A DNA stretch of 64,000 nt from NCBI GenBank assembly GCA_025210555.1, contig JAOARL010000019.1, positions 338 to 64,337 of the forward strand, in the 5' to 3' direction. Positions 1 to 64,000 of this stretch are shown here, in pieces. The DNA is from Clostridia bacterium. GTDB lineage: Bacteria > Bacillota > Clostridia > Lachnospirales > JAOARL01. A model generated the notes under the pieces. The model did not search any database and was not told the origin of the DNA. It saw only the letters and a program-made list of their open reading frames with translations. The translations under genes were made by a program, and so were the position numbers. The stretch's first letter is position 1; every line of letters starts with the position of its first letter.

Positions 1-1
1 T

Positions 2-1459
2 AAAAAGGCGCTTAAAGATATTTTTAGTAGCTATTTTGATAATGGTGAAATAGATATGCATATAGATTTAGGTGATGATGAGGGAACAACAGATTTTATA
101 AGAACTTATTTAAATAAAGAATTAGAGTTTCATAAAGTTTTAGGTAATATGGATAGAACTAGAGATGAATATGATCAAACTGGATTTGAGGTAAGTATTG
201 AAATAGGAGATGTTCATATATATGGAAGACATAATCCATATGGATCAAATCATAAATATGACTATGAAACTTTTGCTAATGATTATATAGGGAATGCATC
301 TAAAAATGAAAATACTAAGACAGAAATATTCTTACATGGGCATGCACATGCAAATCATATTCAAGAAATTAAAGAAATAAGTACTAGTGATATAGATGAC
401 AAAAGGAACTTAGTAGTTATGTCACCAGGAAGCATTTCAGAGCCAAGAGATGGAACTGAAAGATCACATGCTTATATGGAAATAGATGATCATGGAAATG
501 TATTTTTAGAAACAAGAAACGAGCAAAGGGAAGCAATTAAATCTATGGTTATACCTTCTAGTAACCTCAAAAAAGGAGATGAAGGTTACGCAGAATCTAC
601 GAATAGTTTATTTGAATTAATAATAAAAAAAGATAATCTTGGAGATATTATAAGGTCAATGTATGAAGATAGATATAAAGAAGATTTGATTGAGTACTGT
701 GTGTTAAATGCAGATAGATATAATTTGGATTTGGAAAGTCTAAATCTTGAAGATGATGAGCTTAACAAAGTTTTTGAAAATTTAGCAAAGAGACTAGGAA
801 AAAAATTAGAAGCTGAGAGTCAAGATATCTCTGAAGAAGTAGAAGATGAATTTATAGAGATTCAAGAGAAATATGAAATAGATGAGGAAAATAATGAGGG
901 AATGAGTGAAGAAGATTTTGTGTATAACGCAAAACTTGCAGAAGACTTTGATAAAGACATAGCTGATTATATTTATAGTTTAGATGAAAGAGAAGAAGAA
1001 ATTAAGGCTGAGATTAACGAATATGAGAATAGCCAAAATGAAAGAGAACTTTATATAGCTCAAAAAGAAGCAACTGATAGTTATAATTATATTACAGAAG
1101 ATATGGATGAAAATTTGATATTTAAACAAGAAGAAGAATTAATAGCAGCAGGAGTGATTTCAAAGGTTGAAGTTATAGAAGACTTATTTAGTTATGCAGA
1201 TGATTTAGAAAATTTAAAAGGAATGAGTGATGAAGAATTTGATTATAATCAAGGAATTGCACTTAAATTTGATAAAGAAGATATTGATTATGAAGAAGAA
1301 GTAAATGTTAGGGAAGATGAAGTGAAAGAAGTAGGAGAAATAAGAAGCATATCATTAGGTGACATTATAAGGATAAATGAAAAGGATCAGGATAATTGTT
1401 TGCCTAAGTTTACTGATCAAATGGCAGAAGAAATATATATGCAAAGTGGAGCTAACTAG
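2..1459 (+). CDS. YfcE-like metallophosphoesterase with long acidic C-terminal extension; 5' end probably outside the window
   Basis: The frame is open from nt 2 (first ATG at 56). FLHGHAHANH and VVMSPGSISEPRDG resemble the GHxH and PGS..PR blocks of calcineurin-like phosphoesterases. The C-terminal half is D/E-rich with an internal duplication (GMSEEDFVYN / GMSDEEFDYN). Confidence 0.55.
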   Translation, partial: KKALKDIFSSYFDNGEIDMHIDLGDDEGTTDFIRTYLNKELEFHKVLGNMDRTRDEYDQTGFEVSIEIGDVHIYGRHNPYGSNHKYDYETFANDYIGNASKNENTKTEIFLHGHAHANHIQEIKEISTSDIDDKRNLVVMSPGSISEPRDGTERSHAYMEIDDHGNVFLETRNEQREAIKSMVIPSSNLKKGDEGYAESTNSLFELIIKKDNLGDIIRSMYEDRYKEDLIEYCVLNADRYNLDLESLNLEDDELNKVFENLAKRLGKKLEAESQDISEEVEDEFIEIQEKYEIDEENNEGMSEEDFVYNAKLAEDFDKDIADYIYSLDEREEEIKAEINEYENSQNERELYIAQKEATDSYNYITEDMDENLIFKQEEELIAAGVISKVEVIEDLFSYADDLENLKGMSDEEFDYNQGIALKFDKEDIDYEEEVNVREDEVKEVGEIRSISLGDIIRINEKDQDNCLPKFTDQMAEEIYMQSGAN

Positions 1460-1590
1460 AATATATATGATAATATAGAGTTATTACAAAAATTTATAGA
1501 AGATATGGAATATTAGTATAGATATAAAGCATTAGCTTTATATCTATTTTTATGATAAAATTATATAGCAATATATTTAAGGAGGAATAG

Positions 1591-2913
<1,323 letters not shown>

Positions 2914-2921
2914 TTATAGGG

Positions 2922-2951
2922 AGTAAAGAATTTTAAATTCTTTGCTCTTTT
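2922..2951 (+). terminator. intrinsic terminator after eno
   Basis: Stem aaagaatt/aattcttt followed by a T-run, directly after the eno stop. Confidence 0.6.
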
Positions 2952-3047
2952 TTCATGTTATTTATTGCAAATATTCAGAAAGTTCGATACAATTAGAATA
3001 ATCATGGTAAATTGGACTAAGAATATAAAAAAATAGGAGTGATTTTG

Positions 3048-4532
3048 ATGCAAGAAGAAATGTATTTTAAGGCTTTAAATTTTGTTCAGTCAAGAAAGTA
3101 CAAAGATGCTGTTGAAGTTTTAAAAGGAGGAATACTAACAAAGACACAAGTAGGAACTTTTCTGCATAATATTAGTTATGAAGCTGCAAGAATCTTAAAT
3201 GATAACTATAATTGTTTTCATGAAGATACAATATCAAGAAAATGGCCAATAAAGTCTTATAAAGGAGAAAGAATTGATTTAGAAGAATTAACAAATCTTA
3301 TCACTAAAGATGAAATAGATCATTTTTTAACAGTAGGACAAAATAAGATATCAGATCTTGGGGCAGACCTAAGATATTTTCAAGATAATATAGAATGGTT
3401 AACGGAATATCTAGAAGATTTATTAGAAGAAAAAAATTATGATGAAAGCTTAATTATGAAATTGTATAGTCCAAAGGATATAGTGAAAGCTATATTAAAT
3501 GAAGAAAGTGAACTTTTACTAATTAATGATGAATTAGCAGATAAAGTTATAAGTAGATATGAAGTTAAATCAGAGAAGGATGTTTTAGATTTAGTAGAGT
3601 TTTTTGAAGTGTATGGAAAAGAAATTAGAGTGCCAAGTCTTAGAAAGTATGTTGAATCTAACAAAGTTTCGGTAAAAACTTTCGGTAAAGTTTTAAATGC
3701 TACATCAAATAATGTAAGTAAATATATAAAATTCCCAAAAGCATATAAAAATAAAACTGTATTAGATGATTTAGTTTTTAATAAAAATTACTCTCCAGTA
3801 TTTTTTAATGATTTATCTGAATTTGCTGGAGAAGAGCATTGGGATCATCATATTAAGAACTTGCCAGCAACGATTACAACAATAAAGATTAATGGAGAAT
3901 ATCATAAAAGTTTTGAAGATGAATGGGTAGTTAAAGTTTTGAAAAATGAAATTGAAGAAGCTAAAGATATGAGTGAGTTTGGTAAGAGACTAGTTGTTCA
4001 TAGATTCCTTTCAGTTTTATCAGAAGGGTTATGGAGAGATGGAATTAAAGAAGAAATTGCAAGTAGTATAAAAGATAATATAGGAATAGATGTATCAAGT
4101 ATGGACTATGAAACTATGATGAAATTCAATGTTCATGGAATAAGAGATTCAGTTACGCTTGCAGCGATTAAAGAAAAAGAAAATGAGAGAATTAGGGATG
4201 AAGTAAGAGAAAATAAAGGACTTATAAAATATGGATCACTAGCAGCTCTTATCGATGTAGGATATAGAACTATAGAAGAGCTTTCATATGCTACATCAAA
4301 TATAGATGATTTTTTAAGAGAAAATAATCTATATAGATTCAATAGTGATGGACTTAGAGATGAAATGAATATAGAAAACATTAAAGATATAGTTCGATTT
4401 GACGGAAATGTAAATGTATATTATCCACTAGTGGACTTCATAAATAATAAATTAGAGAAAGATAAGGCTGTTGAATTTGCTGATGTATCGGATGATTTAG
4501 ATAGACATATGGAAAATCAAAAATATAACTAA
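3048..4532 (+). CDS. unknown acidic protein, tandem paralog family member 1
   Basis: Long ORF in AT-rich DNA. AGGAG RBS 7 nt before the ATG at 3048. Shares the block KFP(K/E)xY(K/R)NK.xLDxLV....P.(Y/F)F..L.EF..(D/E)(D/E)HW with the next three genes. Confidence 0.8.
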   Translation: MQEEMYFKALNFVQSRKYKDAVEVLKGGILTKTQVGTFLHNISYEAARILNDNYNCFHEDTISRKWPIKSYKGERIDLEELTNLITKDEIDHFLTVGQNKISDLGADLRYFQDNIEWLTEYLEDLLEEKNYDESLIMKLYSPKDIVKAILNEESELLLINDELADKVISRYEVKSEKDVLDLVEFFEVYGKEIRVPSLRKYVESNKVSVKTFGKVLNATSNNVSKYIKFPKAYKNKTVLDDLVFNKNYSPVFFNDLSEFAGEEHWDHHIKNLPATITTIKINGEYHKSFEDEWVVKVLKNEIEEAKDMSEFGKRLVVHRFLSVLSEGLWRDGIKEEIASSIKDNIGIDVSSMDYETMMKFNVHGIRDSVTLAAIKEKENERIRDEVRENKGLIKYGSLAALIDVGYRTIEELSYATSNIDDFLRENNLYRFNSDGLRDEMNIENIKDIVRFDGNVNVYYPLVDFINNKLEKDKAVEFADVSDDLDRHMENQKYN

Positions 4533-4567
4533 AAGAATAGAATATAAATAAAATAGGAGGTATTTTG

Positions 4568-6064
4568 ATGAGTTCAGAATCGATTATAAGTATTACTAAG
4601 AGTATAATAGCAAAAGAATATGAAGAAGCTAGTGAAAAAATGAATACTTTAGAACTAACAGAAGAAGAGCGAGATACAATATATAGCAGCGTACCATGTA
4701 AGAGTCTTTTGTATTTAAATAGCATAAATAAGAAATTTGATATAGAAAAGATTAAAAAAGCATGGCCAGTAGAAGGATTTGCTGAAGGTATTATTGATAA
4801 AGAAACATTTATGGAAGTTGTAACAGAAGATATGTTAGTTATTTATAGTTTAAGAGGTGAAAGTATAAGGTGCAATGGTAAATTGTCTATAGATGATTTG
4901 AAGAAAATCATACCTAATTTTACGGATAGAAGAGAGAGAGAGTTTAAATTTAGTAACAATAAAAAAAAGGTGGCTAAGAATTTATATACAGAAGAAGAGA
5001 TTATAGAGGCTTTAATATATAATAATCCAGACTTTATGGCTATGGGTAAAGACGATATAGAAGAACTCATTAGCGGTTATACAGTTACTAAAGATAAATT
5101 AGATTTATATTTAAGCCTAAATAAATCAATAGGAACAATTATAAATATAGAGCCATTAGCAAAGTATGTTAGTCAAAATGAACTTGCTGAAGAAGAATTA
5201 GTGGGATTTATTTTAAAGGCGCCTAGTTACTTAAGTCAAAATGTAGAGTTTCCAGAGGAATATAGAAATAAAGAAACTTTAGATTTATTAGTTGGTAAAC
5301 AGGGTATGAATCCAGCTTATTTTGCAAGTACTAGAGAGTTTATTAGTGATGATCATTGGAAACGTTATGCAAACAGAAAAGTAAAAACTTTAGATGATAT
5401 AAGAAAAGTAAAGTTTGATAATAAAAGAAATGCAAAAGTTACTAACATACCGGATAATGCTATAACATCAAAGCTTTTAGTAAATGCATATAATAATGAA
5501 TTTTATGATTCAGTAAGAAGATATAGAGATTATGATTTCTTAGGAAAAACTTTATTGGCTCATAAATTTATAGCAACAGTGCCAGAAGAATTATATGATG
5601 ATTATCTTGTAGGAAAAACAAGAGAAATTATTGAAGAAACTTTAGGCATAGATATGCAGGGTAGAGATTATAAAAGCATTCAAAAGATTAATGCATATAA
5701 GCTGTCTGCAATAGCTAATCATGATACGTTACTTAGTGATAAATATGATGATTATAAAAGGGCAATAGATGATCATGAAGGATTAATTTCTATTGGAACA
5801 CTTGCTTCATGGGTATTTTCAGGATATGAAAACTATAAGCAAGTTGGTTTAGAATATAAAATACTTGTTGGAAAAGATAAGTATAAGGCACTTGAAGAGT
5901 TTGATAGTGAAGAATTAAAAGGTGATATACCATGGTCATCAGAAAGATATTATTATCCAGAGTTATATAAAGTAATGCAAGAAGAATTAAAAGGTGAGAA
6001 AACTATTGTTTTTGAAAATCCAAGCGAGCTTTTAAACAAGAAAATTGAAGAAGAAGAAAAATAA
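4568..6064 (+). CDS. unknown acidic protein, tandem paralog family member 2
   Basis: AGGAGG RBS. Contains VEFPEEYRNKETLDLLVGKQGMNPAYFASTREFISDDHW, homologous to members 1, 3 and 4. Confidence 0.8.
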   Translation: MSSESIISITKSIIAKEYEEASEKMNTLELTEEERDTIYSSVPCKSLLYLNSINKKFDIEKIKKAWPVEGFAEGIIDKETFMEVVTEDMLVIYSLRGESIRCNGKLSIDDLKKIIPNFTDRREREFKFSNNKKKVAKNLYTEEEIIEALIYNNPDFMAMGKDDIEELISGYTVTKDKLDLYLSLNKSIGTIINIEPLAKYVSQNELAEEELVGFILKAPSYLSQNVEFPEEYRNKETLDLLVGKQGMNPAYFASTREFISDDHWKRYANRKVKTLDDIRKVKFDNKRNAKVTNIPDNAITSKLLVNAYNNEFYDSVRRYRDYDFLGKTLLAHKFIATVPEELYDDYLVGKTREIIEETLGIDMQGRDYKSIQKINAYKLSAIANHDTLLSDKYDDYKRAIDDHEGLISIGTLASWVFSGYENYKQVGLEYKILVGKDKYKALEEFDSEELKGDIPWSSERYYYPELYKVMQEELKGEKTIVFENPSELLNKKIEEEEK

Positions 6065-6083
6065 AATTTAAATAAGGTGGAAG

Positions 6084-7538
6084 GTGAAGATAGTGAAAAG
6101 AACTGTAGAATTTCCATATGATTTAGCGAAAATAGAAGAGGCATTAAAAGATGGAAGATATAATGAAATAATTGACACTTATAATAGGGTTAGTAAAAGA
6201 GGTAAAGTTGATATAGGAGAGACAATTTTATTTAATAAAGATTTAGAAAGTAAAAATAAATTTTTAGAAGGAAATAGAGAATTTCTAGTAAATAATTTAT
6301 TTAGAAGCAATACATCTAAATGCCTTATGGATGATTTAGTTACTGATGAGGAGATAGTTAATACGTATGAAGAAAAAGAACGTTGCAGTTTATTAATGTC
6401 TCAAATGACATCTTTAAAGCACTTTAGAGAATTATGTCCAAATTATAGAGAATATAGAGATGATTTATTAAAAGGTGGAGAAGATAGAAATAATCTTTTA
6501 ATATTTAAGTTTTGTTATGATAGAAAAGAATTATTAGAAAAAGTATCTGAAGATAAAGATTTTGCAGACATGTATATACATTCAGAGCAAATATTTGGAT
6601 CAATATTTGGTGGTCCTAAATTTGAAGATCCTGAAGAATTAGGATATGCACTTAAAATAGCTTCATCTAATGTTGGTCACTATAACATGACTATAGTAGG
6701 ATCTAATAGAAAAGGTTTAGAGGAAAATCCAAATTTATTTGTTTTTGCATTTAATAATTTCACTCAATATATTCCAAGTGATATTAAATTTCCAGAGATG
6801 TTAAGGAGTTCAAATACAGTAAGTAAGCTTATTAAATTTGGAAATGAACCTTTTGAATATAGTGATTTAAAGGAATTTGTTACTGATACGCATTTAAGAA
6901 CTTATGTTGCAAATCAGCCAAATACCTTTGAGAGTTTAAATAAGTTAGCAAGTATTCCTGAGTACAGAAGATTTTTAACAGCAGATAGATATATATATAC
7001 TGCATTTTCTGATATGGAAGAAGTAGAAGATAATGATGTGGAGAAATGGCTCATTCTTAGAAAAATGATATGTAATTTACCAAGAGAACTTTATAGAAAA
7101 GATTTTAAAGAATTATTTGCTGAAATACCTGCATTTAAAAGATATATGAAATTAGATTTTGATAAATTAAGTTATGATGATCTTCAAAAAAGAGCATGTA
7201 ATGATGTAAGAAATATTTCAAGAAATCTTAGTATAGATGATGCTAGTTGGGCAAAGGATTATAGAAGATTTATAGATATGTCACATGCAGCAGCTTTTAT
7301 TAATGATGGGTATAAAGACTCTAATGAGATACCAAATTATTACGAAAACGATTATTTAAGATTAAGCTCTTTGGACATAAGATTAGAATGTACAGATGCA
7401 ATAGGTCATATGAAAAGAGTAGAAGGAAAAATGACGAGGGAAAGTATAGTAATGAGAGAAAATATTTATAAAGAGTTAGGAATGGAAGAAAATAAATTGA
7501 GAATAGTTTATGAAGACATAGAATTTGATGGAGAATAG
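6084..7538 (+). CDS. unknown acidic protein, tandem paralog family member 3 (most diverged)
   Basis: Contains IKFPEMLRSSNTVSKLIKFGNEPFEYSDLKEFVTDTHL, aligning with the family block. GTG start after AAGGTGGAAGG. Confidence 0.75.
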   Translation: MKIVKRTVEFPYDLAKIEEALKDGRYNEIIDTYNRVSKRGKVDIGETILFNKDLESKNKFLEGNREFLVNNLFRSNTSKCLMDDLVTDEEIVNTYEEKERCSLLMSQMTSLKHFRELCPNYREYRDDLLKGGEDRNNLLIFKFCYDRKELLEKVSEDKDFADMYIHSEQIFGSIFGGPKFEDPEELGYALKIASSNVGHYNMTIVGSNRKGLEENPNLFVFAFNNFTQYIPSDIKFPEMLRSSNTVSKLIKFGNEPFEYSDLKEFVTDTHLRTYVANQPNTFESLNKLASIPEYRRFLTADRYIYTAFSDMEEVEDNDVEKWLILRKMICNLPRELYRKDFKELFAEIPAFKRYMKLDFDKLSYDDLQKRACNDVRNISRNLSIDDASWAKDYRRFIDMSHAAAFINDGYKDSNEIPNYYENDYLRLSSLDIRLECTDAIGHMKRVEGKMTRESIVMRENIYKELGMEENKLRIVYEDIEFDGE

Positions 7539-7548
7539 GAGTGGTTTT

Positions 7549-9081
7549 ATGAGCGAAGTTAATATTGATATAGCATCAGATATAGCTAAGTATATAGATG
7601 CTGGAGAATATGATATGGCAGCTACAATGTATTTGAATTCTAAAGAGGGAATAAGGTGTAGAGTACAAAGATTGGCAAAACTGGATAAGTTAATAGAGAT
7701 GGATAAGGAATATAACTTTTGGGGAGAAGACCATCTTGTAAAATCTAGACCAATTAATGCTTTTGAATCAAATGTTATAGATAAAGAAAGATTTTTAGAA
7801 ATAGTTGGGGAAGAAAGCTTTTTAATGTATGCAATTATAAATAGCGACAGCAACATGGCAGATATAAGTGTAGAAGAAGCAAAAGAAATGGTATCAAAAA
7901 AAGCTATTATAAGTATTTCGGCTAGAATTCCGGAAGATGATATTAAAAGTATAATGGCACTATATGATAAAAAAGAAATAATAAAAGGAATTACAAATGA
8001 AGAAAAAAAGTTTTCATGGTTTGGTGTTTCAGAAATTAATATGCTAGTAGCAGACTTTAAAATAGAAAATGAAGAAGACTTTAATTTAATGTTAGATTTA
8101 CATGTAAGTAACTTTGGAGAGTTTAACCCATGGAGAATTGAAAACTATGCTAGAGAAAATGAACTTTCACCAGATTCTTTTATTAAAACTCTTAATGTTA
8201 ATGCAAAGTTTTTGGGACATGATGTTAAATTTCCAGAAGAATATAAGAATAAGGATACATTAGATAAATTAGTAGCTAATAGTAGATTAATACCTTCTTA
8301 TTTTAATGAACTTGAAGAATTCATAACAGATGATAACTGGGAAACATATGTCGAAGGATTACCAAATACATTACACGAAATAAGAAAATCAAAGGCTGAA
8401 GAATATAGGAAATTTAAAAATAGGGATCATATTCCAGGTAAGTATATGGATTTTGATTTTTATAAAAAAGCTATGACTTATGAGATTTCTAGAATTTCTG
8501 ATAGAAATAAAAGTAGAAAAGAAAAAGCTTTAGAGGAAGAGTTTGTTGTTTATGAAGCTATTGCCTTGATGAATGAAAGTAATTATTTAGATTTTAAAAA
8601 AGTGTTTGAAAATGGGATAGATCCATATACAGGAATAAATGTGAAAGATAAAACATATGAAGATATGCAAAGACTTATAGCACATAGAGTATATGGCATA
8701 GTAGCTAATACAAAAAGCTTTATTGCAGATGCAGACGTCACTGAAAGTAATATAATTGAATTATATAGTGGAAAAAATGACTTCATAAATACTTCAATTG
8801 CTGCTACATATGCTTTAAGTAGATGTAGTAATTCTAATGAAGCAAGATATCAACATATAAATATTATTGAAGCGTTAGAAAAACATAGATATATATATAA
8901 TTTAGATAGAGTATTTGACCAAGACACTATTAAAAATATATATTTTGATACTGAAATTGGGAATACATATCAAGGATTATATAGTATAATTGAAGAAGGA
9001 TTTGATTTCCCAGAAATAGAAAAACCAGAAAAAATATTTGATGATCCAGGGGCAAAACTACAAGAAACAATAGAACAGTAG
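7549..9081 (+). CDS. unknown acidic protein, tandem paralog family member 4
   Basis: Contains VKFPEEYKNKDTLDKLVANSRLIPSYFNELEEFITDDNW. The ATG at 7549 is preceded by TAGGAGTGG. The upstream in-frame ATG at 7525 overlaps the previous gene. Confidence 0.8.
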   Translation: MSEVNIDIASDIAKYIDAGEYDMAATMYLNSKEGIRCRVQRLAKLDKLIEMDKEYNFWGEDHLVKSRPINAFESNVIDKERFLEIVGEESFLMYAIINSDSNMADISVEEAKEMVSKKAIISISARIPEDDIKSIMALYDKKEIIKGITNEEKKFSWFGVSEINMLVADFKIENEEDFNLMLDLHVSNFGEFNPWRIENYARENELSPDSFIKTLNVNAKFLGHDVKFPEEYKNKDTLDKLVANSRLIPSYFNELEEFITDDNWETYVEGLPNTLHEIRKSKAEEYRKFKNRDHIPGKYMDFDFYKKAMTYEISRISDRNKSRKEKALEEEFVVYEAIALMNESNYLDFKKVFENGIDPYTGINVKDKTYEDMQRLIAHRVYGIVANTKSFIADADVTESNIIELYSGKNDFINTSIAATYALSRCSNSNEARYQHINIIEALEKHRYIYNLDRVFDQDTIKNIYFDTEIGNTYQGLYSIIEEGFDFPEIEKPEKIFDDPGAKLQETIEQ

Positions 9082-9089
9082 TAGAAGGA

Positions 9090-9671
9090 GTGTTAAAGGT
9101 GTTTAATATATTAGTAGAAATGAAAAAAGAAGATAGAGAATATATAAATTCTCTAATTAAAATGATGGAATTAGATATGTCAGTAGCAAGAAGAAAATTA
9201 CTAATAAGGGAATTCGTTTGTAATATACCTGAAGAGGTATTTGAAAACGAGAATATATTAAACTTATTACCTAAGTATGGTATTAAAGTGGATGAAATGG
9301 GATATAAAGATATAATTAAAGAAGTATGTAAAGAAGTTAATGATATAGTAGAAAATGCTGTTAGAAATAAAGAAGATGAAGTAATAACAGAATTAGCTGA
9401 GAATCCAGAATTTATTGATGCAGCTATTACATACCATGCCCTAAGTTCAGATGAATCTACTAAAGAAGATTTAATAAAAAATGAGTCTTTTGAAAAATTA
9501 ATGTCACTTGGAGTAGATATTCCTATGGCTAAAGATTTATCAAATATAGATATAGATGATATTAAAGAAGAGAGAAAAGGAAATGGTAATTTATTAGATT
9601 TAATAGAGATTGAATTACAGCCGGATATTAAATTTAGTGAAACTATAGATGATATTAAGTTCATAATGTAA
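9090..9671 (+). CDS. short paralog matching only the C-terminal module of the 3048-9081 family
   Basis: REFVCNIPEEVFENE aligns with HRFLSVLSEGLW / HKFIATVPEELY / LRKMICNLPRELY of the upstream genes. The start is uncertain (GTG at 9090 or 9099). Confidence 0.65.
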   Translation: MLKVFNILVEMKKEDREYINSLIKMMELDMSVARRKLLIREFVCNIPEEVFENENILNLLPKYGIKVDEMGYKDIIKEVCKEVNDIVENAVRNKEDEVITELAENPEFIDAAITYHALSSDESTKEDLIKNESFEKLMSLGVDIPMAKDLSNIDIDDIKEERKGNGNLLDLIEIELQPDIKFSETIDDIKFIM

Positions 9672-9850
9672 GAGTAAAGTGAGAAGGCATATTAAATGTC
9701 TTCTTTTTTGTGTGCACAAAAAAACACACCATGTTCATACAAAAGACACATGAGGGGAATATTATGTACTTACGAAAGGAGAGCAGAAAAAAAATAATAT
9801 AAAATACATTTTAAATTAATATAAAAATAAAATTTAAGGGGATGATTAAA

Positions 9851-10804
9851 ATGAAAAATTTAAATGTAATGAGAACAGCTGCTTTAGCAGCATTAATAAC
9901 AGTAGGTATATCAGGAGGGGCGCATGCAAGCGAAGTTAATAGTGTTGAGATGACAAATTTAAATTTAGCTACTGAATGTGTAGAGATTGATGGCGATGAT
10001 ATTGCAACATGTGGGTTTATTAACTTAACAGAAGCAGAAGAAAAGGAATTAGAAAAGTTATATAAGCTAATTGATAGTGAAAAAGACGAAAAGAAAACAG
10101 AAGATTTATATAAGAAAGTAGATAGATTATTAGGAGTAGATGGAGAAAATTATATGATTGAGCCAGTTATTAAACTTCCAAAAGAGCTAGAAGATATGCT
10201 TAAAAAAATAGAAAAATTAGAAGAAGAAGGAAAAACTAAAGATGCAGAAAAACTTTGGGCAGAGTTTTCAGTGAAAGAATTTGAATATATGCATAAAGAT
10301 GACCTAGCAAAGGTAAGTAAAGAAAAGAAAAAAGAAGTAATGGATTTATATAAATCTATTATGAATGAAAAAGATATGAAAAAATTTGAAGAAGCATATA
10401 ATAAAATTTATAAACTTTTAGGATATAATGAACCGTTAGAATTTGATTATGAAGATGGAGACATGGATTTTATAGAAATAGATAATATTGAAGACTTAGA
10501 TTACAGTGACTTTGTGGATGAAAGTATGCCAAAAGAAGCAAAAGATCTAATGATAAAAATTGAAAAACTTGAAAAAGAAGGTAAATTTGAAGAAACTGAT
10601 GAGCTTTGGATTAAATATGAAAATATATTATTTGAAGATGAAATAAAAGATTTATCAGATACAAAGAAAAAGGAAGCAAGAAAGTTAAATGATGAAGTTA
10701 ATAAGATGAAAGAAAAAGATTCGTTTAATGAAAAAGATATGGAAGCTTTAGATAAAGTATTTGAAAAACTATATAAATTAATAGATGAGAATGTAAGTAA
10801 ATAA
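9851..10804 (+). CDS. secreted repeat protein (signal peptide, K/E/D-rich internal repeats)
   Basis: N-terminus MKNLNVMRTAALAALITVGISGGAHA is signal-peptide-like. Modules such as KIEKLEEEGK / KIEKLEKEGK and LYKLID recur. A terminator follows at 10810-10837. Confidence 0.75.
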   Translation: MKNLNVMRTAALAALITVGISGGAHASEVNSVEMTNLNLATECVEIDGDDIATCGFINLTEAEEKELEKLYKLIDSEKDEKKTEDLYKKVDRLLGVDGENYMIEPVIKLPKELEDMLKKIEKLEEEGKTKDAEKLWAEFSVKEFEYMHKDDLAKVSKEKKKEVMDLYKSIMNEKDMKKFEEAYNKIYKLLGYNEPLEFDYEDGDMDFIEIDNIEDLDYSDFVDESMPKEAKDLMIKIEKLEKEGKFEETDELWIKYENILFEDEIKDLSDTKKKEARKLNDEVNKMKEKDSFNEKDMEALDKVFEKLYKLIDENVSK

Positions 10805-10922
10805 TTAATAAATAGCTAGGGATATCCCTAGCTATTTAAACGTTTAAAAGTTTTGAAACTAGATTTCTAAAACTTAAAAAAGAAAACTCTTTTTATTAAT
10901 ATTTACTTATGAGGAGATAAGT

Positions 10923-11000
10923 ATGATAGTTAGGGAAGAATATTTAAACAAATTAAAAAGTTAAAAGATAAAAACCAATAAAATTATAACTGGTATTTGA
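10923..11000 (+). pseudogene. remnant of a DUF4143-type AAA ATPase gene (N-terminal fragment, stop plus frameshift)
   Basis: Translates as MIVREEYLNKLKS*, then in another frame KIKTNKIITGI*. This parallels MIKRELYLSKLRS...IKVLVGIRRSGKS of the intact gene at 13695. Confidence 0.45.
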
Positions 11001-11146
11001 AATAGAAATAAAATGCTGGCATTGTCATATAAAGAATATGTTAAATCTACAGAAAATATGTAGATTATATTTTTTTGTACACATTAAATACATATTAGTA
11101 AAGTATATTATAATCATATATAATATATAAAAGCGAGGTGGTAATA

Positions 11147-11824
11147 GTGAATACTATTTTAGTAGTAGAAGATGAAAAAAGGTTACGAGATATAATAAAA
11201 GACTTTTTTGAAGATGAAGGATATAAAATATTATCTGCAGAAAATGGAAAGATAGGATTAGAACTATTTGAAACTAATAAGGTAGATTTAGTAATACTTG
11301 ATATAATGATGCCTGAACTTGATGGTTGGTCAGTGTGTAGGAGAATAAGAAAGGAATCAAAAGTCCCTATAATATTTTTAACTGCAAGATCTGAAGAAGA
11401 TGATAAACTTATGGGATATGAGATAGGTGCAGATGATTATGTAACTAAGCCATTTAGCCCTAAAGTTTTGGTAGCTAAATCTAAGAATCTACTTAAAAGA
11501 GTAGAGGGAAATATTGGAAATGATGATGGAATTATAGAAATAGATGAACTTATTATAGATAGAAGTAAAGCACATGCAATTTATAAGGATGAAATAATAG
11601 AACTTGCACCTAAAGAGTTTGAGCTGCTTTGGTATTTAATGGTCAATAGTAAGACAGTATTAACTAGGGATAATATACTTGATAATGTTTGGGGATATGA
11701 TTATTTTGGAGAATTTAGGGTTGTAGATACTCATATAAAGAAATTAAGAAAGAAGCTTGGAGAGGCTTCAAAGTATGTAAAAACAGTTGTTAAATTTGGA
11801 TATAAGTTTGATTCAGATGATTAA
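11147..11824 (+). CDS. OmpR-family response regulator
   Basis: Receiver domain (ILVVEDE, DLVILDIMMPELDG, KP) plus winged-helix output (EFELLWYLM, VDTHIKKLRKKL). GTG start 6 nt after GAGGTGG. Confidence 0.92.
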   Translation: MNTILVVEDEKRLRDIIKDFFEDEGYKILSAENGKIGLELFETNKVDLVILDIMMPELDGWSVCRRIRKESKVPIIFLTARSEEDDKLMGYEIGADDYVTKPFSPKVLVAKSKNLLKRVEGNIGNDDGIIEIDELIIDRSKAHAIYKDEIIELAPKEFELLWYLMVNSKTVLTRDNILDNVWGYDYFGEFRVVDTHIKKLRKKLGEASKYVKTVVKFGYKFDSDD

Positions 11825-13523
11825 AAATAGAAGTATTGTAACAAAACTATTTTTTATAACAACAACTGTTTTAAGTATATTTATTTTCTTATCATTAGCT
11901 TTTCAAATAATATTCTATAATGATTTTTATGTAGTAGAAAAGAAGAAGATATTAAAAAGCAATATAGAAACATTTTTGGATGAGTATGAAGACGCAAGCG
12001 AAAATAAAAGAAGAGAATTAGTAAATGAATTCAATATAGATAATAATAGTCCTATAATTGTATTAGATGAACACATGAATCCTAAGTATTATGATTACAA
12101 TCTCGATAATTTCATAGTTGTAGAATCAGGTGATGAAAAATATAGAGTATTAACTGATGCTATGAACTTTGATTATAAAGAAGGGGATGAAATAGCACTT
12201 AAAGGGTATCTACTTGAAGATGATATTATTGAACCTTATGTATTAGGTGAAAGTAATTTTATTGATCCAATAAACATAGAGGAAGCAGATAATGAGCTTG
12301 TAGATACTAGAGCAACAGTAATATATTCAAATATAGCTAATTCCATTGTAGATATTGATATGTCAAATAACATAATGTATTCAAATGAGACAGATATATT
12401 ATTAGACAATATTAAGTTTAATCAAAGTGGAGAAGAACTTTTAGAAGATGTTATAGATTATGATGGTAAAAGTTATTATGTTATAGGTAGAGAGTTTGAA
12501 GAAAATGGCAAGAAAATGTATATATATACAATGTCAGGATATCAAGTAGTTGATGAGATGCAAAGCATTATTACTAGTTATTATTATTATATTTTTGCAA
12601 TGTTACTCGTAGCTATAATAGTACTTTCATATATATATTCAAGAATAATAGCAAGACCTTTAATTAGACTTAAAAACATATCAGAAAAAATGGCAAAACT
12701 TGAGTTTGATGAAGTTGCTATAATAGAGAGCAATGATGAAATAGGAGACTTATCAAGAAACCTAAATATGCTTTCAACGAAGCTTGGAATGACTCTTAAA
12801 AATCTAGAAGGGGCAAATGAAAAGCTAAAGAGTGATATAGCTATTGAGAAAGAAAGGGAAGAACTTAGAAAAGACTTTGTTTCAACACTTTCTCATGAGC
12901 TTAAGACACCTCTAGGTATTATAAGAAGTTATTCAGAGGCTCTAAAGGAAAATATAAAAGAAGAGAAGAAAGATAAGTATGTAGATATAATAAATGAAGA
13001 AGTTATAAACATGAATAAGATGATAGAGGAAATGATAGAAACTAACAATATAGAAACAAAGATTGAAGTTAAACCAAAGGCAATAAACTTTAAAGAAATG
13101 TTTGATAGTGTTTTTGACAGATTTAATCAAACAATGGTTGATTCTAATCTTAAAGTAGATATAGATATTAAAGAATATAGTGTTTTAGTGAATAGATATT
13201 ATATAGAGAAGGTACTCAATAACTTTATAAGTAATGCAATAAGATACACTAAGGAAAATGGTAAAATTAAAATAAGTAATAAAAAGATGAATGATAAGAT
13301 TTATTTCTATATAGAAAATGAATCAGAATCAATAGAAACAGAGAAACTTAATAAGATTTGGGATAAGTTTTATAGAATTGATAAATCAAGAAGTAGAGAA
13401 CTTGGTGGAAGTGGTTTAGGCCTTTATATAGTAAGCAAAATACTTGAAAGACATAATAGTGATTATGGTGTTTATAATACAGGACTTGGAATTGAATTTT
13501 ATTTTAGTTTAGATGAGGCGTAA
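11817..13523 (+). CDS. sensor histidine kinase (two TM segments, HAMP, HisKA, HATPase_c)
   Basis: H-box FVSTLSHELKTPL, N-box NFISNAIRYT, G-box GGSGLGLYIV. The ATG overlaps the response-regulator stop (ATGATTAA). Confidence 0.9.
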   Translation: MIKNRSIVTKLFFITTTVLSIFIFLSLAFQIIFYNDFYVVEKKKILKSNIETFLDEYEDASENKRRELVNEFNIDNNSPIIVLDEHMNPKYYDYNLDNFIVVESGDEKYRVLTDAMNFDYKEGDEIALKGYLLEDDIIEPYVLGESNFIDPINIEEADNELVDTRATVIYSNIANSIVDIDMSNNIMYSNETDILLDNIKFNQSGEELLEDVIDYDGKSYYVIGREFEENGKKMYIYTMSGYQVVDEMQSIITSYYYYIFAMLLVAIIVLSYIYSRIIARPLIRLKNISEKMAKLEFDEVAIIESNDEIGDLSRNLNMLSTKLGMTLKNLEGANEKLKSDIAIEKEREELRKDFVSTLSHELKTPLGIIRSYSEALKENIKEEKKDKYVDIINEEVINMNKMIEEMIETNNIETKIEVKPKAINFKEMFDSVFDRFNQTMVDSNLKVDIDIKEYSVLVNRYYIEKVLNNFISNAIRYTKENGKIKISNKKMNDKIYFYIENESESIETEKLNKIWDKFYRIDKSRSRELGGSGLGLYIVSKILERHNSDYGVYNTGLGIEFYFSLDEA

Positions 13524-13553
13524 GTCTCATCTTTTTTTGGCAATGTGTAAATG

Positions 13554-13650
13554 ATCAAAAAACTGAAAGTAAAAAGATTGACAAGGTATAAGTGGTCAAA
13601 AAGTTGAAAATAAAAAGTTTGACAAGGTATAAGTGGACAAAAAAATCTAA
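13554..13650. repeat. about 41-bp tandem direct repeat, about 2.5 copies
   Basis: The unit ..caaaaa.tgaaa.taaaaag(a/t)ttgacaaggtataagtg occurs at 13554-13595 and 13596-13636, with a partial third copy. It lies between the HK terminator and the next gene. Confidence 0.8.
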
Positions 13651-13694
13651 AAGTGTTAAAATTAATTATAAGATTAGATGAGCGGGGGAAAATT

Positions 13695-14900
13695 ATGATT
13701 AAAAGAGAACTATATTTATCAAAATTACGAAGTTTTTACGATAGTGAACTTATTAAAGTTTTAGTTGGTATAAGGAGATCGGGTAAGTCTGTTATACTAA
13801 AACAAATAATTGATGAATTAAAAGAAAAAGGGATAAAAGAAGAAGAGATAATATATTTGAATTTTGAAAACTTAGATTTTGCATTTATAAAAAATGAAAT
13901 GGATCTTTTTAAATATGTTAAAGACCTTATTGTAAGCGAAAAAAAATATTATTTGTTCTTTGATGAAATACAAAACGTTGAAAATTTTGAGAAAGCAATA
14001 AATTCTTTTAGGTCAAATATGAATGTAAGTATTTTTATTACAGGATCCAATGGCAAGTTGCTTTCTGGAGAATTAGCTACTCATTTATCAGGTAGATATG
14101 TGGAGTTTAAGGTTTTGCCATTTACATATTTTGAAATGTGTGAGCTATTAAAAACAAAAGGTGAAGAGATTACAGAAGACACATTTTATAATTATTTGAA
14201 GTTTGGAGGTATGCCTCAAAGATTTTCTTTTAATAATGAAGACGAGATTAACATTTATTTAAATGATTTATATAACTCAATTATTCTTAGAGATGTTGTT
14301 CAAAGATCAAAGATAAAAGATATAAATTTACTTAATAATATAATTCAGTATTTACTTGAAAATATTGGGCAAATTTTTTCAGGAAGATCAGTAATAGGAT
14401 ATTTAAAACAAGATGGAAGAAAAGTTGCAGCAGAAACATTGTATAATTATCTTGATTATATTAATTCAGCGCTTTTAATGAGCAAAGTGCATAGGTATGA
14501 TATAAGAGGAAAAAAAGTTTTATCCACTCTTGAAAAATACTATGTAGCAGATTTGGGGATAAGAAATATAAAAAAGTCAGATATAGAATTTAAATTAGGA
14601 GGCTCTTTAGAAAATATAGTATATAATGAATTAATTGTTAGAGGTTACAAGGTTAATATTGGTAAAATAGATGATGGAGAAGTTGATTTTATTGCTATAA
14701 AAGGAAATGATAAGGTTTATGTACAAGTAGCATATATATTATCAAGTGAATCTGTCATTAGTAGAGAGTTTGGAGCATATGATAATATAAACGATAATTA
14801 CAAGAAGTATGTGTTGTCAATGGACAAAGTAGATATGAGTAGAAATGGGATAAGGCATATAAATATACTAGATTTTTTATTAAGAAAAAAAGATATATAA
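13695..14900 (+). CDS. AAA+ ATPase, DUF4143-type (ATP-binding protein)
   Basis: Walker A GIRRSGKS and Walker B-like YLFFDEIQ. The overall layout matches the AAA_14/DUF4143 family. Confidence 0.8.
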   Translation: MIKRELYLSKLRSFYDSELIKVLVGIRRSGKSVILKQIIDELKEKGIKEEEIIYLNFENLDFAFIKNEMDLFKYVKDLIVSEKKYYLFFDEIQNVENFEKAINSFRSNMNVSIFITGSNGKLLSGELATHLSGRYVEFKVLPFTYFEMCELLKTKGEEITEDTFYNYLKFGGMPQRFSFNNEDEINIYLNDLYNSIILRDVVQRSKIKDINLLNNIIQYLLENIGQIFSGRSVIGYLKQDGRKVAAETLYNYLDYINSALLMSKVHRYDIRGKKVLSTLEKYYVADLGIRNIKKSDIEFKLGGSLENIVYNELIVRGYKVNIGKIDDGEVDFIAIKGNDKVYVQVAYILSSESVISREFGAYDNINDNYKKYVLSMDKVDMSRNGIRHINILDFLLRKKDI

Positions 14901-14934
14901 ATAAAGCAAAAGACAAAGAATTTTCTTTGTCTTT

Positions 14935-15597
14935 TTATTGTTCATTTGCATTTATAAAATTAATGTTGCTTGAGTTAGTAGGAATATTATTATTAACAAA
15001 GAATCTATTAAGTGATGAATCCATTAAATCTTTTCTACTTCCAAAATAATCCATAAGGTGAACTATTTTTTCAAGATAATGCTTTGGCTCTTCTAATATT
15101 TTATTTCCATTTCTATCATTAACCCAGGGACCAGTATGTCTCTCAACACATTTAACTATAGTACTTTTAATATTAGAATCTAATAGATTTTTAAGCGAAG
15201 AAGAATTTTTTAATATTTCTCCTGCTAAAATAGGGTGATCTTTTCTAGACTTACTTCCAGCTTCAATAGTATCATTAGTACCATATTTACAAATATCATG
15301 AATTAAAATAGATGAAATACAAATATCTTCTTCAAGTTTTGTTAGCGCTGGCTTGTTAGCCAGTTCGTTTATTAACAAAGGGTTATCAAATATTTCTTTG
15401 CCGGCATTAACACATAACTTAGTATGCATAATTAGTCCATATTTACCATTATTGCAATAGGGATGGTATTTTCCACTAACGCTAGAAGGAACATCAAAAA
15501 AGTACTTAGGAGCAATTTTTAATGCTTCTAATGTAAAATTTTTAATACTTTCATTTTCAATTAAATTTAGTTCATCATTAAAGATAGTATAATCCAT
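14935..15597 (-). CDS. HD-domain phosphohydrolase
   Basis: An H...HD pattern (KYHPY..., ILIHDICKYG), followed by RHTGPW. Confidence 0.7.
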   Translation of the reverse strand: MDYTIFNDELNLIENESIKNFTLEALKIAPKYFFDVPSSVSGKYHPYCNNGKYGLIMHTKLCVNAGKEIFDNPLLINELANKPALTKLEEDICISSILIHDICKYGTNDTIEAGSKSRKDHPILAGEILKNSSSLKNLLDSNIKSTIVKCVERHTGPWVNDRNGNKILEEPKHYLEKIVHLMDYFGSRKDLMDSSLNRFFVNNNIPTNSSNINFINANEQ

Positions 15598-15704
15598 AAA
15601 ATCACCTGTATATTTTTTTATTTAATTATATATTTTAATTGTTGATAAGTAAATGTGTAAGAACTATAATATATATGTAAGTAAATAGTTAGGGAGATGA
15701 GAAA

Positions 15705-16340
15705 TTGGAAAATGAATTAATATTGTTGGTTTTAGGAGCCATTGGAATAAAAGTGCTAGAGGTAATAGCTAACTATATAAATCAAAATACTGAAATTAAA
15801 AAAACTATAATAGAGGAAAGAATAAGGGCATATAAAGAAATTGCAAAGGTATGCTCAGATATGAGGTTTTTTTCTGAATCTGTATTGGGGAATAAAACTT
15901 ATAGTCATCCTGAGGTGATGATTAGTGAAAAAAGATATTATGAATGGATATGTAAAGTAAAAGAATGTATAAGAGATAATGAAGTGTTTCTTGATAAAGA
16001 TATTGCAATAGAGATAAATATATTTAATGAATATATTATTGATTTATGGAATGTTATTGGTGGGAGAAGTGATGAAGAAATAATACAAATAGGATCATTA
16101 GTAGAATCAGATTTTAGCGAAATTTATTCAGTTATAGATAAACATTTATGTGACTTTTTTAATAGGAAGATACATATTAAAAAAATCACTTATAAAAATA
16201 CAGAAAAAGTTAATAAAGAAGTTGAAATAAGTCGACAGGAAAAAAGAGAAAAACTAAAATTATATAAGTTCATCGATGAAGGTAAATTTGATAAAAAGCC
16301 AACATTAACGAAAAAACTATTAAGTAAAATATTTAAATAA
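15705..16340 (+). CDS. hypothetical protein (N-terminal hydrophobic helix)
   Basis: A 211-codon ORF with a TTG start after GGGAGATGAG. No recognisable motif. Confidence 0.55.
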   Translation: MENELILLVLGAIGIKVLEVIANYINQNTEIKKTIIEERIRAYKEIAKVCSDMRFFSESVLGNKTYSHPEVMISEKRYYEWICKVKECIRDNEVFLDKDIAIEINIFNEYIIDLWNVIGGRSDEEIIQIGSLVESDFSEIYSVIDKHLCDFFNRKIHIKKITYKNTEKVNKEVEISRQEKREKLKLYKFIDEGKFDKKPTLTKKLLSKIFK

Positions 16341-16432
16341 TATTAATAACTTAAAGTCTTGTAGACATTGACACATTGAATAATATAGTGTATATTTTAA
16401 TAAGTCAGAAAAATATTTAGGAGGCAATTAAT

Positions 16433-16864
16433 ATGACAAGTACAATGGCAATAGCGTATATTGTTTTAGCGGTTATTACAACTATTCTTGTAATTACTCA
16501 ACCAGCTAAGGATGCTGGAATGGGAAGTACAATTTCAGGAAGTTCAGATGATTCGTACTTTGGTAAAAATAAGGGGAATACTGTAGAAGAAAAATTAAAG
16601 AGAGTTACAGGATTTTTTATAGTAGTATTTATACTTACAACAATCTTTATGACACAATACTTAAACACTGAAAAAGGATCTTACAAGAATCCAGAAGAAT
16701 CAGCAGTTAAAAACAGTGAAAATGTTGAAGATTTAGAGCCAGGAGAAGTATCAAACGAGCAAAAAGAAATAGTACCTAGTGCAGAAGACATCAAAGAAGA
16801 ACTTGAAAAAGTTAAAGCTGAAGAGTCAGAAGCAACTGAGGAAAAAGAAGAAGAAAATAATTAG
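16433..16864 (+). CDS. secG: preprotein translocase subunit SecG with an unusually long acidic C-terminal tail
   Basis: Two TM helices flank the conserved QPAKDAGMGSTISGSS loop. It sits directly upstream of rnr, as in other Firmicutes. About 65 extra E/K-rich residues follow. Confidence 0.85.
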   Translation: MTSTMAIAYIVLAVITTILVITQPAKDAGMGSTISGSSDDSYFGKNKGNTVEEKLKRVTGFFIVVFILTTIFMTQYLNTEKGSYKNPEESAVKNSENVEDLEPGEVSNEQKEIVPSAEDIKEELEKVKAEESEATEEKEEENN

Positions 16865-16869
16865 TTAAA

Positions 16870-16895
16870 ACAGGGTATGAGTACCCTGTTTTTTT
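16870..16895 (+). terminator. intrinsic terminator after secG
   Basis: Stem acagggta/taccctgt followed by T7. Confidence 0.7.
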
Positions 16896-16911
16896 ATGAT
16901 AGGAGGTAAAT

Positions 16912-19026
16912 ATGAATTTAGAAGAAAGAGTACTAGAAATAATTAACCATAAAGATTATAGTCCAATGAAGTTCAAAGAACTAAGTATAGTCTTAGGTGT
17001 TAAAGAACAAAAAGATAGAGATAAGCTTAGCCTTTGTATGGATAAGCTTATAACTAGAGGAAAAGTTATTAAAACTAAAAGAGGCAAATATGACAAAGTA
17101 AACACAGTTAATACTTTTGAAGGTAAATTTATAGGACATGCAAAAGGTTTCGGATTTGTTGTAGTAGAGGGAAGAGATGAAGATATATTTGTACCAAAAG
17201 AATATATAAATACTGCAATGAATGAAGATACGGTTATTGTTAAAATAACAAAAGAGGCATCAGGAGATAAGAGGTGCGAAGGTGAAATAACAAAGGTTCT
17301 TGAAAGAGCAATTAACCAGGTTGTTGGAACCTTTCAAGAAAGCGAAAGATTTGGATTTGTTATAGCAGACAGTAAAAAGATATCTCAAGATATATTTATA
17401 CCTAATAAGTTTAAAAAAGCTGCAATGACAGGGCACAAAGTAGTAGTTGAAATACTTAAGTGGCCAGAAGGAAATAAAAGCCCAGAAGGAAGAATAGTTG
17501 AAATACTTGGTCATAAGGATGATCCAGGTGTTGATATAATGTCAATAATAAGAGAGTATGATCTGCCAATAGAATTTCCCAATTATGTATTTGCAGAAAT
17601 AGAGGATTTGGATGATGAAGTAGCAGAAGGTGAAAAATACGGAAGAATGGATCTTAGAAATACTAAGATGGTAACTATAGATGGAGCAGATGCAAAAGAT
17701 TTAGATGATGCTGTATCACTTGAAATATTAGATAATGGTATGTATAAGCTGGGAGTACATATAGCAGATGTTACTCATTATGTTAAGGAGAAGACAGAAC
17801 TTGGAAAAGAAGCTCTTAGAAGAGCAACCAGTGTATATTTAGTAGATAGAGTAATACCTATGCTTCCAAGAAAACTTTCAAATGGTCTATGTTCACTTAA
17901 TGCCAACACAGATAGGTTAGCTTTAAGTTGTATTATGACTATTAATAGCAAAGGTGAAGTAATAGATCATGAAATAGCAGAAACATTAATACATGTAGAT
18001 GAAAGAATGACATATGTAGATGTAGACAAAATACTTAAAGGTGATGAAGCCTTAAGTGATAGATATAAAGATTTTGTAGATATGTTTAAAAAGATGAAAG
18101 AACTTAGTGATGTAATTAGAGCAAATCGTGGAGTCAGAGGAGCACTTGATTTTGATCTTCCAGAATCAAAAGTAATACTTGATGAAAATGGTAAGCCGAT
18201 AGAGATTAAAGCATATGATAGAAATGATGCAACAAAGATAATTGAAGACTTTATGCTTATTGCAAATGAAACAGTAGCAGAAGACTTCTTCTGGCAAGGA
18301 GTTCCATTTGTATATAGATCTCATGATGTTCCTGATAGTGAAAAGCTTGGTAACTTAAGAGCCTTTATAAAAAGTTTTGGATATACTATTAAAGGTGCAG
18401 AAGTTCATCCAAAGGAATTACAAAGAGTTCTAAAAGAAGCAGAAGGAAAAGAAGAAGAGTTAATTATAAGAAGACTTATGCTAAGAGCTATGAAGCAGGC
18501 TAAGTATACTGAAACTAATGATGAGCATTATGGACTTGCAGCAGAATACTATTGCCACTTCACATCTCCTATAAGAAGGTATCCAGATCTTCAAATACAT
18601 AGAATCATAAAAGATGTATTAAATGGAAGAATGAACAAAAAGAGAATGGAAGCATTAGCTGAAATTACTCCGAAAGTTGCAGATGAGTCTTCTAAAAAAG
18701 AAAGAAGAGCAGAAGAAGCAGAAAGAGATACAATAAAACTTAAAAAAGCTGAATATATGTTAGATAAGATTGGAAATGTGTATGAAGGAACAATATCAGG
18801 TCTTACTAACTGGGGAATGTATGTAGAGCTTGAAAACACAGTTGAAGGTCTTGTTAGAGTAACAGAGATGACAGATGACTTTTATGTGTATAATGAGGAT
18901 AGTCATACATACATAGGAGAAAGAACAAAAAATGTATATAAATTAGGTCAAAAGATAAAAGTAAAGGTACTAAGAGTAAACTTACTTGAAAAGACAATAG
19001 ACTTTGATTTAGAGGAAGACGAATAG
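16912..19026 (+). CDS. rnr: ribonuclease R
   Basis: RNB catalytic block (DGADAKDLDDAVS, VYLVDRVIPMLP, FTSPIRRYPDL), N-terminal cold-shock-like domain (GHAKGFGFV) and C-terminal S1 domain. Confidence 0.96.
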   Translation: MNLEERVLEIINHKDYSPMKFKELSIVLGVKEQKDRDKLSLCMDKLITRGKVIKTKRGKYDKVNTVNTFEGKFIGHAKGFGFVVVEGRDEDIFVPKEYINTAMNEDTVIVKITKEASGDKRCEGEITKVLERAINQVVGTFQESERFGFVIADSKKISQDIFIPNKFKKAAMTGHKVVVEILKWPEGNKSPEGRIVEILGHKDDPGVDIMSIIREYDLPIEFPNYVFAEIEDLDDEVAEGEKYGRMDLRNTKMVTIDGADAKDLDDAVSLEILDNGMYKLGVHIADVTHYVKEKTELGKEALRRATSVYLVDRVIPMLPRKLSNGLCSLNANTDRLALSCIMTINSKGEVIDHEIAETLIHVDERMTYVDVDKILKGDEALSDRYKDFVDMFKKMKELSDVIRANRGVRGALDFDLPESKVILDENGKPIEIKAYDRNDATKIIEDFMLIANETVAEDFFWQGVPFVYRSHDVPDSEKLGNLRAFIKSFGYTIKGAEVHPKELQRVLKEAEGKEEELIIRRLMLRAMKQAKYTETNDEHYGLAAEYYCHFTSPIRRYPDLQIHRIIKDVLNGRMNKKRMEALAEITPKVADESSKKERRAEEAERDTIKLKKAEYMLDKIGNVYEGTISGLTNWGMYVELENTVEGLVRVTEMTDDFYVYNEDSHTYIGERTKNVYKLGQKIKVKVLRVNLLEKTIDFDLEEDE

Positions 19027-19090
19027 TTTGACAATTCAGAAAATAAGAGTTATAATTTTTATAACTTTTATTTTTTTTGGTGGAGGTGAA

Positions 19091-20290
19091 ATGTTAATGA
19101 ACATAATATGTAATCCTATAATAGAAGAAATTAATCCAAGATTGTATAAATCAATATCTGGGAATGAAAGTTTTGTAGAAGAAAAAGTGAATAAAATTGA
19201 CAGCATAAAGAGAAGATATATCCCCTTTAGATTTACTAACAAGTTATTTAAAATGGGGACTTTTTATATTGGAAATAAAAGTGCGAAAGAGAAGAGAATA
19301 GCTCAGCTTGAAAAAGAAATAAGAAGTAAGCTTAAAGCAAATATAAGATTTACTAAAGATGATGATAAAGTATTGCTTGAGAGCTATGAGATGTTAACAA
19401 AGGACGGAATTAAGCTTAAGTACGAGATAGATAAAGAAACTTATGGTGCAGAGATTAAAGTGTATAGAAACGACGAAAAGACAAGTGAATGGAATGAGCT
19501 AAACAAGGTTGAAGTTGATAAAGATGGAGAAGACTTGGAGAAAGAAATTGAGCTTATTAGTAATCCAGCATTAGAAACTATATCACCTAAAATAGTAGAA
19601 ATGGCTAAAGAAAATAAAGATTATATAGCAGAAGTTATGAAAGAAGTAAATGAGATCAAAGATAAGCATATAGAATTTAGGTATATTAAAGAACTTAAAA
19701 CATTTGGAAAATATTATGTAGGTAGTAACGAAGCATATGATAATAAGATAAATGAGTTAGAAGGTTTAATTAAAAATCTCTTTAAAGCAGATGTAGAATT
19801 CTCATTAGATGGAGAAGAGCTAATTTTAGACAGAGTAAGAACGCTTATGCCTAGAGATTATAAACCAGAAGAAACTACTATAGAAGGAATTCCAGAAGAA
19901 GTGGAAGAAAAAAGCTATGTACAAATGAAAATAGATGAATACAAAGAAAAATTTAGTAGAAAAGTAAATGATATAAAAAATGCTATTGGCATTAAAAGTA
20001 AGTTAAGAAAAAGAGCAGTAAGAGATGATAGAAGGTTTGAATATATATATTCACATCAAACAGGAGTTGCAACAACAAATGTGTGTAAAATGGATGAATA
20101 TGGAGATTGGATAGCTGAAAAGGAACTTGCTAGATATGATGATGAGGGAAAACTTTTTAATAGCACAAATCTGTTAGATTATGTTGTAGAAGAAGCAGAA
20201 GAAAAAGAAGAAAAAGAAGAGGGTTTAATAGTAGAAGCTGATTCATTAGAATTAAATAAAAATGGAGTTATAGAAACTGAGGTAGCTTAA
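19091..20290 (+). CDS. hypothetical acidic protein with an internal duplication
   Basis: ATG preceded by GGAGGTG. The module IPFRFTNKLFKMGTFYIGNKSAKEKRIAQLEKEI is repeated as IEFRYIKELKTFGKYYVGSNEAYDNKINELEGLI. Confidence 0.7.
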   Translation: MLMNIICNPIIEEINPRLYKSISGNESFVEEKVNKIDSIKRRYIPFRFTNKLFKMGTFYIGNKSAKEKRIAQLEKEIRSKLKANIRFTKDDDKVLLESYEMLTKDGIKLKYEIDKETYGAEIKVYRNDEKTSEWNELNKVEVDKDGEDLEKEIELISNPALETISPKIVEMAKENKDYIAEVMKEVNEIKDKHIEFRYIKELKTFGKYYVGSNEAYDNKINELEGLIKNLFKADVEFSLDGEELILDRVRTLMPRDYKPEETTIEGIPEEVEEKSYVQMKIDEYKEKFSRKVNDIKNAIGIKSKLRKRAVRDDRRFEYIYSHQTGVATTNVCKMDEYGDWIAEKELARYDDEGKLFNSTNLLDYVVEEAEEKEEKEEGLIVEADSLELNKNGVIETEVA

Positions 20291-20311
20291 TAAAAAGAGA
20301 GGACGATTATA

Positions 20312-21223
20312 ATGAGTAAAAGAATGAAACACACTGTATATGAAACAAAAATGACTTATATGAAAGATGGAAAGCTAGTAACTGAAAATGGAGAGCTTAA
20401 AGTTACAAATCCACTACTTAACTTTACTAAAAAATTTAAAACGTTATCAAGTAAAGGAATGGACATAGTATCTTTCGCTGTAATAGCTAAAGATAGAGTT
20501 GAAAGTCAGGTGAAAAGCGTTGAATATAAAAATCAAAAGGGAGAGAATTCTATTGTTTATGATACGACTCGCTGCGAAATAATTACAGTAAATATGACGG
20601 ATGATTTTTTAGATATAGAAAAGAGAACTGATATATTGGATGAAACTGCTAATAATTATTCTGATATTCTAGCAAGTCTTAGAAATCCATACAACTATAG
20701 TATTGTAGGATGTGAAGATAATATCAATATTTCACCTTATGGGTATGAAATTACAGGAACTAGAATCAATACAAAAAGAGCCAAATCAAAAGATTATATA
20801 GAGTATGATACTGAATATGTAGGCGGAGAAGATACTATTGAAGCTATAAAGGAGTTTGCCGAAAAAAATAAAGTTTTTGATATTTTTTCAAGTGACTTTT
20901 ATAAAACAATTGAAATGAAAAATCAAGCAACTAGCGAAAAAGATATGGCGATATATAAATATCAAGCAGATGTTGGACCAAAATTAATAATTAAACCTGA
21001 TGATAATGAAAAGAAAATAATAGTAAAATTTAAGCCAGAAGATCATATGAGCAAGACAATAAGACAATCTAAAAATGAAGAAGATTTTAAGTATAATATT
21101 TTATTAGATCCTGATGTTATTATTGAAGGTGACTTGGGGTTAGGGTATGTTGTGGAAGAAGATTCTAATGAAACTAAGGAAACAATAAAGTTTAGTGAGG
21201 ATGAACCCAAAATAGAAAAGTAG
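20312..21223 (+). CDS. hypothetical protein
   Basis: A 303-codon ORF with RBS AGAGAGGA and a terminator at 21222-21243. Confidence 0.7.
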   Translation: MSKRMKHTVYETKMTYMKDGKLVTENGELKVTNPLLNFTKKFKTLSSKGMDIVSFAVIAKDRVESQVKSVEYKNQKGENSIVYDTTRCEIITVNMTDDFLDIEKRTDILDETANNYSDILASLRNPYNYSIVGCEDNINISPYGYEITGTRINTKRAKSKDYIEYDTEYVGGEDTIEAIKEFAEKNKVFDIFSSDFYKTIEMKNQATSEKDMAIYKYQADVGPKLIIKPDDNEKKIIVKFKPEDHMSKTIRQSKNEEDFKYNILLDPDVIIEGDLGLGYVVEEDSNETKETIKFSEDEPKIEK

Positions 21224-21347
21224 TGCATAAGCACTATTTTTTGTTTTTAGAAAAATATGTTAATTAATTAGGGTGTATTTTTATATTATAATAAGTTTTT
21301 TTTATGTTATAATAAGATGATTAAAAATCATCTTATAAGGAGTATAT

Positions 21348-22154
21348 ATGTATAAATTAGTTGCTAGTGATTTAGATGGAACACTATTAAATAAAAATAA
21401 AGAGTTAAGTGAAGCTACTAGGAAATTTTTAGAGGAAAACAATAAATTTCTTATAGTTCCAACTACTGGGAAAATATTAAGCAGAACAAAAGAATTATTT
21501 AAGGATGTAAAAGGATTAGAATATATAATAGCGGTAAATGGATCAATCATTTATGATGTAAAAAATGATGAAATTATACATGATATGCCTATGGAGAAAG
21601 ATGTATGTTTAAAACTTTTGAAAATGACAAAAGAAAATACTAAAAGAATAACTATATGTACTAAAAATAAGTGGATAAGAAGTATGGAAAAAGACATAAA
21701 AGGTCAACCACATTTATTTTATGTTGATGATATAGAAAAACATATAGAGGTACTAGATGAAAATATATATAGATTAAATATTCACCTTAAGGGTAAGGAT
21801 GAAAAGCTTTACAAAACATATAAAAAAGAAGCTGAAGATTTAGGTTGTCATGCTTATATAACAAGAAAATCAGATGACACACCTAAAAAGCTAGTTGTAA
21901 TAAGAAAAGATGTAAGTAAAAAAAGAGCTCTTAGCAAAGTATTAGAGCTTGAAGGTATAAAGTGGGAAGAAGTAATAGCATTTGGTGATAACCAAAATGA
22001 CAAAGGAATGCTAATGCAGGTAGGTAGATCTGTAGCAATGAAGAATGCACCAAGCAAAATAAGAGATATTGTAGATTTTGTAACAGAAGATACAAATGAT
22101 GAAGATGGTGTAGTTAAATATTTAAATAGTGTATTGGAGGAAAAGTATGTATAA
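21348..22154 (+). CDS. Cof-type HAD-IIB phosphatase, tandem copy 1
   Basis: Motif I SDLDGTLL, motif IV FGDNQNDKGML, C-terminal NDEDGV. Confidence 0.9.
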   Translation: MYKLVASDLDGTLLNKNKELSEATRKFLEENNKFLIVPTTGKILSRTKELFKDVKGLEYIIAVNGSIIYDVKNDEIIHDMPMEKDVCLKLLKMTKENTKRITICTKNKWIRSMEKDIKGQPHLFYVDDIEKHIEVLDENIYRLNIHLKGKDEKLYKTYKKEAEDLGCHAYITRKSDDTPKKLVVIRKDVSKKRALSKVLELEGIKWEEVIAFGDNQNDKGMLMQVGRSVAMKNAPSKIRDIVDFVTEDTNDEDGVVKYLNSVLEEKYV

Positions 22155-22965
22155 ATTAATAGCTAGTGATTTAGATGGAACATTACTAAGAGCAAATAAG
22201 ACTATAAGTGAGTATAGCAAGAAAGTATTAAAGGATAATAACGATAATTTTATATTTGTTCCAGTTACCGGTAAAATACTTGGTAAGACTCTTGAAATAC
22301 TTAAAGAATTAGAAGGAATGGATTATGTTGTAGCTATAAATGGTTCGGTTATTTATGATGTAAAAAAAGAAGAAATAATATATGATGTGCCACTTAAACG
22401 AGAAGACTGTATAAAGTTATTTGATCTTACAGATGAATACACTGATATATTTACTTTGTGTACGCATAATAAGTGGATAAAATCATATAAGGTTAACAAA
22501 GGTAGAGTAGAAGAGCATACTTTCTTTGTTGAAAATATGAGAGGTCATATAGAGGTATTAGATGAAGAAATATATAGAATAAATATATATCTTCTTGATG
22601 AATATGAAGAAAAATATTTAAAAATGAAAGAAGAAATAGAAAAAATAGGATTTCATGTATATTTAATAAGGAGTACAGATGGAAGGCCAGGTCTTATATC
22701 AGTTACAAGTAAAGAAGTAAGCAAGAAAAGAGCACTTGATAAAGTTCTTGAGCTTGAAAATGTAAAATGGGATGAAACAGTAGTTTTTGGAGATAACCAA
22801 AATGATAAGGGTATGCTTATGAAGGCTGGTTATTCAGTAGCAATGAAAAATGCACCAGATCATATAAAAGATATTACAGATGATGTAACAGAAAACACAA
22901 ACGATGAAGATGGAGTAGCAAAATATATAGAAGAAAAATTAGGAGAAAAGTTATGTATAAATTAA
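22147..22965 (+). CDS. Cof-type HAD-IIB phosphatase, tandem copy 2
   Basis: SDLDGTLL and FGDNQNDKGML. The start ATGTATAA overlaps the stop of copy 1. Confidence 0.9.
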   Translation: MYKLIASDLDGTLLRANKTISEYSKKVLKDNNDNFIFVPVTGKILGKTLEILKELEGMDYVVAINGSVIYDVKKEEIIYDVPLKREDCIKLFDLTDEYTDIFTLCTHNKWIKSYKVNKGRVEEHTFFVENMRGHIEVLDEEIYRINIYLLDEYEEKYLKMKEEIEKIGFHVYLIRSTDGRPGLISVTSKEVSKKRALDKVLELENVKWDETVVFGDNQNDKGMLMKAGYSVAMKNAPDHIKDITDDVTENTNDEDGVAKYIEEKLGEKLCIN

Positions 22966-23720
22966 TGATTACAGATTTAGATATGACTTTACTAGATAGT
23001 AACAAGAATTTAAGTGAGTATACAGAAAAGTTTATAAAAGAGAAGTTAAATGTGCCACTTATTGCTGCAACAGGAAGATCGTTAATAGAGGCAAAAACTT
23101 TTTTGAAAAGTGTTAGAGCTAAATATATAATTGCTGCAAATGGAGCTGTTATATATGATTGTGAAAGTGAAAAAATAATATATGAAAAATGCATTTCAAA
23201 AGAGAAGTGCATTAAGGTATACAAGTTACTTAAATCTGACGCAGTAAAAGTTTATAGTTCTTTAAATAAGTGTTTTAGAGATAGTGAATTAGATGTGTTT
23301 ATAAGCTCTATAAATGATATAGAGGATAAAATTTACAAGATTGGTGTAGGTTTTGAAAACAAAGATGATTATACAGAATATAAATTAAGGTTGGATGAAC
23401 TTAATCTTGTAAATATGTGTATAGAACATCCATATAAGAGTGGATATTATATGGAAATATCACCAGAAGAATCAGATAAGGTTAATGCAATAAGATATAT
23501 AGCTGATTTATGTCATATTGATATAAAAGATATGGTAGCATTTGGTGATGGGACTAATGATGTAGGAATGTTAAAAGAAGTTGGACTTGGAGTAGCAATG
23601 AAAAATGCAATGGAAGGTGCTCTTGAAGTTTCGGATGATGTAACAGAAAATACAAATGATGAAGATGGAGTAGCAAAATATATAGAAGAAAAATTAGGAG
23701 AAAAGTTATGTATAAGATGA
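22953..23720 (+). CDS. Cof-type HAD-IIB phosphatase, tandem copy 3
   Basis: TDLDMTLL and FGDGTNDVGML. It overlaps its neighbours at both ends. Confidence 0.88.
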   Translation: MYKLMITDLDMTLLDSNKNLSEYTEKFIKEKLNVPLIAATGRSLIEAKTFLKSVRAKYIIAANGAVIYDCESEKIIYEKCISKEKCIKVYKLLKSDAVKVYSSLNKCFRDSELDVFISSINDIEDKIYKIGVGFENKDDYTEYKLRLDELNLVNMCIEHPYKSGYYMEISPEESDKVNAIRYIADLCHIDIKDMVAFGDGTNDVGMLKEVGLGVAMKNAMEGALEVSDDVTENTNDEDGVAKYIEEKLGEKLCIR

Positions 23721-24457
23721 TAATAAGTGATTTAGATGGAACGCTTCTTAGAAGTGATGAAACTGTAAGTAAGGAATCAATAGATTTTATTAATAATTTA
23801 GAGATTCCTTTTGCGGTTGCAACAGGTAGAATATTAGGGGACGTAAAGAAGTTCTTAGCTGGAGCTAAGTTTAAATATGTAATGGCTGCAAATGGTTCTA
23901 TTATATATGATATGGAAGAAGATAAGATGATATATGAAAAGTGTATAAGTAAAGAAAATGCTGAGAAATACTACAATATAGTAAAAGATAATGCTTATAA
24001 GGCATATGCAAGTATGATAGATGATTGGCTTCAAATAGAAGAGGGACAAAATTTTGATGAACTTGGAAATATTTATAAAATGTCAGCATTTTTTAATACG
24101 GAAGAAGAATATAGAGAAATTGAAGAAGAAATTTTAGCATTAGGACTTAAAACTTTCTTTATGGAAGATCCATATACTGATGGATATTACATGGAAGTAG
24201 TTGAAACAGGTTCAAGTAAGAAAGCTGCTATTGAATATATGTTAAAAGATTTTGGAGTTGAACTTAAAGATATAGTTGCATTTGGTGATAGTAAAAATGA
24301 CTTGGAAATGTTAGAAGCAGTAGGGCATGGAGTAGCAATGAAAAATGCATCAGAGGATGCAAAAGAAATAGCTGATGATATAGCTTCAAAAACTAATGAT
24401 GAAGATGGTGTAATAGCTTACATAAAAGAAAAATTAGGAGAAAAATTATATGTATAA
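23708..24457 (+). CDS. Cof-type HAD-IIB phosphatase, tandem copy 4
   Basis: SDLDGTLL and FGDSKNDLEML. Overlapping start and stop. Confidence 0.9.
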   Translation: MYKMIISDLDGTLLRSDETVSKESIDFINNLEIPFAVATGRILGDVKKFLAGAKFKYVMAANGSIIYDMEEDKMIYEKCISKENAEKYYNIVKDNAYKAYASMIDDWLQIEEGQNFDELGNIYKMSAFFNTEEEYREIEEEILALGLKTFFMEDPYTDGYYMEVVETGSSKKAAIEYMLKDFGVELKDIVAFGDSKNDLEMLEAVGHGVAMKNASEDAKEIADDIASKTNDEDGVIAYIKEKLGEKLYV

Positions 24458-25199
24458 GATGATAATAAGTGATTTAGATGGAACGCTTCTTAGAAGTGAT
24501 CAAGTTATAAGTAGAGAATCTATAGACTTTATTAATGGATTAAATGTTCCTTTTGTTGTTGCAACAGGAAGAATAGTAGGGGATGTAAAAAAGTTATTAA
24601 ATGGGATTAAATTCAAGTATGCAATTACAGCAAATGGGGCTATTATATATGATATGGAAGAAGATAAGGTAATATATGAAAAGCATATAAGTAAAGAGGC
24701 TATTAAAAAGTGCTATGATATTATAAAGAATACTTGTGATGAAACATATGTAAGTATGATAGATGATTGGACAAAAATAGAAAATGAAGAGACATTAGAT
24801 AAATTAGGAAATACATATACAATGTCAGCATTTTTTAATAAAGAAGAAGATTATAGAGAGCTAGAAGATGATATCTTAGGACTAGGTCTTAAAACTTTAT
24901 TTATGAAAGATACATATAGTGATAGATATTACATGGAAATACTTTCAACAGGTCTAAATAAAAGAGTTGCTATTGAATATATGCTAAGTGAGTTTGGATT
25001 AGAGATTGAAGACATATTAGCTTTTGGAGATAGTGAAAATGATTTAGAGATGTTAGGTGCAGTAGGACACGGAGTAGCTATGAAAAACGCGGTAGAAGAA
25101 CTTAAAGAAATAGCTGATGATATAGCACCAAAAACAAATGATGAAGATGGGGTAATGCATTACATAAAAGAAAAACTAGGAGTGAAAGCATATGTATAA
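24450..25199 (+). CDS. Cof-type HAD-IIB phosphatase, tandem copy 5
   Basis: SDLDGTLL and FGDSENDLEML. Roughly 70 percent identical to copy 4 by eye. Confidence 0.9.
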   Translation: MYKMIISDLDGTLLRSDQVISRESIDFINGLNVPFVVATGRIVGDVKKLLNGIKFKYAITANGAIIYDMEEDKVIYEKHISKEAIKKCYDIIKNTCDETYVSMIDDWTKIENEETLDKLGNTYTMSAFFNKEEDYRELEDDILGLGLKTLFMKDTYSDRYYMEILSTGLNKRVAIEYMLSEFGLEIEDILAFGDSENDLEMLGAVGHGVAMKNAVEELKEIADDIAPKTNDEDGVMHYIKEKLGVKAYV

Positions 25200-25962
25200 A
25201 CTAATAGCAAGTGACATGGATGGAACTTTTTTGAATTCAGTAGGAAAAGTGAGCAATAATTCTGCAGAGTACATAAAAGATTTAAAAGAATTTATGTTTG
25301 TACCTACAACAGGTAGAGAAGTGGGATTTATAAAGGAAACTTTAGAGGGCTTAAATATTAATTATATTATAGCTTGTAATGGGGCGATTATATATGATAA
25401 TAAAAATGATGAAATTATATATAAAAGTATCATAAAGGAATCAGTGTATAAAGATATTTTAGAAGCAATAAAAGATATGACAGCTAGAGTTGAGTTTCAG
25501 TTTTTTAGTGGTGATATAATGCTTAATAATAGTGAATCGCTTAGTTTTATAAATTCTTTAGAGAAAGATGTATATAAAATGAACTTATACTTTGAAAATG
25601 AGACTGATTATCATTTTTGTGCAAATAAATTTGAAAAAATAGATTCAGAGTTTTATTATATAAAAAATCCAGATGGATCTTCACATTCAATTGAGATAGT
25701 AGCTAAAGGAAATAGTAAAAAAACAGGAATAAAAAGGTTAGCAGAGATATTAAAAGTGGAAGAATATGAAATAATAGCAATAGGAGACAGTGCTAATGAT
25801 ATTCCTATGTTTGAAGTAGCAGGATTATCAGTAGCAATGCAAAATGCACCTGAAAGCATAAAGGAAGTAGCAGATTTAGTTACATATAAAAATAATGATA
25901 ATGATGGAGTAATTGACTTTATAGAAAAAGAATTACTTGAAAAAGCGAGTAATGTAGAATAG
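25192..25962 (+). CDS. Cof-type HAD-IIB phosphatase, tandem copy 6
   Basis: SDMDGTFL and IGDSANDIPMF. Overlapping start. Confidence 0.88.
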   Translation: MYKLIASDMDGTFLNSVGKVSNNSAEYIKDLKEFMFVPTTGREVGFIKETLEGLNINYIIACNGAIIYDNKNDEIIYKSIIKESVYKDILEAIKDMTARVEFQFFSGDIMLNNSESLSFINSLEKDVYKMNLYFENETDYHFCANKFEKIDSEFYYIKNPDGSSHSIEIVAKGNSKKTGIKRLAEILKVEEYEIIAIGDSANDIPMFEVAGLSVAMQNAPESIKEVADLVTYKNNDNDGVIDFIEKELLEKASNVE

Positions 25963-25975
25963 TAGGGGATAACTT

Positions 25976-26923
25976 ATGAAGATAAAACAATATCAAGGAC
26001 ATTATAGTATCAATTTTATAATAATAATCCTAATTATTTGTATAGTAGATATCTCTATGAACTTTATGAATCAAAACTATATGGTGGTTAGAAATATAGC
26101 TAGTACTTTTGTATTTCCAGCTTTTATTTTTCTTGTGATATATAAGTTAGCATCATATAAAACAATGACTGCTGAGTTTGAATTAGTGGAAGAAGGACTT
26201 AGATATTTAAAAGGGCATATAAATATATTAGTTCCTTTTGAAAACATAAGTAAAACAATGAGAGAATCTAGTAGAGAGGCTGAATATATATTTAAAGATG
26301 ATAACCTACTTGAAAAAGCAGGAGGTAGTTTATCACTTAATTATAGAGAAGATTATCTTATGCCAATATTAATTAAGAAAAATAGTAAAAGCAGAAAATT
26401 TATTAAAGAATTAGAAAGTAAGATAATCAAATCTTCAAATGATAATATAGTAATGGATAAGGTAAATACTAAGAAGAGAATATTTTTATTTTTAATTCCT
26501 TTTCTAGTTTTAGCAGTAGGTATATTAACAAAAAGGCCAGATACTTTGGTAGCTTTAATATTAATGCCTTATTATATAAAGTTATTAAAAGAATCAAGGA
26601 ACATAAGTCTTTTCAAAGACAGAATTAGAGTTAAGCCAATATTTGGAGAAACTTTTAATATAGACTTAAAAGATATAGAAAGAGTAGAAGAAGGACAAGA
26701 GTCAAATAAATTAAGATTATATATTTATGTTGATTATAAAGTTGTGAAAATTTTAGATAGAATATTAGAATCATATCCAGTTGGTAGAAGATCTTCTAGA
26801 TCTATGAACTCAGTAAGATTCACATTTACTAATTATTTCTATGTTAAGTTTGATAATGAAGAAGAACTTAGTAACTTTAAAAGAAGGATAGAAGCATATA
26901 TGTTATCAGAAAAAATGTATTAG
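25976..26923 (+). CDS. hypothetical membrane protein
   Basis: Four predicted hydrophobic helices. No recognisable motif. Confidence 0.65.
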   Translation: MKIKQYQGHYSINFIIIILIICIVDISMNFMNQNYMVVRNIASTFVFPAFIFLVIYKLASYKTMTAEFELVEEGLRYLKGHINILVPFENISKTMRESSREAEYIFKDDNLLEKAGGSLSLNYREDYLMPILIKKNSKSRKFIKELESKIIKSSNDNIVMDKVNTKKRIFLFLIPFLVLAVGILTKRPDTLVALILMPYYIKLLKESRNISLFKDRIRVKPIFGETFNIDLKDIERVEEGQESNKLRLYIYVDYKVVKILDRILESYPVGRRSSRSMNSVRFTFTNYFYVKFDNEEELSNFKRRIEAYMLSEKMY

Positions 26924-26931
26924 GAGATATT

Positions 26932-28272
26932 ATGGAATTAGTATTAGATAATAAAAAAGACTTTTATAATAAAATGTTTAAAATAGCTATTCCAGTAATA
27001 TTAATGTCATTAGCTACTATAGGACTTAATATACTGGATACTATTATGATAAATAGTTTAGGAAAAGAATATGTAGCTGCTACTAGCATGAGTAATAAGT
27101 TTATGTTCATATTGTATATGCTAGTGTCAGCTCTTAATGGCTCACTTAATATATTTATAAGTAGACACTTAGGTAAAGGGGATGAAAAACATGCAGTATC
27201 TGCTCTTGGACATGTAATTAAAATAAATAAAGTTTTGTCAGTAATATTTATAATATTGGCATTAATGGTTCCAAGACAAATACTAAGTATGTATAATCAA
27301 AATCCAATGTTTTTAGATATAGGTGTTAATTACCTTAAAATAGCCTCATTTTCGTATTTCTTCATGACCATAAGTCTTACTATGGCAACAGGGCTTAAAG
27401 CAGAAGGAAAGACGTATAACATGATGTATGTGTCTATATTTGCACTTATGATAAATACATTGCTTAACTATTTACTTATATTTGGAAATTTTGGATTTCC
27501 AATGATGGCTGAAAAAGGAGCTGCTCTAGCTACTGTTGTAGCCAGAGTTGTTGAATGCATATTACTTTTCAATGTATTTAAGAAAAACTTCAATGTAATA
27601 GATGTATTTAAACATAAGATGGAAGAACATATAAGAAAGAACTTTTATAAACTTGCAGTACCTAAACTTGTAGGAGATATATTTTGGGTAGTAGGAGTAA
27701 ATGTTATGGCTATAATGTATACCAATATAGGTATAACAGGAGCAGCACTATTTGCGCTTATAAGCCCACTTGAAGATTTTACAATGGCCTTTTTTACAGG
27801 TATGAATGTGTCATATATATATGCTCTTAATATTAAAATTGGTGAGAAAAAGTTTGGGGAGTTAAAAAGACTTATAATAGAATTTTTAAAGATTACAATA
27901 ATACTTAGTATAGTATTAACTATAATAGATATACTATTTGGAAATGTACTTATAAGTTTATATAGTTTATCAGCGGCAGATACTGCTACACTTAAAAATA
28001 TGGTAATAATATTTATAGCAGCAATACTTATGAAGGGTATAGAAAAAACGCTATGCCTTGGGGTATTAGATGCAGCAGGAGATTGCTGGTTTGTATTTTA
28101 TGCTGATATGATAGCTATGTGGTTTTTTACTATGCCAGCTATATATATAATAGGTTATGTATATAAATTGCCATTTGAGTATATATATGCATCTCATATT
28201 ATGAGAATAGGAGTAAGACTAATATTTATTTTAGCAAGACTTAAAAGTAAAAAATGGATAATGGATGTATAA
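26932..28272 (+). CDS. MATE-family efflux transporter
   Basis: About 12 hydrophobic segments, an N-terminus typical of MATE/NorM proteins (FYNKMFKIAIPVILMSL) and a length of 446 aa. Confidence 0.85.
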   Translation: MELVLDNKKDFYNKMFKIAIPVILMSLATIGLNILDTIMINSLGKEYVAATSMSNKFMFILYMLVSALNGSLNIFISRHLGKGDEKHAVSALGHVIKINKVLSVIFIILALMVPRQILSMYNQNPMFLDIGVNYLKIASFSYFFMTISLTMATGLKAEGKTYNMMYVSIFALMINTLLNYLLIFGNFGFPMMAEKGAALATVVARVVECILLFNVFKKNFNVIDVFKHKMEEHIRKNFYKLAVPKLVGDIFWVVGVNVMAIMYTNIGITGAALFALISPLEDFTMAFFTGMNVSYIYALNIKIGEKKFGELKRLIIEFLKITIILSIVLTIIDILFGNVLISLYSLSAADTATLKNMVIIFIAAILMKGIEKTLCLGVLDAAGDCWFVFYADMIAMWFFTMPAIYIIGYVYKLPFEYIYASHIMRIGVRLIFILARLKSKKWIMDV

Positions 28273-28307
28273 AAAAAGCACCTTCTAAGATAGCTTAGAG
28301 GGTGTTT

Positions 28308-28649
28308 TTAAACGTCATACTCATCAAAATCAGGTCCGCGTTGCCACTTTTCTAAAAGATTCATAGTTCTTTCTTTGTTATAAGGATCACTTTTAACAAT
28401 CTTAAGACCTGGCTCGGGAACAATATTTGCAGCTAAAGTTTCTACATTTTCTAAGATGGGTTCTACAATATATGATTGATGTCCTTCAATTTTATAGAGT
28501 TGAGGATGTTTTACTATTCCCACATAACTTGGAATATCAAAACCTAAATCATTAGGCTTTACAACAACTACATCTTCAACTAGAAATTTCATATCTCCAT
28601 TATTTAGAGAATTAATTAATCTTCCAATTAAACTATTTGAGTTTTTCAT
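28308..28649 (-). CDS. hypothetical small protein
   Basis: GGAGG RBS before the ATG at 28649. The longer ORF to 28775 would run through the divergent promoter region. Confidence 0.6.
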   Translation of the reverse strand: MKNSNSLIGRLINSLNNGDMKFLVEDVVVVKPNDLGFDIPSYVGIVKHPQLYKIEGHQSYIVEPILENVETLAANIVPEPGLKIVKSDPYNKERTMNLLEKWQRGPDFDEYDV

Positions 28650-28723
28650 AATATACCTCCATACGTTAATAAAAAAATTATATAATAAGACAAAATATTC
28701 GTCAATAAATTTTCTGAAAATTC

Positions 28724-28752
28724 TTGACCCGCATACTTTTATACTGTACAAT
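28724..28752 (+). promoter_or_regulatory. sigma-A-like promoter (TTGACC-17-TACAAT) with a shared upstream box
   Basis: ctgaaaattcTTGACC, then 17 nt, then TACAAT. The same gaaaattcttgacc box recurs at 30283. Confidence 0.55.
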
Positions 28753-28783
28753 GTGTATCGTGTAATAGAAAACATTAAAGGGG

Positions 28784-29779
28784 ATGAATATGGAATTTAA
28801 ATTTTATTGGGTTGGAACTAATGGGCAGTCATATGGACTTTCTCCAAAAAAAGCTGTTGTTGAAAGAGATAAAATAATAATGGATAATGAAGAATTATTA
28901 TTTGACGACGTAGAAGAACAGAGATTAGAGGGAAAAAAGTTAATTATATGGCTTAGTAATAAAGAACATCCATTTATGAAGAAGAAACTAAATGATGATG
29001 GAGTTATATGCATAGAAATATGCAAAGGAGATAAGAAAGAAGCAGCTAATAGTATAACTAGTGGAATGATAGAAAAGAAGATAAGAAAATCTATGGAAAC
29101 AGGAGAGCATGTTGATGTAACAGTTTGTCCTAAATGTGGAGTAAAGAGAATACTTGAAAACGGAACAGACACTTTAATTCACTGTGCAAATTGTAAGAGT
29201 GTATATGATGAAAGAACTAAAATGATAAAAATAGATTCAGATAAATATGGTATATGTGATAAAACAAATCTATTTGGAATTACTAACAAATATCGTATGT
29301 TTGAACTTTACTTTTTCCTTATATATTATAGTTACTCATACGGGACACTTAGCCTATCAATGGCGCATGTAAAAAAGAATATCAATACTAGGTTAAGAAA
29401 TGATATAATAGCACTTGTAGCATCTATTGTAGTAGGTTATTTTAACCCATTAGGTTATTTAATAATACTTGCAGTAATATTTAATGTACCTACAAGTATA
29501 TATTTAAGAATTAAAGCGCATAAAAATTTAAAGTTAATAACAGATCAAAAAGACAAAGATTTAGTTGAAGCAAACACTTTAATGCTTAAAAGTGATGCAG
29601 AAGGGGCTATTAAAATTTATGATAAACTTCTTATGGATAATCCAGATAACGTAGGAGTTAAATATAATAGATTTATAGCAAAAATGTCATTAACAGATGA
29701 CGCTGATGCATTAAAAGGAGAAGTAGAAGATTTCTTAAAAGTATCTAAATATTATGAGCCATTTAATATGTTATGGTAA
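28784..29779 (+). CDS. hypothetical protein: zinc-ribbon (CPKCG...CANC), TM segments, TPR-like C-terminus
   Basis: A 331-codon ORF with two CxxC pairs, hydrophobic helices at about aa 175-240 and a helical repeat tail. Confidence 0.65.
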   Translation: MNMEFKFYWVGTNGQSYGLSPKKAVVERDKIIMDNEELLFDDVEEQRLEGKKLIIWLSNKEHPFMKKKLNDDGVICIEICKGDKKEAANSITSGMIEKKIRKSMETGEHVDVTVCPKCGVKRILENGTDTLIHCANCKSVYDERTKMIKIDSDKYGICDKTNLFGITNKYRMFELYFFLIYYSYSYGTLSLSMAHVKKNINTRLRNDIIALVASIVVGYFNPLGYLIILAVIFNVPTSIYLRIKAHKNLKLITDQKDKDLVEANTLMLKSDAEGAIKIYDKLLMDNPDNVGVKYNRFIAKMSLTDDADALKGEVEDFLKVSKYYEPFNMLW

Positions 29780-29813
29780 ATAATAAAATATAAAACATAA
29801 AAGGAGAGATAGA

Positions 29814-30257
29814 ATGAACGGTGGATCATTAAAATCAGCAATAGGAACAGTAATAGCAATAATATTAGTAGTAGGGGTGAAATTTGGGATAAGAGAATTT
29901 ATGCCAGTAAGTGATGCGCAAATACAACAAGATCTAGAGGAAATGATTGCAAAAGAAAACGAAGCATTCCCACAAGTTATAGAAGAAGTATTGTTAGTAG
30001 AGAAAATGGAAGTATTAGAAGATAAGACAATATTATTTAAGTATAAGTTCTTATACAATGTAAAAGAAGACTTTGAAGATACTGGAGCATTAGTAAGCGA
30101 AGGTAGAAAAGCTGCTTTAGAAAACTTAAGTAATGGAGAGTTATCAGAGCTAGCAAAATATGGTGTTAAATTAAGTTATATATATAAAGATATGAATGAA
30201 GCTGAAATTGCTAGTTTCATAATAATGCCAGATGAATATAAAGAGTTTAAGAAGTAA
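29814..30257 (+). CDS. hypothetical protein with N-terminal TM anchor
   Basis: RBS AAGGAGAG and a 147-aa ORF. Confidence 0.65.
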   Translation: MNGGSLKSAIGTVIAIILVVGVKFGIREFMPVSDAQIQQDLEEMIAKENEAFPQVIEEVLLVEKMEVLEDKTILFKYKFLYNVKEDFEDTGALVSEGRKAALENLSNGELSELAKYGVKLSYIYKDMNEAEIASFIIMPDEYKEFKK

Positions 30258-30290
30258 TAAAATAAAAAGAAGATAATTGTCAGAAAATTC

Positions 30291-30319
30291 TTGACCGTTA
30301 TCTTTTTTTAATGTAAAAT
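30291..30319 (+). promoter_or_regulatory. sigma-A-like promoter (TTGACC-17-TAAAAT) with a shared upstream box
   Basis: cagaaaattcTTGACC, then 17 nt, then TAAAAT. It lies upstream of the small-ORF cluster. Confidence 0.55.
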
Positions 30320-30349
30320 AATTATAACGTTAAAAATAGGAGTGATATT

Positions 30350-30595
30350 ATGGCAGACAATACAGGATTTGACATTAATGATATAAGCTATGAGTTATCA
30401 ACAGCAGGGGTTAATCAAAAAGATGTAGATGAATATGTAAAAGAAAAAAGCGGTGTAGGTCCAATTGTTTTACCTAATGGAGAGATAGTATATAAAGAAG
30501 GTGGAACAACATATAGAAGTTATTCTCTTGGAGATAATAACTATGTAGAGATATTAGAAAATGGTGAGGATGAACCATTTATACTGAGATACTAA
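30350..30595 (+). CDS. hypothetical small protein
   Basis: RBS TAGGAGTG. First of six co-oriented small ORFs. Confidence 0.55.
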   Translation: MADNTGFDINDISYELSTAGVNQKDVDEYVKEKSGVGPIVLPNGEIVYKEGGTTYRSYSLGDNNYVEILENGEDEPFILRY

Positions 30596-30620
30596 TAAAA
30601 AATAAATAGGAGTGGTTTAA

Positions 30621-30827
30621 ATGGGAAATACTAATAATTGCCCAAACAAAGACCCAGAAGGAAAGCATTGTGAAAAATGTGTGACAAGAGTAAATCAAGA
30701 TTATGTAACTAGCTTAGTAGAAGGGTTTAGCTACGAAGAAGAAAAAGAAGTAGTTACTGAGAAAATTACTAGATTAGGAACAGACAAAGGAAAAGAATAT
30801 TCACTAGATGATATGGCTGGAATATAG
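30621..30827 (+). CDS. hypothetical small protein (CPNK..HCEKC cysteine motif)
   Basis: RBS TAGGAGTGG. Confidence 0.5.
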   Translation: MGNTNNCPNKDPEGKHCEKCVTRVNQDYVTSLVEGFSYEEEKEVVTEKITRLGTDKGKEYSLDDMAGI

Positions 30828-30856
30828 AATTATATTATAGTATGGAGTGATTTAAA

Positions 30857-31264
30857 ATGAATTGGAATGGAAGTTCAGCGCCGATATATACACAACTTGA
30901 AATATTAAGAGACCCTAAACTTGTAGAGGCATATAGTAAGGGGGAGGCTGCAATGAGGTTATCAGATACATCTTTTCAGAGAAGATATAGTGATGATCAT
31001 CCAAGTAATGCTGGAAAAACAATAATACATGGATATGGACTTGGAGCTATGACGTTTGATGTAGAAGAAGGACCGGAAAATAAATCAAGCCTTGGTGGAG
31101 CTCAAATACCACTTGATAAAGCGATTGAAATAAGAAGATTCTTAGAAGAAAAGCCATCAGATGTTGAATTGTTTGATGTAAAGAACTATGAAGAAGCAAT
31201 TCAAAAAGTTGATAATGTTGAAGTAAGTTTTAGAACAGAAACATTAAATATAGCAATGGGTTAA
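30857..31264 (+). CDS. hypothetical protein
   Basis: RBS TGGAGTG. A terminator follows at 31265-31290. Confidence 0.6.
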   Translation: MNWNGSSAPIYTQLEILRDPKLVEAYSKGEAAMRLSDTSFQRRYSDDHPSNAGKTIIHGYGLGAMTFDVEEGPENKSSLGGAQIPLDKAIEIRRFLEEKPSDVELFDVKNYEEAIQKVDNVEVSFRTETLNIAMG

Positions 31265-31301
31265 AGAGAGTAGAAATGCTCTTTTTTATTGGAGGATAAA
31301 T

Positions 31302-31607
31302 ATGAGTGGAGAAATAAAAGAAATAGAAGTATTTAAAGGAATTAAAATAAGTTTTGTAGAAGACTTAAATGATAAAAGAGTAATTAAGATGTATGAGGAT
31401 AGAGAAATATGGCATAGACAAGGAGAGGGCTATGTTAATAAGGTGAATCCAGATAATATACAAAACTATATAGATGAAAATGAAAATTTTGTAAAAATTG
31501 ATTATGCAAGTGATATGAGTAACATTAATGGTAAAGAGGTAACTACAGTAGAAGCAATATCATTTGTAGCAAGTAAAATATATCCGCAAGACGAGGAGGT
31601 ATTATAA
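31302..31607 (+). CDS. hypothetical small protein
   Basis: RBS TGGAGGA. The stop overlaps the next start (TAATG). Confidence 0.55.
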   Translation: MSGEIKEIEVFKGIKISFVEDLNDKRVIKMYEDREIWHRQGEGYVNKVNPDNIQNYIDENENFVKIDYASDMSNINGKEVTTVEAISFVASKIYPQDEEVL

Positions 31608-32014
31608 TGAGTGAAATAAAAGATGAGTTTATAGAGTTATTGAATACAAATTTAGAAATAGACAGAGTTGATGGTAAGATGATGCCAGTGGTTCTATTTG
31701 CTGATTATTTATTAGAAGCAGAAAACTTCTCTATGTATATGAATGGTGAAATGGCACTTAAAGTAGGACTTACAGGAATGCAATATGTAGTAGACGAAAA
31801 AATTAATTTAGACACAGAAGAATATGGAAGAATAGTTTTTGATATAAATACAAAGAAATGTAAATATAATGAAGTAAATATGCCTCTTCATATGAGTAAA
31901 AAAGTAGCAAACTACATAACAGGAATAGATGGCAAGATTTCTGAAGAAGCTATGATGTTTGCAGAAACACATGCATCAGATTTAGTTAATGATGAAATAG
32001 AAGAAGGGTTATAA
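31607..32014 (+). CDS. hypothetical protein
   Basis: Translationally coupled to the previous ORF. Confidence 0.6.
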   Translation: MSEIKDEFIELLNTNLEIDRVDGKMMPVVLFADYLLEAENFSMYMNGEMALKVGLTGMQYVVDEKINLDTEEYGRIVFDINTKKCKYNEVNMPLHMSKKVANYITGIDGKISEEAMMFAETHASDLVNDEIEEGL

Positions 32015-32025
32015 AGGAGAAGCTT

Positions 32026-32418
32026 ATGGAAGTAATGATAAATGGGATAACTATAGAATACACAGAGTCTGCAGATCCCAAAGATGCAAGGTTTAGAAAA
32101 ATAGGTGAAGGATATCAAAAGTTAGATCCAGATAATCCGTTTAATAAGTATGTAGTAGCAGAAGGTATGATGACATATTTAGATTTTGTAATAGGAACAA
32201 GTAGAATTAGTTTTAATAAAGAATATTATCCAGATGCTGTAATTTTAGAAACTGTAACAGCAGATAAAGTAGCAATGCACTTTTGTGGATTAGATGTTGA
32301 AAGAGATGAAGAGTTTGAGAAGCTGTTAAATCAACTAAATAGAAGTAATAGAGTTGATGATATGAGCATGTCAAGAGATGTAATAGGAATAGAGATAGAT
32401 AAAGATTTAGATTTTTAA
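32026..32418 (+). CDS. hypothetical protein
   Basis: RBS AAGGAGAAG. A terminator follows at 32420-32442. Confidence 0.6.
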   Translation: MEVMINGITIEYTESADPKDARFRKIGEGYQKLDPDNPFNKYVVAEGMMTYLDFVIGTSRISFNKEYYPDAVILETVTADKVAMHFCGLDVERDEEFEKLLNQLNRSNRVDDMSMSRDVIGIEIDKDLDF

Positions 32419-32514
32419 AGATAGCGTAAGCTATCTTTTTTAATACAAACCTTTAATATTCATTTAAAACGTGATATAATACTAGAGGACTATCTTTAAA
32501 AGGAGAATATATAA

Positions 32515-32973
32515 ATGGCAATAAAATTAGTAGCTCAAAATAAAAAAGCAAGCTTCGATTATTTTTTAGAAGATAAATATGAAGCTGGAATAGAACTATC
32601 TGGTACAGAAGTTAAAGCTATAAGACAAGGTAAATGTAGCATTAAAGAAAGTACAGTAAGAATAGATAGAAAAGGAGAAATACATATCCTTAACATGCAC
32701 ATATCTCATTATGAGCAAGGTAATAGATATAATAAAGATCCTTTTAGACCTAGAAAGCTTTTACTTCATAGAAGAGAAATAGATAAACTTAAAGGTGCTA
32801 TGAAGGAAAGAGGATATACTATTGTTGCTACTAAAGTCTATTTTAAAGATCATCTGGTTAAAGTTGAGATTGCATTAGCTAAAGGTAAGAAGAATTATGA
32901 TAAGCGTCATGATATAGCTAAGAAAGATCAACTTAGAGAGGCTGAAAAGAACTTCAAGATTAAAAATTTATAA
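32515..32973 (+). CDS. smpB: SsrA-binding protein SmpB
   Basis: [29 protein letters not shown], plus the C-terminal basic tail. It sits immediately upstream of ssrA. Confidence 0.96.
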
Positions 32974-33322
32974 GGGGATGTACTGGTTTCGACGGGAGTC
33001 AAAGGGTTTTGTGGTAGCCATTTGTAGTGGTTCTACAATAAAAAACTATTTTAATAAGTGCAAACAATAAAATGTTAGCTGCTGCATAATAGCCAGTAGC
33101 CGATTTACTCAGATTTGTCTGTGATCTGAACTAAATCGTCAATTTAGCAGACTCGCCAAACTCCAAAGCTTTGAGGAGAATGGTTAAATTTTATGAAGCT
33201 ACTAGTCATGCAGGTGTGCTAAGTCCCCAGCAAGACTAGGAATTCTTAATACTTAGCTATAATGGAAGAGACCACGCTATTCTGATTTTCGGACGGGGGT
33301 TCGACTCCCCCCATCTCCATCA
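32974..33322 (+). ncRNA. ssrA: tmRNA (ssrA)
   Basis: The 5' GGGGAUG pairs with the 3' CAUCUCC (G3:U wobble), followed by discriminator A at 33319. T-arm is GGGGGUUCGACUCCCCC. Tag ORF at 33060-33089 reads GCA AAC AAT AAA ATG TTA GCT GCT GCA TAA (ANNKMLAAA) with a double stop. CCA is not encoded (the sequence reads ATCA). Confidence 0.95.
33299..33320 (+). repeat. attL-type core: last 22 nt of the ssrA region (gttcgactccccccatctccat)
   Basis: Exact 22-nt direct repeat with 47792-47813. Confidence 0.85.
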
Positions 33323-33410
33323 ATCAACCTCAATAAAATCAAGGGTTGAAGAAAAATAAAATAGAAACTTCTAACGAATTTCTAACATAAGAAAAAATTT
33401 AATAGTTATT

Positions 33411-33459
33411 AAGGGCATAAAAATCTCAAGGAGTAATAGGGATTTCTATGTTCTTTTTT
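33411..33459 (+). terminator. cassette-leader hairpin + U-tract, copy H1
   Basis: aagggcataaaaatc...gatttctatgttctttttt, preceded by ttaatagttatt. RBS and ATG (33478) follow within 18 nt. Confidence 0.75.
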
Positions 33460-33477
33460 AGTGAAAAGGAGAGTAAC

Positions 33478-36400
33478 ATGTTTAAGTTAGATAAGAAAAT
33501 AAATTTAAAAGAGGAAAATGTTGATTTGCTGAATACGTCAATATATGCTGAAACTATTTTAGAAGCAATTGAAAAAGTCCCAAGCAAAGAAAACTTTACC
33601 ATTGGTTTGTTTGGCGAATGGGGGAGTGGTAAATCATCAATTGTTGAAACTGTCGAGGCAGAATTGATGAAAAGTGATGAAAAACAGTATAAGGTTATAA
33701 ATTATGATGCTTGGAAATACTCAAATGATTCTTTTAGAAGGACTTTTTTATTAGAAGTACAAAAAGAATTATCGGTTAAGAAATTAGAGTTATTTGATTC
33801 CTTTTATACAGATAAGCAGGATGAAGTTGAAGCTAAAACTGTATATGACAATAAAACGATATATATTTCACTTTTTTTCTTTGGGGTTGCTTTTTTGAGT
33901 TTGCTTTTATCAGATATTAATATTGAGTCTAAGTTAACCCTTTCAGTACTAATATCGGTGTTGGGGTGGCTAATCAATTTATTCAATAACAATAAGTTTT
34001 TCCTAAAACAAACTGTAGTTAAACCTAAATTTTTTTCGCCAGAGCAATTTGAAGAATGCTTCTCAGAAATGATATGTGAAACTGTTTTAGAAAATAAGAA
34101 ATGTAAAATATTAAACTGGATTGATATGTTTTTTGGTAAAAAAGTGGATAAACTTATAATTGTAATTGATAATATAGATAGGTGTCATTCAGAACAGGCA
34201 TATTCGTTATTAACTGATGTAAAAAACTTTTTAGGAAAACACAATAATGTTATTTTTTTAATTCCAGTTGATGAAGCTGCGATAAAGAGACATTTAGAAA
34301 ATTATAGTGTAGATAATGCGGAGGAATTTTTAAGGAAAATTTTTAATGTAAGTTTGAAATTACCTATTTTTAAGGAATTAGATTTGTTTGATTATGCAGT
34401 TAAAATTAATGAAAGTAATTCATTTGATTTTGATATTAATACATTAGACTTGATTTCAAAAGAGTATGCTAGTAATCCACGTAGAATTATACAAATTATG
34501 AATAATTTGGAACTTGAGAAAGTAAAATTTTTGAAAGATAAAGAACTAGAAGACATATGGATAAAATATGAAAATGTAATTTGTAAAATACTTATAATCA
34601 AAGAAGAATGGCCTGTTTTCTATAAAAAATTATCAAAAGATTATTCTCTAATTAGAGCTGATTTGTCAGAAGAAAAAATTAGAGAATTATTAGAAATAGA
34701 TGAATTAAATACAAAAGTTCATAAACTATTTAATTTTTTAAATCGAACTAAGAATTATACTACTAGAACATCTGATTCAATTCTAGAAGCAATTATATAT
34801 AACAAAAAAGGAGTTGAAGGAATATCTAGTGAAATAATTACTTCGATTGAAAATAAAAACTTCGAAGAGATAATCGGACATTATGAAAAAGCGAATAAGC
34901 TCAAGTTGATTGACTATATAGTAAGAAAACTAGAAGTAGCAATTAAGTTGAAAAAGCATAAAGGTGAGGCCTTAAATTTGTTTGAAATAATATTAACTAT
35001 TGATGGATTTGATATGATAACAAGAGGTTTAAACATAAGGATTCAAGATGCAATTAATGGAAGTGTCGGTCAATTTCTATTTTATATAAATGAAGTTAAA
35101 GCGCTAATTTTATATAATAATAATTTAATGGAACAAGATATCAATTATTTAAGAGAAGCAATAAAATCAAATTTATCTGGAGGTTCATTTCTTGTTAATA
35201 ATAGACCTGACTATAGTCAAGAGATGGTAGATGTAAATAAATCTATTTTATTATCAATATTAAAATACAATATTGATAAGAGCTTTGCAAAAGAAATTAA
35301 AAAATCTGCAAGTGAATTATATTTTAGCGAGGAAACAGATTTGAATTTAGCTGAGCTTAATATTAATGATATAACTTTTGATACAATAATTGATAAAACC
35401 TTCATAGATAATTTACTGCAAAAAGCAAGTAGTATTTATGAAAATCCATATTGGAATGAGTATAAGTATATTTTAGATAAAGCACAGTATAAAAGTATAA
35501 TTAGTGGTCAAGGTATTACAAAAATTAATAGCACGTATCTTAATTTTGACGCAATAGGTAATGAAGGATTTAAGGGGATTTTGTTTGAAATACAAAAAGT
35601 TGTTACTAACCTCAAAAATAAAGACTTAAATAAAGAATTGAAAGAAGTGTTAGCTCAATTATACAGTAAAGTTAAAGCAAGAATGAATCATCCGTCTTAC
35701 AATATGTATAATTGGATAATTGCTACAGAGAATAAGGAAGAGATATTAGATAAATATATAGAGCTGTTATTTAAAATTTATCATGTTTTTGGGGGAGAAA
35801 TCAAGATAACAGAGGAATTAGAGAAATGTTTTATAGATGATTATGCACGAGAAAATATATATGATAAGTTTAATTCATATTATAATAAGACAAAATTTCA
35901 CTTTAAATCGATGAGTGAAATGATATTAAGAAATGCTGATTTTAATAATGATAAATTTATCGCTGTTTTTAATACTGGATTAGATAGAAATACTTTTGAA
36001 GCTGCTGATGTGAACTTAATAAAATCAAAATTAAAAGATGCTATGATATTGGTTAGAGAAGGTAATGACAAAGTAGTTAGTGTTTTTGAAAAAATGCTAG
36101 TAGAAGAAAAATTTATAAATATTATTAAAGAAGTTATTGCTGAACAAGATTTGGAAGAAATTAAGAAAGTACCGATAAAAATAAAAAAAATATTTTTTGA
36201 AGAAGTTTTAGATAATTTGAAAGACTATTTGGAAGACATAGAGATGGTTTCTAATATCTTTGAGGAGTATGCTTTAGCAAGAAAAAAAATAATTAATTTA
36301 ATAATACGGATGCTGCAGGATAAAGATGAAATAGATACTGCGATTGAGTTAGCTAAAAAAATTGATAAAAAGCTTTTAGGTAAGGTTGATTATAAGAGAT

Positions 36401-36480
36401 TAAAAAGAGAGCTGGATGAAAAAATTGGGAATGAAGAATTTGATGAAGAGCTAAGAGAAAAAATGACAAATGTTTTTTAA
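33478..36480 (+). CDS. KAP-family P-loop NTPase with transmembrane insertion (Tmn-like defence NTPase)
   Basis: Walker A GLFGEWGSGKSS and NYDAWKY. Two TM helices (IYISLFFFGVAFLSLLL, LTLSVLISVLGWLINLF) lie between Walker A and Walker B (LIIVIDNIDRC). The ATG at 33478 has RBS AAAGGAGAG. The ATG at 33448 lies inside hairpin H1. Confidence 0.8.
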   Translation: MFKLDKKINLKEENVDLLNTSIYAETILEAIEKVPSKENFTIGLFGEWGSGKSSIVETVEAELMKSDEKQYKVINYDAWKYSNDSFRRTFLLEVQKELSVKKLELFDSFYTDKQDEVEAKTVYDNKTIYISLFFFGVAFLSLLLSDINIESKLTLSVLISVLGWLINLFNNNKFFLKQTVVKPKFFSPEQFEECFSEMICETVLENKKCKILNWIDMFFGKKVDKLIIVIDNIDRCHSEQAYSLLTDVKNFLGKHNNVIFLIPVDEAAIKRHLENYSVDNAEEFLRKIFNVSLKLPIFKELDLFDYAVKINESNSFDFDINTLDLISKEYASNPRRIIQIMNNLELEKVKFLKDKELEDIWIKYENVICKILIIKEEWPVFYKKLSKDYSLIRADLSEEKIRELLEIDELNTKVHKLFNFLNRTKNYTTRTSDSILEAIIYNKKGVEGISSEIITSIENKNFEEIIGHYEKANKLKLIDYIVRKLEVAIKLKKHKGEALNLFEIILTIDGFDMITRGLNIRIQDAINGSVGQFLFYINEVKALILYNNNLMEQDINYLREAIKSNLSGGSFLVNNRPDYSQEMVDVNKSILLSILKYNIDKSFAKEIKKSASELYFSEETDLNLAELNINDITFDTIIDKTFIDNLLQKASSIYENPYWNEYKYILDKAQYKSIISGQGITKINSTYLNFDAIGNEGFKGILFEIQKVVTNLKNKDLNKELKEVLAQLYSKVKARMNHPSYNMYNWIIATENKEEILDKYIELLFKIYHVFGGEIKITEELEKCFIDDYARENIYDKFNSYYNKTKFHFKSMSEMILRNADFNNDKFIAVFNTGLDRNTFEAADVNLIKSKLKDAMILVREGNDKVVSVFEKMLVEEKFINIIKEVIAEQDLEEIKKVPIKIKKIFFEEVLDNLKDYLEDIEMVSNIFEEYALARKKIINLIIRMLQDKDEIDTAIELAKKIDKKLLGKVDYKRLKRELDEKIGNEEFDEELREKMTNVF

Positions 36481-36489
36481 AAAATCAAT

Positions 36490-36592
36490 GTGAGAAAATG
36501 GAGGTCGGCTGCATCGAATCCACATCCAAGTTTTTAGAGCTGTTTTTGTCTAAGAATTGACGTGAATGTAGTAAGATGTGACACATCTCCAT
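36490..36592 (+). repeat. conserved cassette right-end module R1, ending in the CATCTCCAT core
   Basis: About 80 percent identical by eye to 50803-50903. It contains an inverted fragment of the ssrA T-arm region and ends with the core at 36584-36592. Confidence 0.75.
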
Positions 36593-36680
36593 TATTGCAG
36601 TTTAATGAAAACAAGAGATAAAGGAAAATGAATTAGAAATCTCTAACGGAATTCTAAGATGAGAAAATTTAATAGTTATT

Positions 36681-36729
36681 AAGGGCATAAAAATCTTAAA
36701 GAGTAAGCGGAGATTTTATGCTCTTTTTT
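36681..36729 (+). terminator. cassette-leader hairpin + U-tract, copy H2
   Basis: aagggcataaaaatc...gattttatgctctttttt. The about 100 nt including it is about 85 percent identical by eye to 33360-33459. Confidence 0.75.
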
Positions 36730-36741
36730 GTGGAGGTAAAA

Positions 36742-39267
36742 ATGAGTTATTCAAAGTGGAAAAAAATTGACTTACATATACATACGGATAAATCTAAAGA
36801 AACAAAGTCCAATAAAGATGAGTACAAAGTTGTTTTTTCAGTAGAATCCTTAATTAAGAATTTAAAGAAAAACGAAGTGGATATGATTTCTCTAACGGAC
36901 CATAATATTATAAATGAAAAAGCCTATGATGAATTAAGTAAAACCAAGACAGCTTATTTAGTTGGAGTAGAATTAGACGTAGTTATTGAAGAAGAAGATT
37001 TAAAAAAATATATAGAAGCACTCAATAGTAATAAATCTGAAAAAATCGAAAACAAACCATTTCATGCATTAATTCTTTTTAAATCAAATAAGCATAAGAT
37101 TATATCAGATAAACTAGAGTCTATGTATAAAAATATTAGCGATAAGGTTCTTGAAAAAAAGATAGATTTACTTAAAAACAAAAAGGTAAGAGCGACAACA
37201 TTCAGAAATATTGTAGAGGCATTTAAGGATGAAGAGTATTTTATTATAGCACATGCTGGTAATAAGCCTAAGTCGATTGTAGGACCATATAAAAAAGCTA
37301 ATAAGTTAGAAGAAGCGCAGGTAGAAATTTTAATGGGTGGAATTTCAGCGTTAGAAATGCATGGTAGTATAAGTGCGGAAAAAGTAATTAGTCGTTATAA
37401 TCAGGAATTTGAAAAACTTATTAAGTCAGATTTCAAAGGAGTTAAGCCTACATCATATGTAGTTTTTTCCGATAATCATAATTGTGAAGAGTATGCTTTA
37501 AAGGATTTTCAGACATGGATAAAGGGCGACACAAATTTTGAGACATTAAGACTTGCATTTTCAGATCCACAAAGTAGAATATTTACAGATTTAAAAGAAC
37601 CTACATATACTTCAAATTACATAGAAGAGGTTGTTATAAAAACAAAAGGGTCTGCTGACAAAAAGAGTATTAAATTATCACCATATTTAAATGTAATAAT
37701 AGGAGGACGTTCATCAGGGAAAAGTTTATTATTTAATACAATAACATATTTAAATAATGAATTTAGTGAAAGCGATAAATCAGTTTTTAACGAAATATAT
37801 AAGGAGATGCTGGATTTAGATAATACCACTGCAAAGTTAAGCAATGGAGCTCATGATTTAATGATTTCAATAACAGGGGAAACATATTATCAGGAAAAGA
37901 TAATAAAACTATTTGAAAAAGATGAAGATTTAAAAGATAATTTAGAGGGATTTTTTGTTAAACCTAATATTGAAATTATCAATTCTAATGAGAAAGAATT
38001 GGAAGAGCATTTTGATTTGTTTATAAAGACTTATGAAAGATACTATAATATAAAGAATAAAATTGATAAGGGAAGTATTTTTGAAAGAATGCAAATAGCA
38101 ATTAAAAGTTCAAACAAAGTTATAAATATGGATATAGAAAAACTAATAGATGAAATAGAAAAGATCGATTATGAAGTTGCATTAAAAACAATAGAAGATA
38201 TGGGAAATAGCATATATGAGTGGAAGAATATTGAATTAGGTGATAAAACTTTATTTGATGAAAAAGAACTTCTTATTTTTGATGAGCTATTAGGAGTGCT
38301 AGAAACAAAGAAGGAAAGACTTAATTTTATTGAAAGGAAGTATAGAAAGGTAAATATTTTTTTTGACAAAGTCAAAATTATAAATGATAGTTATCTGAAT
38401 ACAGAATTGACGCAAGAAAAGCAGAATATTGAAAATGAAAAAAAGGTGTTGGACCAAAATTTGAAAGATTATAAGGCGTTTTTTAAAGCTAAAATGGAAT
38501 TAAAGTTGGTATGTGCGGATATCGAAAGTATAGAAGTTAAGAGTGATGATATAAAAAAAGAGGAAGGAAAATATATTTTTGTAACTAAGGTTAATTTTGA
38601 GGTGAACAAGAATAAAATAATAGAAGAGTTTTTTAATGAGACAATCAATAATTATGATACTACTAAAGATTTATATGATAACATTTGTAAATTAGCGGAT
38701 GTAAAATTTGAGAAGATAAGATTAAAAAGAGAAACCAAAGATGGTAAATCACATAAAAAATTAAATGAAAAATTAAAGACATATTTAAGTGAATGCAAAT
38801 CTAAAATTGAATATGAGATCATAGAAGAAAATGATTTTGGAACGCCAATAAGCACATTATCAACTTCTCAAGGTAAAAAGGCTTCAATGTTCTTAGATAT
38901 TAAGTTGAATAGGTATATAGAAAAGGCAGAAAAGAATATATTGATAATTGATCAGGTGGAAGATAATATTGATAACAAGTATATAAGCGAAGAATTAGTA
39001 GATTTTGTCAGAGAGCTTAAGCGTAAGGTGCAGTTAATAATTGTTACTCATAATCCAAGTATTGCAATTTATGGAGATGCTGAAAATATAATAATCGCAG
39101 AAAATAATAATGGTGAGATAACATATGTACAAGGAGGATTAGAAAATCAAGAAATAAGAGATGAGGCGTGCAAAATTCTTGATGGTGGAGAATTAGCATT
39201 TAAAAATAGGATGACTAAGTATAACATAGAAATTTTAGAGAGGGATGAGGAAGAAAGTGGAGCTTAA
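36742..39267 (+). CDS. PHP-domain phosphoesterase fused to an ABC/SMC-like ATPase (Ppl-like defence protein)
   Basis: N-terminal PHP motifs IDLHIHTDKS and SLTDHN. Walker A IIGGRSSGKS, a long coiled-coil insert, signature-like STSQGKK, Walker B ILIIDQVED and D-loop/His IIVTHNP. Confidence 0.75.
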   Translation: MSYSKWKKIDLHIHTDKSKETKSNKDEYKVVFSVESLIKNLKKNEVDMISLTDHNIINEKAYDELSKTKTAYLVGVELDVVIEEEDLKKYIEALNSNKSEKIENKPFHALILFKSNKHKIISDKLESMYKNISDKVLEKKIDLLKNKKVRATTFRNIVEAFKDEEYFIIAHAGNKPKSIVGPYKKANKLEEAQVEILMGGISALEMHGSISAEKVISRYNQEFEKLIKSDFKGVKPTSYVVFSDNHNCEEYALKDFQTWIKGDTNFETLRLAFSDPQSRIFTDLKEPTYTSNYIEEVVIKTKGSADKKSIKLSPYLNVIIGGRSSGKSLLFNTITYLNNEFSESDKSVFNEIYKEMLDLDNTTAKLSNGAHDLMISITGETYYQEKIIKLFEKDEDLKDNLEGFFVKPNIEIINSNEKELEEHFDLFIKTYERYYNIKNKIDKGSIFERMQIAIKSSNKVINMDIEKLIDEIEKIDYEVALKTIEDMGNSIYEWKNIELGDKTLFDEKELLIFDELLGVLETKKERLNFIERKYRKVNIFFDKVKIINDSYLNTELTQEKQNIENEKKVLDQNLKDYKAFFKAKMELKLVCADIESIEVKSDDIKKEEGKYIFVTKVNFEVNKNKIIEEFFNETINNYDTTKDLYDNICKLADVKFEKIRLKRETKDGKSHKKLNEKLKTYLSECKSKIEYEIIEENDFGTPISTLSTSQGKKASMFLDIKLNRYIEKAEKNILIIDQVEDNIDNKYISEELVDFVRELKRKVQLIIVTHNPSIAIYGDAENIIIAENNNGEITYVQGGLENQEIRDEACKILDGGELAFKNRMTKYNIEILERDEEESGA

Positions 39268-39559
39268 TATTGAAATAAAAGAAGGGTCTCTGGTTGTTAA
39301 AGTTAATGATAAAATTAACATTTATAATGCCGAAGAAGGGGCAAATTTAACAAATTTAATTGAGGAAATAGGAGATTCACCAAATAAAGTGAAAGTTATC
39401 CCTTCTACGTTTAATGACTTTAAACTTAAAGTTTATGAAGAAGAAATTTTAGTTAAAATAGTAGAGTATATTTATAAGATAATTGATGCATTTAATGATG
39501 CATATTTTGAAGTTTATGAAAAAGAAAAAGTTAAAAAAACTAAAGGTATATGTAAATAG
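39245..39559 (+). CDS. small hypothetical protein overlapping the end of the PHP-ATPase gene
   Basis: A 104-codon ORF that overlaps the upstream stop by 23 nt. No motif. Confidence 0.5.
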   Translation: MRKKVELNIEIKEGSLVVKVNDKINIYNAEEGANLTNLIEEIGDSPNKVKVIPSTFNDFKLKVYEEEILVKIVEYIYKIIDAFNDAYFEVYEKEKVKKTKGICK

Positions 39560-39718
39560 ACCTTAATAAATGAAATTTGGATATTATAGTTATCTAGTTA
39601 ATTACTATTATTTTTAAAATTAGGTTTATAAGGGAAGAGTATTTGAATTAGAGTTTAATAATAAATAATTAATTAGATTAATTTAATATAATTAAAGAAA
39701 ATAATAAAGGAGGAAAGT

Positions 39719-40195
39719 ATGGCGTATCAAGATATTGCACAAATATGTAAAAACGGGCATTTAATTAATGCCAATTCAAATGAGTATCCAAAAGATAATT
39801 CAAAGTTTTGTAGACGATGTGGAGAGGTGGTCATAGATGAATGTGAAGGATGTAAAAGAAAAATAAAAGGGAATTATGTATATGATGATTATTTTATGCC
39901 AGATGAGTATGTTGTTCCTGATTATTGTGAAGAATGTGGAGAGGCTTATCCATGGACAAAAAAGAAAAAAGAAAGTTTAAAAGATTTATTGCAAGACACA
40001 GATTTAAGTGAAAAGGATCAAAATGATTTTATGAATTACATAGATGACATCATTTCTGAGAATCCAAGAACTGAATTAGCAGTACTAAAAGTCAAAGGAA
40101 TCTTACGAAAAATAACCAGTGGAGCACAAGAAGTGGCAAGAAGCTTAGTTATAGATATTGCTTCGGAGACTATAAAAAAATCATTTGATTTATAA
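39719..40195 (+). CDS. zinc-ribbon protein, DUF2321-like
   Basis: CKNGH...FCRRCG...CEGC...CEECG cysteine pattern. RBS AAGGAGGAA. Confidence 0.6.
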   Translation: MAYQDIAQICKNGHLINANSNEYPKDNSKFCRRCGEVVIDECEGCKRKIKGNYVYDDYFMPDEYVVPDYCEECGEAYPWTKKKKESLKDLLQDTDLSEKDQNDFMNYIDDIISENPRTELAVLKVKGILRKITSGAQEVARSLVIDIASETIKKSFDL

Positions 40196-40203
40196 TCTTA
40201 AGT

Positions 40204-40232
40204 AAAAAAAGCTCCATTATAGGAGTTTTTTT
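40204..40232. terminator. bidirectional terminator between the convergent genes 39719-40195 and int
   Basis: aaaaaaagctcc attat aggagcttttttt-type hairpin flanked by A and T runs. Confidence 0.65.
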
Positions 40233-40235
40233 ATT

Positions 40236-41315
40236 TTAAAATATATTTTTAATAGCATCTGCTTGAGCTTTTACATCAGGATGAGAATAAACATCAGCAG
40301 TAGTAGATATAGTAGAATGTCCAAGTCTATCTTGGACTATTTTTAGATTTACACCACTTGATACAAGTAAAGTTGCATGAGAATGTCTTAAATCATGAAA
40401 TCTAATTTTATTAAAGTTAAGCTCATCACAAAGTTGATGAAGTTTCTTTGACAAGTAATTAACATGATAAGGAACTCCATAATTATGTTTACATACAAAA
40501 TCATTTTCTTCATATAGATTAGCAAAGAACTTAGAATGTTTAGTTTTATGTTCTTTTTTGTTTTTTAAGATTTCAGCCATAACGTATGGTGGAACAGCAA
40601 CCTTTCTTCTACTCTTTTCAGTTTTAAGTTCTGTCATTCCTTCACGTTGTCTAGCTCTTCTTATATTTATAACGTTTTCAGCTGTATCTATGTCTTCATA
40701 CTTTAAACCTAGCAATTCACCTTTTCTTATGCCAGTAGTTAGAGCTAAAAGAAAAGATAAATAATATTCTTCATCTTTAATATAATCTAAGAATAAATTG
40801 ATTTGTTCTTTAGTAAATACACTTATTTCAGGTTTCTTATATTTTGGTAAATCTACAAACTCAGTAGGATTAGTTGGTATTAATCCCATCTTAACAGCAT
40901 GCTTAAGAGCTGTATGAAGAACACCATGAGTATTCTTAACGGTCTTAACAGATATCTTTTCTAATAGCCTGTTATAAAACTGTTGTATATGCATAGGTTT
41001 TAGTTGTTTTAATTTAACTGTACCTACATCATCTCTTATTCTAGATATTATAGTTTCATAAGAACGTATAGTAGATTTTCTAATTGTTAATTTCTTTGTT
41101 TTATACCATTCTTCAAGTAGATCATTAACTGTCATATTTTTTGGGTCAGAAAACATATTGTCTTGAATTCTTTTAAGTATTTCAGGTAAATCTTTTTCAG
41201 CATCTTTCTTTCTATCATATCCACTAAACCATTTTTGCTTTCTTTTTCCTTCTACCATTCCAATATCAACAACTATGTACCACTTATTGTTCTTTTTAGA
41301 TATACTTCCTCTCAT
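40236..41315 (-). CDS. int: tyrosine recombinase / phage-type integrase
   Basis: N-terminal arm-binding-type motif (KWYIVVDIG..GKRKQKWFSGY). C-terminal catalytic R...HDLRHSHAT...GHSTISTTADVYSH (R-H-R-Y). Confidence 0.92.
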   Translation of the reverse strand: MRGSISKKNNKWYIVVDIGMVEGKRKQKWFSGYDRKKDAEKDLPEILKRIQDNMFSDPKNMTVNDLLEEWYKTKKLTIRKSTIRSYETIISRIRDDVGTVKLKQLKPMHIQQFYNRLLEKISVKTVKNTHGVLHTALKHAVKMGLIPTNPTEFVDLPKYKKPEISVFTKEQINLFLDYIKDEEYYLSFLLALTTGIRKGELLGLKYEDIDTAENVINIRRARQREGMTELKTEKSRRKVAVPPYVMAEILKNKKEHKTKHSKFFANLYEENDFVCKHNYGVPYHVNYLSKKLHQLCDELNFNKIRFHDLRHSHATLLVSSGVNLKIVQDRLGHSTISTTADVYSHPDVKAQADAIKNIF

Positions 41316-42290
41316 GATATTCTCTCCTTCATATGTTTATTATTGAGAGAAGTATAGCACAAAAAGTATAAAAAAGGGTGAAAAACTTCTAACGAAATTA
41401 AGAGCTATAAGTAAGATTACGTTTGCAATTTCAGAACAACATCACTTAAATAGGCAAAGTTAAAAGGAATGAAAAATAAAAATGGGGGGATTTGGTGCGG
41501 AAAAATATTTTGGAAAAATTTCTGATTTATCAAATTAAGAATAAAAAAACATAAAACTAGAGAAAACCCTTCTAACATTTAAAAAAATTTTAATGCTGTT
41601 TTTTGAAAAAATCACATATATTTATATAAGAGCTACCACAACCTTCTTAAAGCTGCCACTTTGAATGGGGGGACTAATGAAATAGGGGTTTGCAGAGATT
41701 TGAAGTATATGCTATTATCTTCCCAAGAACATCGAAAGATGATTCGAAATTTCTTATGTGTGAGTAACAAATTTAAAAAATAACAATAAAAATGACTACT
41801 ATTGATGCGACACAAAAAACTTTTCTAATTCTAATCAGTAATAGTTATTTTTATATAATAAAGTAAACACACATAAGAAGATAAAAGGAATTAATAGTAG
41901 TACACACACATAAGAATAAAAGTTAAATAAAACAAGTAAATAAGTAATAGAATTTAAATATATAAACTTTGAAAAATATTATAATTTTAATTAATAATTA
42001 GTGATAAAAGTATGTAAATAATAGAAAAAGTATTTAGATGACATTATTGCAACTAATGCTTTGAAAGATAAGAGTCTAAGAGCTTTTTTTATAAATTAAC
42101 ATTTTTAAGATTATGTAAAATTAATACAAAAAAGTTATTGTTTATAAGAATAGACTGCTAGCCTTTACAAATAAAAGGGTTATGGCAGGGCGAAGTTAAA
42201 TGACATAATTAGAGATATGTCAAATAGGAATTATAGGCTAAAAATAGAAATGAAATATGAGTAAAAAGATAAGATGGAGGATAATGAATT

Positions 42291-43196
42291 ATGAAAAAAT
42301 CAAATAGAAGAACAACAAAGAAAACAAATAAAAAAGAAGTTGATGTAAAAGAAGTAAAAGATATTAAAGAAGAAAGAGAAAAGAAGATAAATTATCGCTG
42401 GTTAAGACTACATGGAAATTTTTACGATAGGAGAGTAATAAGACTTTTAAAGCGACATGAGGAAGGTAATACAATGGTTGTTATATACCAAAGGTTATTA
42501 CTGAATTCATTTAAAACAGGTGGGTTGCTTTCATATGAAGGAGTACTTCCAACTCTAGAAGAAGAATTAGAACTTGAGTTAGGAGAAAATATTAAAACAA
42601 TAACAGAAGCGCTTAAGTTTTTCTTAGAGCATGAGCTTCTAGTAGAAGTTGAAGAAAATGTGTATTTTTTGCCAGAGTTTGATGAATTAGTAGGTAAAGA
42701 ATGTGATAGTGCAAGTAGAGTTAGAAGGCATAGAGAAAAACAAAAAAAGTTAGCGTTACAATGTAACACAGAGAAAGAGAAAGAGTTAGAGGAGAGTAAT
42801 ATTATTGAAGAAGGAAAGAATGAATTAGTTGATCCTGTTTTATTACATCATATGAGCGAAATTGATATGAGTATGTATATACAAGAATTATTATTAAGAG
42901 TTGAGTTATATACATTAAGTAAGAATAAAAGTCTAACTAATGAATTACAAGATACAATTATAACTGTATTAGAAGAAATGATAAGAGTAGATTATTTAAT
43001 TATTGACTCTAAGAAGGTTTATAGTAAGAGAATTAAAGTAATATTAGACAGACTTAAATACGATAGCTTAGAACAAGCAATAGACCATTATATGGACGCA
43101 AGTAAAGGTCAGAAGATAAACAATCCTAAAAAGTATTTAATGGCGAGTATATATAACTCTGTAATTAATTGTGGACTTCTTGAAGCAACTGCGTAA
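42291..43196 (+). CDS. phage replisome organizer N-terminal-domain protein
   Basis: YRWLRLHGNFYDRRVIRLLKRHEEGNTMVVIYQRLLL matches the Phage_rep_org_N pattern. It is preceded by about 1 kb of AT-rich non-coding DNA containing short direct repeats. Confidence 0.65.
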   Translation: MKKSNRRTTKKTNKKEVDVKEVKDIKEEREKKINYRWLRLHGNFYDRRVIRLLKRHEEGNTMVVIYQRLLLNSFKTGGLLSYEGVLPTLEEELELELGENIKTITEALKFFLEHELLVEVEENVYFLPEFDELVGKECDSASRVRRHREKQKKLALQCNTEKEKELEESNIIEEGKNELVDPVLLHHMSEIDMSMYIQELLLRVELYTLSKNKSLTNELQDTIITVLEEMIRVDYLIIDSKKVYSKRIKVILDRLKYDSLEQAIDHYMDASKGQKINNPKKYLMASIYNSVINCGLLEATA

Positions 43197-43592
43197 AAAA
43201 CAGATAAAAAGTATATAAAAAACTTAAAATAAGTACCAAAGAAGGTATGAAAATGATGTAAAATTACTGTTTTATAATATGAAAATAGTAGAAAAAAGAA
43301 TGAAATATAAATTAAGGGGGAGGGGGTATCACAAAAGTTTAAGGGTATTAGCTATATGCCGAGCCACTACACACACATTAAAAAAATTCCCTTATGAAAA
43401 GTTTTAAAGAGATTTTATTGAGAATAGTGTTACTAAATAAGGAAGTTATATAGTTATTGAATATACGTTTTAAGGAGAGCTTCATGGAAGCTCTTTTTTA
43501 GCATATGGAATATGTGAAAATGCTTTACAAATCATATATAGAAAATTATAATGAATACAGGCTGAAAAATATACAAATAATAAATGGTTATT

Positions 43593-43629
43593 AAGGGCGA
43601 ATTATCTAAGTATAATTTGTCTTTTGTTG
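43593..43629 (+). terminator. cassette-leader hairpin, copy H7 (variant stem)
   Basis: ggttattaagggcgaattat...ataatttgtcttttg. It keeps the TTATTAAGGGC flank, but the stem sequence differs and still pairs (with G:U). Confidence 0.55.
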
Positions 43630-43678
43630 TATAAAGATATAAAACTATATATTTTATGATGAGATGGAGAGGGGTATA

Positions 43679-44971
43679 ATGGAAAAGAATTTAGATCAAA
43701 TCTTTAACGAGTTTGCAAACATCCTTGGGTCCTTAAGGGAGTTAAATAAAAGTGTAATAAAACTTTCAGAGGATATGGTTAAGAGTGCTTTTGAGAGCAC
43801 GGTAGATGAATTAGAAGATATTTATTTAATTGTTTTTGAAAGCTTAGACTATAAGTTATTAACTAATTGTGGTAGCGAAGATATTTCTAAAGAGGATTTA
43901 ATAAAGATTGCTAATAATTTGATTGAAAATAAGAGTGAAGTACAAGAAAATGTGATTAATAGGTTTAGGAGAATGATAGAAAATAATACAGAAGAAAATC
44001 TTAATAAAATTTTAAAAGAAAAAGATGCTATCATTAAGCTTCATAAAGAACAAATAAAAGCTAACATGTCATATAGAGCAATGCTTTTTACATTGACATC
44101 TGCTACTGAAAATTTTTTGAAAGAAATATTAGAATACATTTATAGGAATTATGATAACAAAGAGTTTGATATTAATATAAAGTTTTCTTTATCAGATCTT
44201 AATGACTATGATTCAATAGACCACATGAGAGACGAGTTATTAAAAAAACAGATAGATAGTGTTTTTTGGGGAAATATTGAAAGTGTCATTAAAGAAATTC
44301 AAAAATATAATAAAAGTTATTTTTTAACTAAAAAAGAATTAAATGTATTGTATGAAATATTTGCTAGACGTAATATACATATGCATAATAATGGTAAAAT
44401 TAATCAGGCGTATATTTATAAAGTAACAAATGAAAGTTTAAGTATTGGTGAAGAGTTAATGCTATCAGCTGAGTATTTAGAATCAAGTATTTTAAATACT
44501 ATATATATGTCATATATTATCACTTTTGCAGTAGCTATAAATAGCAATCCAAAGAATAAGGATGAATATGTAAATAGATTACTATGCAGTTGTGTAGAGT
44601 TAATAGATGAAAAGGATTATTTTATAGCAAAACAGATATTGAATAAAATAGATAAAAGGGGGATATATGAAAATACAATTACTAAATATTTTATTTTAGT
44701 AAATAAATATTTAATAAAAATATTAGAAAATGAAATTAGAGAAAAGGATATGCATGAGTTAGAGAAAATTCAAAAAGAACTTAAATTTAGAAAGGAAGAT
44801 ACTCGAGAGCTTGCATTAGGGATTAATTGTTTGAGAGGCCAAAAAAAAGAATTTATAGAGAAAATAAGAGAGGTTAAAGCGGAAAAATTTCAAGAAAAAT
44901 TCTTAAGGTATCCAATAGTAAAATTATTAGACTTAACTAAATCTGAAAAAGAGTTTATTTTAAATATCTAG
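43679..44971 (+). CDS. hypothetical protein with a HEPN-like RNxxxH motif
   Basis: FARRNIHMHNNG fits the Rx4H HEPN signature within a helical context. RBS GGAGAGGGG lies before the ATG at 43679. Confidence 0.6.
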   Translation: MEKNLDQIFNEFANILGSLRELNKSVIKLSEDMVKSAFESTVDELEDIYLIVFESLDYKLLTNCGSEDISKEDLIKIANNLIENKSEVQENVINRFRRMIENNTEENLNKILKEKDAIIKLHKEQIKANMSYRAMLFTLTSATENFLKEILEYIYRNYDNKEFDINIKFSLSDLNDYDSIDHMRDELLKKQIDSVFWGNIESVIKEIQKYNKSYFLTKKELNVLYEIFARRNIHMHNNGKINQAYIYKVTNESLSIGEELMLSAEYLESSILNTIYMSYIITFAVAINSNPKNKDEYVNRLLCSCVELIDEKDYFIAKQILNKIDKRGIYENTITKYFILVNKYLIKILENEIREKDMHELEKIQKELKFRKEDTRELALGINCLRGQKKEFIEKIREVKAEKFQEKFLRYPIVKLLDLTKSEKEFILNI

Positions 44972-45167
44972 TGCTAGCAGGTTAATATATCGAATTATTT
45001 AAAAAGGAACTATTATTATGTTTTAAAATGAAGATAGAGCATAAATTATTAGTAAGTATTAGTAGAAAAGAATAGTTGTTATGTAGGAAATGTAATTAAA
45101 ATATGATGGGTAAAATAAATAAAAAAGTATTTGTCATTACTATTTAGGGGAAAATATTATTAAAGAG

Positions 45168-46061
45168 GTGATAGGTGTGTCGGATAATGATTGTGTGGAA
45201 AAAAATAAGATGATTTTTGAGAAGTTAGCTAATAAAATGATAGAATTAATTTCATTTGAGGAAAGTTGTTTTAATGAATGGAGAACGAAGGTAGAGTTGC
45301 CTGGTTGTGGAAAAACTTATAGAATAGAATTTGAAAGAACAACGTTGTTAGTACTGAAGCATAATCTTCAAGGTGAAGAACTTGAACTATTTATGAAGAT
45401 ATATAAAAATACTATCTCTCAAAATATCGATAAAGAAATAATTAAAACGTTAAATGAATATAAGATTCTGAGAAGAATTTTGGAGTTAGGGTATGTAAAT
45501 GAGAATGCAAAAATTCTAAAAAGTGAATCGCCAGATTTTATTCTTAAATCTAATACTGAAAAAATAGGAGTGGAGATTACAGAAATTATTACGGAATCAG
45601 ATGCGGTTTATAGAAAAGCGATTTTTAAGTTGGATGAGTTTAATAAAGATGTTGATAGAATTAAAAGTGAAATAATAGATAAATATCCTAAAAAAGGTAA
45701 AGGCATAAGCGTTGAATGTATTGATGTTGCAGATGAAAAAATACTAATAACATCACCTTCAAAAGGTCTTGTATCAATTAATTCAAAGAGAGACAAATAT
45801 GTGGAACAAATATTAAATAAGTTTAATAAGTATAATGAAAAATTTGATATATACGATAAAAATATTATATTAGCCAATCCAGGAGACATAATTTCTTTAA
45901 CTGAATGTTGGGAGTTTGAAGAAGTAGCAGATAATTTTTTTAAACGATTGGGCACAGAAGATGTGGAAAAAGATATACAGATTGTAATATTAGCGGATAT
46001 CCAACACAATAAAAAGTTGTTTGTAATAGATACCAAAAAAAGAGATAGGTATTTAATATAA
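45168..46061 (+). CDS. hypothetical protein, upstream partner of the KAP NTPase
   Basis: A 297-codon ORF lying 24 nt upstream of the next gene. No motif recognised. Confidence 0.6.
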   Translation: MIGVSDNDCVEKNKMIFEKLANKMIELISFEESCFNEWRTKVELPGCGKTYRIEFERTTLLVLKHNLQGEELELFMKIYKNTISQNIDKEIIKTLNEYKILRRILELGYVNENAKILKSESPDFILKSNTEKIGVEITEIITESDAVYRKAIFKLDEFNKDVDRIKSEIIDKYPKKGKGISVECIDVADEKILITSPSKGLVSINSKRDKYVEQILNKFNKYNEKFDIYDKNIILANPGDIISLTECWEFEEVADNFFKRLGTEDVEKDIQIVILADIQHNKKLFVIDTKKRDRYLI

Positions 46062-46088
46062 AAATATAGTATAGAACGGAGTAAAGTG

Positions 46089-47567
46089 ATGTTATTTACA
46101 AATAAACCTATAGAAAATTTGAAATACGATAATGATTATTTTAATATATTACCTAAAGCAGAGATAATTAGTGTATTCTTAAATAAAAATCAAGATAAGA
46201 TAAAGCAAAAAGAAATTAAAATGATCTCTTTGTATGGTAACTGGGGAAGTGGAAAGACAACGTTAATGAAATTTTTAGATAAGGATACAAGATCTAATTA
46301 TAAAACAATATTTTTTGAAGCATGGGAACTAGAAAGAGATTCTGATATAACATTATCTCTTTTAGAAAAACTAGCAGATGAGATTACAGGAAATACAAAA
46401 GTAAAGTTTGAGTTAAAAAGAAGTTGGTTAGAACTTAAGGAACTTTCGAAAGAAATTGTATATAACACCAAGATTAAGTCTCCTATAGTAGATTCACTTG
46501 AAATAGATTTTGGTGCTGCTGTAAAAAATGCATATGAAAAAGTTAGTGAAGAATACGAAAAAAAATCTTTATTTAAAGCAAGAGAAGTATTTAAGGAGAA
46601 ATTTGCAATAATTGAAAGTAAAACAAAAAAGAAGTCAATTTTGATTTTTGTAGATGATTTGGATAGATGTTCACCAGAAAATACTTTGAAGTTACTCACA
46701 GATATTAAATTGTTTTTCACGTTAGGAAGTAAAACTATTTTTTTTGTAGGATTAGATAAACAAGCGGTTAGTAAAGCTGTACAAACAAAGTATTATGATA
46801 TTGTAAAGTCAGAAGAGTATTTAGAAAAAATATTTGATATATCGTTTAATATGCCTAAAACAAATAGTATTAGAAAATTAATAAAGTTGTATGTAGATGA
46901 GGTATTGTTAGTTAAAGTGGATGCAGAGAATACTGTAGATAAATTAGTAAATTTTTTCAAAACAATAAAATTTACAAATCCTAGACATTTAAAAAAAGTA
47001 TTAAATAAGTATTATTTTCTGAAAGATTTATATGAGGGTGAGACAAATTCAAGTATCCCAAAAGGAATTTTCAAAAATGACGTGGTTACAATGATTTTTG
47101 TGTTATATTTTATAGTTATATATGAATATAAGCAGGATATTTATGAAGATTTAAAAGATATAAAGAAAAGAGACAAAGTTTATTATAACTTATATAGAGC
47201 GCCAGGAAGTAAGGACGAACAATCATGGGGGAATCACATGAGCAATTTGTTAACAGAATCTCCGATAAATATAAAAAAGTTGTTAGCGGGTCCAAGTAAC
47301 AGTAGACCAGTAATTGATGAATTTCAAAAGTTGGTATATACATTTACACCATCAGTTAAAAAAGAATTTCATATGAGGCAAGCTCCATATAGGGATATTA
47401 ATGAGAGATTTATAAGACAATTTGAAGATGAGGAGAGAGATAGTATAGCAACTGACTTTTTAAGAGTATTGAAGTATATTTTTGAGGAAAATTCAAAATA
47501 CGACTTGAGTGAAATAAGTGAGTATGATATCAAAAAAATATTTGAGTTTGCAGAATTGTATCTGTAA
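46089..47567 (+). CDS. KAP-family P-loop NTPase (soluble type)
   Basis: Walker A SLYGNWGSGKTT, FFEAWELE and Walker B ILIFVDDLDRCSPEN. No TM insertion is visible. Confidence 0.8.
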   Translation: MLFTNKPIENLKYDNDYFNILPKAEIISVFLNKNQDKIKQKEIKMISLYGNWGSGKTTLMKFLDKDTRSNYKTIFFEAWELERDSDITLSLLEKLADEITGNTKVKFELKRSWLELKELSKEIVYNTKIKSPIVDSLEIDFGAAVKNAYEKVSEEYEKKSLFKAREVFKEKFAIIESKTKKKSILIFVDDLDRCSPENTLKLLTDIKLFFTLGSKTIFFVGLDKQAVSKAVQTKYYDIVKSEEYLEKIFDISFNMPKTNSIRKLIKLYVDEVLLVKVDAENTVDKLVNFFKTIKFTNPRHLKKVLNKYYFLKDLYEGETNSSIPKGIFKNDVVTMIFVLYFIVIYEYKQDIYEDLKDIKKRDKVYYNLYRAPGSKDEQSWGNHMSNLLTESPINIKKLLAGPSNSRPVIDEFQKLVYTFTPSVKKEFHMRQAPYRDINERFIRQFEDEERDSIATDFLRVLKYIFEENSKYDLSEISEYDIKKIFEFAELYL

Positions 47568-47791
47568 TGAAGTTGTATAGAAGGGAGATATTTAAATAAA
47601 AAAAGTTTTGTTTTAATTAGTAATGTTTTTAATATAAAACAAGCTTGGATGACTTCTAACATTCTTCTAACGAAAAAGGGTGTAAAAGGTTCCTAAAGCG
47701 TGTTATTATTATTTTTGAAAAGTGGCCTAGAGCCTTTAAATACGGGAAAAAGGGTGCAAAGGGTTCCTAAAGCTGCCAACTTGCTAAACGT

Positions 47792-47813
47792 GTTCGACTC
47801 CCCCCATCTCCAT
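47792..47813 (+). repeat. attR-type exact copy of the ssrA 3' end
   Basis: gttcgactccccccatctccat is identical to 33299-33320. Confidence 0.85.
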
Positions 47814-47869
47814 ATGTGACATTCACGATAAGACTAGAATGAAGAAAAATTAATAATTGAATAGTTATT

Positions 47870-47905
47870 AAGGGCAGAAAAATCAAGGGATTTTTATGTC
47901 CTTTT
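47870..47905 (+). terminator. cassette-leader hairpin + U-tract, copy H3
   Basis: aagggcagaaaaatc aag gatttttatgtcctttt, preceded by aatagttatt. RBS and ATG follow within 18 nt. Confidence 0.75.
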
Positions 47906-47922
47906 ATAGTGGAGGAAATTAT

Positions 47923-48996
47923 ATGAATTTAATGGAGACATTAAGTAAAACAGAAGAGAGAGAAAATGGAGGAGCTATTGCTAATCATAGATTTGAATTT
48001 CAAGAACATTGGGCTCTAATAAAGTTATTAGAGTTGTTTGTTGATAATGAAGACTTTATGTTAATTATGGAGTTCCATGATGATGTAATGGTATTAGATA
48101 AATCATTAAATCCAAGTTTGATGGAATTATATCAGATAAAAACAAATACAAAAAAAGTTAAAAACATAAATCCTACTAATAAAGAAAATTTAGAATATCT
48201 TAGGAAGTTGATATCTAATTATTCAAAATTTGAAAAGCATATAACAAATATTTATTTCATCTCAAATAAACATTTTAAAATAGGACTTAATGATATAAAG
48301 GATTCAACAACTTTAAATCAAATAAGGTTAAAAGATATAAAAGATGTAGAGATGAAAAAAATAAAGGAAAGTATTTGTGCGGAATGTAAAAAGCAGAATT
48401 GTAATGAAGAGTGTCGAGATGTAATTTTATTTAAAAAAAGTAAGTTGCCATTTGAAAATTTTAATGAGATTTCATATGGAAGGCTAATAGAGTTTTTAAA
48501 AAAAGTTGGTAATCCAAATTTAGAAGATGTAGATGCAATTTATTTTGCATTACTTTCACAAATAAGATTAGTTAACAATGTAGAAGAAAAAGCTAAAGAT
48601 TTTGAGGACTTAATAAAAAATAAAAGTATAACAAAGAAAAAAATGGAAGAATATATGAATGGCCTTAAAAGCAAAATAGAATTAAGAAAAGATTTGAGTT
48701 CAATTAGAACATTTTTAATAGAAAGCGGATTTAACCCTATGGAAGCAATTAAAATAGTAAATGAGTGGAAGAAATATTTTAAAGATAAGATAAATCAAAA
48801 CACGATGTTAGATGAAATAGAAGATAGTATATATGAAATCTTACGAACAAAAATTGATTTGAGCGATGACTTGAAAATTATTGTAAATGAGACGTGTAAT
48901 GAACTTATAGAGAAGAAAAAATTTGATGAAGACATTATTTCAAAAGAATATGTTAAGTCAATGATTTTGGAGAGGGTTATCAATGGAGAAAATTAG
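47923..48996 (+). CDS. Cap4/DUF4297-type nuclease-domain protein (LmuA-like)
   Basis: GGAIANHRFEFQEHWALIKLLEL...MEFHDDVMVLD...ELYQIKT matches the DUF4297 PD-(D/E)xK-like N-terminal block. Confidence 0.65.
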   Translation: MNLMETLSKTEERENGGAIANHRFEFQEHWALIKLLELFVDNEDFMLIMEFHDDVMVLDKSLNPSLMELYQIKTNTKKVKNINPTNKENLEYLRKLISNYSKFEKHITNIYFISNKHFKIGLNDIKDSTTLNQIRLKDIKDVEMKKIKESICAECKKQNCNEECRDVILFKKSKLPFENFNEISYGRLIEFLKKVGNPNLEDVDAIYFALLSQIRLVNNVEEKAKDFEDLIKNKSITKKKMEEYMNGLKSKIELRKDLSSIRTFLIESGFNPMEAIKIVNEWKKYFKDKINQNTMLDEIEDSIYEILRTKIDLSDDLKIIVNETCNELIEKKKFDEDIISKEYVKSMILERVINGEN

Positions 48997-49070
48997 TAGA
49001 GGTTTATTAGAAAAAAAAGAGAAGTATGAAAAATATAAAAAAATAATTAGAAATTTGAGGATGGGTAAAT

Positions 49071-50801
49071 ATGAACAAGCAAATACTATTAAAAAAACTA
49101 AAAATAATGTCAAAAAGTGAAAAAACATTTAAGGAAATAATTTTTGATGAAAAGTTAACTATTTTAAAAAGCGAGTTAGATGGTGGAGACACAACTAATA
49201 GAACTGGAAAATCTTTAATAATGAAAAGTATACCTTATGCATTTGGTGCAGAATTAGAAAAATACACTAAAAACTGGAAAAAATTGAGCATTGTGACTTG
49301 GCTAGAGTTTTCGTACATGAATGACGACTATCTTATTTTTAGAGATGGCGAAAAATTTATGGTTTACAAGAATAATATGATGTTTAATGCTGCAAAAAGT
49401 ATTGGTGAACTTAGAGATGTATATAGTGAATTGTTTGGGTTTAGTATTAAATTGGAGTTATCAAATAGAAGCGGAACTTCAACAATTTATCCAGGAGGAA
49501 TGTTGCTACCATTTTATATAGACCAAGATAAAGGGTGGGATGGTGAAAAACAATCTTTTGCAGATGTTAAATTTATAAAAGATTGGAGAAAGAACATATT
49601 ATACTTTTATACAGGAAGAAGGACAGAGAGATATTATGAAATACTTAAACTAAGAAGTGAACCAACAAAGAAAAGAGAAAAACTGAAGCATGAAAAAGCA
49701 GTCTTAGATAAATTAATTGATGAAGAAGAGTTTAAAAATATTGAATCATTAAAGGTTAATTTTGATTTAAAAGAATTTGAAGAAGAAACCAAAGAATTGA
49801 GCAATCTTTTAAATAAAAATTTAAAGCAAAAAGAATTGATACGAGAAAAACTTTTAAAACTTCATAATAAGCAATTTGAAATTAATCAAGAATATGAAAA
49901 TGCTAAAATTGGATTGGCAGAGTTAAGAAAAGATATTGATTACTTAAATAGCGAAATAAGAACAGAGGTTATTTTATGTCCGCTTTGTGGAACACGACAC
50001 GAAAATGATATTGAAAATAGATTTCTTGTTTACAAAGAAGAAAAAGAGTGTATTAAAATTATTGATAAATGCATTAATGAAGAAAGTAAAATTGCATTAG
50101 AATTAGAAAATGTTAAATTCGAACTTGAAGATATTTCAGCTGAGGTAAAAGAAATACAAGATATAATGGCTAGAAAGAAGGAAAATATAACATTTGAAGA
50201 AGTTGCAAAAGCTGAAGGAGTTAAACATCTTATAAAAGAACTTAAAGATAATTTAGAATATGTGGAAGAGAATATTTCAGGTTTGGATGGAGAAATAAAG
50301 AAGTATACAAATGAGATGACTCAAATAACAAAAAAATCTAAAAGCATTGAGGAAAAATTCCAAGCAACATTTAAAGAATATATTAAAACATTAAATGTAG
50401 TAGATTTTGAGGAAGAGGAGATTCATAAATTAGGTGACAAGATAAGCAGTGGAGGTAGTGATACTGCTAGAGCTATCTTGGCGGATTACTTAGCAATATA
50501 CAAGGTTATAGAAGGGAATCAAGCAATGCCTTTATTTCCAATAATAATAGACTCGCCTCGACAACAGGAACAAGGAACATTAAATTCATCAGCAATATTT
50601 GATTTTTTATTGGCAGATGATACAGAGAATGAAAACTATCAGATGATAATTGCTACTACAGAAATAGATAGCAAATATCAAAAAGATGCAAAAGTATATA
50701 ATTTTGTTGAGGTTAAAAGTTTACTTAAAAAAGAAGGATATGAAGAAACTTTTAGAGAATATCAAAATAATATAGCACATTTTTCAGCATGGACATTTTA
50801 A
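49071..50801 (+). CDS. SMC/Rad50-like ATPase with coiled coil (LmuB/DUF3732-like)
   Basis: P-loop TNRTGKSL, a long coiled-coil centre with CPLCG (hook-like), and C-terminal Walker B-like FPIIIDSPRQQEQ. Confidence 0.6.
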   Translation: MNKQILLKKLKIMSKSEKTFKEIIFDEKLTILKSELDGGDTTNRTGKSLIMKSIPYAFGAELEKYTKNWKKLSIVTWLEFSYMNDDYLIFRDGEKFMVYKNNMMFNAAKSIGELRDVYSELFGFSIKLELSNRSGTSTIYPGGMLLPFYIDQDKGWDGEKQSFADVKFIKDWRKNILYFYTGRRTERYYEILKLRSEPTKKREKLKHEKAVLDKLIDEEEFKNIESLKVNFDLKEFEEETKELSNLLNKNLKQKELIREKLLKLHNKQFEINQEYENAKIGLAELRKDIDYLNSEIRTEVILCPLCGTRHENDIENRFLVYKEEKECIKIIDKCINEESKIALELENVKFELEDISAEVKEIQDIMARKKENITFEEVAKAEGVKHLIKELKDNLEYVEENISGLDGEIKKYTNEMTQITKKSKSIEEKFQATFKEYIKTLNVVDFEEEEIHKLGDKISSGGSDTARAILADYLAIYKVIEGNQAMPLFPIIIDSPRQQEQGTLNSSAIFDFLLADDTENENYQMIIATTEIDSKYQKDAKVYNFVEVKSLLKKEGYEETFREYQNNIAHFSAWTF

Positions 50802-50802
50802 C

Positions 50803-50903
50803 GTGAGAAAATGGAGGTTGACTGCGTCGAACCCCCGTCCAAGTTTAGAGCTATTTTTGCATAAGAATTGACGTGAATGTAGCGAGGTACGGTCCATCTC
50901 CAT
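50803..50903 (+). repeat. conserved cassette right-end module R2, ending in the CATCTCCAT core
   Basis: Homologous to 36490-36592. It contains gtcgaacccccgtcc, the reverse complement of ssrA ggacgggggttcgac. The core is at 50895-50903. Confidence 0.75.
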
Positions 50904-51021
50904 CGCCACTAGACACAATTCGCTGTATCGTAAGTAAGAAAAGGGATACAGACTGAAAAGAATTTGTGGATAACTTTTTTGAATAAGACGTTGAACGTCA
51001 GACACAATTTAATATATTATC

Positions 51022-51065
51022 AAGGGCATAAAAAATTACTAAAAGGGGTTTTTATGTCCTTTTTT
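51022..51065 (+). terminator. cassette-leader hairpin + U-tract, copy H4
   Basis: aagggcataaaaa...tttttatgtcctttttt. RBS AGGAGGG and the ATG at 51083 follow. Confidence 0.75.
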
Positions 51066-51082
51066 ATTAGGAGGGATTACAT

Positions 51083-52300
51083 ATGACTGCTCAAGTCGCT
51101 GTAATGAATAAAAGAGCTGTTGCCTTAGCTACAGATAGTGCTGTAACAATCAATGGTGGAAGTAAAATTTATGATAGTGCTAATAAACTATTTATGTTAT
51201 CAAAAAAGCAACCTGTTGGGATAATGGTATACAGTAATGCAGAATTTTTAAGAGTTCCATGGGATATAATAATAAAAGGTTTTAGGAACTATATCGAATC
51301 TAAAAAGTTTGACTATTTAGGGGACTATAAAAGAGAATTTATGGAATATATAAAATCAAAAAGTGATGAATTCGAACTTGGAAAAACGTTTTCAGTAAGA
51401 AATATATATTCAATGATACTTGAGGATATATACGTTTTCTTAAGATCAAACTATACCGAAAGATACACAGGGGCAGAAGATTTTAATGAACTAATATTTA
51501 ATATTTTAAAGGAATATGACGATATAATAAAAAATGAAAGAGAACTATATGCAGGTTTTGATAATCTTATAGGTGAATTGACTAATTATAAACAAAGTCT
51601 AAATCAAATGATTACAAAAAGATTTGGAAGTTTAAGTAAAAGAAATTTTAATTTAATAAAACAAATTTGTCGTAATTCTTTTAAGAAAGATAGATATCAT
51701 AATGCTATAAGTACAGGTGTGGTTATTGCAGGTTATGGTGAAAAAGAAATTTTTCCAGTACTAGAAAATATAGAGATTAGTACAATGATAGGTAACAGCG
51801 TTGTATATAAGAAGAATGATAAGATTGCTATTAATGAAAGAAGCGATAGTTATGTACATGCTTTTGCTCAAAAGGAAACTGTTAACACATATTTATGGGG
51901 AATTAATGATAGATATATTAATAGTTTTGATGGTATAATAAAAGAAACAGTAATACCATTAAGTAATGATATTGGAAAAGATATGGTTGAAAGAATTTTA
52001 GCTAATTGGCAAAAAGGTATCGAGAAAATATTGGCTGATGCGAGAACTGACAATATTAAACCATTTATGGATGCCATACGCAGTTTGCCTAAGAGTGAAT
52101 TGGGGAATTTAGCGGAATCATTAGTTGATTTAACTTCAATAAAAAGGAGATTTACAATCAATAACTTAAGTAATACAGTTGGAGGTCCTATTGATGTTGC
52201 TATAATATCAAAAGATGATGGGTTTATTTGGTGCAAAAGAAAACATTATTTTGAAGCTGATTTAAATCATCATTTTTTTAAAAATTATTATGAGGGGTGA
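51083..52300 (+). CDS. proteasome beta-subunit-like (Ntn-hydrolase) N-terminal domain protein with a large C-terminal extension
   Basis: The N-terminus M-TAQVAVMNKRAVALATDSAVTINGGSKIYDSANKLFML aligns by eye with HslV/20S-beta. Thr is directly after Met, Asp is at mature position 17 and Lys at about 34. Confidence 0.5.
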   Translation: MTAQVAVMNKRAVALATDSAVTINGGSKIYDSANKLFMLSKKQPVGIMVYSNAEFLRVPWDIIIKGFRNYIESKKFDYLGDYKREFMEYIKSKSDEFELGKTFSVRNIYSMILEDIYVFLRSNYTERYTGAEDFNELIFNILKEYDDIIKNERELYAGFDNLIGELTNYKQSLNQMITKRFGSLSKRNFNLIKQICRNSFKKDRYHNAISTGVVIAGYGEKEIFPVLENIEISTMIGNSVVYKKNDKIAINERSDSYVHAFAQKETVNTYLWGINDRYINSFDGIIKETVIPLSNDIGKDMVERILANWQKGIEKILADARTDNIKPFMDAIRSLPKSELGNLAESLVDLTSIKRRFTINNLSNTVGGPIDVAIISKDDGFIWCKRKHYFEADLNHHFFKNYYEG

Positions 52301-52304
52301 TTAT

Positions 52305-52469
52305 ATGAAAACTAATCTAAAAGATATGCTAGATTTGGAACTTAAAGCAAAAACGTTTGATTATAAATTGGATAATAGTAAGATAAAAAAATCAAAAAAA
52401 GAGGAAAAATTAAAAAAGCATTTAAAAAAGCAAATAAACAAAGAAATGCTATGTTGTTTAAAAAGTTAG
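52305..52469 (+). CDS. 54-aa Lys-rich peptide ending in CCLKS
   Basis: The ATG lies 4 nt after the upstream stop, with GAGGGGTG serving as RBS. It is too short for the supplied ORF track. Confidence 0.35.
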   Translation: MKTNLKDMLDLELKAKTFDYKLDNSKIKKSKKEEKLKKHLKKQINKEMLCCLKS

Positions 52470-52502
52470 GAAAGACATAATAAGCAAAAATTAATAGATA
52501 CT

Positions 52503-52542
52503 AAGGGCATAAAAACTAGAAGAAATTTTTATACCCTTTTTT
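52503..52542 (+). terminator. cassette-leader hairpin + U-tract, copy H5
   Basis: aagggcataaaaa...tttttataccctttttt. No att core lies in front of it. Confidence 0.7.
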
Positions 52543-52653
52543 GTTGAAGTGCAATTATGATAGAAAAAGAAAGATGACACTATTCATGTATTTATGGGGT
52601 ATCAAATTATGAGTAAATAGTTGATTTTTTGATTAATAGAGGGTGAATAAAAG

Positions 52654-53889
52654 ATGACATTAACAAAAATGAGAAGCATGATGAAAGAAATTAATGCCTT
52701 AGCAAAAAATGATGAAAAAAAGGCTAAAGAAGAATTTATCCAGCTGATAAGAGATTTACATAGTGAACGAGAATTTGAAAAAATTTTAGAATTAAGCAGA
52801 ACGGCTAATGGAAAGAAATTTAAAACTGATATTTTTGAAATTGCATATGCATATAGAGAATTAGACTATAATAATGAAGCTGAAAAGATATATAAAGAAA
52901 TATTAAAAAAATATCCTGATAATGTTGCGGTTTTAAATAATCTAACTCTTATTCTTGAAGAAAAAAATGGGATTAGAGATGCTTTTTACTTAATTGAAAA
53001 GGCGTATGCTTTAGAGCCTGAAGATGAAGTTGTTAAAAATAATTATCAAAGAATTGAAGAAAAGATAGCAGAAGTTGAAGCAAGTGAGAGGATGCAAAAA
53101 AATGCATGTTTAAATTTGGAAGATGAAAACGAATTTGTTAGGGCTAAGTTAAATGAATTTATATATAATGTAGAAAAAGATCCAGGTTACAAAAATGAGG
53201 AAATCTATATTGCAAATTGGAAGTTTAAAGTTCTTATGAAAACAAATGAGGGAATAGCTGATTCTTTAAAAATACAGTGGTTAGAAAAAGGATATATAAT
53301 TGATTTAGGGAAAAGAGATAGTAGATATGTTAAATGTTATAAGTTAAATCCGTTTTTGAAGAAATCTTTGGAAGAAATAAAACAATATGAAATAAATAAA
53401 AATTGGATTGAAAATTTTGAAAGTGTTAATAAATTAACTTTGATGAAAATAGATTATTTTAAAAATAAAGTTAGATTAAATAAAGCAAAAAGTAAATATA
53501 GAGATATGTTTTTAAGGGATTATGATGAGATAGTTCTTAATTATATTTTTAAAAATAGTAAATCGACTATTATTTTGGCAGGTTCTTTAGTTGAAATGTT
53601 ATTGATATACTACTGTGAAAAAAAGAAAGTAAAGATAATATCATATACGAGGAATAATAAAAAGGTGTCTAAAAACATTTATGATGTTCAACTTAATGAT
53701 TTACTACTATACTTTGATGAGAATAATATTTTTTCAAAACAATTATTCCATTTAGGTAATATAACAAGAATATATAGAAATTTTATTCATCCTGGAAGAG
53801 AGTTGAAAGAGTCAAATAAATTAGCTTTTTCGCAAGCTGAGATTTGTTATCAAAGTTTGAATGAAATAATAAAAACAGTAATAAGATAA
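52654..53889 (+). CDS. TPR-repeat protein with a C-terminal HEPN-like (RNFIH) module
   Basis: TPR-like AYAYRELDYNNEAEKIYKEILKKYPDNVAVLNNL. C-terminal ITRIYRNFIHPGRE. Confidence 0.6.
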   Translation: MTLTKMRSMMKEINALAKNDEKKAKEEFIQLIRDLHSEREFEKILELSRTANGKKFKTDIFEIAYAYRELDYNNEAEKIYKEILKKYPDNVAVLNNLTLILEEKNGIRDAFYLIEKAYALEPEDEVVKNNYQRIEEKIAEVEASERMQKNACLNLEDENEFVRAKLNEFIYNVEKDPGYKNEEIYIANWKFKVLMKTNEGIADSLKIQWLEKGYIIDLGKRDSRYVKCYKLNPFLKKSLEEIKQYEINKNWIENFESVNKLTLMKIDYFKNKVRLNKAKSKYRDMFLRDYDEIVLNYIFKNSKSTIILAGSLVEMLLIYYCEKKKVKIISYTRNNKKVSKNIYDVQLNDLLLYFDENNIFSKQLFHLGNITRIYRNFIHPGRELKESNKLAFSQAEICYQSLNEIIKTVIR

Positions 53890-54052
53890 TTTGTAAAATT
53901 GTGTCCAGTTTTTAAAATAGGGCGTAGTGAACCCCTATTTAGGAGAAAAGTGATAAATATAGAAAAAAGAGAAAAACTCTGAAGGCTTTATTTATAAAGC
54001 CTTCAAGTTATCTTTTCTATCGAGAGAGGTTGTGGCTAACGTTCTATACAGT

Positions 54053-54062
54053 CCATCTCCAT
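54053..54062 (+). repeat. short ssrA-core copy (ccatctccat)
   Basis: gtccatctccat is shared with 50893-50903. It lies intergenic after a terminator at 53980-54010. Confidence 0.5.
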
Positions 54063-54228
54063 TTTTTGTAATTCTTTATTTATTTTGATAAAGATATGAT
54101 AAGTATAGTTGCAAAAAAATTAAACTATGAAAAAGCTTTACAAAAAACATCGATGAAATTATAATGAAAAAGGGTGTATTTTTGTGAAGATTTTTTTTGT
54201 TAAAAAAATTAAAACAAAATATATTATC

Positions 54229-54265
54229 AAGGGCTAATTATCTAGGGATAATTGCGCCCTTTTTT
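54229..54265 (+). terminator. cassette-leader hairpin + U-tract, copy H6 (variant stem)
   Basis: aagggctaattatc tagg gataattgcgccctttttt. The conserved flanks are kept, and the stem differs from H1-H5 but still pairs. Confidence 0.65.
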
Positions 54266-54455
54266 AATAGAGAAAATATCGTGGAAGTATTGTGAAAGAT
54301 AATTTAAGCAATAGGTGGGCATACATATTTAAGTATGAAGTTAGAGCTTATACAATGAGTAGGTTTATGAAGTTTTAAAAAAATTAAATTGTTTTGAAGT
54401 ACAGGCCGCGTATTTTATTATTACCTTATAAATAATAAGAATTGGAGAGTGTAGA

Positions 54456-54899
54456 ATGACAACTAAATTGATGAATATGTGTATGATAACAAATGAAAAG
54501 GGAGAAATGCTATTTCAAGAAAGAATAAAGAGTTGGAAAGGAGCAGCATTTCCAGGGGGTAAACTGGAAGAATTAGAGAGCGTTATTGAGAGTGTAGTAA
54601 GAGAAGTTAAAGAAGAAACAGGTTTAAATGTATATGAACTTGAGTTTTGTGGATTTAAAACTTGGGTAAAAGAAGATGATAAAGTAACAAATATAGTTTT
54701 TTGTTTTAAAACTAACAAGTTTGATGGAGAACTTATTGAAGAATCTTCAGAAGGAAGACATTACTGGTTATCAAAAGATAAACTGAAAGATATAGAATTA
54801 GCAGATAACTTTGAAGCTACATTAGATTTATATTTTACAGATATGACAGAATTGGTCTGGAAAAAAGAAAACAAAAAATGGAATGAAAATCGCTATTAA
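54456..54899 (+). CDS. Nudix hydrolase
   Basis: Complete Nudix box GGKLEELESVIESVVREVKEETGL (Gx5Ex7REUxEExGU). Confidence 0.85.
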   Translation: MTTKLMNMCMITNEKGEMLFQERIKSWKGAAFPGGKLEELESVIESVVREVKEETGLNVYELEFCGFKTWVKEDDKVTNIVFCFKTNKFDGELIEESSEGRHYWLSKDKLKDIELADNFEATLDLYFTDMTELVWKKENKKWNENRY

Positions 54900-55033
54900 A
54901 TATATTTTAATTTGTTTAGTAGTTATATGAAAAATTAATTGAAAAAGTGTTATTTCATAATATTTCAAAAACAGAACTTGATTACATACGATATATGTTT
55001 TTGAGTTATATTAAAAATAAAGGAGTGTTTAAA

Positions 55034-55963
55034 ATGAGTGATAAAAGAGTAGTATGTATAGGTAATATGACCCATGATACTTTATTACGTGTTAATGATA
55101 TACCTGAACTTGATGACGTAGCGTATGTTAATGAGAACGTTGAATGTATGGGAGGAAGAGGTGCAATCGTTGCTATAGCATTGGGTAGACTGGGAATTTC
55201 AACTGATCTTATTACGTCATTACCAAGTAATGAACTAACAGATAAATATATTGAATTGTTAAATGAAAATAATGTAGAAACTAAAAATATATTTATAGAT
55301 GATAAAGCCAATAAATTATTTGAAGTGGTTGTTGCTATTTCTAAAGAACAATCAAACTGTATTTCTTTTTTTAAGCCAAGTGATATTAAATTTGAAGCGA
55401 ATCAAAAGCAAAAGGAGAAAGTTAGAGCAGCTGATATGGCGTATTTTTCAACTCATAAAAGATCTTTTAATCAAGAATTATTAAATGAAATAGATCCTCA
55501 AAAAACACAAATAATACATAATGTAAGTAGTTATTTCTTACAATCAGAAGAGTATGTTAAGTTAATGTTAGAAAAAAGTAGTGTTTTAGTTTTTAATGAA
55601 CTTGAAGCCAAAAAACTTCTTGAAAATATTCGAGAATTATCTGCAGAAACGATATTTAAAAGTGCTCCAAATCTTGATACTATTTTCATGACGTGTGGAG
55701 AATCAGGTTCAATGATATATGAAAAAACAGGCAAAGTAACTCATGTTGAAGCTAAGATGGCGACAGAAGTAATATCGCCTGTAGGAGCTGGTGATACTTA
55801 TGCAGCAGGGATTGTTTATGGAATAGCGAATGGTTGGGATAATGAATTAAGTGCTAGATTTGCTAGTGAGATAGCATGTCTTTCCGTTGAGAGTGAAACA
55901 TCATATCCAAATTTAGAAAAATTAGATGATTTAACTCTGGAATGTGGGGAGATGGACATATGA
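55034..55963 (+). CDS. PfkB-family (ribokinase-like) sugar/nucleoside kinase
   Basis: GGRGAIVAIALGRLG and the signature SPVGAGDTYAAG. The ATG at 55034 is preceded by AAAGGAGTG. Confidence 0.8.
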   Translation: MSDKRVVCIGNMTHDTLLRVNDIPELDDVAYVNENVECMGGRGAIVAIALGRLGISTDLITSLPSNELTDKYIELLNENNVETKNIFIDDKANKLFEVVVAISKEQSNCISFFKPSDIKFEANQKQKEKVRAADMAYFSTHKRSFNQELLNEIDPQKTQIIHNVSSYFLQSEEYVKLMLEKSSVLVFNELEAKKLLENIRELSAETIFKSAPNLDTIFMTCGESGSMIYEKTGKVTHVEAKMATEVISPVGAGDTYAAGIVYGIANGWDNELSARFASEIACLSVESETSYPNLEKLDDLTLECGEMDI

Positions 55964-56394
55964 AAATCTATCTAGCTGCTTCAGTATTTTCGGTTTTTGA
56001 AAGAGAGCTAAATGTGAGTATTGCGAAAATGATAACTGAGTTAGGAGGTCATTCTGTTTTTCTTCCACAAGAAGTTGCACCACCTGAAACCGAAGATGGA
56101 CTCGATATGGAATATATATATAAAGAATGTAGAGACCATATAGATTCGTCCGATGCAATTTTAGCCATTGTAGATGGTTCAGATGTAGATTCGGGAGTAG
56201 CATGGGAATTAGGATATGCTTTTGCAAAAAATGTTCCAAGTTTGTGCATTAGGACAGATATAAGAAAAGCTGAACATAATGGCGTAAACATAATGATTGA
56301 ATATGGGGCAAGTAAGACGATTCATTTAACTAAATACCATCAAAAAATAAAGGACGTTGTAGATAGAATAATTGAAGAATTGGAGGCAATATAA
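55960..56394 (+). CDS. nucleoside 2-deoxyribosyltransferase-family protein (NDT / DNPH1 / BlsM-like N-glycosidase fold)
   Basis: MKIYLAASVF...DGSDVDSGVAWELGYAFA, with the catalytic-Glu context typical of PF05014. ATGA overlap with the kinase stop. Confidence 0.7.
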   Translation: MKIYLAASVFSVFERELNVSIAKMITELGGHSVFLPQEVAPPETEDGLDMEYIYKECRDHIDSSDAILAIVDGSDVDSGVAWELGYAFAKNVPSLCIRTDIRKAEHNGVNIMIEYGASKTIHLTKYHQKIKDVVDRIIEELEAI

Positions 56395-56395
56395 T

Positions 56396-56854
56396 ATGGA
56401 GAAAAAAAAGATTTTAATGTCAATTAATACAAAGTACTCAAGAAAAATTTTTAAGGGTACTAAATTATGGGAATTTCGTAAAGCAATCCCTAGAATAGAA
56501 GAGACTGATGAATTAGAAGTTGTAGTATATTCATCACAAGAAGAGAAAGCAATTGTAGGAAGTTTTAAAGCAGGTCAAATATTGAGATGTTCACTAGATG
56601 AATTAATGGAAAAAACAGGATATAGTGATGATTCAGATGCTGTTGAATGGTTCAGTGCATACTATGGTGATAGGAAAATTTGTAGCGCCATTGAGGTTAT
56701 AGAACCGATAGAGTACGAAAAGCCGATTACACTTAACGAAATTAGAGAAGTCATTCCATCATTTAGACCTCCTCAAAATTTTGTGTACATAACATCGGAG
56801 AGTAATCTTGAAGAGGTGCTTGAACCTTTTGAAGTAGGTGAAGTAGGTGAATAA
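56396..56854 (+). CDS. ASCH (PUA-like) domain protein
   Basis: ILMSINTKYSRKIFKGTKLWEFRK...VVVYSSQEEKAIVGSF...FRPPQNFVY matches the ASCH/COG4933 pattern. Confidence 0.65.
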   Translation: MEKKKILMSINTKYSRKIFKGTKLWEFRKAIPRIEETDELEVVVYSSQEEKAIVGSFKAGQILRCSLDELMEKTGYSDDSDAVEWFSAYYGDRKICSAIEVIEPIEYEKPITLNEIREVIPSFRPPQNFVYITSESNLEEVLEPFEVGEVGE

Positions 56855-57935
56855 ATTAGTCGAACCAAAATTAAGTGTAGTTGAATTAGATAAGATAATT
56901 TTGCGTAGATTAAAAGATTATCCCGATTATCATAAAGAGTTTATTGGAGCAGTTACCAATAGTATAAAAAATGACTATGATGAGATTACAGATGATTTTG
57001 CTAAAAATCTGATCGCGGTAGATAAAAAAGGATATGATGAATTTGGATATTTTACATTGGGAAAAGATATCTGGTTGATATTTGATAAAAATACAAATGA
57101 ATTTTTAGGATTTGAGGTAATAACTAGGAAACGTGGTGGAAGTATTAAATTAGGACCAACTTATCTTAAACCTGAGGCTCGAGGGGGGGGATATGCAGTA
57201 CAAATGATAGAAGGATTATGTAGGATATATGCATCCAAGGGAGCTAGGAAAGTTTATGTTACAGCTCCATTAGGTCATAAATCTACAGCAATTTTAGATT
57301 TTAATCATTTAAATTTAAAATTAGAAGCTATACTGCATAATCATTATTCAAAAGGGTCCTCGGAAAGGATATGCGGAAAATTTATTAATGATAATTCGTC
57401 TGTAAATACAATGGTTCCACGAGTTAAAAGCGGGAATAAGAAGATTATTAATATATATGAAGATGGATTAAGGTATGTCGAATACGATGAGTTTTCAGAA
57501 TTTATAATTGAGAATATGAAGCCTAATTATAATGATATAGACCATACTTTTGTAGAATCCATTTTTAATGGTGTTAAAATGGGAATTGAAACAAAGTATG
57601 AAAAGAAAGGAAAAGTAGCATTTACTTTCTTTTCAAATGATGCATTTGAAGGTATTGCTGTCGCAGCACTTAAAAGAGGTGGAGTTTTTAAAGTCGCACC
57701 GTTCTTACTTACGGATGAATGTATTACAATGGTTAATGTAACGAATATAATTAAGAAAATTGAAGAATATGCTATGAAGTATAAAAGAAGAAAAATTACG
57801 ATTTTATTGCCTGTTCGTGATTTAAATATTGCTAATATTTTATCTCAAAATTATTTCATTTCAGAAGGTGTTTTACGAGAACCTTATAAAGATGGAGTTG
57901 ACATTGTAGTGTTTTCAAAGGAATTAAGTATATAG
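56847..57935 (+). CDS. GNAT-family acyltransferase-like protein (possibly two GNAT-like halves)
   Basis: LKPEARGGGYAVQMIEGLCRIYASKGARKVYV resembles the acyl-CoA-binding motif A. GTG start overlaps the ASCH stop by 8 nt. Confidence 0.5.
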   Translation: MNKLVEPKLSVVELDKIILRRLKDYPDYHKEFIGAVTNSIKNDYDEITDDFAKNLIAVDKKGYDEFGYFTLGKDIWLIFDKNTNEFLGFEVITRKRGGSIKLGPTYLKPEARGGGYAVQMIEGLCRIYASKGARKVYVTAPLGHKSTAILDFNHLNLKLEAILHNHYSKGSSERICGKFINDNSSVNTMVPRVKSGNKKIINIYEDGLRYVEYDEFSEFIIENMKPNYNDIDHTFVESIFNGVKMGIETKYEKKGKVAFTFFSNDAFEGIAVAALKRGGVFKVAPFLLTDECITMVNVTNIIKKIEEYAMKYKRRKITILLPVRDLNIANILSQNYFISEGVLREPYKDGVDIVVFSKELSI

Positions 57936-57954
57936 AAGAATGAGTTGATATATA

Positions 57955-59061
57955 ATGGATAGGAATATAAAAGAAAAAAAATGCAACGATTTTGAAAATC
58001 AAAAAACAGTAATGAATATTGAGGAATGGCATAATGTTGTTAATGATAAATTAGGTATTAGTGGTGGAACTATTTATAGTTCGTCAGGATCAACTGGTAA
58101 TAGTAAGAGCATAATTTATACAGATGATGTCATGAATGCTGCAGTAAGGAGAACTAAGGAATTTATAAGTTTAACTCCACTATTAAGCAATTGCAAAATA
58201 GCAATTTTGTGGGGGTATGGATTATTTCCACCAGCATCTTTTTATAATCGCGCTTTAAGTGAGATGGGAAATATTGTATATCCATTTGGATCAGGAAGAA
58301 ATTTTCCTAGTGAATTGAAAGCTACAAAATTAGGTGAAATAAAGCCAAAAGTAATTATAGGTATGCCTAGTTATATACTAAGGATATGTAATATCCTAAA
58401 AGAAAAAAAATTACTAGAAAAAGTAAGCGAAAAATTGGAGTTTATAATAACTGGTGGTGAAGTTTTGACGACCTTCTACCGTAAGACCTTGGAAGAAGAA
58501 TTTGGAGTTAAGGTCTTCGATCACTACGGCATGCTACAGGCTCCAATGATAGCAGGAGAATGTTCTGAAGGTAAAATGCATATATCTAAAGAGTATAAGT
58601 CAGAAGTCTTGATGAGCGATTCAAAAATTTCAGAGATGGGGCGAGGAATTTTATTATTGTCGAGTGAAAAAGCTTGGTTTCCGTTAGAGTTAGAACGTTT
58701 AAATGTGGAAGATAATGTAATACTGAGTAAAGATAAATGTTCTTGTGGATATGAAACACCCACTATAAAAATAATAGGAAGAAGTAACTTGAAATATAAA
58801 GTGCGAGGACAATTAGTTGATTTTGATGAATTAATAACTAGGTTGAATGTATTAGGATTTGAGAATAAATACTTTGTTGAGGTTAAAGATTTTAATAACG
58901 AATTGATATTTCATATTAGCAATGAAATATCTAAAGAGAAATTTAAAGAGGAAGTAAATAAAATTATTTCATTTACATACTTTGTTGAGAGTCATGAAAA
59001 GATTGAATTTTTACTAACAAATACAGGTAAAATTAAGCGCATAATAATTAGAAATAATTAG
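57955..59061 (+). CDS. adenylate-forming enzyme, PaaK / F390-synthetase-like (short ANL-superfamily ligase)
   Basis: SSGSTGNSKSIIYT (the P-loop-like A3 motif), ITGGEVL, DHYGMLQAP and a C-terminal NTGKIKR lysine. Confidence 0.65.
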   Translation: MDRNIKEKKCNDFENQKTVMNIEEWHNVVNDKLGISGGTIYSSSGSTGNSKSIIYTDDVMNAAVRRTKEFISLTPLLSNCKIAILWGYGLFPPASFYNRALSEMGNIVYPFGSGRNFPSELKATKLGEIKPKVIIGMPSYILRICNILKEKKLLEKVSEKLEFIITGGEVLTTFYRKTLEEEFGVKVFDHYGMLQAPMIAGECSEGKMHISKEYKSEVLMSDSKISEMGRGILLLSSEKAWFPLELERLNVEDNVILSKDKCSCGYETPTIKIIGRSNLKYKVRGQLVDFDELITRLNVLGFENKYFVEVKDFNNELIFHISNEISKEKFKEEVNKIISFTYFVESHEKIEFLLTNTGKIKRIIIRNN

Positions 59062-59588
59062 AATCAATTTTTTGAAGAATAAAAGTAGTGAAATAGTAAA
59101 ATTGACTATTATATAACACAAATAATTAGAATATATTATAAGGCTAGGCATAAATAAATTTGTGTCAGCCTTTTTTTGAAAAAGGAAAAGTTAAGATGTC
59201 GGAATATATATTTGAATTTAAATAAAAACTTCTAACGCCAAAATAGAACAAAACGTAACAAAGATTCATGTACAAATAATAAAAAGGTTGGAAAAGCTTT
59301 TGTGAATGGGAGAGTTGGAAGCCGAAAGAATCTAAACAAAGAAACATATAGCTATAGGTGGTTTGACTCCCCTCAGCGTGTCGAACTCCGTATAGTTATC
59401 ATAATTATGATAACACTAATATTATTAGAAGAGATATAGTCTAGATAGAATGATAGTATATGGTAAAACTAACAAAAAACAGAATATTGCGAAATATAGC
59501 ATTCTGTGTTACAATTGTATAAATTAATGAGAAAATAACGTTATTCGTTATTTTTTTGTTTTCAAATAATTAACTGAATGGAGAATAT

Positions 59589-60551
59589 ATGATAAGTAAG
59601 ATACTAGGGAAAAAAGATAAGATAATAGATACATTTATTAAATTGAATGGTAAAAGTGAATTAAGCAGATTAAATAGAAAAAGGAATTCGGAATTAGATG
59701 CATATGCAAAAGGTCTAATAACAGGGAATGGAAGAGAAACTTTAAAAGCCGCAAGAAGAACAATCCTTATCGAAGATGCTATAAGATATGAAGAGCATAG
59801 ATGTATAATTAATGAAATTATTAAAGCAGCGTCAGAAGAAGATATTGCTACAAAAGAAATAGTAAGTATGATCGTAAGCAATGAGGAGTTTTTTACAAAA
59901 TTAGATGAAAAATATGAAGCTAGAGTAGTTGATTATGTAAATGCATTCAATGAAACAAGCGGTAAAAAAATTAGTTTGGATAGAGTTCTAACTAGTTTAA
60001 ATAATGTAAAAGTGAATATAATGAATGAAGCAAATGTAACAAGTAGAGATGAAGCTGGAAGAACAGATGTTAGTGGTTTAGGAGATGGAGAGGGAGTAAT
60101 TAAAAATATCTGGGACGAAATAAATGTATTTACAGCTCCTAAAAGCAGAAGAGATAATCAATCAATACTTAATCACGAACTTACACATGTAGCATTTTAT
60201 GATTATGGATACGAAGAGAGCAGCACTACAAAAGGTTTTGTAAGCATAAATAGTATTAGAAATGGTAAACCTGTACAAGTGAATAGAAATGAAGAGGAAT
60301 TAATAGTAGATGATTACACTAGAAAAATTGATGCATTTTTGGGAATAGAACATCATGAGTCTGATAATATGAGTAAATATGTGAGCTCTCAAGTTGGAGG
60401 TATTATAGATAAGATAGAGCCTTGGGATGATTCAAAGACTAATGCAAAAAATGTTAGAAATTTAAAGGAAGCATCAGAAGCAGCAAAAGAGAATTATTGG
60501 AAAAACGTAATGTTTAACATGGATAATGGTAAAAATCCATTTGAATTTTAG
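59589..60551 (+). CDS. hypothetical protein with HExxH metallopeptidase-like motif
   Basis: ILNHELTHVAF. No other recognisable feature. Confidence 0.55.
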   Translation: MISKILGKKDKIIDTFIKLNGKSELSRLNRKRNSELDAYAKGLITGNGRETLKAARRTILIEDAIRYEEHRCIINEIIKAASEEDIATKEIVSMIVSNEEFFTKLDEKYEARVVDYVNAFNETSGKKISLDRVLTSLNNVKVNIMNEANVTSRDEAGRTDVSGLGDGEGVIKNIWDEINVFTAPKSRRDNQSILNHELTHVAFYDYGYEESSTTKGFVSINSIRNGKPVQVNRNEEELIVDDYTRKIDAFLGIEHHESDNMSKYVSSQVGGIIDKIEPWDDSKTNAKNVRNLKEASEAAKENYWKNVMFNMDNGKNPFEF

Positions 60552-60656
60552 ATAGAGATTTTAAACTTAATAACTATAAATATTTTTCAAAAAATTTTAA
60601 TGTACTTAATTAGTGTTAAAGTATATATAATCATATAAGTAGAAAGGAATTTTATT

Positions 60657-61748
60657 ATGGGAGTTAAAATTAACATGATAAAAAAAGTAACTGGGGAAAA
60701 GTTGGATTTGCAAAATAAGTTAGATGCAATTAAAGTAATAATGCTTTCTGTATTACCTTTTGTAAATGGACAAGATATACTAGATTTGGTAAGAGATGGT
60801 GTTTTAGGGAATAGAGAGTTAGGGCTTGTGATTGAATTTAAAAAAGGGTTGAATGAAGATTTCTACACAGAAACTTATTTAGCAGGAGCAATAAATAAAT
60901 TTACATTTTTGCAAGTTATGGAAAGTATGAGTTTTAATGAAGAAAGCTTAACTAAAATTTTTGAGTCTGATATAGATTCAAAAGCTATAGAAGAAAAAGC
61001 TTTTATATGTAAACATGTACCAAAAGAATTTTTTATGGATCAATTTGACAAAGGTAATATAAGTAATATAAATGCATATTTTGATAACTTAGTTTTTGAT
61101 GAAGATACATATCAAAGATATATAGATGATGGTTCTATAAGTGATTATAATTTAGAAAGTGCAATATGTGTATCTAGCAAACTTTCTGAGACTTTTATAA
61201 ACAAGCAAATAGAAGATGGTGTGTTTAAGGACAATCATATTGAGAAAGTATTGTTATTTCAAAAAAAAGTAACAAATGACTTTAGACTTAAACATATAGA
61301 TGTCATTGGTGAAAATTCAATAAGTTACTTTATGAAATTTAATAAAAATGAATTAACAGACGATATTTTGATTAAATTAATAGAGAGAGGTTTGTATGGG
61401 TATAATTTTGAAGCATTACTAACTACTCAAAATATTAATGAAAGAATAATATCAAAAATTATTGAAGTAAAACCAGTATCTGATCTAGTAGATACAAGAA
61501 GTAGAGCTTTCATGAATCCAAATACGACGCCTGAAGCAGTAGAAAAACTTACGAGCTTAACTGGTGAATTAACTTACTCAGAAAAAGAGATTTTAGCAGC
61601 AAGAGAAAAAACGCCTGAGGAAGTCAGTCAGTTTGGTGTTATTGATTATAGTGAAACTATAGGTAATAAAGAAGTTGTAAATAATCAAATAGATGTACAA
61701 ATAGGAAAACAAACAGATAAACAAATAGGGACAGGAGAACTTAAGTAA
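60657..61748 (+). CDS. hypothetical protein
   Basis: A 363-codon ORF with no motif. Confidence 0.6.
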   Translation: MGVKINMIKKVTGEKLDLQNKLDAIKVIMLSVLPFVNGQDILDLVRDGVLGNRELGLVIEFKKGLNEDFYTETYLAGAINKFTFLQVMESMSFNEESLTKIFESDIDSKAIEEKAFICKHVPKEFFMDQFDKGNISNINAYFDNLVFDEDTYQRYIDDGSISDYNLESAICVSSKLSETFINKQIEDGVFKDNHIEKVLLFQKKVTNDFRLKHIDVIGENSISYFMKFNKNELTDDILIKLIERGLYGYNFEALLTTQNINERIISKIIEVKPVSDLVDTRSRAFMNPNTTPEAVEKLTSLTGELTYSEKEILAAREKTPEEVSQFGVIDYSETIGNKEVVNNQIDVQIGKQTDKQIGTGELK

Positions 61749-61783
61749 ATATATAATAATAAATAAAAACAAAGAGGTGTAAA

Positions 61784-62665
61784 ATGATTTTATTAGATGA
61801 GAGCTATTCTTATGAAGAAGTTAAACAATTTGACCATGAAAGAAAAGACAGAACTACTGAAGTAGCCGATGGTATTAAACTTGTTGAAAAAGTAGAATTT
61901 GAAGTTGATGGCGATAAAATAGTTGTACAAACATTTAGAGGGACAAACTATTTTGGCTACAGAGGTTTTAGTTCTGATAGATCAATAGAAGAAAAAAGAA
62001 TTTATAAAAATGATAGATTAATTAAATTAGAACTACAAGGTTCAGATGAAAGTAAAACTAGAAGAAAGCGTAAAGAAGAAAGATACTATATAGAAGATAC
62101 TAAAGATAAAGAGTTAACTAGAGAAGACTATATAGGTAGATTAACTCAAAGAGGATTTGATACAGATGAATCTTACATAAGCTTTGTTAGTTTAGATTCA
62201 AAATATTGTCATGCATATCCAGAATTAACTAAACACAATGCTGTGTTTAATTCATTAACAAGACCTGTTTTAAATAAAGATAATGAGGTCATTGGAGAAA
62301 TAAGTGCATATACTAGTAGACATGGAGTATTAGATAAAAATATGAGTATTGATATGCATGTTATACTAAAAGGAAATATACATGAAGCAACGCTAAATGG
62401 TATTGAAGATAATTATATTGAAGGTATGAGTATGAAAGGAAAGCGAATTTCAGTAAAAAAAGATGCAAAAAGTAAGAGGAATGAACTTTATACACTTGAA
62501 GGTGTAAGTGAAAAAAAGGGGCTTTTAAAAAGTATTGAAAATGAAGTTATGGGTAAAGCAACAGATGAGCCAGTTAGAGTCTTAAATATTTGTGATACAG
62601 AAGGATATAAGTATGATATGCTTCTAGAACAAGTTATAGAAGATAGTTTAGATATGGATATTTAA
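61784..62665 (+). CDS. hypothetical protein
   Basis: A 293-codon ORF with RBS AAGAGGTG. Confidence 0.6.
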   Translation: MILLDESYSYEEVKQFDHERKDRTTEVADGIKLVEKVEFEVDGDKIVVQTFRGTNYFGYRGFSSDRSIEEKRIYKNDRLIKLELQGSDESKTRRKRKEERYYIEDTKDKELTREDYIGRLTQRGFDTDESYISFVSLDSKYCHAYPELTKHNAVFNSLTRPVLNKDNEVIGEISAYTSRHGVLDKNMSIDMHVILKGNIHEATLNGIEDNYIEGMSMKGKRISVKKDAKSKRNELYTLEGVSEKKGLLKSIENEVMGKATDEPVRVLNICDTEGYKYDMLLEQVIEDSLDMDI

Positions 62666-62798
62666 TAAAGAATTAAAATTTTGAATTAACTGCTTGAAAA
62701 TTTCAAAAAAAGAATTATAATTAATATATAAATTATATTAAGGGTTGCTTATCATAGGATGGGTGGCTCTTTTTATTTTATCGAAAAAGGAGGACTAG

Positions 62799-63641
62799 AT
62801 GAAAACAGATTTATTGATAATAGATGGATTAAACTTGTTATTTAGAATGTTTTTTGGAATACCAGCACCAATAAGAAATTCAGATGGTAAAGATATTAGA
62901 GGAATAATAGGATTTACAGGTAGTTTAATTAAAATAATAGAAGAGTTTGAACCATATAAGACAATAGTAATATTTGATACAGAAACTAGTTTAGATGATA
63001 ATGAGAATGATTACTATAAGGCAAATAGGATAAAAGACTGGAATCAAGTAGAAGATGATCAAAATCCATTTACTCAGCTAAATGAAATAATAAAGGTGTT
63101 AGAATTTTTGAAAATAGAATATAGATATGCAGAGCTTTGTGAAGCAGATCAATATATAGCTAACATATGCTATGAAAATACTGTTATTAATAAGGTGATA
63201 GTATCAACAGATAAAGATTATTGGCAACTAATAAATAATAATACATCAGTTTTCTATCCAAGAGGAAAGAAATCTGTTTTATATGATGAAGAAAAGGTAT
63301 ATGAAAAGATAGGGGTTTTACCTATTAATGTTCCAGAATATAAAGCACTAGTAGGTGATTCTAGTGATGGTATACCTGGAATAAAAGGAATAGGACCTAA
63401 AACAGCAGTAGAAATAATAAATGAATTTAAATCAATAGATAATATCAAGAGTGAAATAGGTAAAAGTGAAAATAAAAAAGTATATGATAAATTAAGTAAT
63501 GAATTAGAACAGTTAGAAGAATATTATAAACTAGTAAAATTAGATTACAATGAAAAACTAAATACAAGTATTGAGATAGCTAAGGATGAAAAACTTAAGT
63601 ATAAAACTATGGAGATACTTGAGATTTTAAAAATAAGGTAA
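62799..63641 (+). CDS. 5'-3' exonuclease / flap endonuclease (Pol I N-terminal-domain homolog)
   Basis: LLIIDGLNLLFR, STDKDYWQL and GDSSDGIPGIKGIGPKTA (H3TH). Confidence 0.88.
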   Translation: MKTDLLIIDGLNLLFRMFFGIPAPIRNSDGKDIRGIIGFTGSLIKIIEEFEPYKTIVIFDTETSLDDNENDYYKANRIKDWNQVEDDQNPFTQLNEIIKVLEFLKIEYRYAELCEADQYIANICYENTVINKVIVSTDKDYWQLINNNTSVFYPRGKKSVLYDEEKVYEKIGVLPINVPEYKALVGDSSDGIPGIKGIGPKTAVEIINEFKSIDNIKSEIGKSENKKVYDKLSNELEQLEEYYKLVKLDYNEKLNTSIEIAKDEKLKYKTMEILEILKIR

Positions 63642-63653
63642 AGGGGTAGTTGA

Positions 63654-64000
63654 TGTGAAGAAAATAATAGAGCATTGGATTATAATTTGCTGCTTAGGTT
63701 ATAGCAGCGTATTCTTTTATATGATTGGATTAATGGATAAATATAAGCTGCCAAGAAAAATATTTAAAATAGATTTTAATTCAGTAATATATGTTTTGAA
63801 TAATCTAGGATTATTAATTTTAGGCATGTGTTTTATAATTTTGATGATTATAGAATTAGTTAAAAACTCTGAATTTAAAAAAGAGCTTTTATTTATAACA
63901 GGTTCTTTTACAGGAATATTAATATCAATAAATTTATCAATTAACAATTTTGAATGGGCAAAGGTATATGTAAATGTTTTTGTAGTACTTACATGGATTG
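63654..64000 (+). CDS. hypothetical membrane protein, 3' end outside the window
   Basis: GTG start after AAAGGGGTAG. The frame stays open to the window edge, and the translation is hydrophobic (IIICCLGYSSVFFYMIGL..., LGLLILGMCFIILMII). It is absent from the ORF track only because it has no stop in the window. Confidence 0.5.

Follow-up and report, generated by a model that had tools for sequence, protein, structure and literature searches.

About 26 kb of DNA downstream of the tmRNA gene (ssrA) of an uncultured Clostridia bacterium carries chiefly anti-phage defence genes. We consider it probable that this interval is a composite genomic island with defence-dominated cargo, built by accretion: five elements (E1 to E5) would have integrated serially at the 3′ end of this single tmRNA gene, with the newest closest to ssrA. 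We infer the arrival sequence E5, E4, E3, E2, E1. The window analysed is 64,000 nt long, and the locus is represented by one strain in every collection searched.

The proposed integration target, ssrA, lies on the + strand (32974..33319; found by ARAGORN, Rfam RF00023 with 158.5 bits). It has a T-arm, GGGGG-TTCGACT-CCCCC, at about 33294-33310 and encodes the tag peptide ANNKMLAAA. The host gene directly upstream is smpB (32515..32973, + strand, Pfam SmpB annotation); the closest other SmpB in databases is 76% identical to its product.

Downstream of ssrA, units follow one another head to tail, with copies of the ssrA 3′ end at their boundaries. The initial annotation had reported that the last 22 nt of the ssrA region recur, and they do: the 22-mer GTTCGACTCCCCCCATCTCCAT occurs exactly twice, at 33299-33320 and 47792-47813, with a chance expectation of 0. 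The first copy (+ strand) is an attL-type identity block that runs from the T-loop to 1 nt past the ssrA 3′ end and contains the first copy of a shorter core, CATCTCCAT (33312-33320). This core is found exactly on the + strand at five intergenic sites, starting at 33312, 36584, 47805, 50895 and 54054. Its claimed recurrence and rarity stand, with 6 copies in the window against 0.72 expected (0/100 shuffles reach 6). The sixth copy is on the - strand at 39071-39079, within an 849-aa ORF, so the statement that every copy is intergenic and on the + strand applies to five of the six. Immediately right of the core, the sequence differs at all five junctions.

At three junctions (36571-36592, 50882-50903 and 54041-54062) the core is intact at each of its nine positions, and about four to seven of the 13 nt before it agree with the 22-mer. 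Since these cores (9-11 nt) are intact and the upstream sequence is near-random relative to ssrA, they are identity blocks and not decayed 22-mers. We hence rejected neutral decay as the origin of the short cores. A weak terminal remnant, GGTTTGACTCCCC, matches at 12/13 positions (59360-59372), near the right end that had been assigned to the array.

Three of the units, E1, E3 and E4, contain no recombinase. They are 3.1-3.3 kb long and consist of a left arm, a terminator, one defence system and a right arm, and nothing else. E1 (33321..36592, + strand, 3272 nt) carries two CTTCTAAC-type motifs in its left arm, at 33368 and 33380, followed by a terminator hairpin and a KAP NTPase of about 1000 aa, whose N-terminus is PifA/QatA-like and whose nearest homologue is 33% identical. 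Its right arm, which we call X (36487..36592, + strand), ends in the second core copy (36584-36592). E3 (47814..50903, + strand, 3090 nt) encodes the Lamassu system, LmuA (Cap4 nuclease, 47896-48996, PADLOC 1e-60) and LmuB (49071-50801, PADLOC 4e-122), and has its own right arm X (50800-50903), which ends in the 11-nt core CCATCTCCATC. E4 (50904..54062, + strand, 3159 nt) contains genes for a 405-aa protein (phrog_5990), a 54-aa ORF and a 411-aa TPR protein. The unit also contains a weak inverted T-arm-like relic (53920-53935), a bidirectional terminator (53975-54009) and the core (54053-54062).

The X arm of E1 is 82% identical over 103 nt to 50803-50903 in E3. The homology begins at most 10 nt from the stop codon of the cargo gene and reaches exactly as far as the core, as site-specific insertion of discrete units predicts. 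The core is short at 9 nt, and such arms are common only to E1 and E3 (n = 2). X also harbours a degenerate ssrA 3′ end in inverted orientation, which simple integration does not account for. In E1 it spans 36498-36527 (z about 2.8) and in E3 50811-50849 (z about 8), where GGACGGGGGTTCGAC matches 15/15 on the - strand.

E2 (36593..47813, + strand, 11,221 nt) is the only unit that carries an integrase gene. From +11 to the RBS its left arm is about 82% identical to that of E1, including a stretch identical at 32/32 nt, and it contains the degenerate arm motifs TCTCTAACG (36641) and TTCTAAG (36653). The first genes encode a Ppl/TrlF-like PHP-ATPase (36718-39267), a 104-aa ORF and a DUF2321 protein (39719-40195). 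Next come the integrase gene on the reverse strand, a gene-free region, and genes for a replisome organiser (42291-43196), a 435-aa protein, a 297-aa protein and a PDC-S20-like KAP NTPase (46086-47567). The right arm (47568..47813, + strand) contains CTTCTAAC twice (47653 and 47664) as well as AAAGGGTG..GTTCCTAAAGC twice, and ends in the exact 22-nt attR-type block with core copy 3.

The integrase is single, as had been noted: it is the only one in the interval and in the entire window. It is a full-length tyrosine integrase of 359 aa (40236..41315, - strand; Pfam PF14657/PF14659/PF00589, phrog_1) with an arm-binding, a SAM-like and a catalytic domain and the motifs GIRKGE, HDLRH, LGHS and VYSH. 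Its nearest relatives are 40-50% identical and lie at prophage ends, one of them beside tRNA-Arg. The gene is located 3.6 kb inside E2 and not next to its left end. Neither an excisionase nor a repressor was found in E2. The 975 nt between the integrase and replisome-organiser genes (41316..42290) contain CTTCTAAC followed by ATGGGGGGA, 96 nt start to start, and this pair is present twice with a 183-nt period (41386/41482 and 41569/41665). They share TAAAGCTGCCA with the E2 right arm, and tblastn reveals no repressor pseudogene in them. This region is possibly Int-binding, regulatory or origin DNA.

E5 (54063..59382, + strand, about 5.3 kb), presumably the oldest unit, has the weakest boundaries. 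Its promoter (54137-54165) precedes a six-gene operon for a NUDIX protein, PfkB, a nucleoside deoxyribosyltransferase, an ASCH protein, a 362-aa protein and an adenylate-forming enzyme. At 59229 the motif CTTCTAACG lies 131 nt before the decayed ssrA-like remnant; the equivalent distance in E2 is 127 nt. The alignment of the arm is weak, with 30/500 shuffles scoring equally well.

The description of the cargo as dominated by defence proteins is largely borne out by the two KAP NTPases, the PHP-ATPase and Lamassu. The HEPN-like assignments are not: no island protein matches a HEPN profile, although the translated 435-aa protein of E2 shows an RNIHMH (Rx4H) motif. Nor does the description extend to the last 5 kb, where the E5 genes are not of a classical defence type and match only the candidate-system profiles PDC-S07 and PDC-M11B. 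Co-orientation with ssrA had also been put forward as a distinguishing feature of the array. This argument fails because the strand bias is the genomic background: outside the island the + strand likewise carries about 29/32 ORFs of at least 150 aa (~90%), and all 64 kb show positive GC skew.

A family of conserved hairpins accompanies the units. As first described, one follows each of the five cores, at 57-167 nt. There are seven copies, however, two of which (43583 and 52493) lack a nearby core, hence the hairpin is not strictly a feature of att arms. Copy 1 (33399..33459, + strand, 74.3 bits) consists of the box TTAATAGTTATTAA and AAGGGC...stem...U-run, and copy 2 (36669..36729, + strand, 67.4 bits) lies in the left arm of E2. 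Copy 3 (51.3 bits) is internal to E2, within 43524..43629 on the + strand, where a TTTACA-17-TATAAT promoter (11/12) precedes its class-2 stem and no core is nearby. Copy 4 belongs to E3 (47858-47906), copies 5 (51010-51067) and 6 (52491-52543) to E4, and copy 7 (54217-54267) to E5. A weak promoter, TTGAAC-16-TATATT, overlaps copy 5. All seven fold as AAGGGC...GNCCUU plus a U-run, with G.U pairs that are functional only on the + strand. The stems form two classes that differ from each other by double compensatory changes at three to four positions. Covariance-model scores are 51-74 bits, compared to at most 25 bits elsewhere in the window. The hairpins are terminator-like stem-loops that function on the + strand. 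Part of their similarity reflects the general terminator pattern of this AT-rich genome, because a host terminator gives a weak 25-bit match.

We propose that the hairpins are intrinsic terminators carried in the ssrA-proximal arms of the elements. The box and hairpin could instead be chiefly regulatory leader attenuators, conditional terminators that silence toxic defence genes until a signal arrives, with their att association being secondary. This alternative is compatible with accretion, and we regard it as unlikely. It would explain why in five of the seven copies only 15-20 nt separate the end of the hairpin from a defence-gene RBS, leaving no room for a promoter, and why in two copies an 11/12 promoter 30-55 nt upstream places the hairpin in the 5′ leader. 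Conservation is also higher in the 5′ box and the 5′ stem half than in the 3′ half, and the hairpins are restricted to the island, where 21 kb hold seven copies against none in the host DNA (about 44 kb). Yet we found neither an alternative antiterminator pairing nor a candidate RNA-binding regulator, and there is no Rfam match. The partial resemblance to a host terminator also speaks against attenuators. Copy 6, directly after the stop codon of the 54-aa ORF, is plainly the 3′ terminator of that ORF, and copy 1, the first terminator-like structure after ssrA, is placed as the ssrA terminator.

The unit boundaries fall into two classes. The T-loop type comprises E2 and the E5 relic. At the right end of E2 the 22-nt block matches ssrA without a difference between the T-loop and the end of the gene. 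The 3′-end type comprises E1, E3 and E4, which have in common with ssrA only [C]CATCTCCAT[C], 9-11 nt at its extreme 3′ end. These three units probably entered through a crossover at the end of the acceptor stem, catalysed by an integrase encoded outside this window or, less likely, by the Int of E2. Published surveys assign insertions at different sublocations of tRNA and tmRNA genes to distinct integrase subfamilies (10.1101/2020.11.02.365908). The arm and core DNA of a small unit amounts to about 240 nt, comparable to a typical attP of about 250 bp (PMC4383910).

The distribution of CTTCTAAC follows a pattern of its own. All six + strand copies are in intergenic DNA of the island. The E1 left arm has a pair at +48/+60 and the E2 right arm one at -152/-141, and degenerate versions occupy +49/+61 in the E2 left arm, offsets as in E1. 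One further copy of this type precedes the E5 relic at a spacing that matches E2. The motifs are thus limited to both arms of E2, the E1 left arm, the region upstream of int and the E5 relic, with none in E3, E4 or the X arms of E1 and E3. We interpret the direct repeats of E2 as putative arm-type sites for its arm-binding integrase, although they could be something else. E5 would then be a decayed relic with an E2-type layout that has lost its integrase.

A hotspot or homologous-recombination model could also give unrelated cargo between similar flanks. The units may not be site-specific at all, or no longer so. The conserved flanks would then serve as portable homology for cargo swaps, and the cores would be relics of one or two old integrations, similar to the variable hotspots of P2/P4-type elements, where cargo is exchanged between related islands. 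The homologous flanks reach close up to the cargo ORFs on either side, and the cargo between them is unrelated (KAP in one unit, Lamassu in the other). Hairpin modules without a core lie inside units, and the E2-internal module at 43515-43617 is homologous to the left arm of E5 (about 79% identical to 54128-54253). Likewise, a 32/32 identical stretch within arms of about 82% identity suggests gene conversion or selection. Nevertheless, we judge this scenario improbable. The right-arm homology stops exactly at the core, and a perfect core at five junctions with differing right flanks is the signature of a site-specific breakpoint. Furthermore, arms of only about 100 nt and about 82% identity are poor substrates for homologous recombination.

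The initial annotation also assigned a role to the integrase, and this part does not fit the sites. Serial accretion of mini-elements at ssrA agrees with the head-to-tail units and with the missing recombinases of E1, E3 and E4. The same annotation proposed that a single integrase could service all units in trans, an integron-like arrangement in which each int-less cassette (E1, E3, E4, E5) moves individually at CATCTCCAT and is read from the ssrA side, with ssrA as the platform. The same exact core bounds every unit, the small units are little more than a single defence system between arms, their non-coding DNA amounting to about 240 nt, E1 shares its CTTCTAAC pair with E2, and no sigma-70-like promoter lies between terminator and RBS in E1, the left-hand operon of E2 or E3. 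We nonetheless hold this version very doubtful, because E3, E4 and the X arms lack CTTCTAAC, the attR block of E2, whose sequence is missing from the small-unit junctions, indicates a crossover in the T-loop, Int is phage-type and arm-binding and sits mid-array on the opposite strand, X shows no attC-like fold as single-stranded DNA (z about 0 on both strands), a terminator precedes each cassette, two units have strong promoters of their own (11/12, in E5 and the E2-internal operon), and co-orientation is background.

Accretion has well-described precedents. In Dehalococcoides, tandem islands lie downstream of a single ssrA, each flanked by ssrA or by a direct repeat of about 20 bp from its 3′ end. 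Their insertion point was placed in the T-loop, some islands lack integration modules and were proposed to be cis-mobilizable through accretion, and the oldest are probably fixed (McMurdie et al. 2011, PMC3146451). Those islands differ in having a CcrB-like serine integrase, which belongs to a six-gene module beside attL and is kept by most of them, and in their reductive dehalogenase cargo (PMC3146451). The Clostridia island instead has one arm-binding phage-type tyrosine integrase, carries defence genes and shows a second class of junction in which only a 9-11-nt core is present. Streptococcal CIMEs have lost integration genes and kept attL and attR, and where a target gene ends they accrete, at its 3′ end, in tandem next to an element that has an integrase (Pavlovic 2004; Bellanger 2011; reviewed in PMC5704250). 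Their composites can excise and move as one; for the Clostridia island we only infer such cis-mobilisation. CIMEs are regarded as degenerate ICEs or IMEs that transfer by conjugation (PMC5704250), whereas the island has no conjugation or mobilisation genes and its small units resemble minimal "attP + cargo" modules rather than deletion remnants.

Prochlorococcus tycheposons also enter at tRNA and tmRNA genes and push older, degenerating elements inward, leaving scattered partial tDNA repeats, and some resemble PICI satellites (10.1101/2020.12.28.424599). They differ in host lineage, integrase families and nutrient-acquisition cargo, and their excision has been demonstrated experimentally (10.1101/2020.12.28.424599), whereas the Clostridia island is known from sequence. 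E2 itself resembles PICI-like phage satellites of Firmicutes: a leftward integrase gene is followed by a rightward replication gene (the replisome organiser), and the element carries accessory defence genes at either end, measures about 11 kb and occupies a conserved integration site. Unlike in these satellites, repressor/antirepressor, excisionase, primase-helicase and packaging-interference genes were not detected, and Int does not adjoin the element end. With integrons the island shares short, co-oriented, mostly one-system cassettes, some of them promoterless, a conserved recombination-associated 3′ segment, and unrelated cargo between near-identical flanks, as in the V. cholerae repeats. 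It differs by having no IntI-type integrase, attI or Pc, no attC-like fold in the 3′ segment, a tmRNA gene as target, a terminator before each cassette and promoters within some.

The island thus appears to have been constructed by a known route, repeated site-specific insertion, rather than by a new integron-like machine, and most of its elements now apparently have no integrase of their own. An intact int, perfect 22-bp direct repeats and arm motifs on both outer sides occur together only in E1 plus E2 (14.5 kb, 33321-47813). In this composite E2 would carry E1 along in cis, and E3 to E5 are probably fixed remnants. Whichever element adjoins ssrA would supply a terminator for the strongly transcribed tmRNA gene, and farther along the array the hairpin modules would end or insulate neighbouring operons.

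The locus is a tandem array at ssrA, the tmRNA gene; it is real, unusually tidy, and makes up a defence island. Its best explanation is that integrative elements of two classes accreted there serially. The window belongs to a 129-kb metagenome contig (JGI 3300045489), and the MAG is uncultured and very AT-rich. In it, ssrA (32974-33319, + strand; short predicted tag peptide ANNKMLAAA) directly follows smpB (32515-32973, + strand). The 22-mer GTTCGACTCCCCCCATCTCCAT, which runs from the T-loop to the 3' end of ssrA plus one nucleotide, is found exactly and on the same strand at 33299-33320 and 47792-47813, as the initial annotation had seen.

The last eight nucleotides of the tmRNA plus one form the core, CATCTCCAT. 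The window contains six copies against 0.72 expected, a number that none of 100 shuffles reached. Five are exact, intergenic and on the + strand (33312, 36584, 47805, 50895 and 54054), the placement first reported for all of them. The sixth lies on the - strand inside an 849-aa ORF and probably occurs by chance. None of the intergenic cores with one or two mismatches in the window looks real. A supposed hidden core beside the integrase gene, AAGCTCCAT at 40209, was rejected, since it belongs to a bidirectional terminator.

Three of the cores are short (within 36571-36592, 50882-50903 and 54041-54062). All nine core positions are intact there, and of the 13 nt upstream only about 4-7 agree with the 22-mer (counted by hand from the sequences). 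Decay of 22-mers hence does not account for the short cores. Immediately to the right of the core, the sequence differs at all five junctions. With an intact core and divergent flanks, the 9-11-nt core is thus a conserved block of identity, with a breakpoint at either side.

The cores divide the island into five units, E1 to E5 in order from ssrA. E1 (33321-36592) encodes a KAP NTPase of about 1000 aa with a PifA/QatA-like N-terminus. E2 (36593-47813; 11,221 nt) begins with a Ppl/TrlF-like PHP-ATPase, a 104-aa ORF, a DUF2321 protein and the integrase on the reverse strand. A 975-nt gene-free region follows, then a phage replisome organiser, a 435-aa protein with an RNIHMH motif, a 297-aa protein and a PDC-S20-like KAP NTPase. 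E3 (47814-50903) carries LmuA of the Cap4 type and LmuB. E4 (50904-54062) carries a 405-aa phrog_5990 protein, a 54-aa ORF and a 411-aa TPR protein. E5 (54063 to about 59382; about 5320 nt) ends in a decayed ssrA-like block, GGTTTGACTCCCC, at 59360-59372. E1, E3 and E4, which have no integrase, are nearly equal in length (3272, 3090 and 3159 nt) although their cargo is unrelated.

The claim that the cargo is defensive is well supported for E1 to E3. E3 is a Lamassu system by definition: an LmuA effector of the Cap4-nuclease type (PADLOC 1.1e-60; Pfam Cap4_nuclease 2e-29) adjoins LmuB, an SMC-like ATPase (3.7e-122), with both matches full length. No LmuC was identified in E3. For E4, whose 405-aa protein is of a phage-occurring family, a defence role is plausible. 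For E5 it is only at candidate level.

The 405-aa protein (51083-52300) matches the phage-borne family phrog_5990 over its full length (2.6e-92). Together with the 54-aa ORF and the TPR protein it is a candidate for an uncharacterised defence or counter-defence module. The six-gene operon of E5 (54456-59061) has a slightly higher G+C content (29.8%) and matches only the candidate profiles PDC-S07 and PDC-M11B. It encodes a NUDIX protein, a PfkB kinase, a nucleoside 2-deoxyribosyltransferase, an ASCH protein, a 362-aa protein with a weak GNAT-like match and a PaaK-like adenylate-forming enzyme, and may be a nucleoside-modifying or nucleotide-depleting system.

The window encodes exactly one integrase, the one that had been noted. 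The gene (40236-41315, - strand) is full length, with PF00589 (1e-27), arm-binding and SAM-like domains and the R, HxxR, H and Y motifs visible in its sequence. Both parts of the Islander signature of a tDNA-integrated genomic island (PMC4383910) are present: an intact tmRNA gene with a downstream, direct and exact 22-nt 3' fragment (47792-47813), and a tyrosine integrase gene inside the interval. With five junctions for one integrase, the locus is not a tandem array in the strict Islander sense. The proteins of E1, E3 and E4 match no recombinase, relaxase or T4SS profile. In this they agree with cis-mobilizable elements (CIMEs; PMC5704250), one trait of which is to be devoid of integration and transfer genes.

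Each core had been thought to be followed by a conserved hairpin. The hairpin family is real, with seven sites in total. A 16-nt box, AATAGTTATTAAGGGC (at most two mismatches), occurs at seven + strand sites in the window, all in the island (33401, 36671, 43583, 47860, 51012, 52493 and 54219). Every copy has the form AAGGGC...GNCCUU followed by a run of four to six U, with folding energies of -9 to -15 kcal/mol and stems of 13-17 positions, including isolated mismatches or bulges. G.U pairs are tolerable on the + strand only. There are two stem classes (AUAAAAA and AAUUAU types) with compensatory changes at three to four positions. Scored with a covariance model, the seven copies reach 51-74 bits, and the best of the remaining hits in the window, a host terminator, reaches 25 bits. 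With the same model nothing convincing turned up in the ssrA loci of other Clostridia (1.2 Mb), and neither the hairpins nor the arms have an Rfam family.

Copy 1 is the first terminator past ssrA, and copy 6 lies directly 3' of a stop codon. Structurally, the hairpins are predicted intrinsic (Rho-independent) terminators. The simplest rationale would be that an element adjoining the highly transcribed tmRNA gene must supply the ssrA terminator, so that every element once next to ssrA would carry one in its ssrA-proximal arm. The best two promoters of the region (TTTACA-17-TATAAT, 11/12) stand ahead of the E2-internal and E5 operons. The hairpins at 43583 and 54219 lie 30-55 nt downstream of them and hence sit in 5' leaders. 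For E1, the first E2 operon and E3, a terminator precedes each and no sigma-70-like promoter is recognisable between hairpin and RBS. In view of both arrangements, the hairpins may have a regulatory (attenuator) role.

The arms link the units further. The left arms of E1 and E2 are about 82% identical from 11 nt past the core to the RBS. Right arm X, a 103-nt segment common to E1 and E3, is also 82% identical; its homology starts at most 10 nt from two unrelated stop codons and stops exactly at the core. Each small unit thus has about 240 nt of arm and core DNA, comparable to the size of a normal attP (PMC4383910). Between 33393-33424 and 36664-36695, which cover the box and the 5' half of the terminator stem, all 32 nt are identical, and the 3' half is freer. 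The identity suggests an additional constraint, for example a protein-binding site, or gene conversion.

CTTCTAAC has six + strand copies, all in intergenic DNA of the island: at 33368 in the E1 left arm (with a 7-nt TTCTAAC 12 nt downstream), at 41386 and 41569 upstream of the integrase gene, at 47653 and 47664 in the E2 right arm, and at 59229 in E5. The E5 copy precedes the relic block by 131 nt; the spacing of its E2 counterpart is 127 nt. The E2 left arm has degenerate versions at matching offsets, and no copy occurs in the E3 arms, the E4 arms or right arm X. Since the integrase has an arm-binding domain, we read these copies as putative arm-type sites. TTCTAAC...GTTATT was rejected as a TcdR-type promoter: by eye, the spacing changes by 2 nt from copy to copy, and none of the scanned island proteins was detected as a sigma factor.

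In the gene-free region between the integrase and replisome-organiser genes (41316-42290, 975 nt), CTTCTAAC is followed by ATGGGGGGA, with 96 nt between their starts, and the pair recurs at a period of 183 nt. Read as its reverse complement, ATGGGGGGA is the middle of the att block. Repeats of ACACACATAAGAA lie at about 41880-41920. All of these may be autoregulatory sites of the integrase, an origin, or both.

Right arm X was rejected as a small coding gene, as the reading frame differs by eye between its two copies. It has only a terminal inverted repeat of 8 bp, which belongs to a degenerate copy, in inverted orientation, of the final 30-40 nt of ssrA. The E3 relic (50811-50849, - strand) includes GGACGGGGGTTCGAC with 15 of 15 matches and an alignment z of about 8. 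It is less distinct in E1 (36498-36527; z about 2.8) and weaker in E4 (53920-53935). The relics thus occur in the right arms of all three integrase-less units, where the direct core follows about 55-120 nt downstream. They are not predicted by simple integration and are not attC-like hairpins.

The junctions fall into two classes. The attR-type block of E2 starts at the T-loop (G/TTCGACT/CCCCCC...), which in ssrA is flanked by a GGGGG/CCCCC dyad. As judged from sequence, this is the classical symmetric T-loop sublocation. At the right junctions of E1, E3 and E4 only the acceptor-stem end is common, the pattern of an asymmetric 3'-end sublocation. The passage of 10.1101/2020.11.02.365908 that cites Williams 2002 states that integrase subfamilies use either symmetric or asymmetric sublocations exclusively. 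The pattern suggests that two integration sublocations of one tmRNA gene were used alternately.

If every newcomer inserts adjoining ssrA, the order is consistent with arrival as E5, E4, E3, E2 and E1. E5 would have inserted by the T-loop type and since lost its integrase. E4 and then E3 would have followed by the 3'-end type, E2 by the T-loop type and finally E1 by the 3'-end type. The proposal of serial site-specific accretion holds as the best explanation, with two element classes, most now without an integrase.

Under a T-loop crossover E2 could not excise alone, because its left junction has no T-loop. The E1+E2 composite should be able to excise, because its 22-bp repeats are perfect and both of its outer arms carry CTTCTAAC pairs. 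Its loss would leave an empty junction in which ssrA, ending in CATCTCCAT, abuts ATGTGACATTCACG. The circle would join the E2 right arm, the 22-mer and CAATCAACCTC of the E1 left arm. From these sites we infer cis-mobilisation by accretion (PMC5704250) and not individual cassettes serviced in trans.

Servicing of the cassettes in trans by the one integrase had been the initial proposal. E1, E3 and E4 are bounded by the exact 9-11-nt core, but their right arms, and the left arms of E3 and E4, lack both the T-loop part of the block and CTTCTAAC, and such servicing by this integrase is unlikely. Served by an integrase acting in trans, E1, E3 and E4 could form an undescribed family of about 3.2-kb integrase-less cassettes ("attP + terminator + one defence system") that singly enter the tmRNA gene at its final 9-11 nt. 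Each would bring a replacement ssrA terminator and be largely promoterless, expressed by read-through from the ssrA side, and the inverted relic would be part of the recombination site. We consider this unlikely. If it were true, the tmRNA gene would be functionally analogous to an integron platform, with immune genes as the cargo.

The likeness to integrons is descriptive only. In integrons an IntI-type integrase lies next to attI/Pc at the head of the array, whereas here the integrase sits on the opposite strand, 7 kb inside the array, has an Arm-DNA-bind_4 and phage SAM-like architecture, and has prophage integrases as relatives. An attC site folds as an imperfect single-stranded hairpin; the folding of right arm X does not exceed that of shuffles (z -0.16 to +0.14, both strands). 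Integron cassettes are promoterless and share an upstream promoter. Here E1, the left part of E2 and E3 also have no sigma-70-like promoter, but a terminator lies ahead of each, and other operons have internal promoters. Co-orientation with ssrA is not an island trait either: about 29 of 32 ORFs (at least 150 aa) outside the island are on the + strand versus 17 of 18 inside, and GC skew is strongly positive across all 64 kb.

E2 does not match a PICI-type phage satellite, which combines an integrase and a replication module with a master repressor and packaging-interference genes. Pfam, PHROGs and tblastn revealed no repressor, excisionase or packaging genes, only the integrase and replisome-organiser genes, and tblastn found no repressor/ImmA pseudogenes between the two. 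By reasoning, an IS200/IS605-like mechanism (no Y1 transposase) and a Xer/dif-type mechanism (no dif-like sequence) were dismissed.

Across all assemblies searched there is one strain with one arrangement. Exact-protein look-ups (SmpB, the downstream flank gene, LmuA and a 411-aa variant) returned the same arrangement alone, at 100% identity, and cluster look-ups of ten island proteins returned this strain only. The next-best database matches are 76% (SmpB), 50% (integrase) and 33% (KAP) identical. The nearest SmpB among 5.8 billion proteins is merely 76% identical, and the host lineage is therefore very poorly sampled. A GTDB genome scan with SmpB gave Lachnospiraceae only, at up to 69% identity and lacking both the hairpin and the right-arm motif. 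The 32-nt repeat common to the E1 and E2 left arms interrupts the Logan contigs (k=31), which is a k-mer artefact. A metagenome scan with a hairpin 20-mer gave four chance matches in unrelated, higher-GC sequence. IMG/VR yielded no match to a right-arm 21-mer or to the ssrA end, chance matches only to the hairpin 16-mer and no confirmed relative of the integrase. In BLAST searches of phages and plasmids, matches were confined to a short conserved segment of integrase genes.

Two features lie in the flanks. A perfect 20-nt palindrome, GTTATCATAATTATGATAAC (59395-59414), just past the right end of the island and upstream of the first host gene (59589-60551), looks like an operator. In the host flank, upstream of a MatE gene, there are five to six tandem paralogous Hydrolase_3/S6PP-type (HAD) phosphatase genes (22129-25962 in the window and L001 1-3448).

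The kind of locus is already known from the tandem ssrA islands of Dehalococcoides (ssrA-GIs; PMC3146451), from accretion of CIMEs (PMC5704250) and from the tycheposon model of island growth (10.1101/2020.12.28.424599). Here defence-island assembly appears in unusually clean form, with five units, four exact cores and recognisable arms. Its notable traits are the uniform 3.1-3.3-kb units of attP, terminator and one defence system, the shared arms and the inverted ssrA relic. The 22-bp repeats around 14.5 kb and the core junctions of the three 3-kb units are easy PCR targets in sequenced relatives, and they bear on cis- versus trans-mobilisation of minimal defence cassettes. Candidate uncharacterised defence genes are added as well: the KAP NTPase of about 1000 aa, the 435/297/KAP operon, and the phrog_5990 and TPR pair. 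The main value of the locus is that it extends a known mechanism, accretion of CIME-like units at ssrA, to an uncultured, very AT-rich lineage of Clostridia.

Follow-up and report, generated by a model that had tools for sequence, protein, structure and literature searches.

Tandem genomic islands specific for the tmRNA gene, ssrA, were reportedly described by Williams in 'Traffic at the tmRNA gene'. [quoted passage not shown] Cis-mobilizable elements (CIMEs) and site-specific accretion have been described for the ICESt1 family (PMC5704250), and the tycheposons of Prochlorococcus push older elements inward by successive integration at one tRNA or tmRNA gene (bioRxiv 10.1101/2020.12.28.424599). 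We analysed a 64,000-nt stretch of DNA (the window) from an uncultivated Clostridia lineage. The region 3' of its ssrA is probably a tandem array of ssrA-specific integrative elements, in which a conserved hairpin is the intrinsic terminator that ends the ssrA-proximal (P') arm. The build-up of the island is best read as successive insertion at ssrA, a known route, rather than as the work of a new RNA switch.

As in the islands of Williams and of Dehalococcoides, an intact ssrA is followed by co-oriented repeats of its 3' end that delimit islands with unrelated accessory cargo, many of them without integration genes. Four displaced copies of the ssrA 3' end lie downstream of the intact gene and in its orientation, which is the arrangement that the Islander principle looks for, and a hairpin follows each of them after 56-166 nt (Table 1). 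Altogether, the direct repeat of the ssrA 3' end is present upstream of the hairpin in five of the seven junctions (J1 to J7), as CCATCTCCAT in three, as ACATCTCCAT in J2 and as a perfect 22-mer in J4. The sequence CATCTCCAT occurs five times on the + strand, against 0.72 sites expected on both strands, always at ssrA or a junction, and these five are the only + strand matches to CCATCTCCAT with at most one mismatch. These repeats identify the array as one of tandem ssrA-specific integrations; we propose that ssrA was targeted for integration, with the final 22 nt of the gene (33299-33320) as the attachment core. In J2, J5 and J7, about 10 nt match ssrA and the preceding 12 nt do not: either these junctions used another crossover site than the 22-nt junction or their upstream portion was never ssrA-like, and a match this short counts against the proposal. 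J3 and J6 showed no core even when two mismatches were allowed, so that secondary loss must be assumed for them.

Table 1. Features of the ssrA locus and of the array downstream of it (positions in the window).
Feature	Position	Strand	Evidence or remarks
smpB	32515-32973		SmpB Pfam match; directly before ssrA
tmRNA gene (ssrA)	32974-33322	+	ARAGORN; Rfam RF00023, 158.5 bits
J1, left (P') arm of element A	33321-33459	+	90-nt spacer with two TTCTAAC, then H1
J2	36487-36729	+	right (P) arm of element A (36487-36582), core ACATCTCCAT, left arm of element B with H2
J3	43515-43629	+	no ssrA core; promoter-like TTTACA-17-TATAAT (43524-43552), then H3 (AATTAT stem, weak T-run); homologous to J7
J4	47568-47905	+	right arm with two TTCTAAC and a 27-nt direct repeat, 22-nt ssrA copy, short spacer, H4
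J5	50800-51065	+	element C right arm, homologous to the right arm of A; core CCATCTCCAT; element D left arm, including H5
J6 remnant	52480-52548	+	ssrA core absent; consists of H6 and about 25 nt of the flank upstream of it
J7	53890-54265	+	bidirectional terminator of the 411-aa gene, core CCATCTCCAT, promoter-like site (54137-54165), H7 (AATTAT stem)
Displaced ssrA core, J2	36583-36592	+	
Displaced ssrA core, J4	47792-47813	+	22 nt, perfect
Displaced ssrA core, J5	50894-50903	+	
Displaced ssrA core, J7	54053-54062	+	
Hairpin H1	33411-33459	+	
Hairpin H2	36681-36729	+	
Hairpin H3	43593-43629	+	
Hairpin H4	47870-47905	+	
Hairpin H5	51022-51065	+	
Hairpin H6	52503-52542	+	
Hairpin H7	54229-54265	+	
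Element A	33321-36592		core-flanked; no recombinase
Element C	47814-50903		core-flanked; no recombinase
Element D	50904-54062		core-flanked; no recombinase; only ORFs without family matches
Element A cargo: KAP-family P-loop NTPase (PifA/QatA-like)	33478-36480	+	Pfam PF07693; PADLOC PifA/QatA
Element B cargo between att and int: Ppl/AriA-like AAA_21 ATPase, 104-aa ORF, DUF2321	36742-40195	+	
Sole integrase: phage-type tyrosine recombinase	40236-41315	-	Pfam; Arm-DNA-bind_4 domain
Phage replisome-organiser gene, in element B	42291-43196	+	Pfam PF09681
Cargo after H3: 430-aa ORF, 297-aa ORF, KAP NTPase (PDC-S20-like)	43679-47567	+	
Element C cargo: Lamassu LmuA and LmuB	47923-50801	+	PADLOC, 1e-60 and 4e-122
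Possible eighth, diverged hairpin	62740-62778	+	20 nt before a 5'-3' exonuclease gene; 13 bits with the covariance model

The hairpin was found to form the 3' end of a larger unit, a junction module of about 150-270 nt, which an earlier note on this DNA had overlooked. J1 and J2 share 80% identity over 149 nt, in an alignment that begins precisely where the ssrA acceptor stem ends, and J2 is homologous to J5 over its whole length (67% identity over 274 nt). Upstream of the hairpin the homology continues for 90-200 nt, and it has its boundary at the ssrA core rather than at the hairpin; its length of 150-270 nt is about that of an attP, and in three arms pairs of TTCTAAC spaced 11 nt apart look like arm-type sites. 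In this respect the locus differs from the Dehalococcoides ssrA islands: here the repeat unit runs about 90-170 nt past the core and includes a conserved terminator hairpin, whereas no terminator is described in PMC3146451. The elements here are also very small (3.1-3.3 kb, with one or two genes), and the integrase is a tyrosine recombinase, while the Dehalococcoides islands use the serine recombinase DsiB.

All seven hairpins of the earlier note were confirmed at their positions, co-oriented on the + strand. With at most one mismatch, TTAYYAAGGGCNNAWWWWW was found at six sites in 64 kb, all belonging to the seven hairpins, compared with 0.18 expected from shuffles; the seventh hairpin, H6, falls outside this pattern and has the flank ATACTAAGGGC. 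The flanks said to be common to all copies hold as a consensus, (T)TAT(T/C)AAGGGC ... G(C/T)CCTTTT, but not as strict identity, the 3' side being GTTCTTTTTT in H1, GCTCTTTTTT in H2 and GTCTTTTGTTG in H3. Similarly, two copies do have an AATTAT stem that pairs, but these are H3 and H7 and not, as had been stated, H6 and H7. Sequence and length differ among the copies in the inner stem and the loop, while the outer stem and the flanks are conserved.

A covariance model derived from the five ATAAAAA copies recovered both AATTAT copies, which were outside its training set: H7 (54213-54268) with 37.9 bits (E 6e-6) and H3 (43578-43631) with 26.3 bits (E 0.002). Pairs were counted on the model-fitted alignment because MAFFT had placed the 3' arms of the AATTAT variants wrongly. 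On this structure-fitted alignment of only seven sequences, essentially two lineages, 92% of the cells pair and both sides change in 6 of 15 pairs; the observed values were reached by 0-6 of 500 shuffles, and sliding the 3' partners lowered pairing to 41-64%. The covariation supports the view that the stem variation is compensatory, with structure kept over sequence. A generic terminator at 2902-2956 scored 30.9 bits, above H3, so the model alone cannot separate diverged members from ordinary AT-rich terminators; the assignment of H3 to the family is based on its flank identity GGTTATTAAGGGC and on the homology of J3 to J7.

No further copy was found in positions 1-33000 and 55000-64000 of the window or in the 10 kb of contig that follow it. 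Over the 74 kb of contig examined, the family is confined to one strand of a 21-kb stretch that starts at ssrA. A species-generic terminator was ruled out, as about 15 further hairpins in the window that look like strong terminators have no sequence relationship to the family and the 74 kb hold no further high-scoring copy of the covariance model. Seven alike palindromes in intergenic DNA might also suggest a dispersed repeat, MITE-, REP- or Correia-like, that has spread through intergenic regions; this we find barely credible, since none is present in the other 53 kb, each copy sits within the longer junction homology with ssrA cores, and neither target-site duplications nor terminal inverted repeats beyond the stem were seen. 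A repeat of the MITE or REP type is ruled out by strand, location and the longer homology.

Each hairpin is a stable G+C-based stem-loop on the transcribed strand, with a stem of 12-16 bp and a T/U run of 4-6 directly 3' of it (dG -9 to -17 kcal/mol; -7.5 to -15 kcal/mol for the stems alone). In stem length, G+C-rich stem base and U-run it resembles ordinary Rho-independent terminators, from which it differs in being one conserved, repeated sequence family and not an independent terminator for each gene. The + strand fold is stabler than the - strand fold in six of the seven hairpins because of 1-3 G·U pairs, and this specificity for the + strand, together with the conserved U-tract, fits an RNA terminator. 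The T-runs of H3 and H4 are weak. Several copies have loops of up to 10-12 nt, and only A and U occur in the stem interiors, so that termination efficiency may be partial. In a terminator scan, H1 is the first terminator after ssrA.

These properties also bear on a second possibility, that the stem-loop, as single-stranded DNA or as an inverted repeat, is itself the crossover point. Sites of this kind, the attC of integrons, end in RYYYAAC ... GTTRRRY (GTTRRRY and its complement). The array shares with integron arrays co-oriented, short, mostly promoterless cassettes and imperfect palindromes in which structure is conserved above sequence, and in either kind of array an upstream promoter might drive expression according to position. 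Conserved flanks around a variable inner stem and loop, a near-fixed distance from hairpin to cargo in four unrelated cassettes, and the hairpins of J3 and J6 that lack an ssrA core would all agree with such a role. We nevertheless hold it to be highly unlikely, and the suggestion found no support: five of the seven junctions carry a separate, conventional direct-repeat ssrA core, where the junction homology ends, and the conserved T-run after every stem, which with the G·U pairs marks an RNA sense strand, would be unnecessary for recombination. The head of the array is smpB-ssrA, with no IntI-class integrase or attI; inspection by eye revealed no attC core or end motif in the hairpin flanks, and the one recombinase present, an integrase of phage type with an arm-binding domain, does not lie beside the array start and has its nearest relatives in prophages.

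Tandem integration at ssrA would instead proceed as follows. An element laid out as a left arm ending in a terminator, defence cargo, right arm and ssrA core would recombine at the extreme 3' end of ssrA. All DNA beyond the mature tmRNA end would then come from the element, and it would have to bring a 3' trailer and a terminator, a requirement of this type of integration that is seldom stated. Every new arrival would shift the older elements and their displaced terminators farther downstream, so that each hairpin would have served, or would still serve, as the ssrA terminator, and a displaced hairpin would now also stop transcription from the cassette upstream. The first option of the earlier note, that each element supplies a terminator beside the highly expressed ssrA, is the best-supported reading. 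Among IMG/VR contigs sharing the ssrA 3' 21-mer, a strong terminator lies 30-70 nt after the fragment in 5 of about 12 dereplicated fragment-only groups.

Elements A, C and D contain no gene of recognised mobility function, and the cargo between junctions consists of mutually unrelated defence genes (KAP NTPases, a Ppl/AriA-like ATPase, Lamassu, PDC-S20). Elements A and C, of 3.1-3.3 kb and with one or two recognised defence genes each, have both ends in common. Like CIMEs, these elements are att-flanked, lack integrase and transfer genes, and form a tandem stack at the 3' end of a conserved gene together with an element that does encode an integrase. The published description of CIMEs is of ICEs or IMEs that have decayed, whereas A and C, from their shared ends, look like a family of minimal cassettes with putative mobility; they have probably travelled, in trans or in cis, as cassettes without an integrase of their own, in the manner of CIMEs, and not arisen as remnants of random deletions. 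Tycheposon arrays likewise leave behind partial target-gene repeats and integrase-less cargo that includes defence genes. They differ in host phylum and integrase lineage, the cassettes here lack a replication or integration module of their own, and the tycheposon preprint (bioRxiv 10.1101/2020.12.28.424599) reports no conserved terminator module.

The strict Islander rule for a tandem array, a tyrosine integrase gene in every island, fails for most members here, since four to six elements are delimited and a single integrase gene is present; integrase-less members of ssrA islands occur in Dehalococcoides as well (PMC3146451). The integrase gene lies on the opposite strand, 7 kb beyond the head of the array and in the middle of element B, where the nearest junction is 3.6 kb away, a position that counts against the preferred reading, as does the fact that ssrA is only a candidate target for it. 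Its closest relatives (at most 50% identity) are integrases of ordinary prophages at other targets, one adjoining tRNA-Arg, and are uninformative about this att site. We read the replisome-organiser gene as part of a decayed phage-like or satellite-like core of element B. Base composition did not separate the island from its flanks.

Four hairpins (H1, H2, H4 and H5) are followed by an RBS-supported ATG 12-18 nt after the T-run (18 nt after H1), while H3, H6 and H7 are followed by one after 49, 111 and about 190 nt; the close spacing had been attributed to H1-H4, which is incorrect for H3. The absence of a promoter between hairpin and gene holds for these four copies, where the 12-18 nt contain the RBS, and neither scanning nor inspection revealed a convincing promoter there or inside the hairpin. 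There is no room for a promoter, and residual read-through, either from ssrA or from cassettes upstream, probably drives expression of the four genes. Promoterless cargo directly behind such a terminator could in this way draw low-level expression from a very strong host promoter. Promoter scans were at shuffle level in this AT-rich DNA, except for a site present in both J3 and J7, which gave the two best matches in the 23.6 kb scanned (11 of 12 positions); it precedes H3 and H7 by 40-63 nt and is conserved between the two junctions. A pure terminator model has no need of such a site.

Promoterless genes behind a terminator could also point to a conditional read-through switch, in which the hairpin is a regulated attenuator in the leader of a defence gene and is opened by an antiterminator protein, a small RNA or a signal such as phage infection, keeping toxic cargo silent until needed. 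The cargo does consist of defence genes, some of them probably toxic, and any transcription from the promoter-like sites upstream of H3 and H7 would need to cross the hairpin. Folding argues otherwise: with the full leader, the pair probability of the terminator stem is at least 0.97 in the six scorable junctions, the J3 hairpin is part of the minimum-energy fold, and no competing or mutually exclusive antiterminator structure was found. No known RNA family, aptamer or leader matched the junctions in Rfam at E up to 10 (32900-55000), apart from tmRNA and chance matches. Between the two junction types the leaders show no conservation, and J3 and J7 have no conserved sequence from promoter to hairpin; the array revealed no gene of antiterminator type, and a switch would leave the link to the ssrA cores unexplained. 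Such conditional attenuation therefore received no support and appears distinctly unlikely.

A more ambitious version of tandem integration, which we judge rather unlikely, would make ssrA an integron-like platform. Integrase-less defence cassettes of about 3 kb would each carry an attP-like module of about 250 nt (right arm, 10-nt core, and left arm with a leaky terminator fused to the cargo RBS). The phage-type integrase would insert, excise and reorder them in trans, attenuated ssrA read-through would express them, and array position would set a dose that shuffling alters. If the cassettes are mobile as a family, they would provide a compact, integron-like means of stocking and dosing defence genes in Firmicutes-type genomes.

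Relatives of the organism or of the elements were found in none of the collections searched. The closest SmpB in the protein database was 76% identical, the best integrase 50% and the best LmuB 36%, and SmpB-anchored loci in GTDB genomes (at most 69% identity) were without the hairpin motif. A 23-mer hairpin probe and a 20-mer right-arm probe were both unmatched in metagenome contigs; in IMG/VR, a 16-mer of the hairpin flank gave chance matches only and the right-arm probe none, and the junctions had no match in the phage collection. Contigs of the same population all carry the identical array. In this lineage, the hairpin together with the CCATCTCCAT core offers a practical boundary marker of single defence cassettes, and the array holds uncharacterised defence candidates of 405, 411, 430 and 297 aa beside a complete Lamassu system. 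Farther downstream, the possible eighth, diverged hairpin (Table 1) gives a weak hint that it may be the ancestral ssrA terminator.

Seven hairpins followed by a T-run (H1-H7) had been picked out in an earlier note, and sequence inspection placed all seven at the positions claimed there, on the + strand in every case. A degenerate pattern built from the 5' flank and the start of the stem recovered six of the seven copies with at most one mismatch, against 0.18 expected, and every copy folded to give a stem of 12-16 bp ahead of the T-run. When a covariance model was trained on the five ATAAAAA-type copies only, leaving out the AATTAT-type pair (H3 and H7), its next-best matches were these two copies, in the island region (37.9 and 26.3 bits). 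The hairpin feature is real and well structured. In a model-fitted alignment, in which the structure guided the fit and the seven sequences are essentially two lineages, 92% of the cells were paired and both sides had changed in 6 of 15 pairs; these values were reached by 0-6 of 500 shuffles, and sliding the 3' partner brought pairing down to 41-64%. Covariation support for the stem thus appears good but not overwhelming. The predicted RNA fold was clearly more stable on the + strand than on the complementary strand in 6 of 7 copies because of 1-3 G·U pairs, which suggests that selection acts on the sense-strand RNA and not on a palindrome in double-stranded form. Selection on RNA or DNA structure had been proposed; these folds favour the RNA side.

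A terminator scan of the whole window found about 15 other strong terminators, with sequences unrelated to the hairpin family, and the covariance-model search gave no further convincing copy in the remainder of the window or in the contig's next 10 kb. Over that range, H1-H7 as the generic terminator of the species was ruled out. An origin of the copies as a dispersed palindromic repeat is excluded, being contradicted by their strand, location and context.

Repeat finding and sensitive BLAST showed that the hairpin, while a conserved repeat as had been claimed, is not the whole repeated unit, the homology between the junction modules that end in H1-H7 (J1-J7) being far longer. J1 and J2 share a 149-nt match of 80% identity whose start coincides exactly with the last bases of ssrA, the tmRNA gene; J2 and J5 are homologous over 274 nt, a stretch that opens about 100 nt to the left of the core (the repeat of the ssrA 3' end) and runs through the hairpin. 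A perfect second copy of the final 22 nt of ssrA is present, and the gene's terminal CATCTCCAT occurs five times on the + strand including the gene's own copy, against 0.72 expected on both strands. With at most one mismatch, CCATCTCCAT matched only those five sites on the + strand. A hairpin follows every core at a distance of 56-166 nt; in J2, J5 and J7 only the last 9-10 nt of ssrA, which form the acceptor stem's 3' strand, are matched. When copies of its 3' end follow an intact tmRNA gene in the same orientation, they are the usual mark of site-specific integration at that gene and, if repeated, of tandem arrays (PMC4383910, PMC3146451).

The junctions were parsed as the upstream element's right (ssrA-distal) arm, then the core, then the downstream element's left (ssrA-proximal) arm, giving elements A-D; the window has 27.8% G+C and nearly all of its genes on the + strand. 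Each of the hairpins marks the end of an element that lies nearer to ssrA. Homology links the left arms of all four elements to one another and to the J6 remnant, and the right arm of A to that of C; these two elements could belong to one genuine cassette family or be remnants that converged. With the core between them, two arms add up to about 250 nt, which is typical of an attP (PMC4383910).

Features of the array and its flanks, in window coordinates
Feature	Position	Hairpin at left end	Content
Small co-oriented ORFs	30857-32418		four, 101-135 aa
ssrA	32974-33322		
Hairpins H1-H7 (starts)	33411, 36681, 43593, 47870, 51022, 52503, 54229		
J1; J2	33312-33459; 36584-36729		
Last 22 nt of ssrA, repeat	47792-47813		
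CATCTCCAT repeats	36584, 47805, 50895, 54054		
Element A	33321-36592	H1	KAP NTPase
Element B	36593-47813	H2	before J3: Ppl/AriA-like ATPase, 104-aa ORF, DUF2321, integrase (-, 40236-41315), replisome organiser
Element B, inner part	41316-42290		about 1 kb without ORFs between integrase (-) and replisome organiser
Element B, later part		H3, in core-less J3	430-aa ORF, 297-aa ORF, second KAP NTPase
Element C	47814-50903	H4	Lamassu LmuA and LmuB
Element D	50904-54062	H5	405-aa and 54-aa ORFs, core-less J6 with H6, 411-aa TPR protein
After D	54063 onward	H7, in J7	NUDIX/PfkB/deoxyribosyltransferase cluster
Cassette genes	43679-46061, 51083-52469, 52654-53889		430, 297; 405 and 54; 411 aa
TTCTAAC-type pairs (J1, J2, J4)	33369-33386, 36641-36658, 47654-47671		
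27-nt direct repeat (J4)	47673-47699, 47747-47773		AAAAAGGGTG.AAA.GGTTCCTAAAGC
Inverted T-arm copy	36498-36527 (A), 50811-50840 (C, - strand)		GGACGGGGGTTCGAC
Promoter-like site (J3, J7)	43524-43552, 54137-54165		TTTACA-17-TATAAT
Look-alike hairpin	62740-62778		AAGGGTTGCTTATC...GATGGGTGGCTCTT and T-run

With a crossover at the final 9-10 nt of ssrA, an element would provide everything past the mature tmRNA end. If an element arrived with no terminator, transcripts from a very strong promoter would run into the element's genes and the tmRNA precursor would be changed. Such a crossover and this cost lead us to propose that the hairpin is the ssrA terminator carried by the element, and each later integration at the intact gene would shift the earlier element and its terminator downstream, producing the observed series. 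This is the first option of the earlier note, an element-supplied terminator beside ssrA, and it fits the position of H1 as the first terminator after ssrA and of a hairpin at each ssrA-proximal end. For an outside comparison, 80 of 84 IMG/VR viral contig stretches carrying the identical ssrA 3' 21-mer were analysed; once two-piece tmRNA genes had been removed and the set dereplicated, about 12 fragment-only groups remained, and in 5 of these a strong terminator stood 30-70 nt after the ssrA fragment. Element-supplied terminators in this position therefore recur, and are not universal. On sequence grounds, the array appears to have arisen by tandem accretion, a known process, from ssrA-specific elements that mostly lack an integrase, and the repeated hairpin would be the terminator that each of them brought. 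Many of the 84 contigs carried two-piece (permuted) tmRNA genes, acceptor piece then 5' piece, and in one family of about 19 contigs a strong terminator stood about 52 nt past the ssrA fragment.

The hairpin as an attC-like recombination site, also raised previously, was attractive for its conserved outer stem and variable interior and for the core-less J3 and J6. Against it stand the direct-repeat cores, the conserved T-run, junction homology that stops at the ssrA core and not at the hairpin, and an integrase of phage type whose nearest relatives (at most 50% identity) lie in ordinary prophages. This integrase has an arm-binding domain, and the J1, J2 and J4 arms hold paired TTCTAAC-type motifs at 11-nt spacing, with the 27-nt repeat preceding the 22-nt core in J4; together these sequences look like candidate arm-type or accessory-protein sites. 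The right arms of C and A also carry part of the ssrA T-arm in inverted orientation, about 60-85 nt ahead of the direct core; it might be an additional binding site for the integrase or a relic of inverted integration. Between integrase and replisome organiser no ORF exceeds 60 aa, and the missing repressor/cro pair expected there suggests that the integrase-bearing element may have decayed.

Turning to cargo expression, at H1, H2, H4 and H5 the ATG follows the T-run after only 12-18 nt that include a good RBS; this leaves no room for a promoter and bears out, for these four copies, the claim that none lies between hairpin and gene. The spacers, too, yielded no convincing candidate in promoter scans, which are at shuffle level in this AT-rich DNA. 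Several hairpins have 10-12 nt loops, A/U-only interiors or short T-runs (H3, H4), making partial read-through plausible. J3 and J7 share a promoter-like site (11/12 matches), the best in each scanned region and 40-63 nt upstream of the AATTAT-stem hairpins; transcription from it would have to cross the hairpin, and it could drive the downstream cargo or a short RNA ending there. Structure prediction found a competing fold in none of the leaders, and the junctions matched no known regulatory RNA family. We therefore favour constitutive leakiness over the conditional read-through switch suggested earlier. An integron-like defence-cassette platform driven by read-through seems unlikely. The 430-, 297-, 405-, 54- and 411-aa cassette proteins had no Pfam or PADLOC match except a weak sub-threshold TPR hit (411 aa), and by position their genes are candidate new defence genes.

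The window corresponds to the 129-kb JGI metagenome contig Ga0495726_27173 (3300045489), and same-population contigs from other samples carried this array as well. The population is present in JGI samples 3300045488 and 3300045489 and in SRR21418658, SRR21418663 and SRR21418665. Two Logan contigs end within H1's left arm and a third, by its reported coordinates, near H2; H1 and H2 have an identical stretch of 32 nt in common. No relative of the organism, integrase, Lamassu genes or junction sequences was found in any collection searched.

Because ssrA begins immediately behind the stop codon of smpB, co-transcription of the two genes is possible, and the four small ORFs just upstream of smpB lack a Pfam match. 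According to ARAGORN the tag is unusually short (ANNKMLAAA), and since the gene ends in ...CCATCTCCATCA the CCA end is not encoded. Beyond H7, past PDC-S07-like NUDIX and PDC-M11B genes, a diverged look-alike hairpin with six G·U pairs lies 20 nt ahead of a 5'-3' exonuclease gene (at 62799); the island may reach as far as 62.7 kb, and the look-alike may be the native ssrA terminator.

Follow-up and report, generated by a model that had tools for sequence, protein, structure and literature searches.

Proteasome-fold proteins beyond the 20S proteasome and HslV form a territory that has been catalogued and has stayed functionally empty. In 2021, Fuchs, Alva and Lupas catalogued, among other groups, the PMI homologs ("Proteasome homolog with Multiple Insertions"), for which their census gave no function and no informative genomic context (PMC8665760). 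The range of one type, PMI-4, comprises Proteobacteria, Firmicutes, Actinobacteria, Bacteroidetes, PVC, Cyanobacteria, Euryarchaeota and phages (PMC8665760, Table 1). Insertions at the sites between helices H1 and H2 and between H3 and H4 were argued to hinder the assembly of rings or double rings (Fuchs et al., PMC8665760). The same work covers Connectase, a monomeric proteasome homolog that acts as a sequence-specific ligase, as well as PPH and AAH, which are also spread by phages (PMC8665760). The literature, papers citing the census included, yielded no functional study of the peptidase family that is treated here, and no proteasome- or Ntn-based phage defense was found in it.

The locus under study is a two-gene cassette in the window, that is, the whole stretch of 64,000 nucleotides from a Clostridia bacterium (contig JAOARL010000019.1) that was analyzed. 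It lies in an island downstream of a tmRNA gene, together with two KAP NTPases, an AriA/Ppl-like ATPase, an integrase and Lamassu; LmuA, LmuB and a KAP NTPase match PADLOC models strongly. A preliminary description, made from the sequence alone, had placed the cassette between a Lamassu-like and a HEPN-like cassette. The upstream flank was indeed found to consist of the Lamassu genes LmuA and LmuB, whereas HEPN was not confirmed downstream, where the neighboring protein of 411 aa gave TPR matches only. The hairpin in front of the first gene, which had been viewed as a leader, exists, but it is a repeated cassette-junction terminator and not a specific leader: the cassettes of the island are bounded by a terminator-like repeat of about 45 nt, of which the island contains five copies (at 33394, 36664, 47855, 51005 and 52486). 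The copy that follows the second gene probably terminates the two-gene operon. No RNA family was found in the upstream 280-nt spacer by Rfam scans, and a 25-nt junction repeat had no match in the metagenome contigs scanned. The features of the locus are compiled in Table 1.

Table 1. Coordinates of the cassette, of the segments of the peptidase gene and of the flanking signals (positions are those of the window).
Feature	Position	Strand	Description	Basis
Upstream junction	51022..51066	+	terminator-like hairpin GGGCATAAAAA...TTTTTATGTCC, then T-run; hairpin 51022-51061, followed by U-run	dG -13.4 kcal/mol, z -3.6
Shine-Dalgarno motif of peptidase gene	51069..51075	+	AGGAGGG, 7 nt before the ATG	read from sequence
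Peptidase gene	51083..52300	+	PMI-type proteasome-like Ntn hydrolase, 405 aa; ATG start, opens MTAQVAVMNKRAVALATDSAVT...SANKLF; stop TGA 52298-52300	profile search, AlphaFold2, Foldseek
Core segment 1	51083..51295	+	residues 1-71: S1-S4 with Thr/Asp/Lys, then H1	AlphaFold2; aligns with 1pma_B residues 9-96
Helical insertion 1	51296..51637	+	about residues 72-185, between H1 and H2	AlphaFold2, alignment
Core segment 2	51638..51973	+	about residues 186-297: H2, S5-S8, then H3	AlphaFold2, alignment
Helical insertion 2	51974..52090	+	about residues 298-336, between H3 and H4	AlphaFold2, alignment
Core segment 3	52091..52297	+	residues 337-405: H4, S9-S10	alignments
Shine-Dalgarno motif of small ORF	52292..52297	+	GAGGGG, within the peptidase gene end, 7 nt before ATG 52305; read from sequence	
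Small partner gene	52305..52469	+	54 aa, ATG start, 4-nt gap after the peptidase stop	positional equivalent of the 45-75-aa partners adjoining homologs
Downstream junction	52503..52546	+	second hairpin copy (52503-52538) and T-run	dG -8 kcal/mol

By profile and predicted fold, the 405-aa protein is a homolog of the proteasome-beta/HslV-type Ntn hydrolases. This fold is visible through profiles and the predicted structure only, and not in searches with the single sequence, which returned nothing meaningful from Pfam, NCBIfam and PADLOC or, with phmmer, from the PDB. Neither cassette protein matched a Pfam, NCBIfam or PADLOC model, and PADLOC-DB v2 contained 0 families for the two at E ≤ 1. In contrast to the single sequence, a full-length profile searched against the PDB had archaeal proteasome beta subunits as its top three matches, aligned over two colinear blocks with E-values near 1e-3, and a core profile with the insertions excised improved the E-value from 1.1e-3 to 3.9e-5 (match 1pma_B). 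The AlphaFold2 model has a pLDDT of 88 and a pTM of 0.85. With Foldseek, the best 45 of the 50 PDB matches listed were 20S subunits or Anbu, with a probability of 1.00 (best E-value 1.3e-5, TM-scores normalized to the target 0.38-0.57), and the best match in BFVD was a phage "proteasome beta" protein. Profile, AlphaFold2 and Foldseek thus all place the protein with 20S beta and Anbu, in agreement with the Ntn-hydrolase call of the preliminary description.

The notion of an Ntn "head" followed by about 330 unrecognizable residues had to be given up, as the fold extends from residue 1 to about residue 390, with two helical insertions dividing it. Beta strands are located at residues 4-50, 211-262 and 370-385, and in the AlphaFold2 secondary structure helices occupy residues 79-181 between H1 and H2, with a long helix at residues 299-334 between H3 and H4. 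The first insertion is variable in length and poorly conserved in the homolog alignment. Core segment 2 contains the conserved motifs SGxVIAGFG..EIFP and PFAQ, and core segment 3 contains the H4 motif LPK.ELA.MAESLV, the family-specific motif KRKHYF and the block TVGGPIDVAIISKDDGFIW, the aligned counterpart of which in the proteasome comprises the Asp166-Gly170 region and strands S9-S10. The C-terminal block TVGGPIDVAIISKDDGF aligns with proteasome SGGMIDVAVITRKDGY; the corresponding pairing in the profile search against proteasome beta is that of the segment "VGGPiDVAvIskgDGF" with "SGGMIDVAVITRKDGY". It is probable that the helical insertions control access to the active site or serve in partner binding and do not permit a closed barrel of the 20S type. 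A self-compartmentalizing assembly of the peptidase is doubtful, because insertions at these positions were argued to clash with ring assembly (PMC8665760).

The catalytic candidates are Thr2 (the mature Thr1), Asp18 and Lys35, and removal of the Met would yield Thr1, Asp17 and Lys34 in the predicted mature peptidase. Re-reading of the ORF bore out the Met-Thr start with Asp18 and Lys35 at proteasome spacing, and both residues are invariant in an alignment of 40 diverse homologs. Thr2 aligns with the mature Thr1 of 3c91_H in the profile search against the PDB, and in profile alignments the counterparts of Asp18 and Lys35 in the Thermoplasma beta subunit are Glu17 and Lys33. Conservation of the nucleophile is strict: the residue after the initiator is Thr or Ser in all 78 complete genome loci and in all 54 distinct viral loci, and the 132 complete loci examined have Thr 128 times and Ser four times at this position, with M, L or V as initiator. 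The strict Met-Thr start predicts a nucleophile without a propeptide, and we infer that the enzyme has peptidase activity.

An invariant Gly46 is present on strand S4 (PVGIM), which the HMM alignment sets three positions off the oxyanion-hole Gly47. By alignment, the supporting network Ser129/Asp166/Ser169 of active 20S beta subunits is not conserved: Ser169 aligns with an invariant Val366, the position equivalent to Asp166 is variable, and the proteasome "GSG" region is replaced by PFAQ. Therefore, the activity could differ, for example, it could be that of an amidase or a ligase. The network is not needed across the wider superfamily, so its loss weakens the case for canonical proteasome chemistry and leaves the membership in the fold unaffected.

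The second gene, a short Lys-rich ORF, was confirmed at the position given for it earlier and has a Shine-Dalgarno motif of its own, the location of which inside the end of the peptidase gene suggests translational coupling. Another possible start, ATG 52290, would give a product of 59 aa, but lacks a Shine-Dalgarno motif. The 54-aa product contains 17 Lys residues, has a net charge of +9 and ends with CCLKS. A partner was defined as a small ORF on the same strand that starts within -45 to +60 nt of the peptidase stop. Such ORFs of 45-75 aa adjoin the peptidase gene in 65 of 80 genome loci and 49 of 54 viral loci (about 81-91%), as opposed to 99 of 497 control genes (20%), and about 10-20% of the loci are without an obvious partner ORF. 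These counts support the short ORF as a conserved partner of the peptidase gene, a possibility raised in the preliminary description.

Most partners (49 of 69) belong to one HMM family. The small ORF of the window has no detectable homology to this main family and is tied to the partners only by position, size, charge and a weak similarity to other Firmicutes partners. The main family has a single invariant Pro, which is part of the linear motif [FY]xSxxE[FY]xxx[YF][FL]P; this motif is lacking in the partner of the window, as it is in those of Firmicutes and enterobacteria. Searching with a profile of the partner family retrieved only 51 close relatives of 44-87 aa, without fusions and without annotated domains, and no DNA-binding fold was identified in the partner by profile searches. 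The partner changes at about twice the rate of the enzyme (mean pairwise identity 23% versus 42.5%), and the divergences of the two correlate (rho 0.44). Equivalents of the partner are annotated in phages, one satellite and one plasmid; often the partner is unannotated, as is the case in RefSeq prophages of E. coli. In the pair of E. coli ETEC-2265 (NZ_CP023346.1, 1791826-1793282), the peptidase WP_000123148.1 is accompanied by an ORF of 49 aa that lacks an annotation. A natural frameshift fusion of enzyme and partner, P0031, was also recorded, in which the first seven residues are missing.

The peptidase family comprises 6350 clusters at 50% identity, is uniform in length (415-450 aa, with the match beginning at residue 1) and occurs in many bacterial phyla and in archaea. 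Its distribution is patchy, with at least 578 confirmed matches among the representative genomes of 185,579 species, and about 35% identity is kept between archaeal and bacterial homologs. The family is present in 198 viral contigs, and the peptidase matches phrog_5990. In E. coli, it was found in 22 of 5426 genomes, and both loci inspected sit inside prophages. Matched by the published description, the peptidase probably belongs to the PMI homologs, type PMI-4; the PMI-4 representative HDY66466.1 did not appear in the clusters to which the ten homologs nearest the consensus belong.

Clustering of the neighbors in 80 genome loci did not reveal a third conserved gene, and a three-gene system to which the TPR protein downstream or the Lamassu genes upstream would belong was therefore rejected; within the window, no AAA+ gene adjoins the peptidase gene. 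The view of the pair as a stand-alone cassette was thereby upheld, and its horizontal mobility is supported by its locations. In Streptococcus phage satellites, the pair occupies the end slot after terS; in prophages, it lies between Q and the holin gene or after the lysin gene, and in one E. coli prophage directly after a cI-like repressor; it is also found on plasmids. The PHROG neighbors in viral loci include Q-like proteins (10 times), repressors (nine times) and holins (five times). Such slots in phages and satellites are known hotspots for antiviral systems (PMC9122126). Some neighbors in genomes are DISARM, BREX, Hma, RM, PD-T4-6, TIR, PIN or AbiTii, and many genome loci lie among housekeeping genes, for example, those for citrate synthase, ThiC, ALAD and tRNA synthetases. 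The homologs are thus not confined to housekeeping, non-mobile settings, since phages, satellites, plasmids and defense islands carry the pair. A phage head-maturation protease, suggested by the position in a Porphyromonas phage, was considered and discarded, most copies being located outside structural modules.

Our preferred reading is that the pair is a self-contained mobile threonine-peptidase conflict module, acting in phage exclusion and resembling a toxin-antitoxin system. It is put forward tentatively, with a probability of roughly 0.45. The more specific proposal that a PMI-type homolog and its small partner constitute a widespread anti-phage system of the abortive-infection or exclusion type is made with slightly greater reserve. 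The fold, the conservation of the catalytic residues, the pairing of the genes and their mobility are established by the analysis. A putative role in conflict or defense is well motivated by the context, from which we infer the defense phenotype, and the pair is a strong candidate for a novel type of anti-phage or toxin-antitoxin module. In the proposed mechanism, methionine aminopeptidase would expose the Thr nucleophile of a propeptide-free alpha-beta-beta-alpha Ntn hydrolase, and Asp17 and Lys33/34 would complete a proteasome-type triad. The second gene, being translationally coupled, would yield a small protein of two helices, mostly basic, whose evolution is linked to that of the enzyme, and the pair, built like a toxin-antitoxin system, would be cargo of prophages, satellites or islands that excludes phages. 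The small protein may hold, target or sense for the peptidase, and infection would release or redirect the peptidase, which would then cleave a host or phage protein, so that phage growth would stop. Whether the small protein might be an inhibitor, an adaptor or a substrate, and in which direction control might run, is a matter of conjecture.

It should be noted that the pair could also be an enzyme with a dedicated substrate, the small protein being cleaved or ligated at "..YFP.." to give an active peptide or a tagged product. The small protein would then not be the regulator of the enzyme, although a conflict-related role would still be possible. The invariant Pro in the motif of the main partner family and the co-variation of enzyme and partner are in line with this explanation, the non-canonical positions equivalent to Ser129, Asp166 and Ser169 leave room for other chemistry, and Connectase is a precedent for a monomeric proteasome homolog working as a ligase (PMC8665760). 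However, the motif is missing in the window, Firmicutes and enterobacterial partners, genes for modification or export do not accompany the pair, and the peptidase does not show the Connectase signature, which combines the loss of H1/H2 with an insertion between S3 and S4; on balance, a dedicated substrate is unlikely. Somewhat less probable again is a plain addiction (toxin-antitoxin) module that stabilizes its mobile elements and has no anti-phage role, which would fit a coupled two-gene operon with a small, fast-evolving second gene, its carriage by plasmids, satellites, prophages and integrative islands, and the lack of conserved neighbors. Yet we know of no toxin of a toxin-antitoxin system that has 400 or more residues and a proteasome fold, and many chromosomal copies lie outside recognizable mobile elements. 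In addition, the prophage slots beside cI and from Q to lysis are typical of lysogen-expressed exclusion genes (PMC9122126), and roles in toxin-antitoxin systems and in abortive infection are mutually compatible.

A marginally smaller chance is given to a cellular protease for regulation or quality control that has a small adaptor and was spread horizontally, its mobile and defense contexts being incidental. Many loci are indeed found among housekeeping genes, HslV and 20S, as other proteasome homologs, have housekeeping functions, and Fuchs et al. saw no context that hinted at a specific function (PMC8665760). Nevertheless, the spread is patchy in spite of the identity of about 35% between archaea and bacteria, few E. 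coli genomes have the family and both loci inspected there lie in prophages, 198 viral contigs carry it, and neither an unfoldase nor any fixed partner besides the small ORF accompanies it. The prophage positions next to cI-type repressors and Q antiterminators, together with ImmA-like metallopeptidase matches among the neighbors, could point to a function on the side of the phage, that is, a counter-defense enzyme that breaks down immune proteins of the host, or a lysis-lysogeny regulator in the form of a repressor-cleaving protease. This is improbable in our view, since most copies lie outside prophages, including those in archaea, on plasmids and beside Lamassu, satellites carry the pair in a cargo slot, and no repressor is constantly associated with the cassette. 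Alpha subunits and several eukaryotic beta subunits are inactive members of the proteasome fold, and the equivalents of Ser129, Asp166 and Ser169 are missing by alignment, so that the protein could be a catalytically inactive scaffold that has kept the fold and acts by binding instead of cleavage. The strict retention of D18, K35 and a Thr or Ser exactly at position 2 in more than 130 loci would be hard to explain without catalysis, however, and of all the explanations considered this one has very little to recommend it.

The preferred reading of the pair as a conflict module would have several consequences if the defense role is true. It would be the first immune system with an N-terminal-threonine peptidase of the proteasome fold as effector, it would provide a role for a sizeable orphan branch of the proteasome family, given that the PMI-type peptidases here comprise over 6000 clusters at 50% identity, and it would introduce a new class of effector proteases, tying regulated proteolysis of the proteasome type to antiviral conflict in prokaryotes. 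If it is false, the pair would be a compact model for the control of a proteasome-like active site without rings or unfoldases, and it may yield a specific peptidase or ligase for biotechnology, as Connectase did. Three handles have been gained for one of the largest of these families, namely, the small partner, the Met-Thr start and a life as cargo in antiviral slots.

Compared with known systems, the peptidase shares with 20S beta subunits and HslV the fold, the N-terminal Thr nucleophile, Asp17 and Lys33, and the C-terminal block GG-x-(I/V)-D/x-V-A-V-I-x-K-D-G. HslV of E. coli (MTTIV...) also has its Thr directly after the initiator Met. The differences are the size, which is about double due to the two helical insertions, the lack of conservation of Ser129, Asp166 and Ser169, the absence of an alpha subunit, HslU or AAA+ neighbor, and a distribution that is patchy and mobile instead of housekeeping. 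HslV proper is a compact protein of about 175 aa encoded beside the AAA+ unfoldase HslU, whereas the peptidase has 405 aa and no such neighbor. Anbu, BPH, PPH and AAH are likewise prokaryotic proteins with a proteasome fold and with functions that are unknown or poorly known, and Anbu chains are among the best Foldseek matches of the peptidase. However, the Anbu operon is conserved with ATP-grasp and transglutaminase genes, PPH has about 140 aa and lacks H2, unlike the peptidase, and none of the four groups has two insertions or a small downstream partner. Connectase targets a single specific protein via a short recognition motif and is a precedent for reading the pair as an enzyme with a small substrate. 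It lacks H1/H2 and has a two-helix insertion between S3 and S4, whereas the peptidase keeps H1/H2 and has its insertions elsewhere; furthermore, Connectase occurs only in methanogens and does not form a mobile cassette.

In its way of life, the pair resembles the exclusion and abortive-infection modules of prophages and satellites, such as RexAB of lambda (downstream of cI), the protease Lit and Abi systems of the toxin-antitoxin type. These are small, self-contained operons with variable neighbors and a patchy distribution, and their niches are like those of the pair: the immunity region adjacent to cI, the moron site between Q and lysis, the cargo end of satellites, and defense islands. They are not related to the pair in sequence or fold. 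Type II toxin-antitoxin systems are characterized by adjacent, co-transcribed genes, the neutralization of one product by the other, and a labile and usually DNA-binding antitoxin; the pair is similar in operon structure and coupling, and in having a partner that is small, basic and fast-evolving. The closest likeness is to PMI-4, with which the peptidase shares the proteasome-like core with Thr1/Asp17/Lys33 and no propeptide, the long insertion in the H1/H2 region and the additional one between H3 and H4, and the rank of the most populous and widest-spread PMI type. New in comparison with PMI-4 as published are the nucleophile right after the start codon, the small partner gene and the recurrent placement of the pair in phages, satellites and defense islands.

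Single-sequence searches of the 405-aa protein gave zero families in Pfam, NCBIfam and PADLOC, and phmmer against the PDB returned no real match. A word-indexed search retrieved 3843 homolog clusters at 90% identity, and exhaustive HMMER 6350 clusters at 50% identity (3801 of them at E<=1e-30); the homologs are almost always 415-450 aa long, match from residue 1 and, where named, are all 'hypothetical', and phrog_5990 (function unknown) matches the protein over its full length in PHROGs (E 2.6e-92). Conservation was scored on an alignment of 40 diverse homologs, in which N9, D18, S19, T22 and K35 are invariant and M1 and T2 nearly so, with conserved blocks SGxVIAGFG..EIFP, PFAQ and LPK.ELA.MAESLV and a strongly conserved C-terminal block, TVGGPIDVAVISKGDGFIWIKRKHYF, containing many invariant positions. 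When the profile of this alignment was compared with the PDB, archaeal proteasome beta subunits took the top three places (E about 1e-3), matched in two colinear pieces: Thr2 pairs with the mature Thr1, Asp18 with Glu17 and Lys35 with Lys33, and in the C-terminal piece 'setVGGPiDVAvIskgDGFi' lies opposite 'DSASGGMIDVAVITRKDGYV'. Removal of two poorly conserved helical stretches from the profile improved the E-value to 3.9e-5 and let the N-terminal alignment reach through helices H1 and H2. AlphaFold2 modelled the chain confidently (pLDDT 88, pTM 0.85), with strands at residues 4-50, 211-262 and 370-385 and helices at 60-200 and 264-357; in a Foldseek comparison with the PDB, 20S subunits and Anbu were the first 45 of 50 matches listed, each with probability 1.00 (best E 1.3e-5, TM-score normalised to the target 0.38-0.57), and the best match among viral models was a phage 'proteasome beta type-2 subunit'. 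The Ntn assignment of the preliminary description is therefore correct, because the proteasome beta profile matches and the structural matches both support it, and the modelled protein almost certainly has a proteasome-family Ntn fold. This fold is not a head of 120 residues, but covers the whole chain, interrupted by two insertions.

The start codon was surveyed at 80 loci from species-representative genomes, 78 of them N-terminally complete, and at 54 distinct viral loci. At exactly the equivalent position, 76 of 78 genome loci have an [M/L/V]-Thr start and two have Ser, and the viral start dipeptides are MT (50 of 54), LT (two) and MS (two). The proposed Thr/Asp/Lys set is conserved, with Thr or Ser at position 2 in 78/78 genome and 54/54 viral loci, and Asp17 and Lys33/34 (mature numbering) invariant in the alignment. 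Thr directly after the initiator Met is a good substrate of methionine aminopeptidase, so that the nucleophile of this propeptide-free start would need no autoprocessing to become exposed; E. coli HslV, which begins MTTIV..., likewise has its Thr right behind the initiator. By alignment, the protein does not keep the secondary residues found in active 20S beta subunits: Ser169 faces an invariant Val, the Asp166 position is variable and PFAQ takes the place of the Gly-Ser-Gly loop, while the placement of the oxyanion Gly is ambiguous by alignment to proteasome beta.

In the window, the two ORFs, the Met-Thr start, the four-nucleotide gap and the Lys-rich 54-aa peptide (computed net charge +9, 17 Lys) are all present as described earlier. 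The small ORF has its Shine-Dalgarno motif within the 3' end of the first gene, an arrangement suggestive of translational coupling between the two.

Features of the hydrolase/small-ORF pair, the surrounding island (entries numbered in order along it) and partner ORFs elsewhere
Feature	Position	Strand	Remarks
tmRNA gene	32974-33322
Island unit 1, KAP NTPase	33448-36480		1010 aa
Island unit 2, ABC/SMC-like ATPase	36718-39559		849 aa; PADLOC Ppl, AriA and PDC-M49A matches
Island unit 3, DUF2321 zinc-ribbon protein	39719-40195
Island unit 4, tyrosine integrase			next after DUF2321 protein
Island unit 5, replisome-organiser gene			next after tyrosine integrase
Island unit 6, two adjacent proteins	43664-46061		435 aa and 297 aa; between replisome-organiser gene and KAP NTPase
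Island unit 7, second KAP NTPase	46086-47567		493 aa; PDC-S20/PifA-like
Island unit 8, Lamassu			LmuA with Cap4 nuclease domain; LmuB E 4e-122
Island unit 9, Ntn pair			after Lamassu
Shine-Dalgarno of hydrolase ORF	51069-51075	+	AGGAGGG, strong, 7 nt 5' of ATG
Hydrolase ORF	51083-52300	+	405 aa; ATG start; begins MTAQVAVMNKRAVALATDSAVTINGGSKIYDSANKLF; stop TGA 52298-52300
Hydrolase insertion 1	about residues 72-185		between H1 and H2
Hydrolase insertion 2	about residues 298-336		between H3 and H4
Shine-Dalgarno of small ORF	52292-52297	+	GAGGGG, within 3' end of hydrolase gene
Small ORF	ATG 52305, end 52469	+	54 aa; starts four bases past hydrolase stop; MKTNLKDMLDLELKAKTFDYKLDNSKIKKSKKEEKLKKHLKKQINKEMLCCLKS
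Island unit 10, TPR protein	52654-53889		411 aa; N-terminal TPR repeats
Island unit 11, NUDIX gene			PADLOC PDC-S07, E 1.5e-11
Partner, Streptococcus satellite			55 aa, annotated
Partner, Providencia phage			58 aa, annotated
Partner, Porphyromonas phage			55 aa, annotated
Partner, E. faecium plasmid			56 aa, annotated
Partner, E. coli ETEC-2265	9264-9413 of locus L176		49 aa, unannotated in RefSeq; NZ_CP023346.1
Partner, E. coli Res13	9207-9311 of locus L177		34 aa, unannotated in RefSeq; NZ_CP062811.1

Conservation of the short ORF next to homologs, which had been proposed as a check, was found: a same-strand ORF of 43-108 aa (mostly 50-75), starting within -45..+60 nt of the hydrolase stop, is present at 65/80 genome loci, compared with 20% of 497 other genes from the same loci, and a partner is present at 49/54 distinct viral loci. 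Of six phage, satellite and plasmid records inspected from the first search, three annotate such a partner, as does the E. faecium plasmid, and gene callers detected it beside several homologs; the two in E. coli RefSeq prophages both open MS[LI]KQA. The Res13 hydrolase is annotated with 33 extra N-terminal residues, which would bury the Thr nucleophile, and the conserved MTAEI start falls inside that annotation. One HMM family covers 49 of 69 partners. Its members have a basic N-terminus and two helices joined by a variable, charged linker; the first helix contains [FY]xSxxE[FY]xxx[YF][FL]P with an invariant Pro, and the second, DPxxxGxxLAxExLxxIxxxL, is amphipathic. The family HMM did not detect the partners of the window and of other Clostridia and Bacilli, which are too divergent; common to these are position, size, charge and a Cys-rich C-terminal tail (..CCLKS in the window, ..SCCLL and ..YYCY at homolog loci L015 and L017). 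At 30 paired loci, mean pairwise identity is 42.5% for the enzymes and 23% for the partners, and the two divergences correlate (Spearman 0.44, p 6e-22), as would be expected if the two were inherited together and the small one evolved fast. A partner profile search recovered close relatives only (44-87 aa), none of them fused to another domain, and clustering of 698 genes around hydrolase loci revealed no third conserved gene, the largest family occurring in <=5 loci. Hydrolase and partner very probably constitute a functional two-gene unit. The metagenomic homolog P0031 (471 aa, first seven residues missing) appears to fuse a hydrolase with a Firmicutes-type partner via a frameshift near the stop (…HHFFKTIIISVRRRQVMANKSDSDKFFIRYLRENY…), but an artefact of sequencing or assembly is more probable than a true fusion.

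The pair of the window belongs to about 20 kb of defence-type cassettes downstream of the tmRNA gene. The terminal 22 nt of tmRNA are repeated at 47792-47813 as an att-type direct repeat, and a unit of ~45 nt (TTAATAGTTATTAAGGGCATAAAAA-loop-TTTTTATGYCC-T-run, -8 to -14 kcal/mol), comprising a conserved 25-mer and a terminator hairpin, lies at every cassette boundary, namely at 33394, 36664, 47855, 51005 and 52486, the first copy being the terminator region right behind tmRNA. These elements point to growth at ssrA by tandem accretion or by exchange of cassettes. A 110-nt segment 3' of LmuB (50803-50913) repeats 36490-36600, which comes after the gene for the 1010-aa KAP NTPase, with 87% identity over 82 nt; the repeats hold degenerate, partly inverted tmRNA 3'-end-like sequence (GTCGAACCCCCGTCC ... 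CATCTCCAT) and are probably old att remnants. The window thus contains a defence island, probably built by tandem accretion at ssrA, in which the Ntn pair is one discrete unit. The hairpin formerly regarded as its leader exists, but it is a terminator at the junction and belongs to the preceding unit. Just 5' of it lies a promoter-like match (50991-51020), of a kind found at chance-level frequency in the AT-rich DNA of the window. The boundary repeats recall attC-bounded integron cassettes, from which the island differs in having an ordinary tyrosine integrase.

The Lamassu-like neighbour proved to be a Lamassu system preceding the pair; a 45-aa Lys-rich ORF (48983-49120), which matches no model, spans its LmuA-LmuB junction and overlaps both genes, at the place where some Lamassu systems have LmuC. 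Both KAP P-loop NTPases match PifA, QatA and PDC-S20 models, and the longer one has about 700 extra residues beyond its assigned part. A 104-aa ORF comes next after the 849-aa ATPase gene and overlaps it; these two, together with the DUF2321 protein, may represent a PARIS-like or OLD-like system, and the 435-aa and 297-aa proteins, which had no match in any library searched, may form another undescribed cassette. The TPR protein gene is a separate cassette with its own hairpin boundaries; no family or PADLOC match covers the C-terminal half of the protein, and the R-x6-H (or RN-x2-H) motif at its end (...TRIYRNFIHPG) could be HEPN-like, as proposed previously. Past the island, a co-directional run at 54456-59061 (NUDIX, PfkB kinase, nucleoside 2-deoxyribosyltransferase, two unknowns and an AMP-binding-like enzyme) resembles a nucleotide- or nucleoside-modifying operon, possibly linked to defence.

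Among viruses, a relative occurs in 13 GenBank phage records and 198 IMG/VR contigs. Streptococcus PICI-like satellites (Javan103 and others) carry the pair as their final cargo, past the small terminase. The prophage end of Streptococcus phage Javan85 has it behind holin and lysin, and in a Stenotrophomonas phage it adjoins the holin. A Providencia lambdoid phage and E. coli ETEC-2265 have it in the Stx-type moron slot, with antiterminator Q and the methylase next to Q on one side and the lysis genes on the other; in E. coli Res13 it occupies the lambda rexAB slot, immediately 3' of a cI-like repressor. Cargo genes of such temperate-phage slots include rexAB, sieB and stx. Counted within two genes either side at 54 viral loci, the most frequent PHROG families comprise Q-like antiterminators (10) and CI-type repressors (9), ahead of HNH endonucleases (7), holins (5) and endolysins (3). 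Slots of this kind are the home of lysogen-expressed antiviral cargo in temperate phages and satellites (PMC9122126). Unlike these regulatory or lysis-adjacent placements, Porphyromonas phage phage022a_WW2931 (L086, BK068103.1, 6001-7437) has the pair inside its morphogenesis module, flanked by portal/adaptor/methyltransferase genes and by neck and tail genes. Ten plasmid records (Rhizobium, Mesorhizobium, Ruegeria, Pantoea, E. faecium) carry copies, and 22 of 5426 complete E. coli genomes contain the gene, in prophages at both loci inspected. The contexts of other chromosomal copies are mixed: some adjoin an integrase accompanied by TIR, PIN and Zeta-toxin genes, one adjoins a serine recombinase, a primase and AbiTii, DISARM, BREX, Hma, RM and PD-T4-6 proteins are among the immediate neighbours, and many copies are flanked by plain housekeeping genes. 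The cassette is horizontally mobile and recurs in cargo slots.

Our preferred model is a conflict module with toxin-antitoxin-like logic, to which we assign a probability of roughly 0.45; a conflict or defence role of any kind is favoured by a small margin over none. The partner would bind the peptidase, probably via the helical insertions, which would stand in for ring contacts, and would either occlude the active site or serve as a sensor or adaptor. Phage infection would take the partner away or re-target it, and the freed peptidase would cut an essential host or phage protein, resulting in exclusion or abortive infection. That the partner is specifically an inhibitor appears doubtful.

It should be noted that other explanations compete with this model. 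The pair might be a housekeeping protease with its adaptor. The placement beside repressors and antiterminators could also be that of a phage-side regulator or counter-defence enzyme, and the pairing with a small partner that of a pure addiction module, or of a dedicated enzyme-substrate pair, in which processing or Connectase-like ligation would occur at the YFP motif. With the secondary 20S residues not kept, the hydrolase might be an inactive scaffold; from its conserved Thr/Asp/Lys set we consider it probably an active Thr hydrolase, be it a peptidase, an amidase or a transpeptidase.

The defence systems catalogued in PADLOC include none that uses a proteasome-type threonine peptidase. Three observations were not found in the literature searched: the conserved small partner of a PMI-type ('Proteasome homolog with Multiple Insertions') hydrolase, the strict Met-Thr start across >130 loci, and the recurrent phage-moron, satellite-cargo and defence-island placement, a context clue absent in the 2021 census. 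That census (Fuchs, Alva and Lupas, Bioinformatics 2021, PMC8665760) introduced 22 previously undescribed proteasome homologs, for which genomic context and co-occurrence gave no hint of function, and our literature search found no later paper assigning the PMI-type family a function or a tie to defence. As a candidate, the Ntn pair is exceptionally clean, widely distributed and amenable to experiment, with native copies in E. coli prophages. The 405-aa protein itself is not categorically new, because its family is already catalogued, though uncharacterised, and to call it unrecognisable was too strong. In PMI-3 and PMI-4 the H1/H2 site bears a long insertion, another insertion separates H3 from H4, and there is no propeptide; according to the census, insertions so placed would be expected to impede assembly into rings and double rings. 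PMI-4, the biggest PMI group, occurs in all major bacterial phyla, Euryarchaeota and phages (PMC8665760). From these features, rather than from comparison with the representative HDY66466.1, we infer that the hydrolase belongs to PMI-4: its insertion pattern and absent propeptide are exactly those of PMI-3 and PMI-4, and the spread of PMI-4 agrees with that of our homologs, which come from Clostridia, Bacilli, Bacteroidota, Proteobacteria, Planctomycetota, Chloroflexota, Cyanobacteria and Actinobacteria, from methanogens, ANME and DPANN archaea, and from phages and plasmids.
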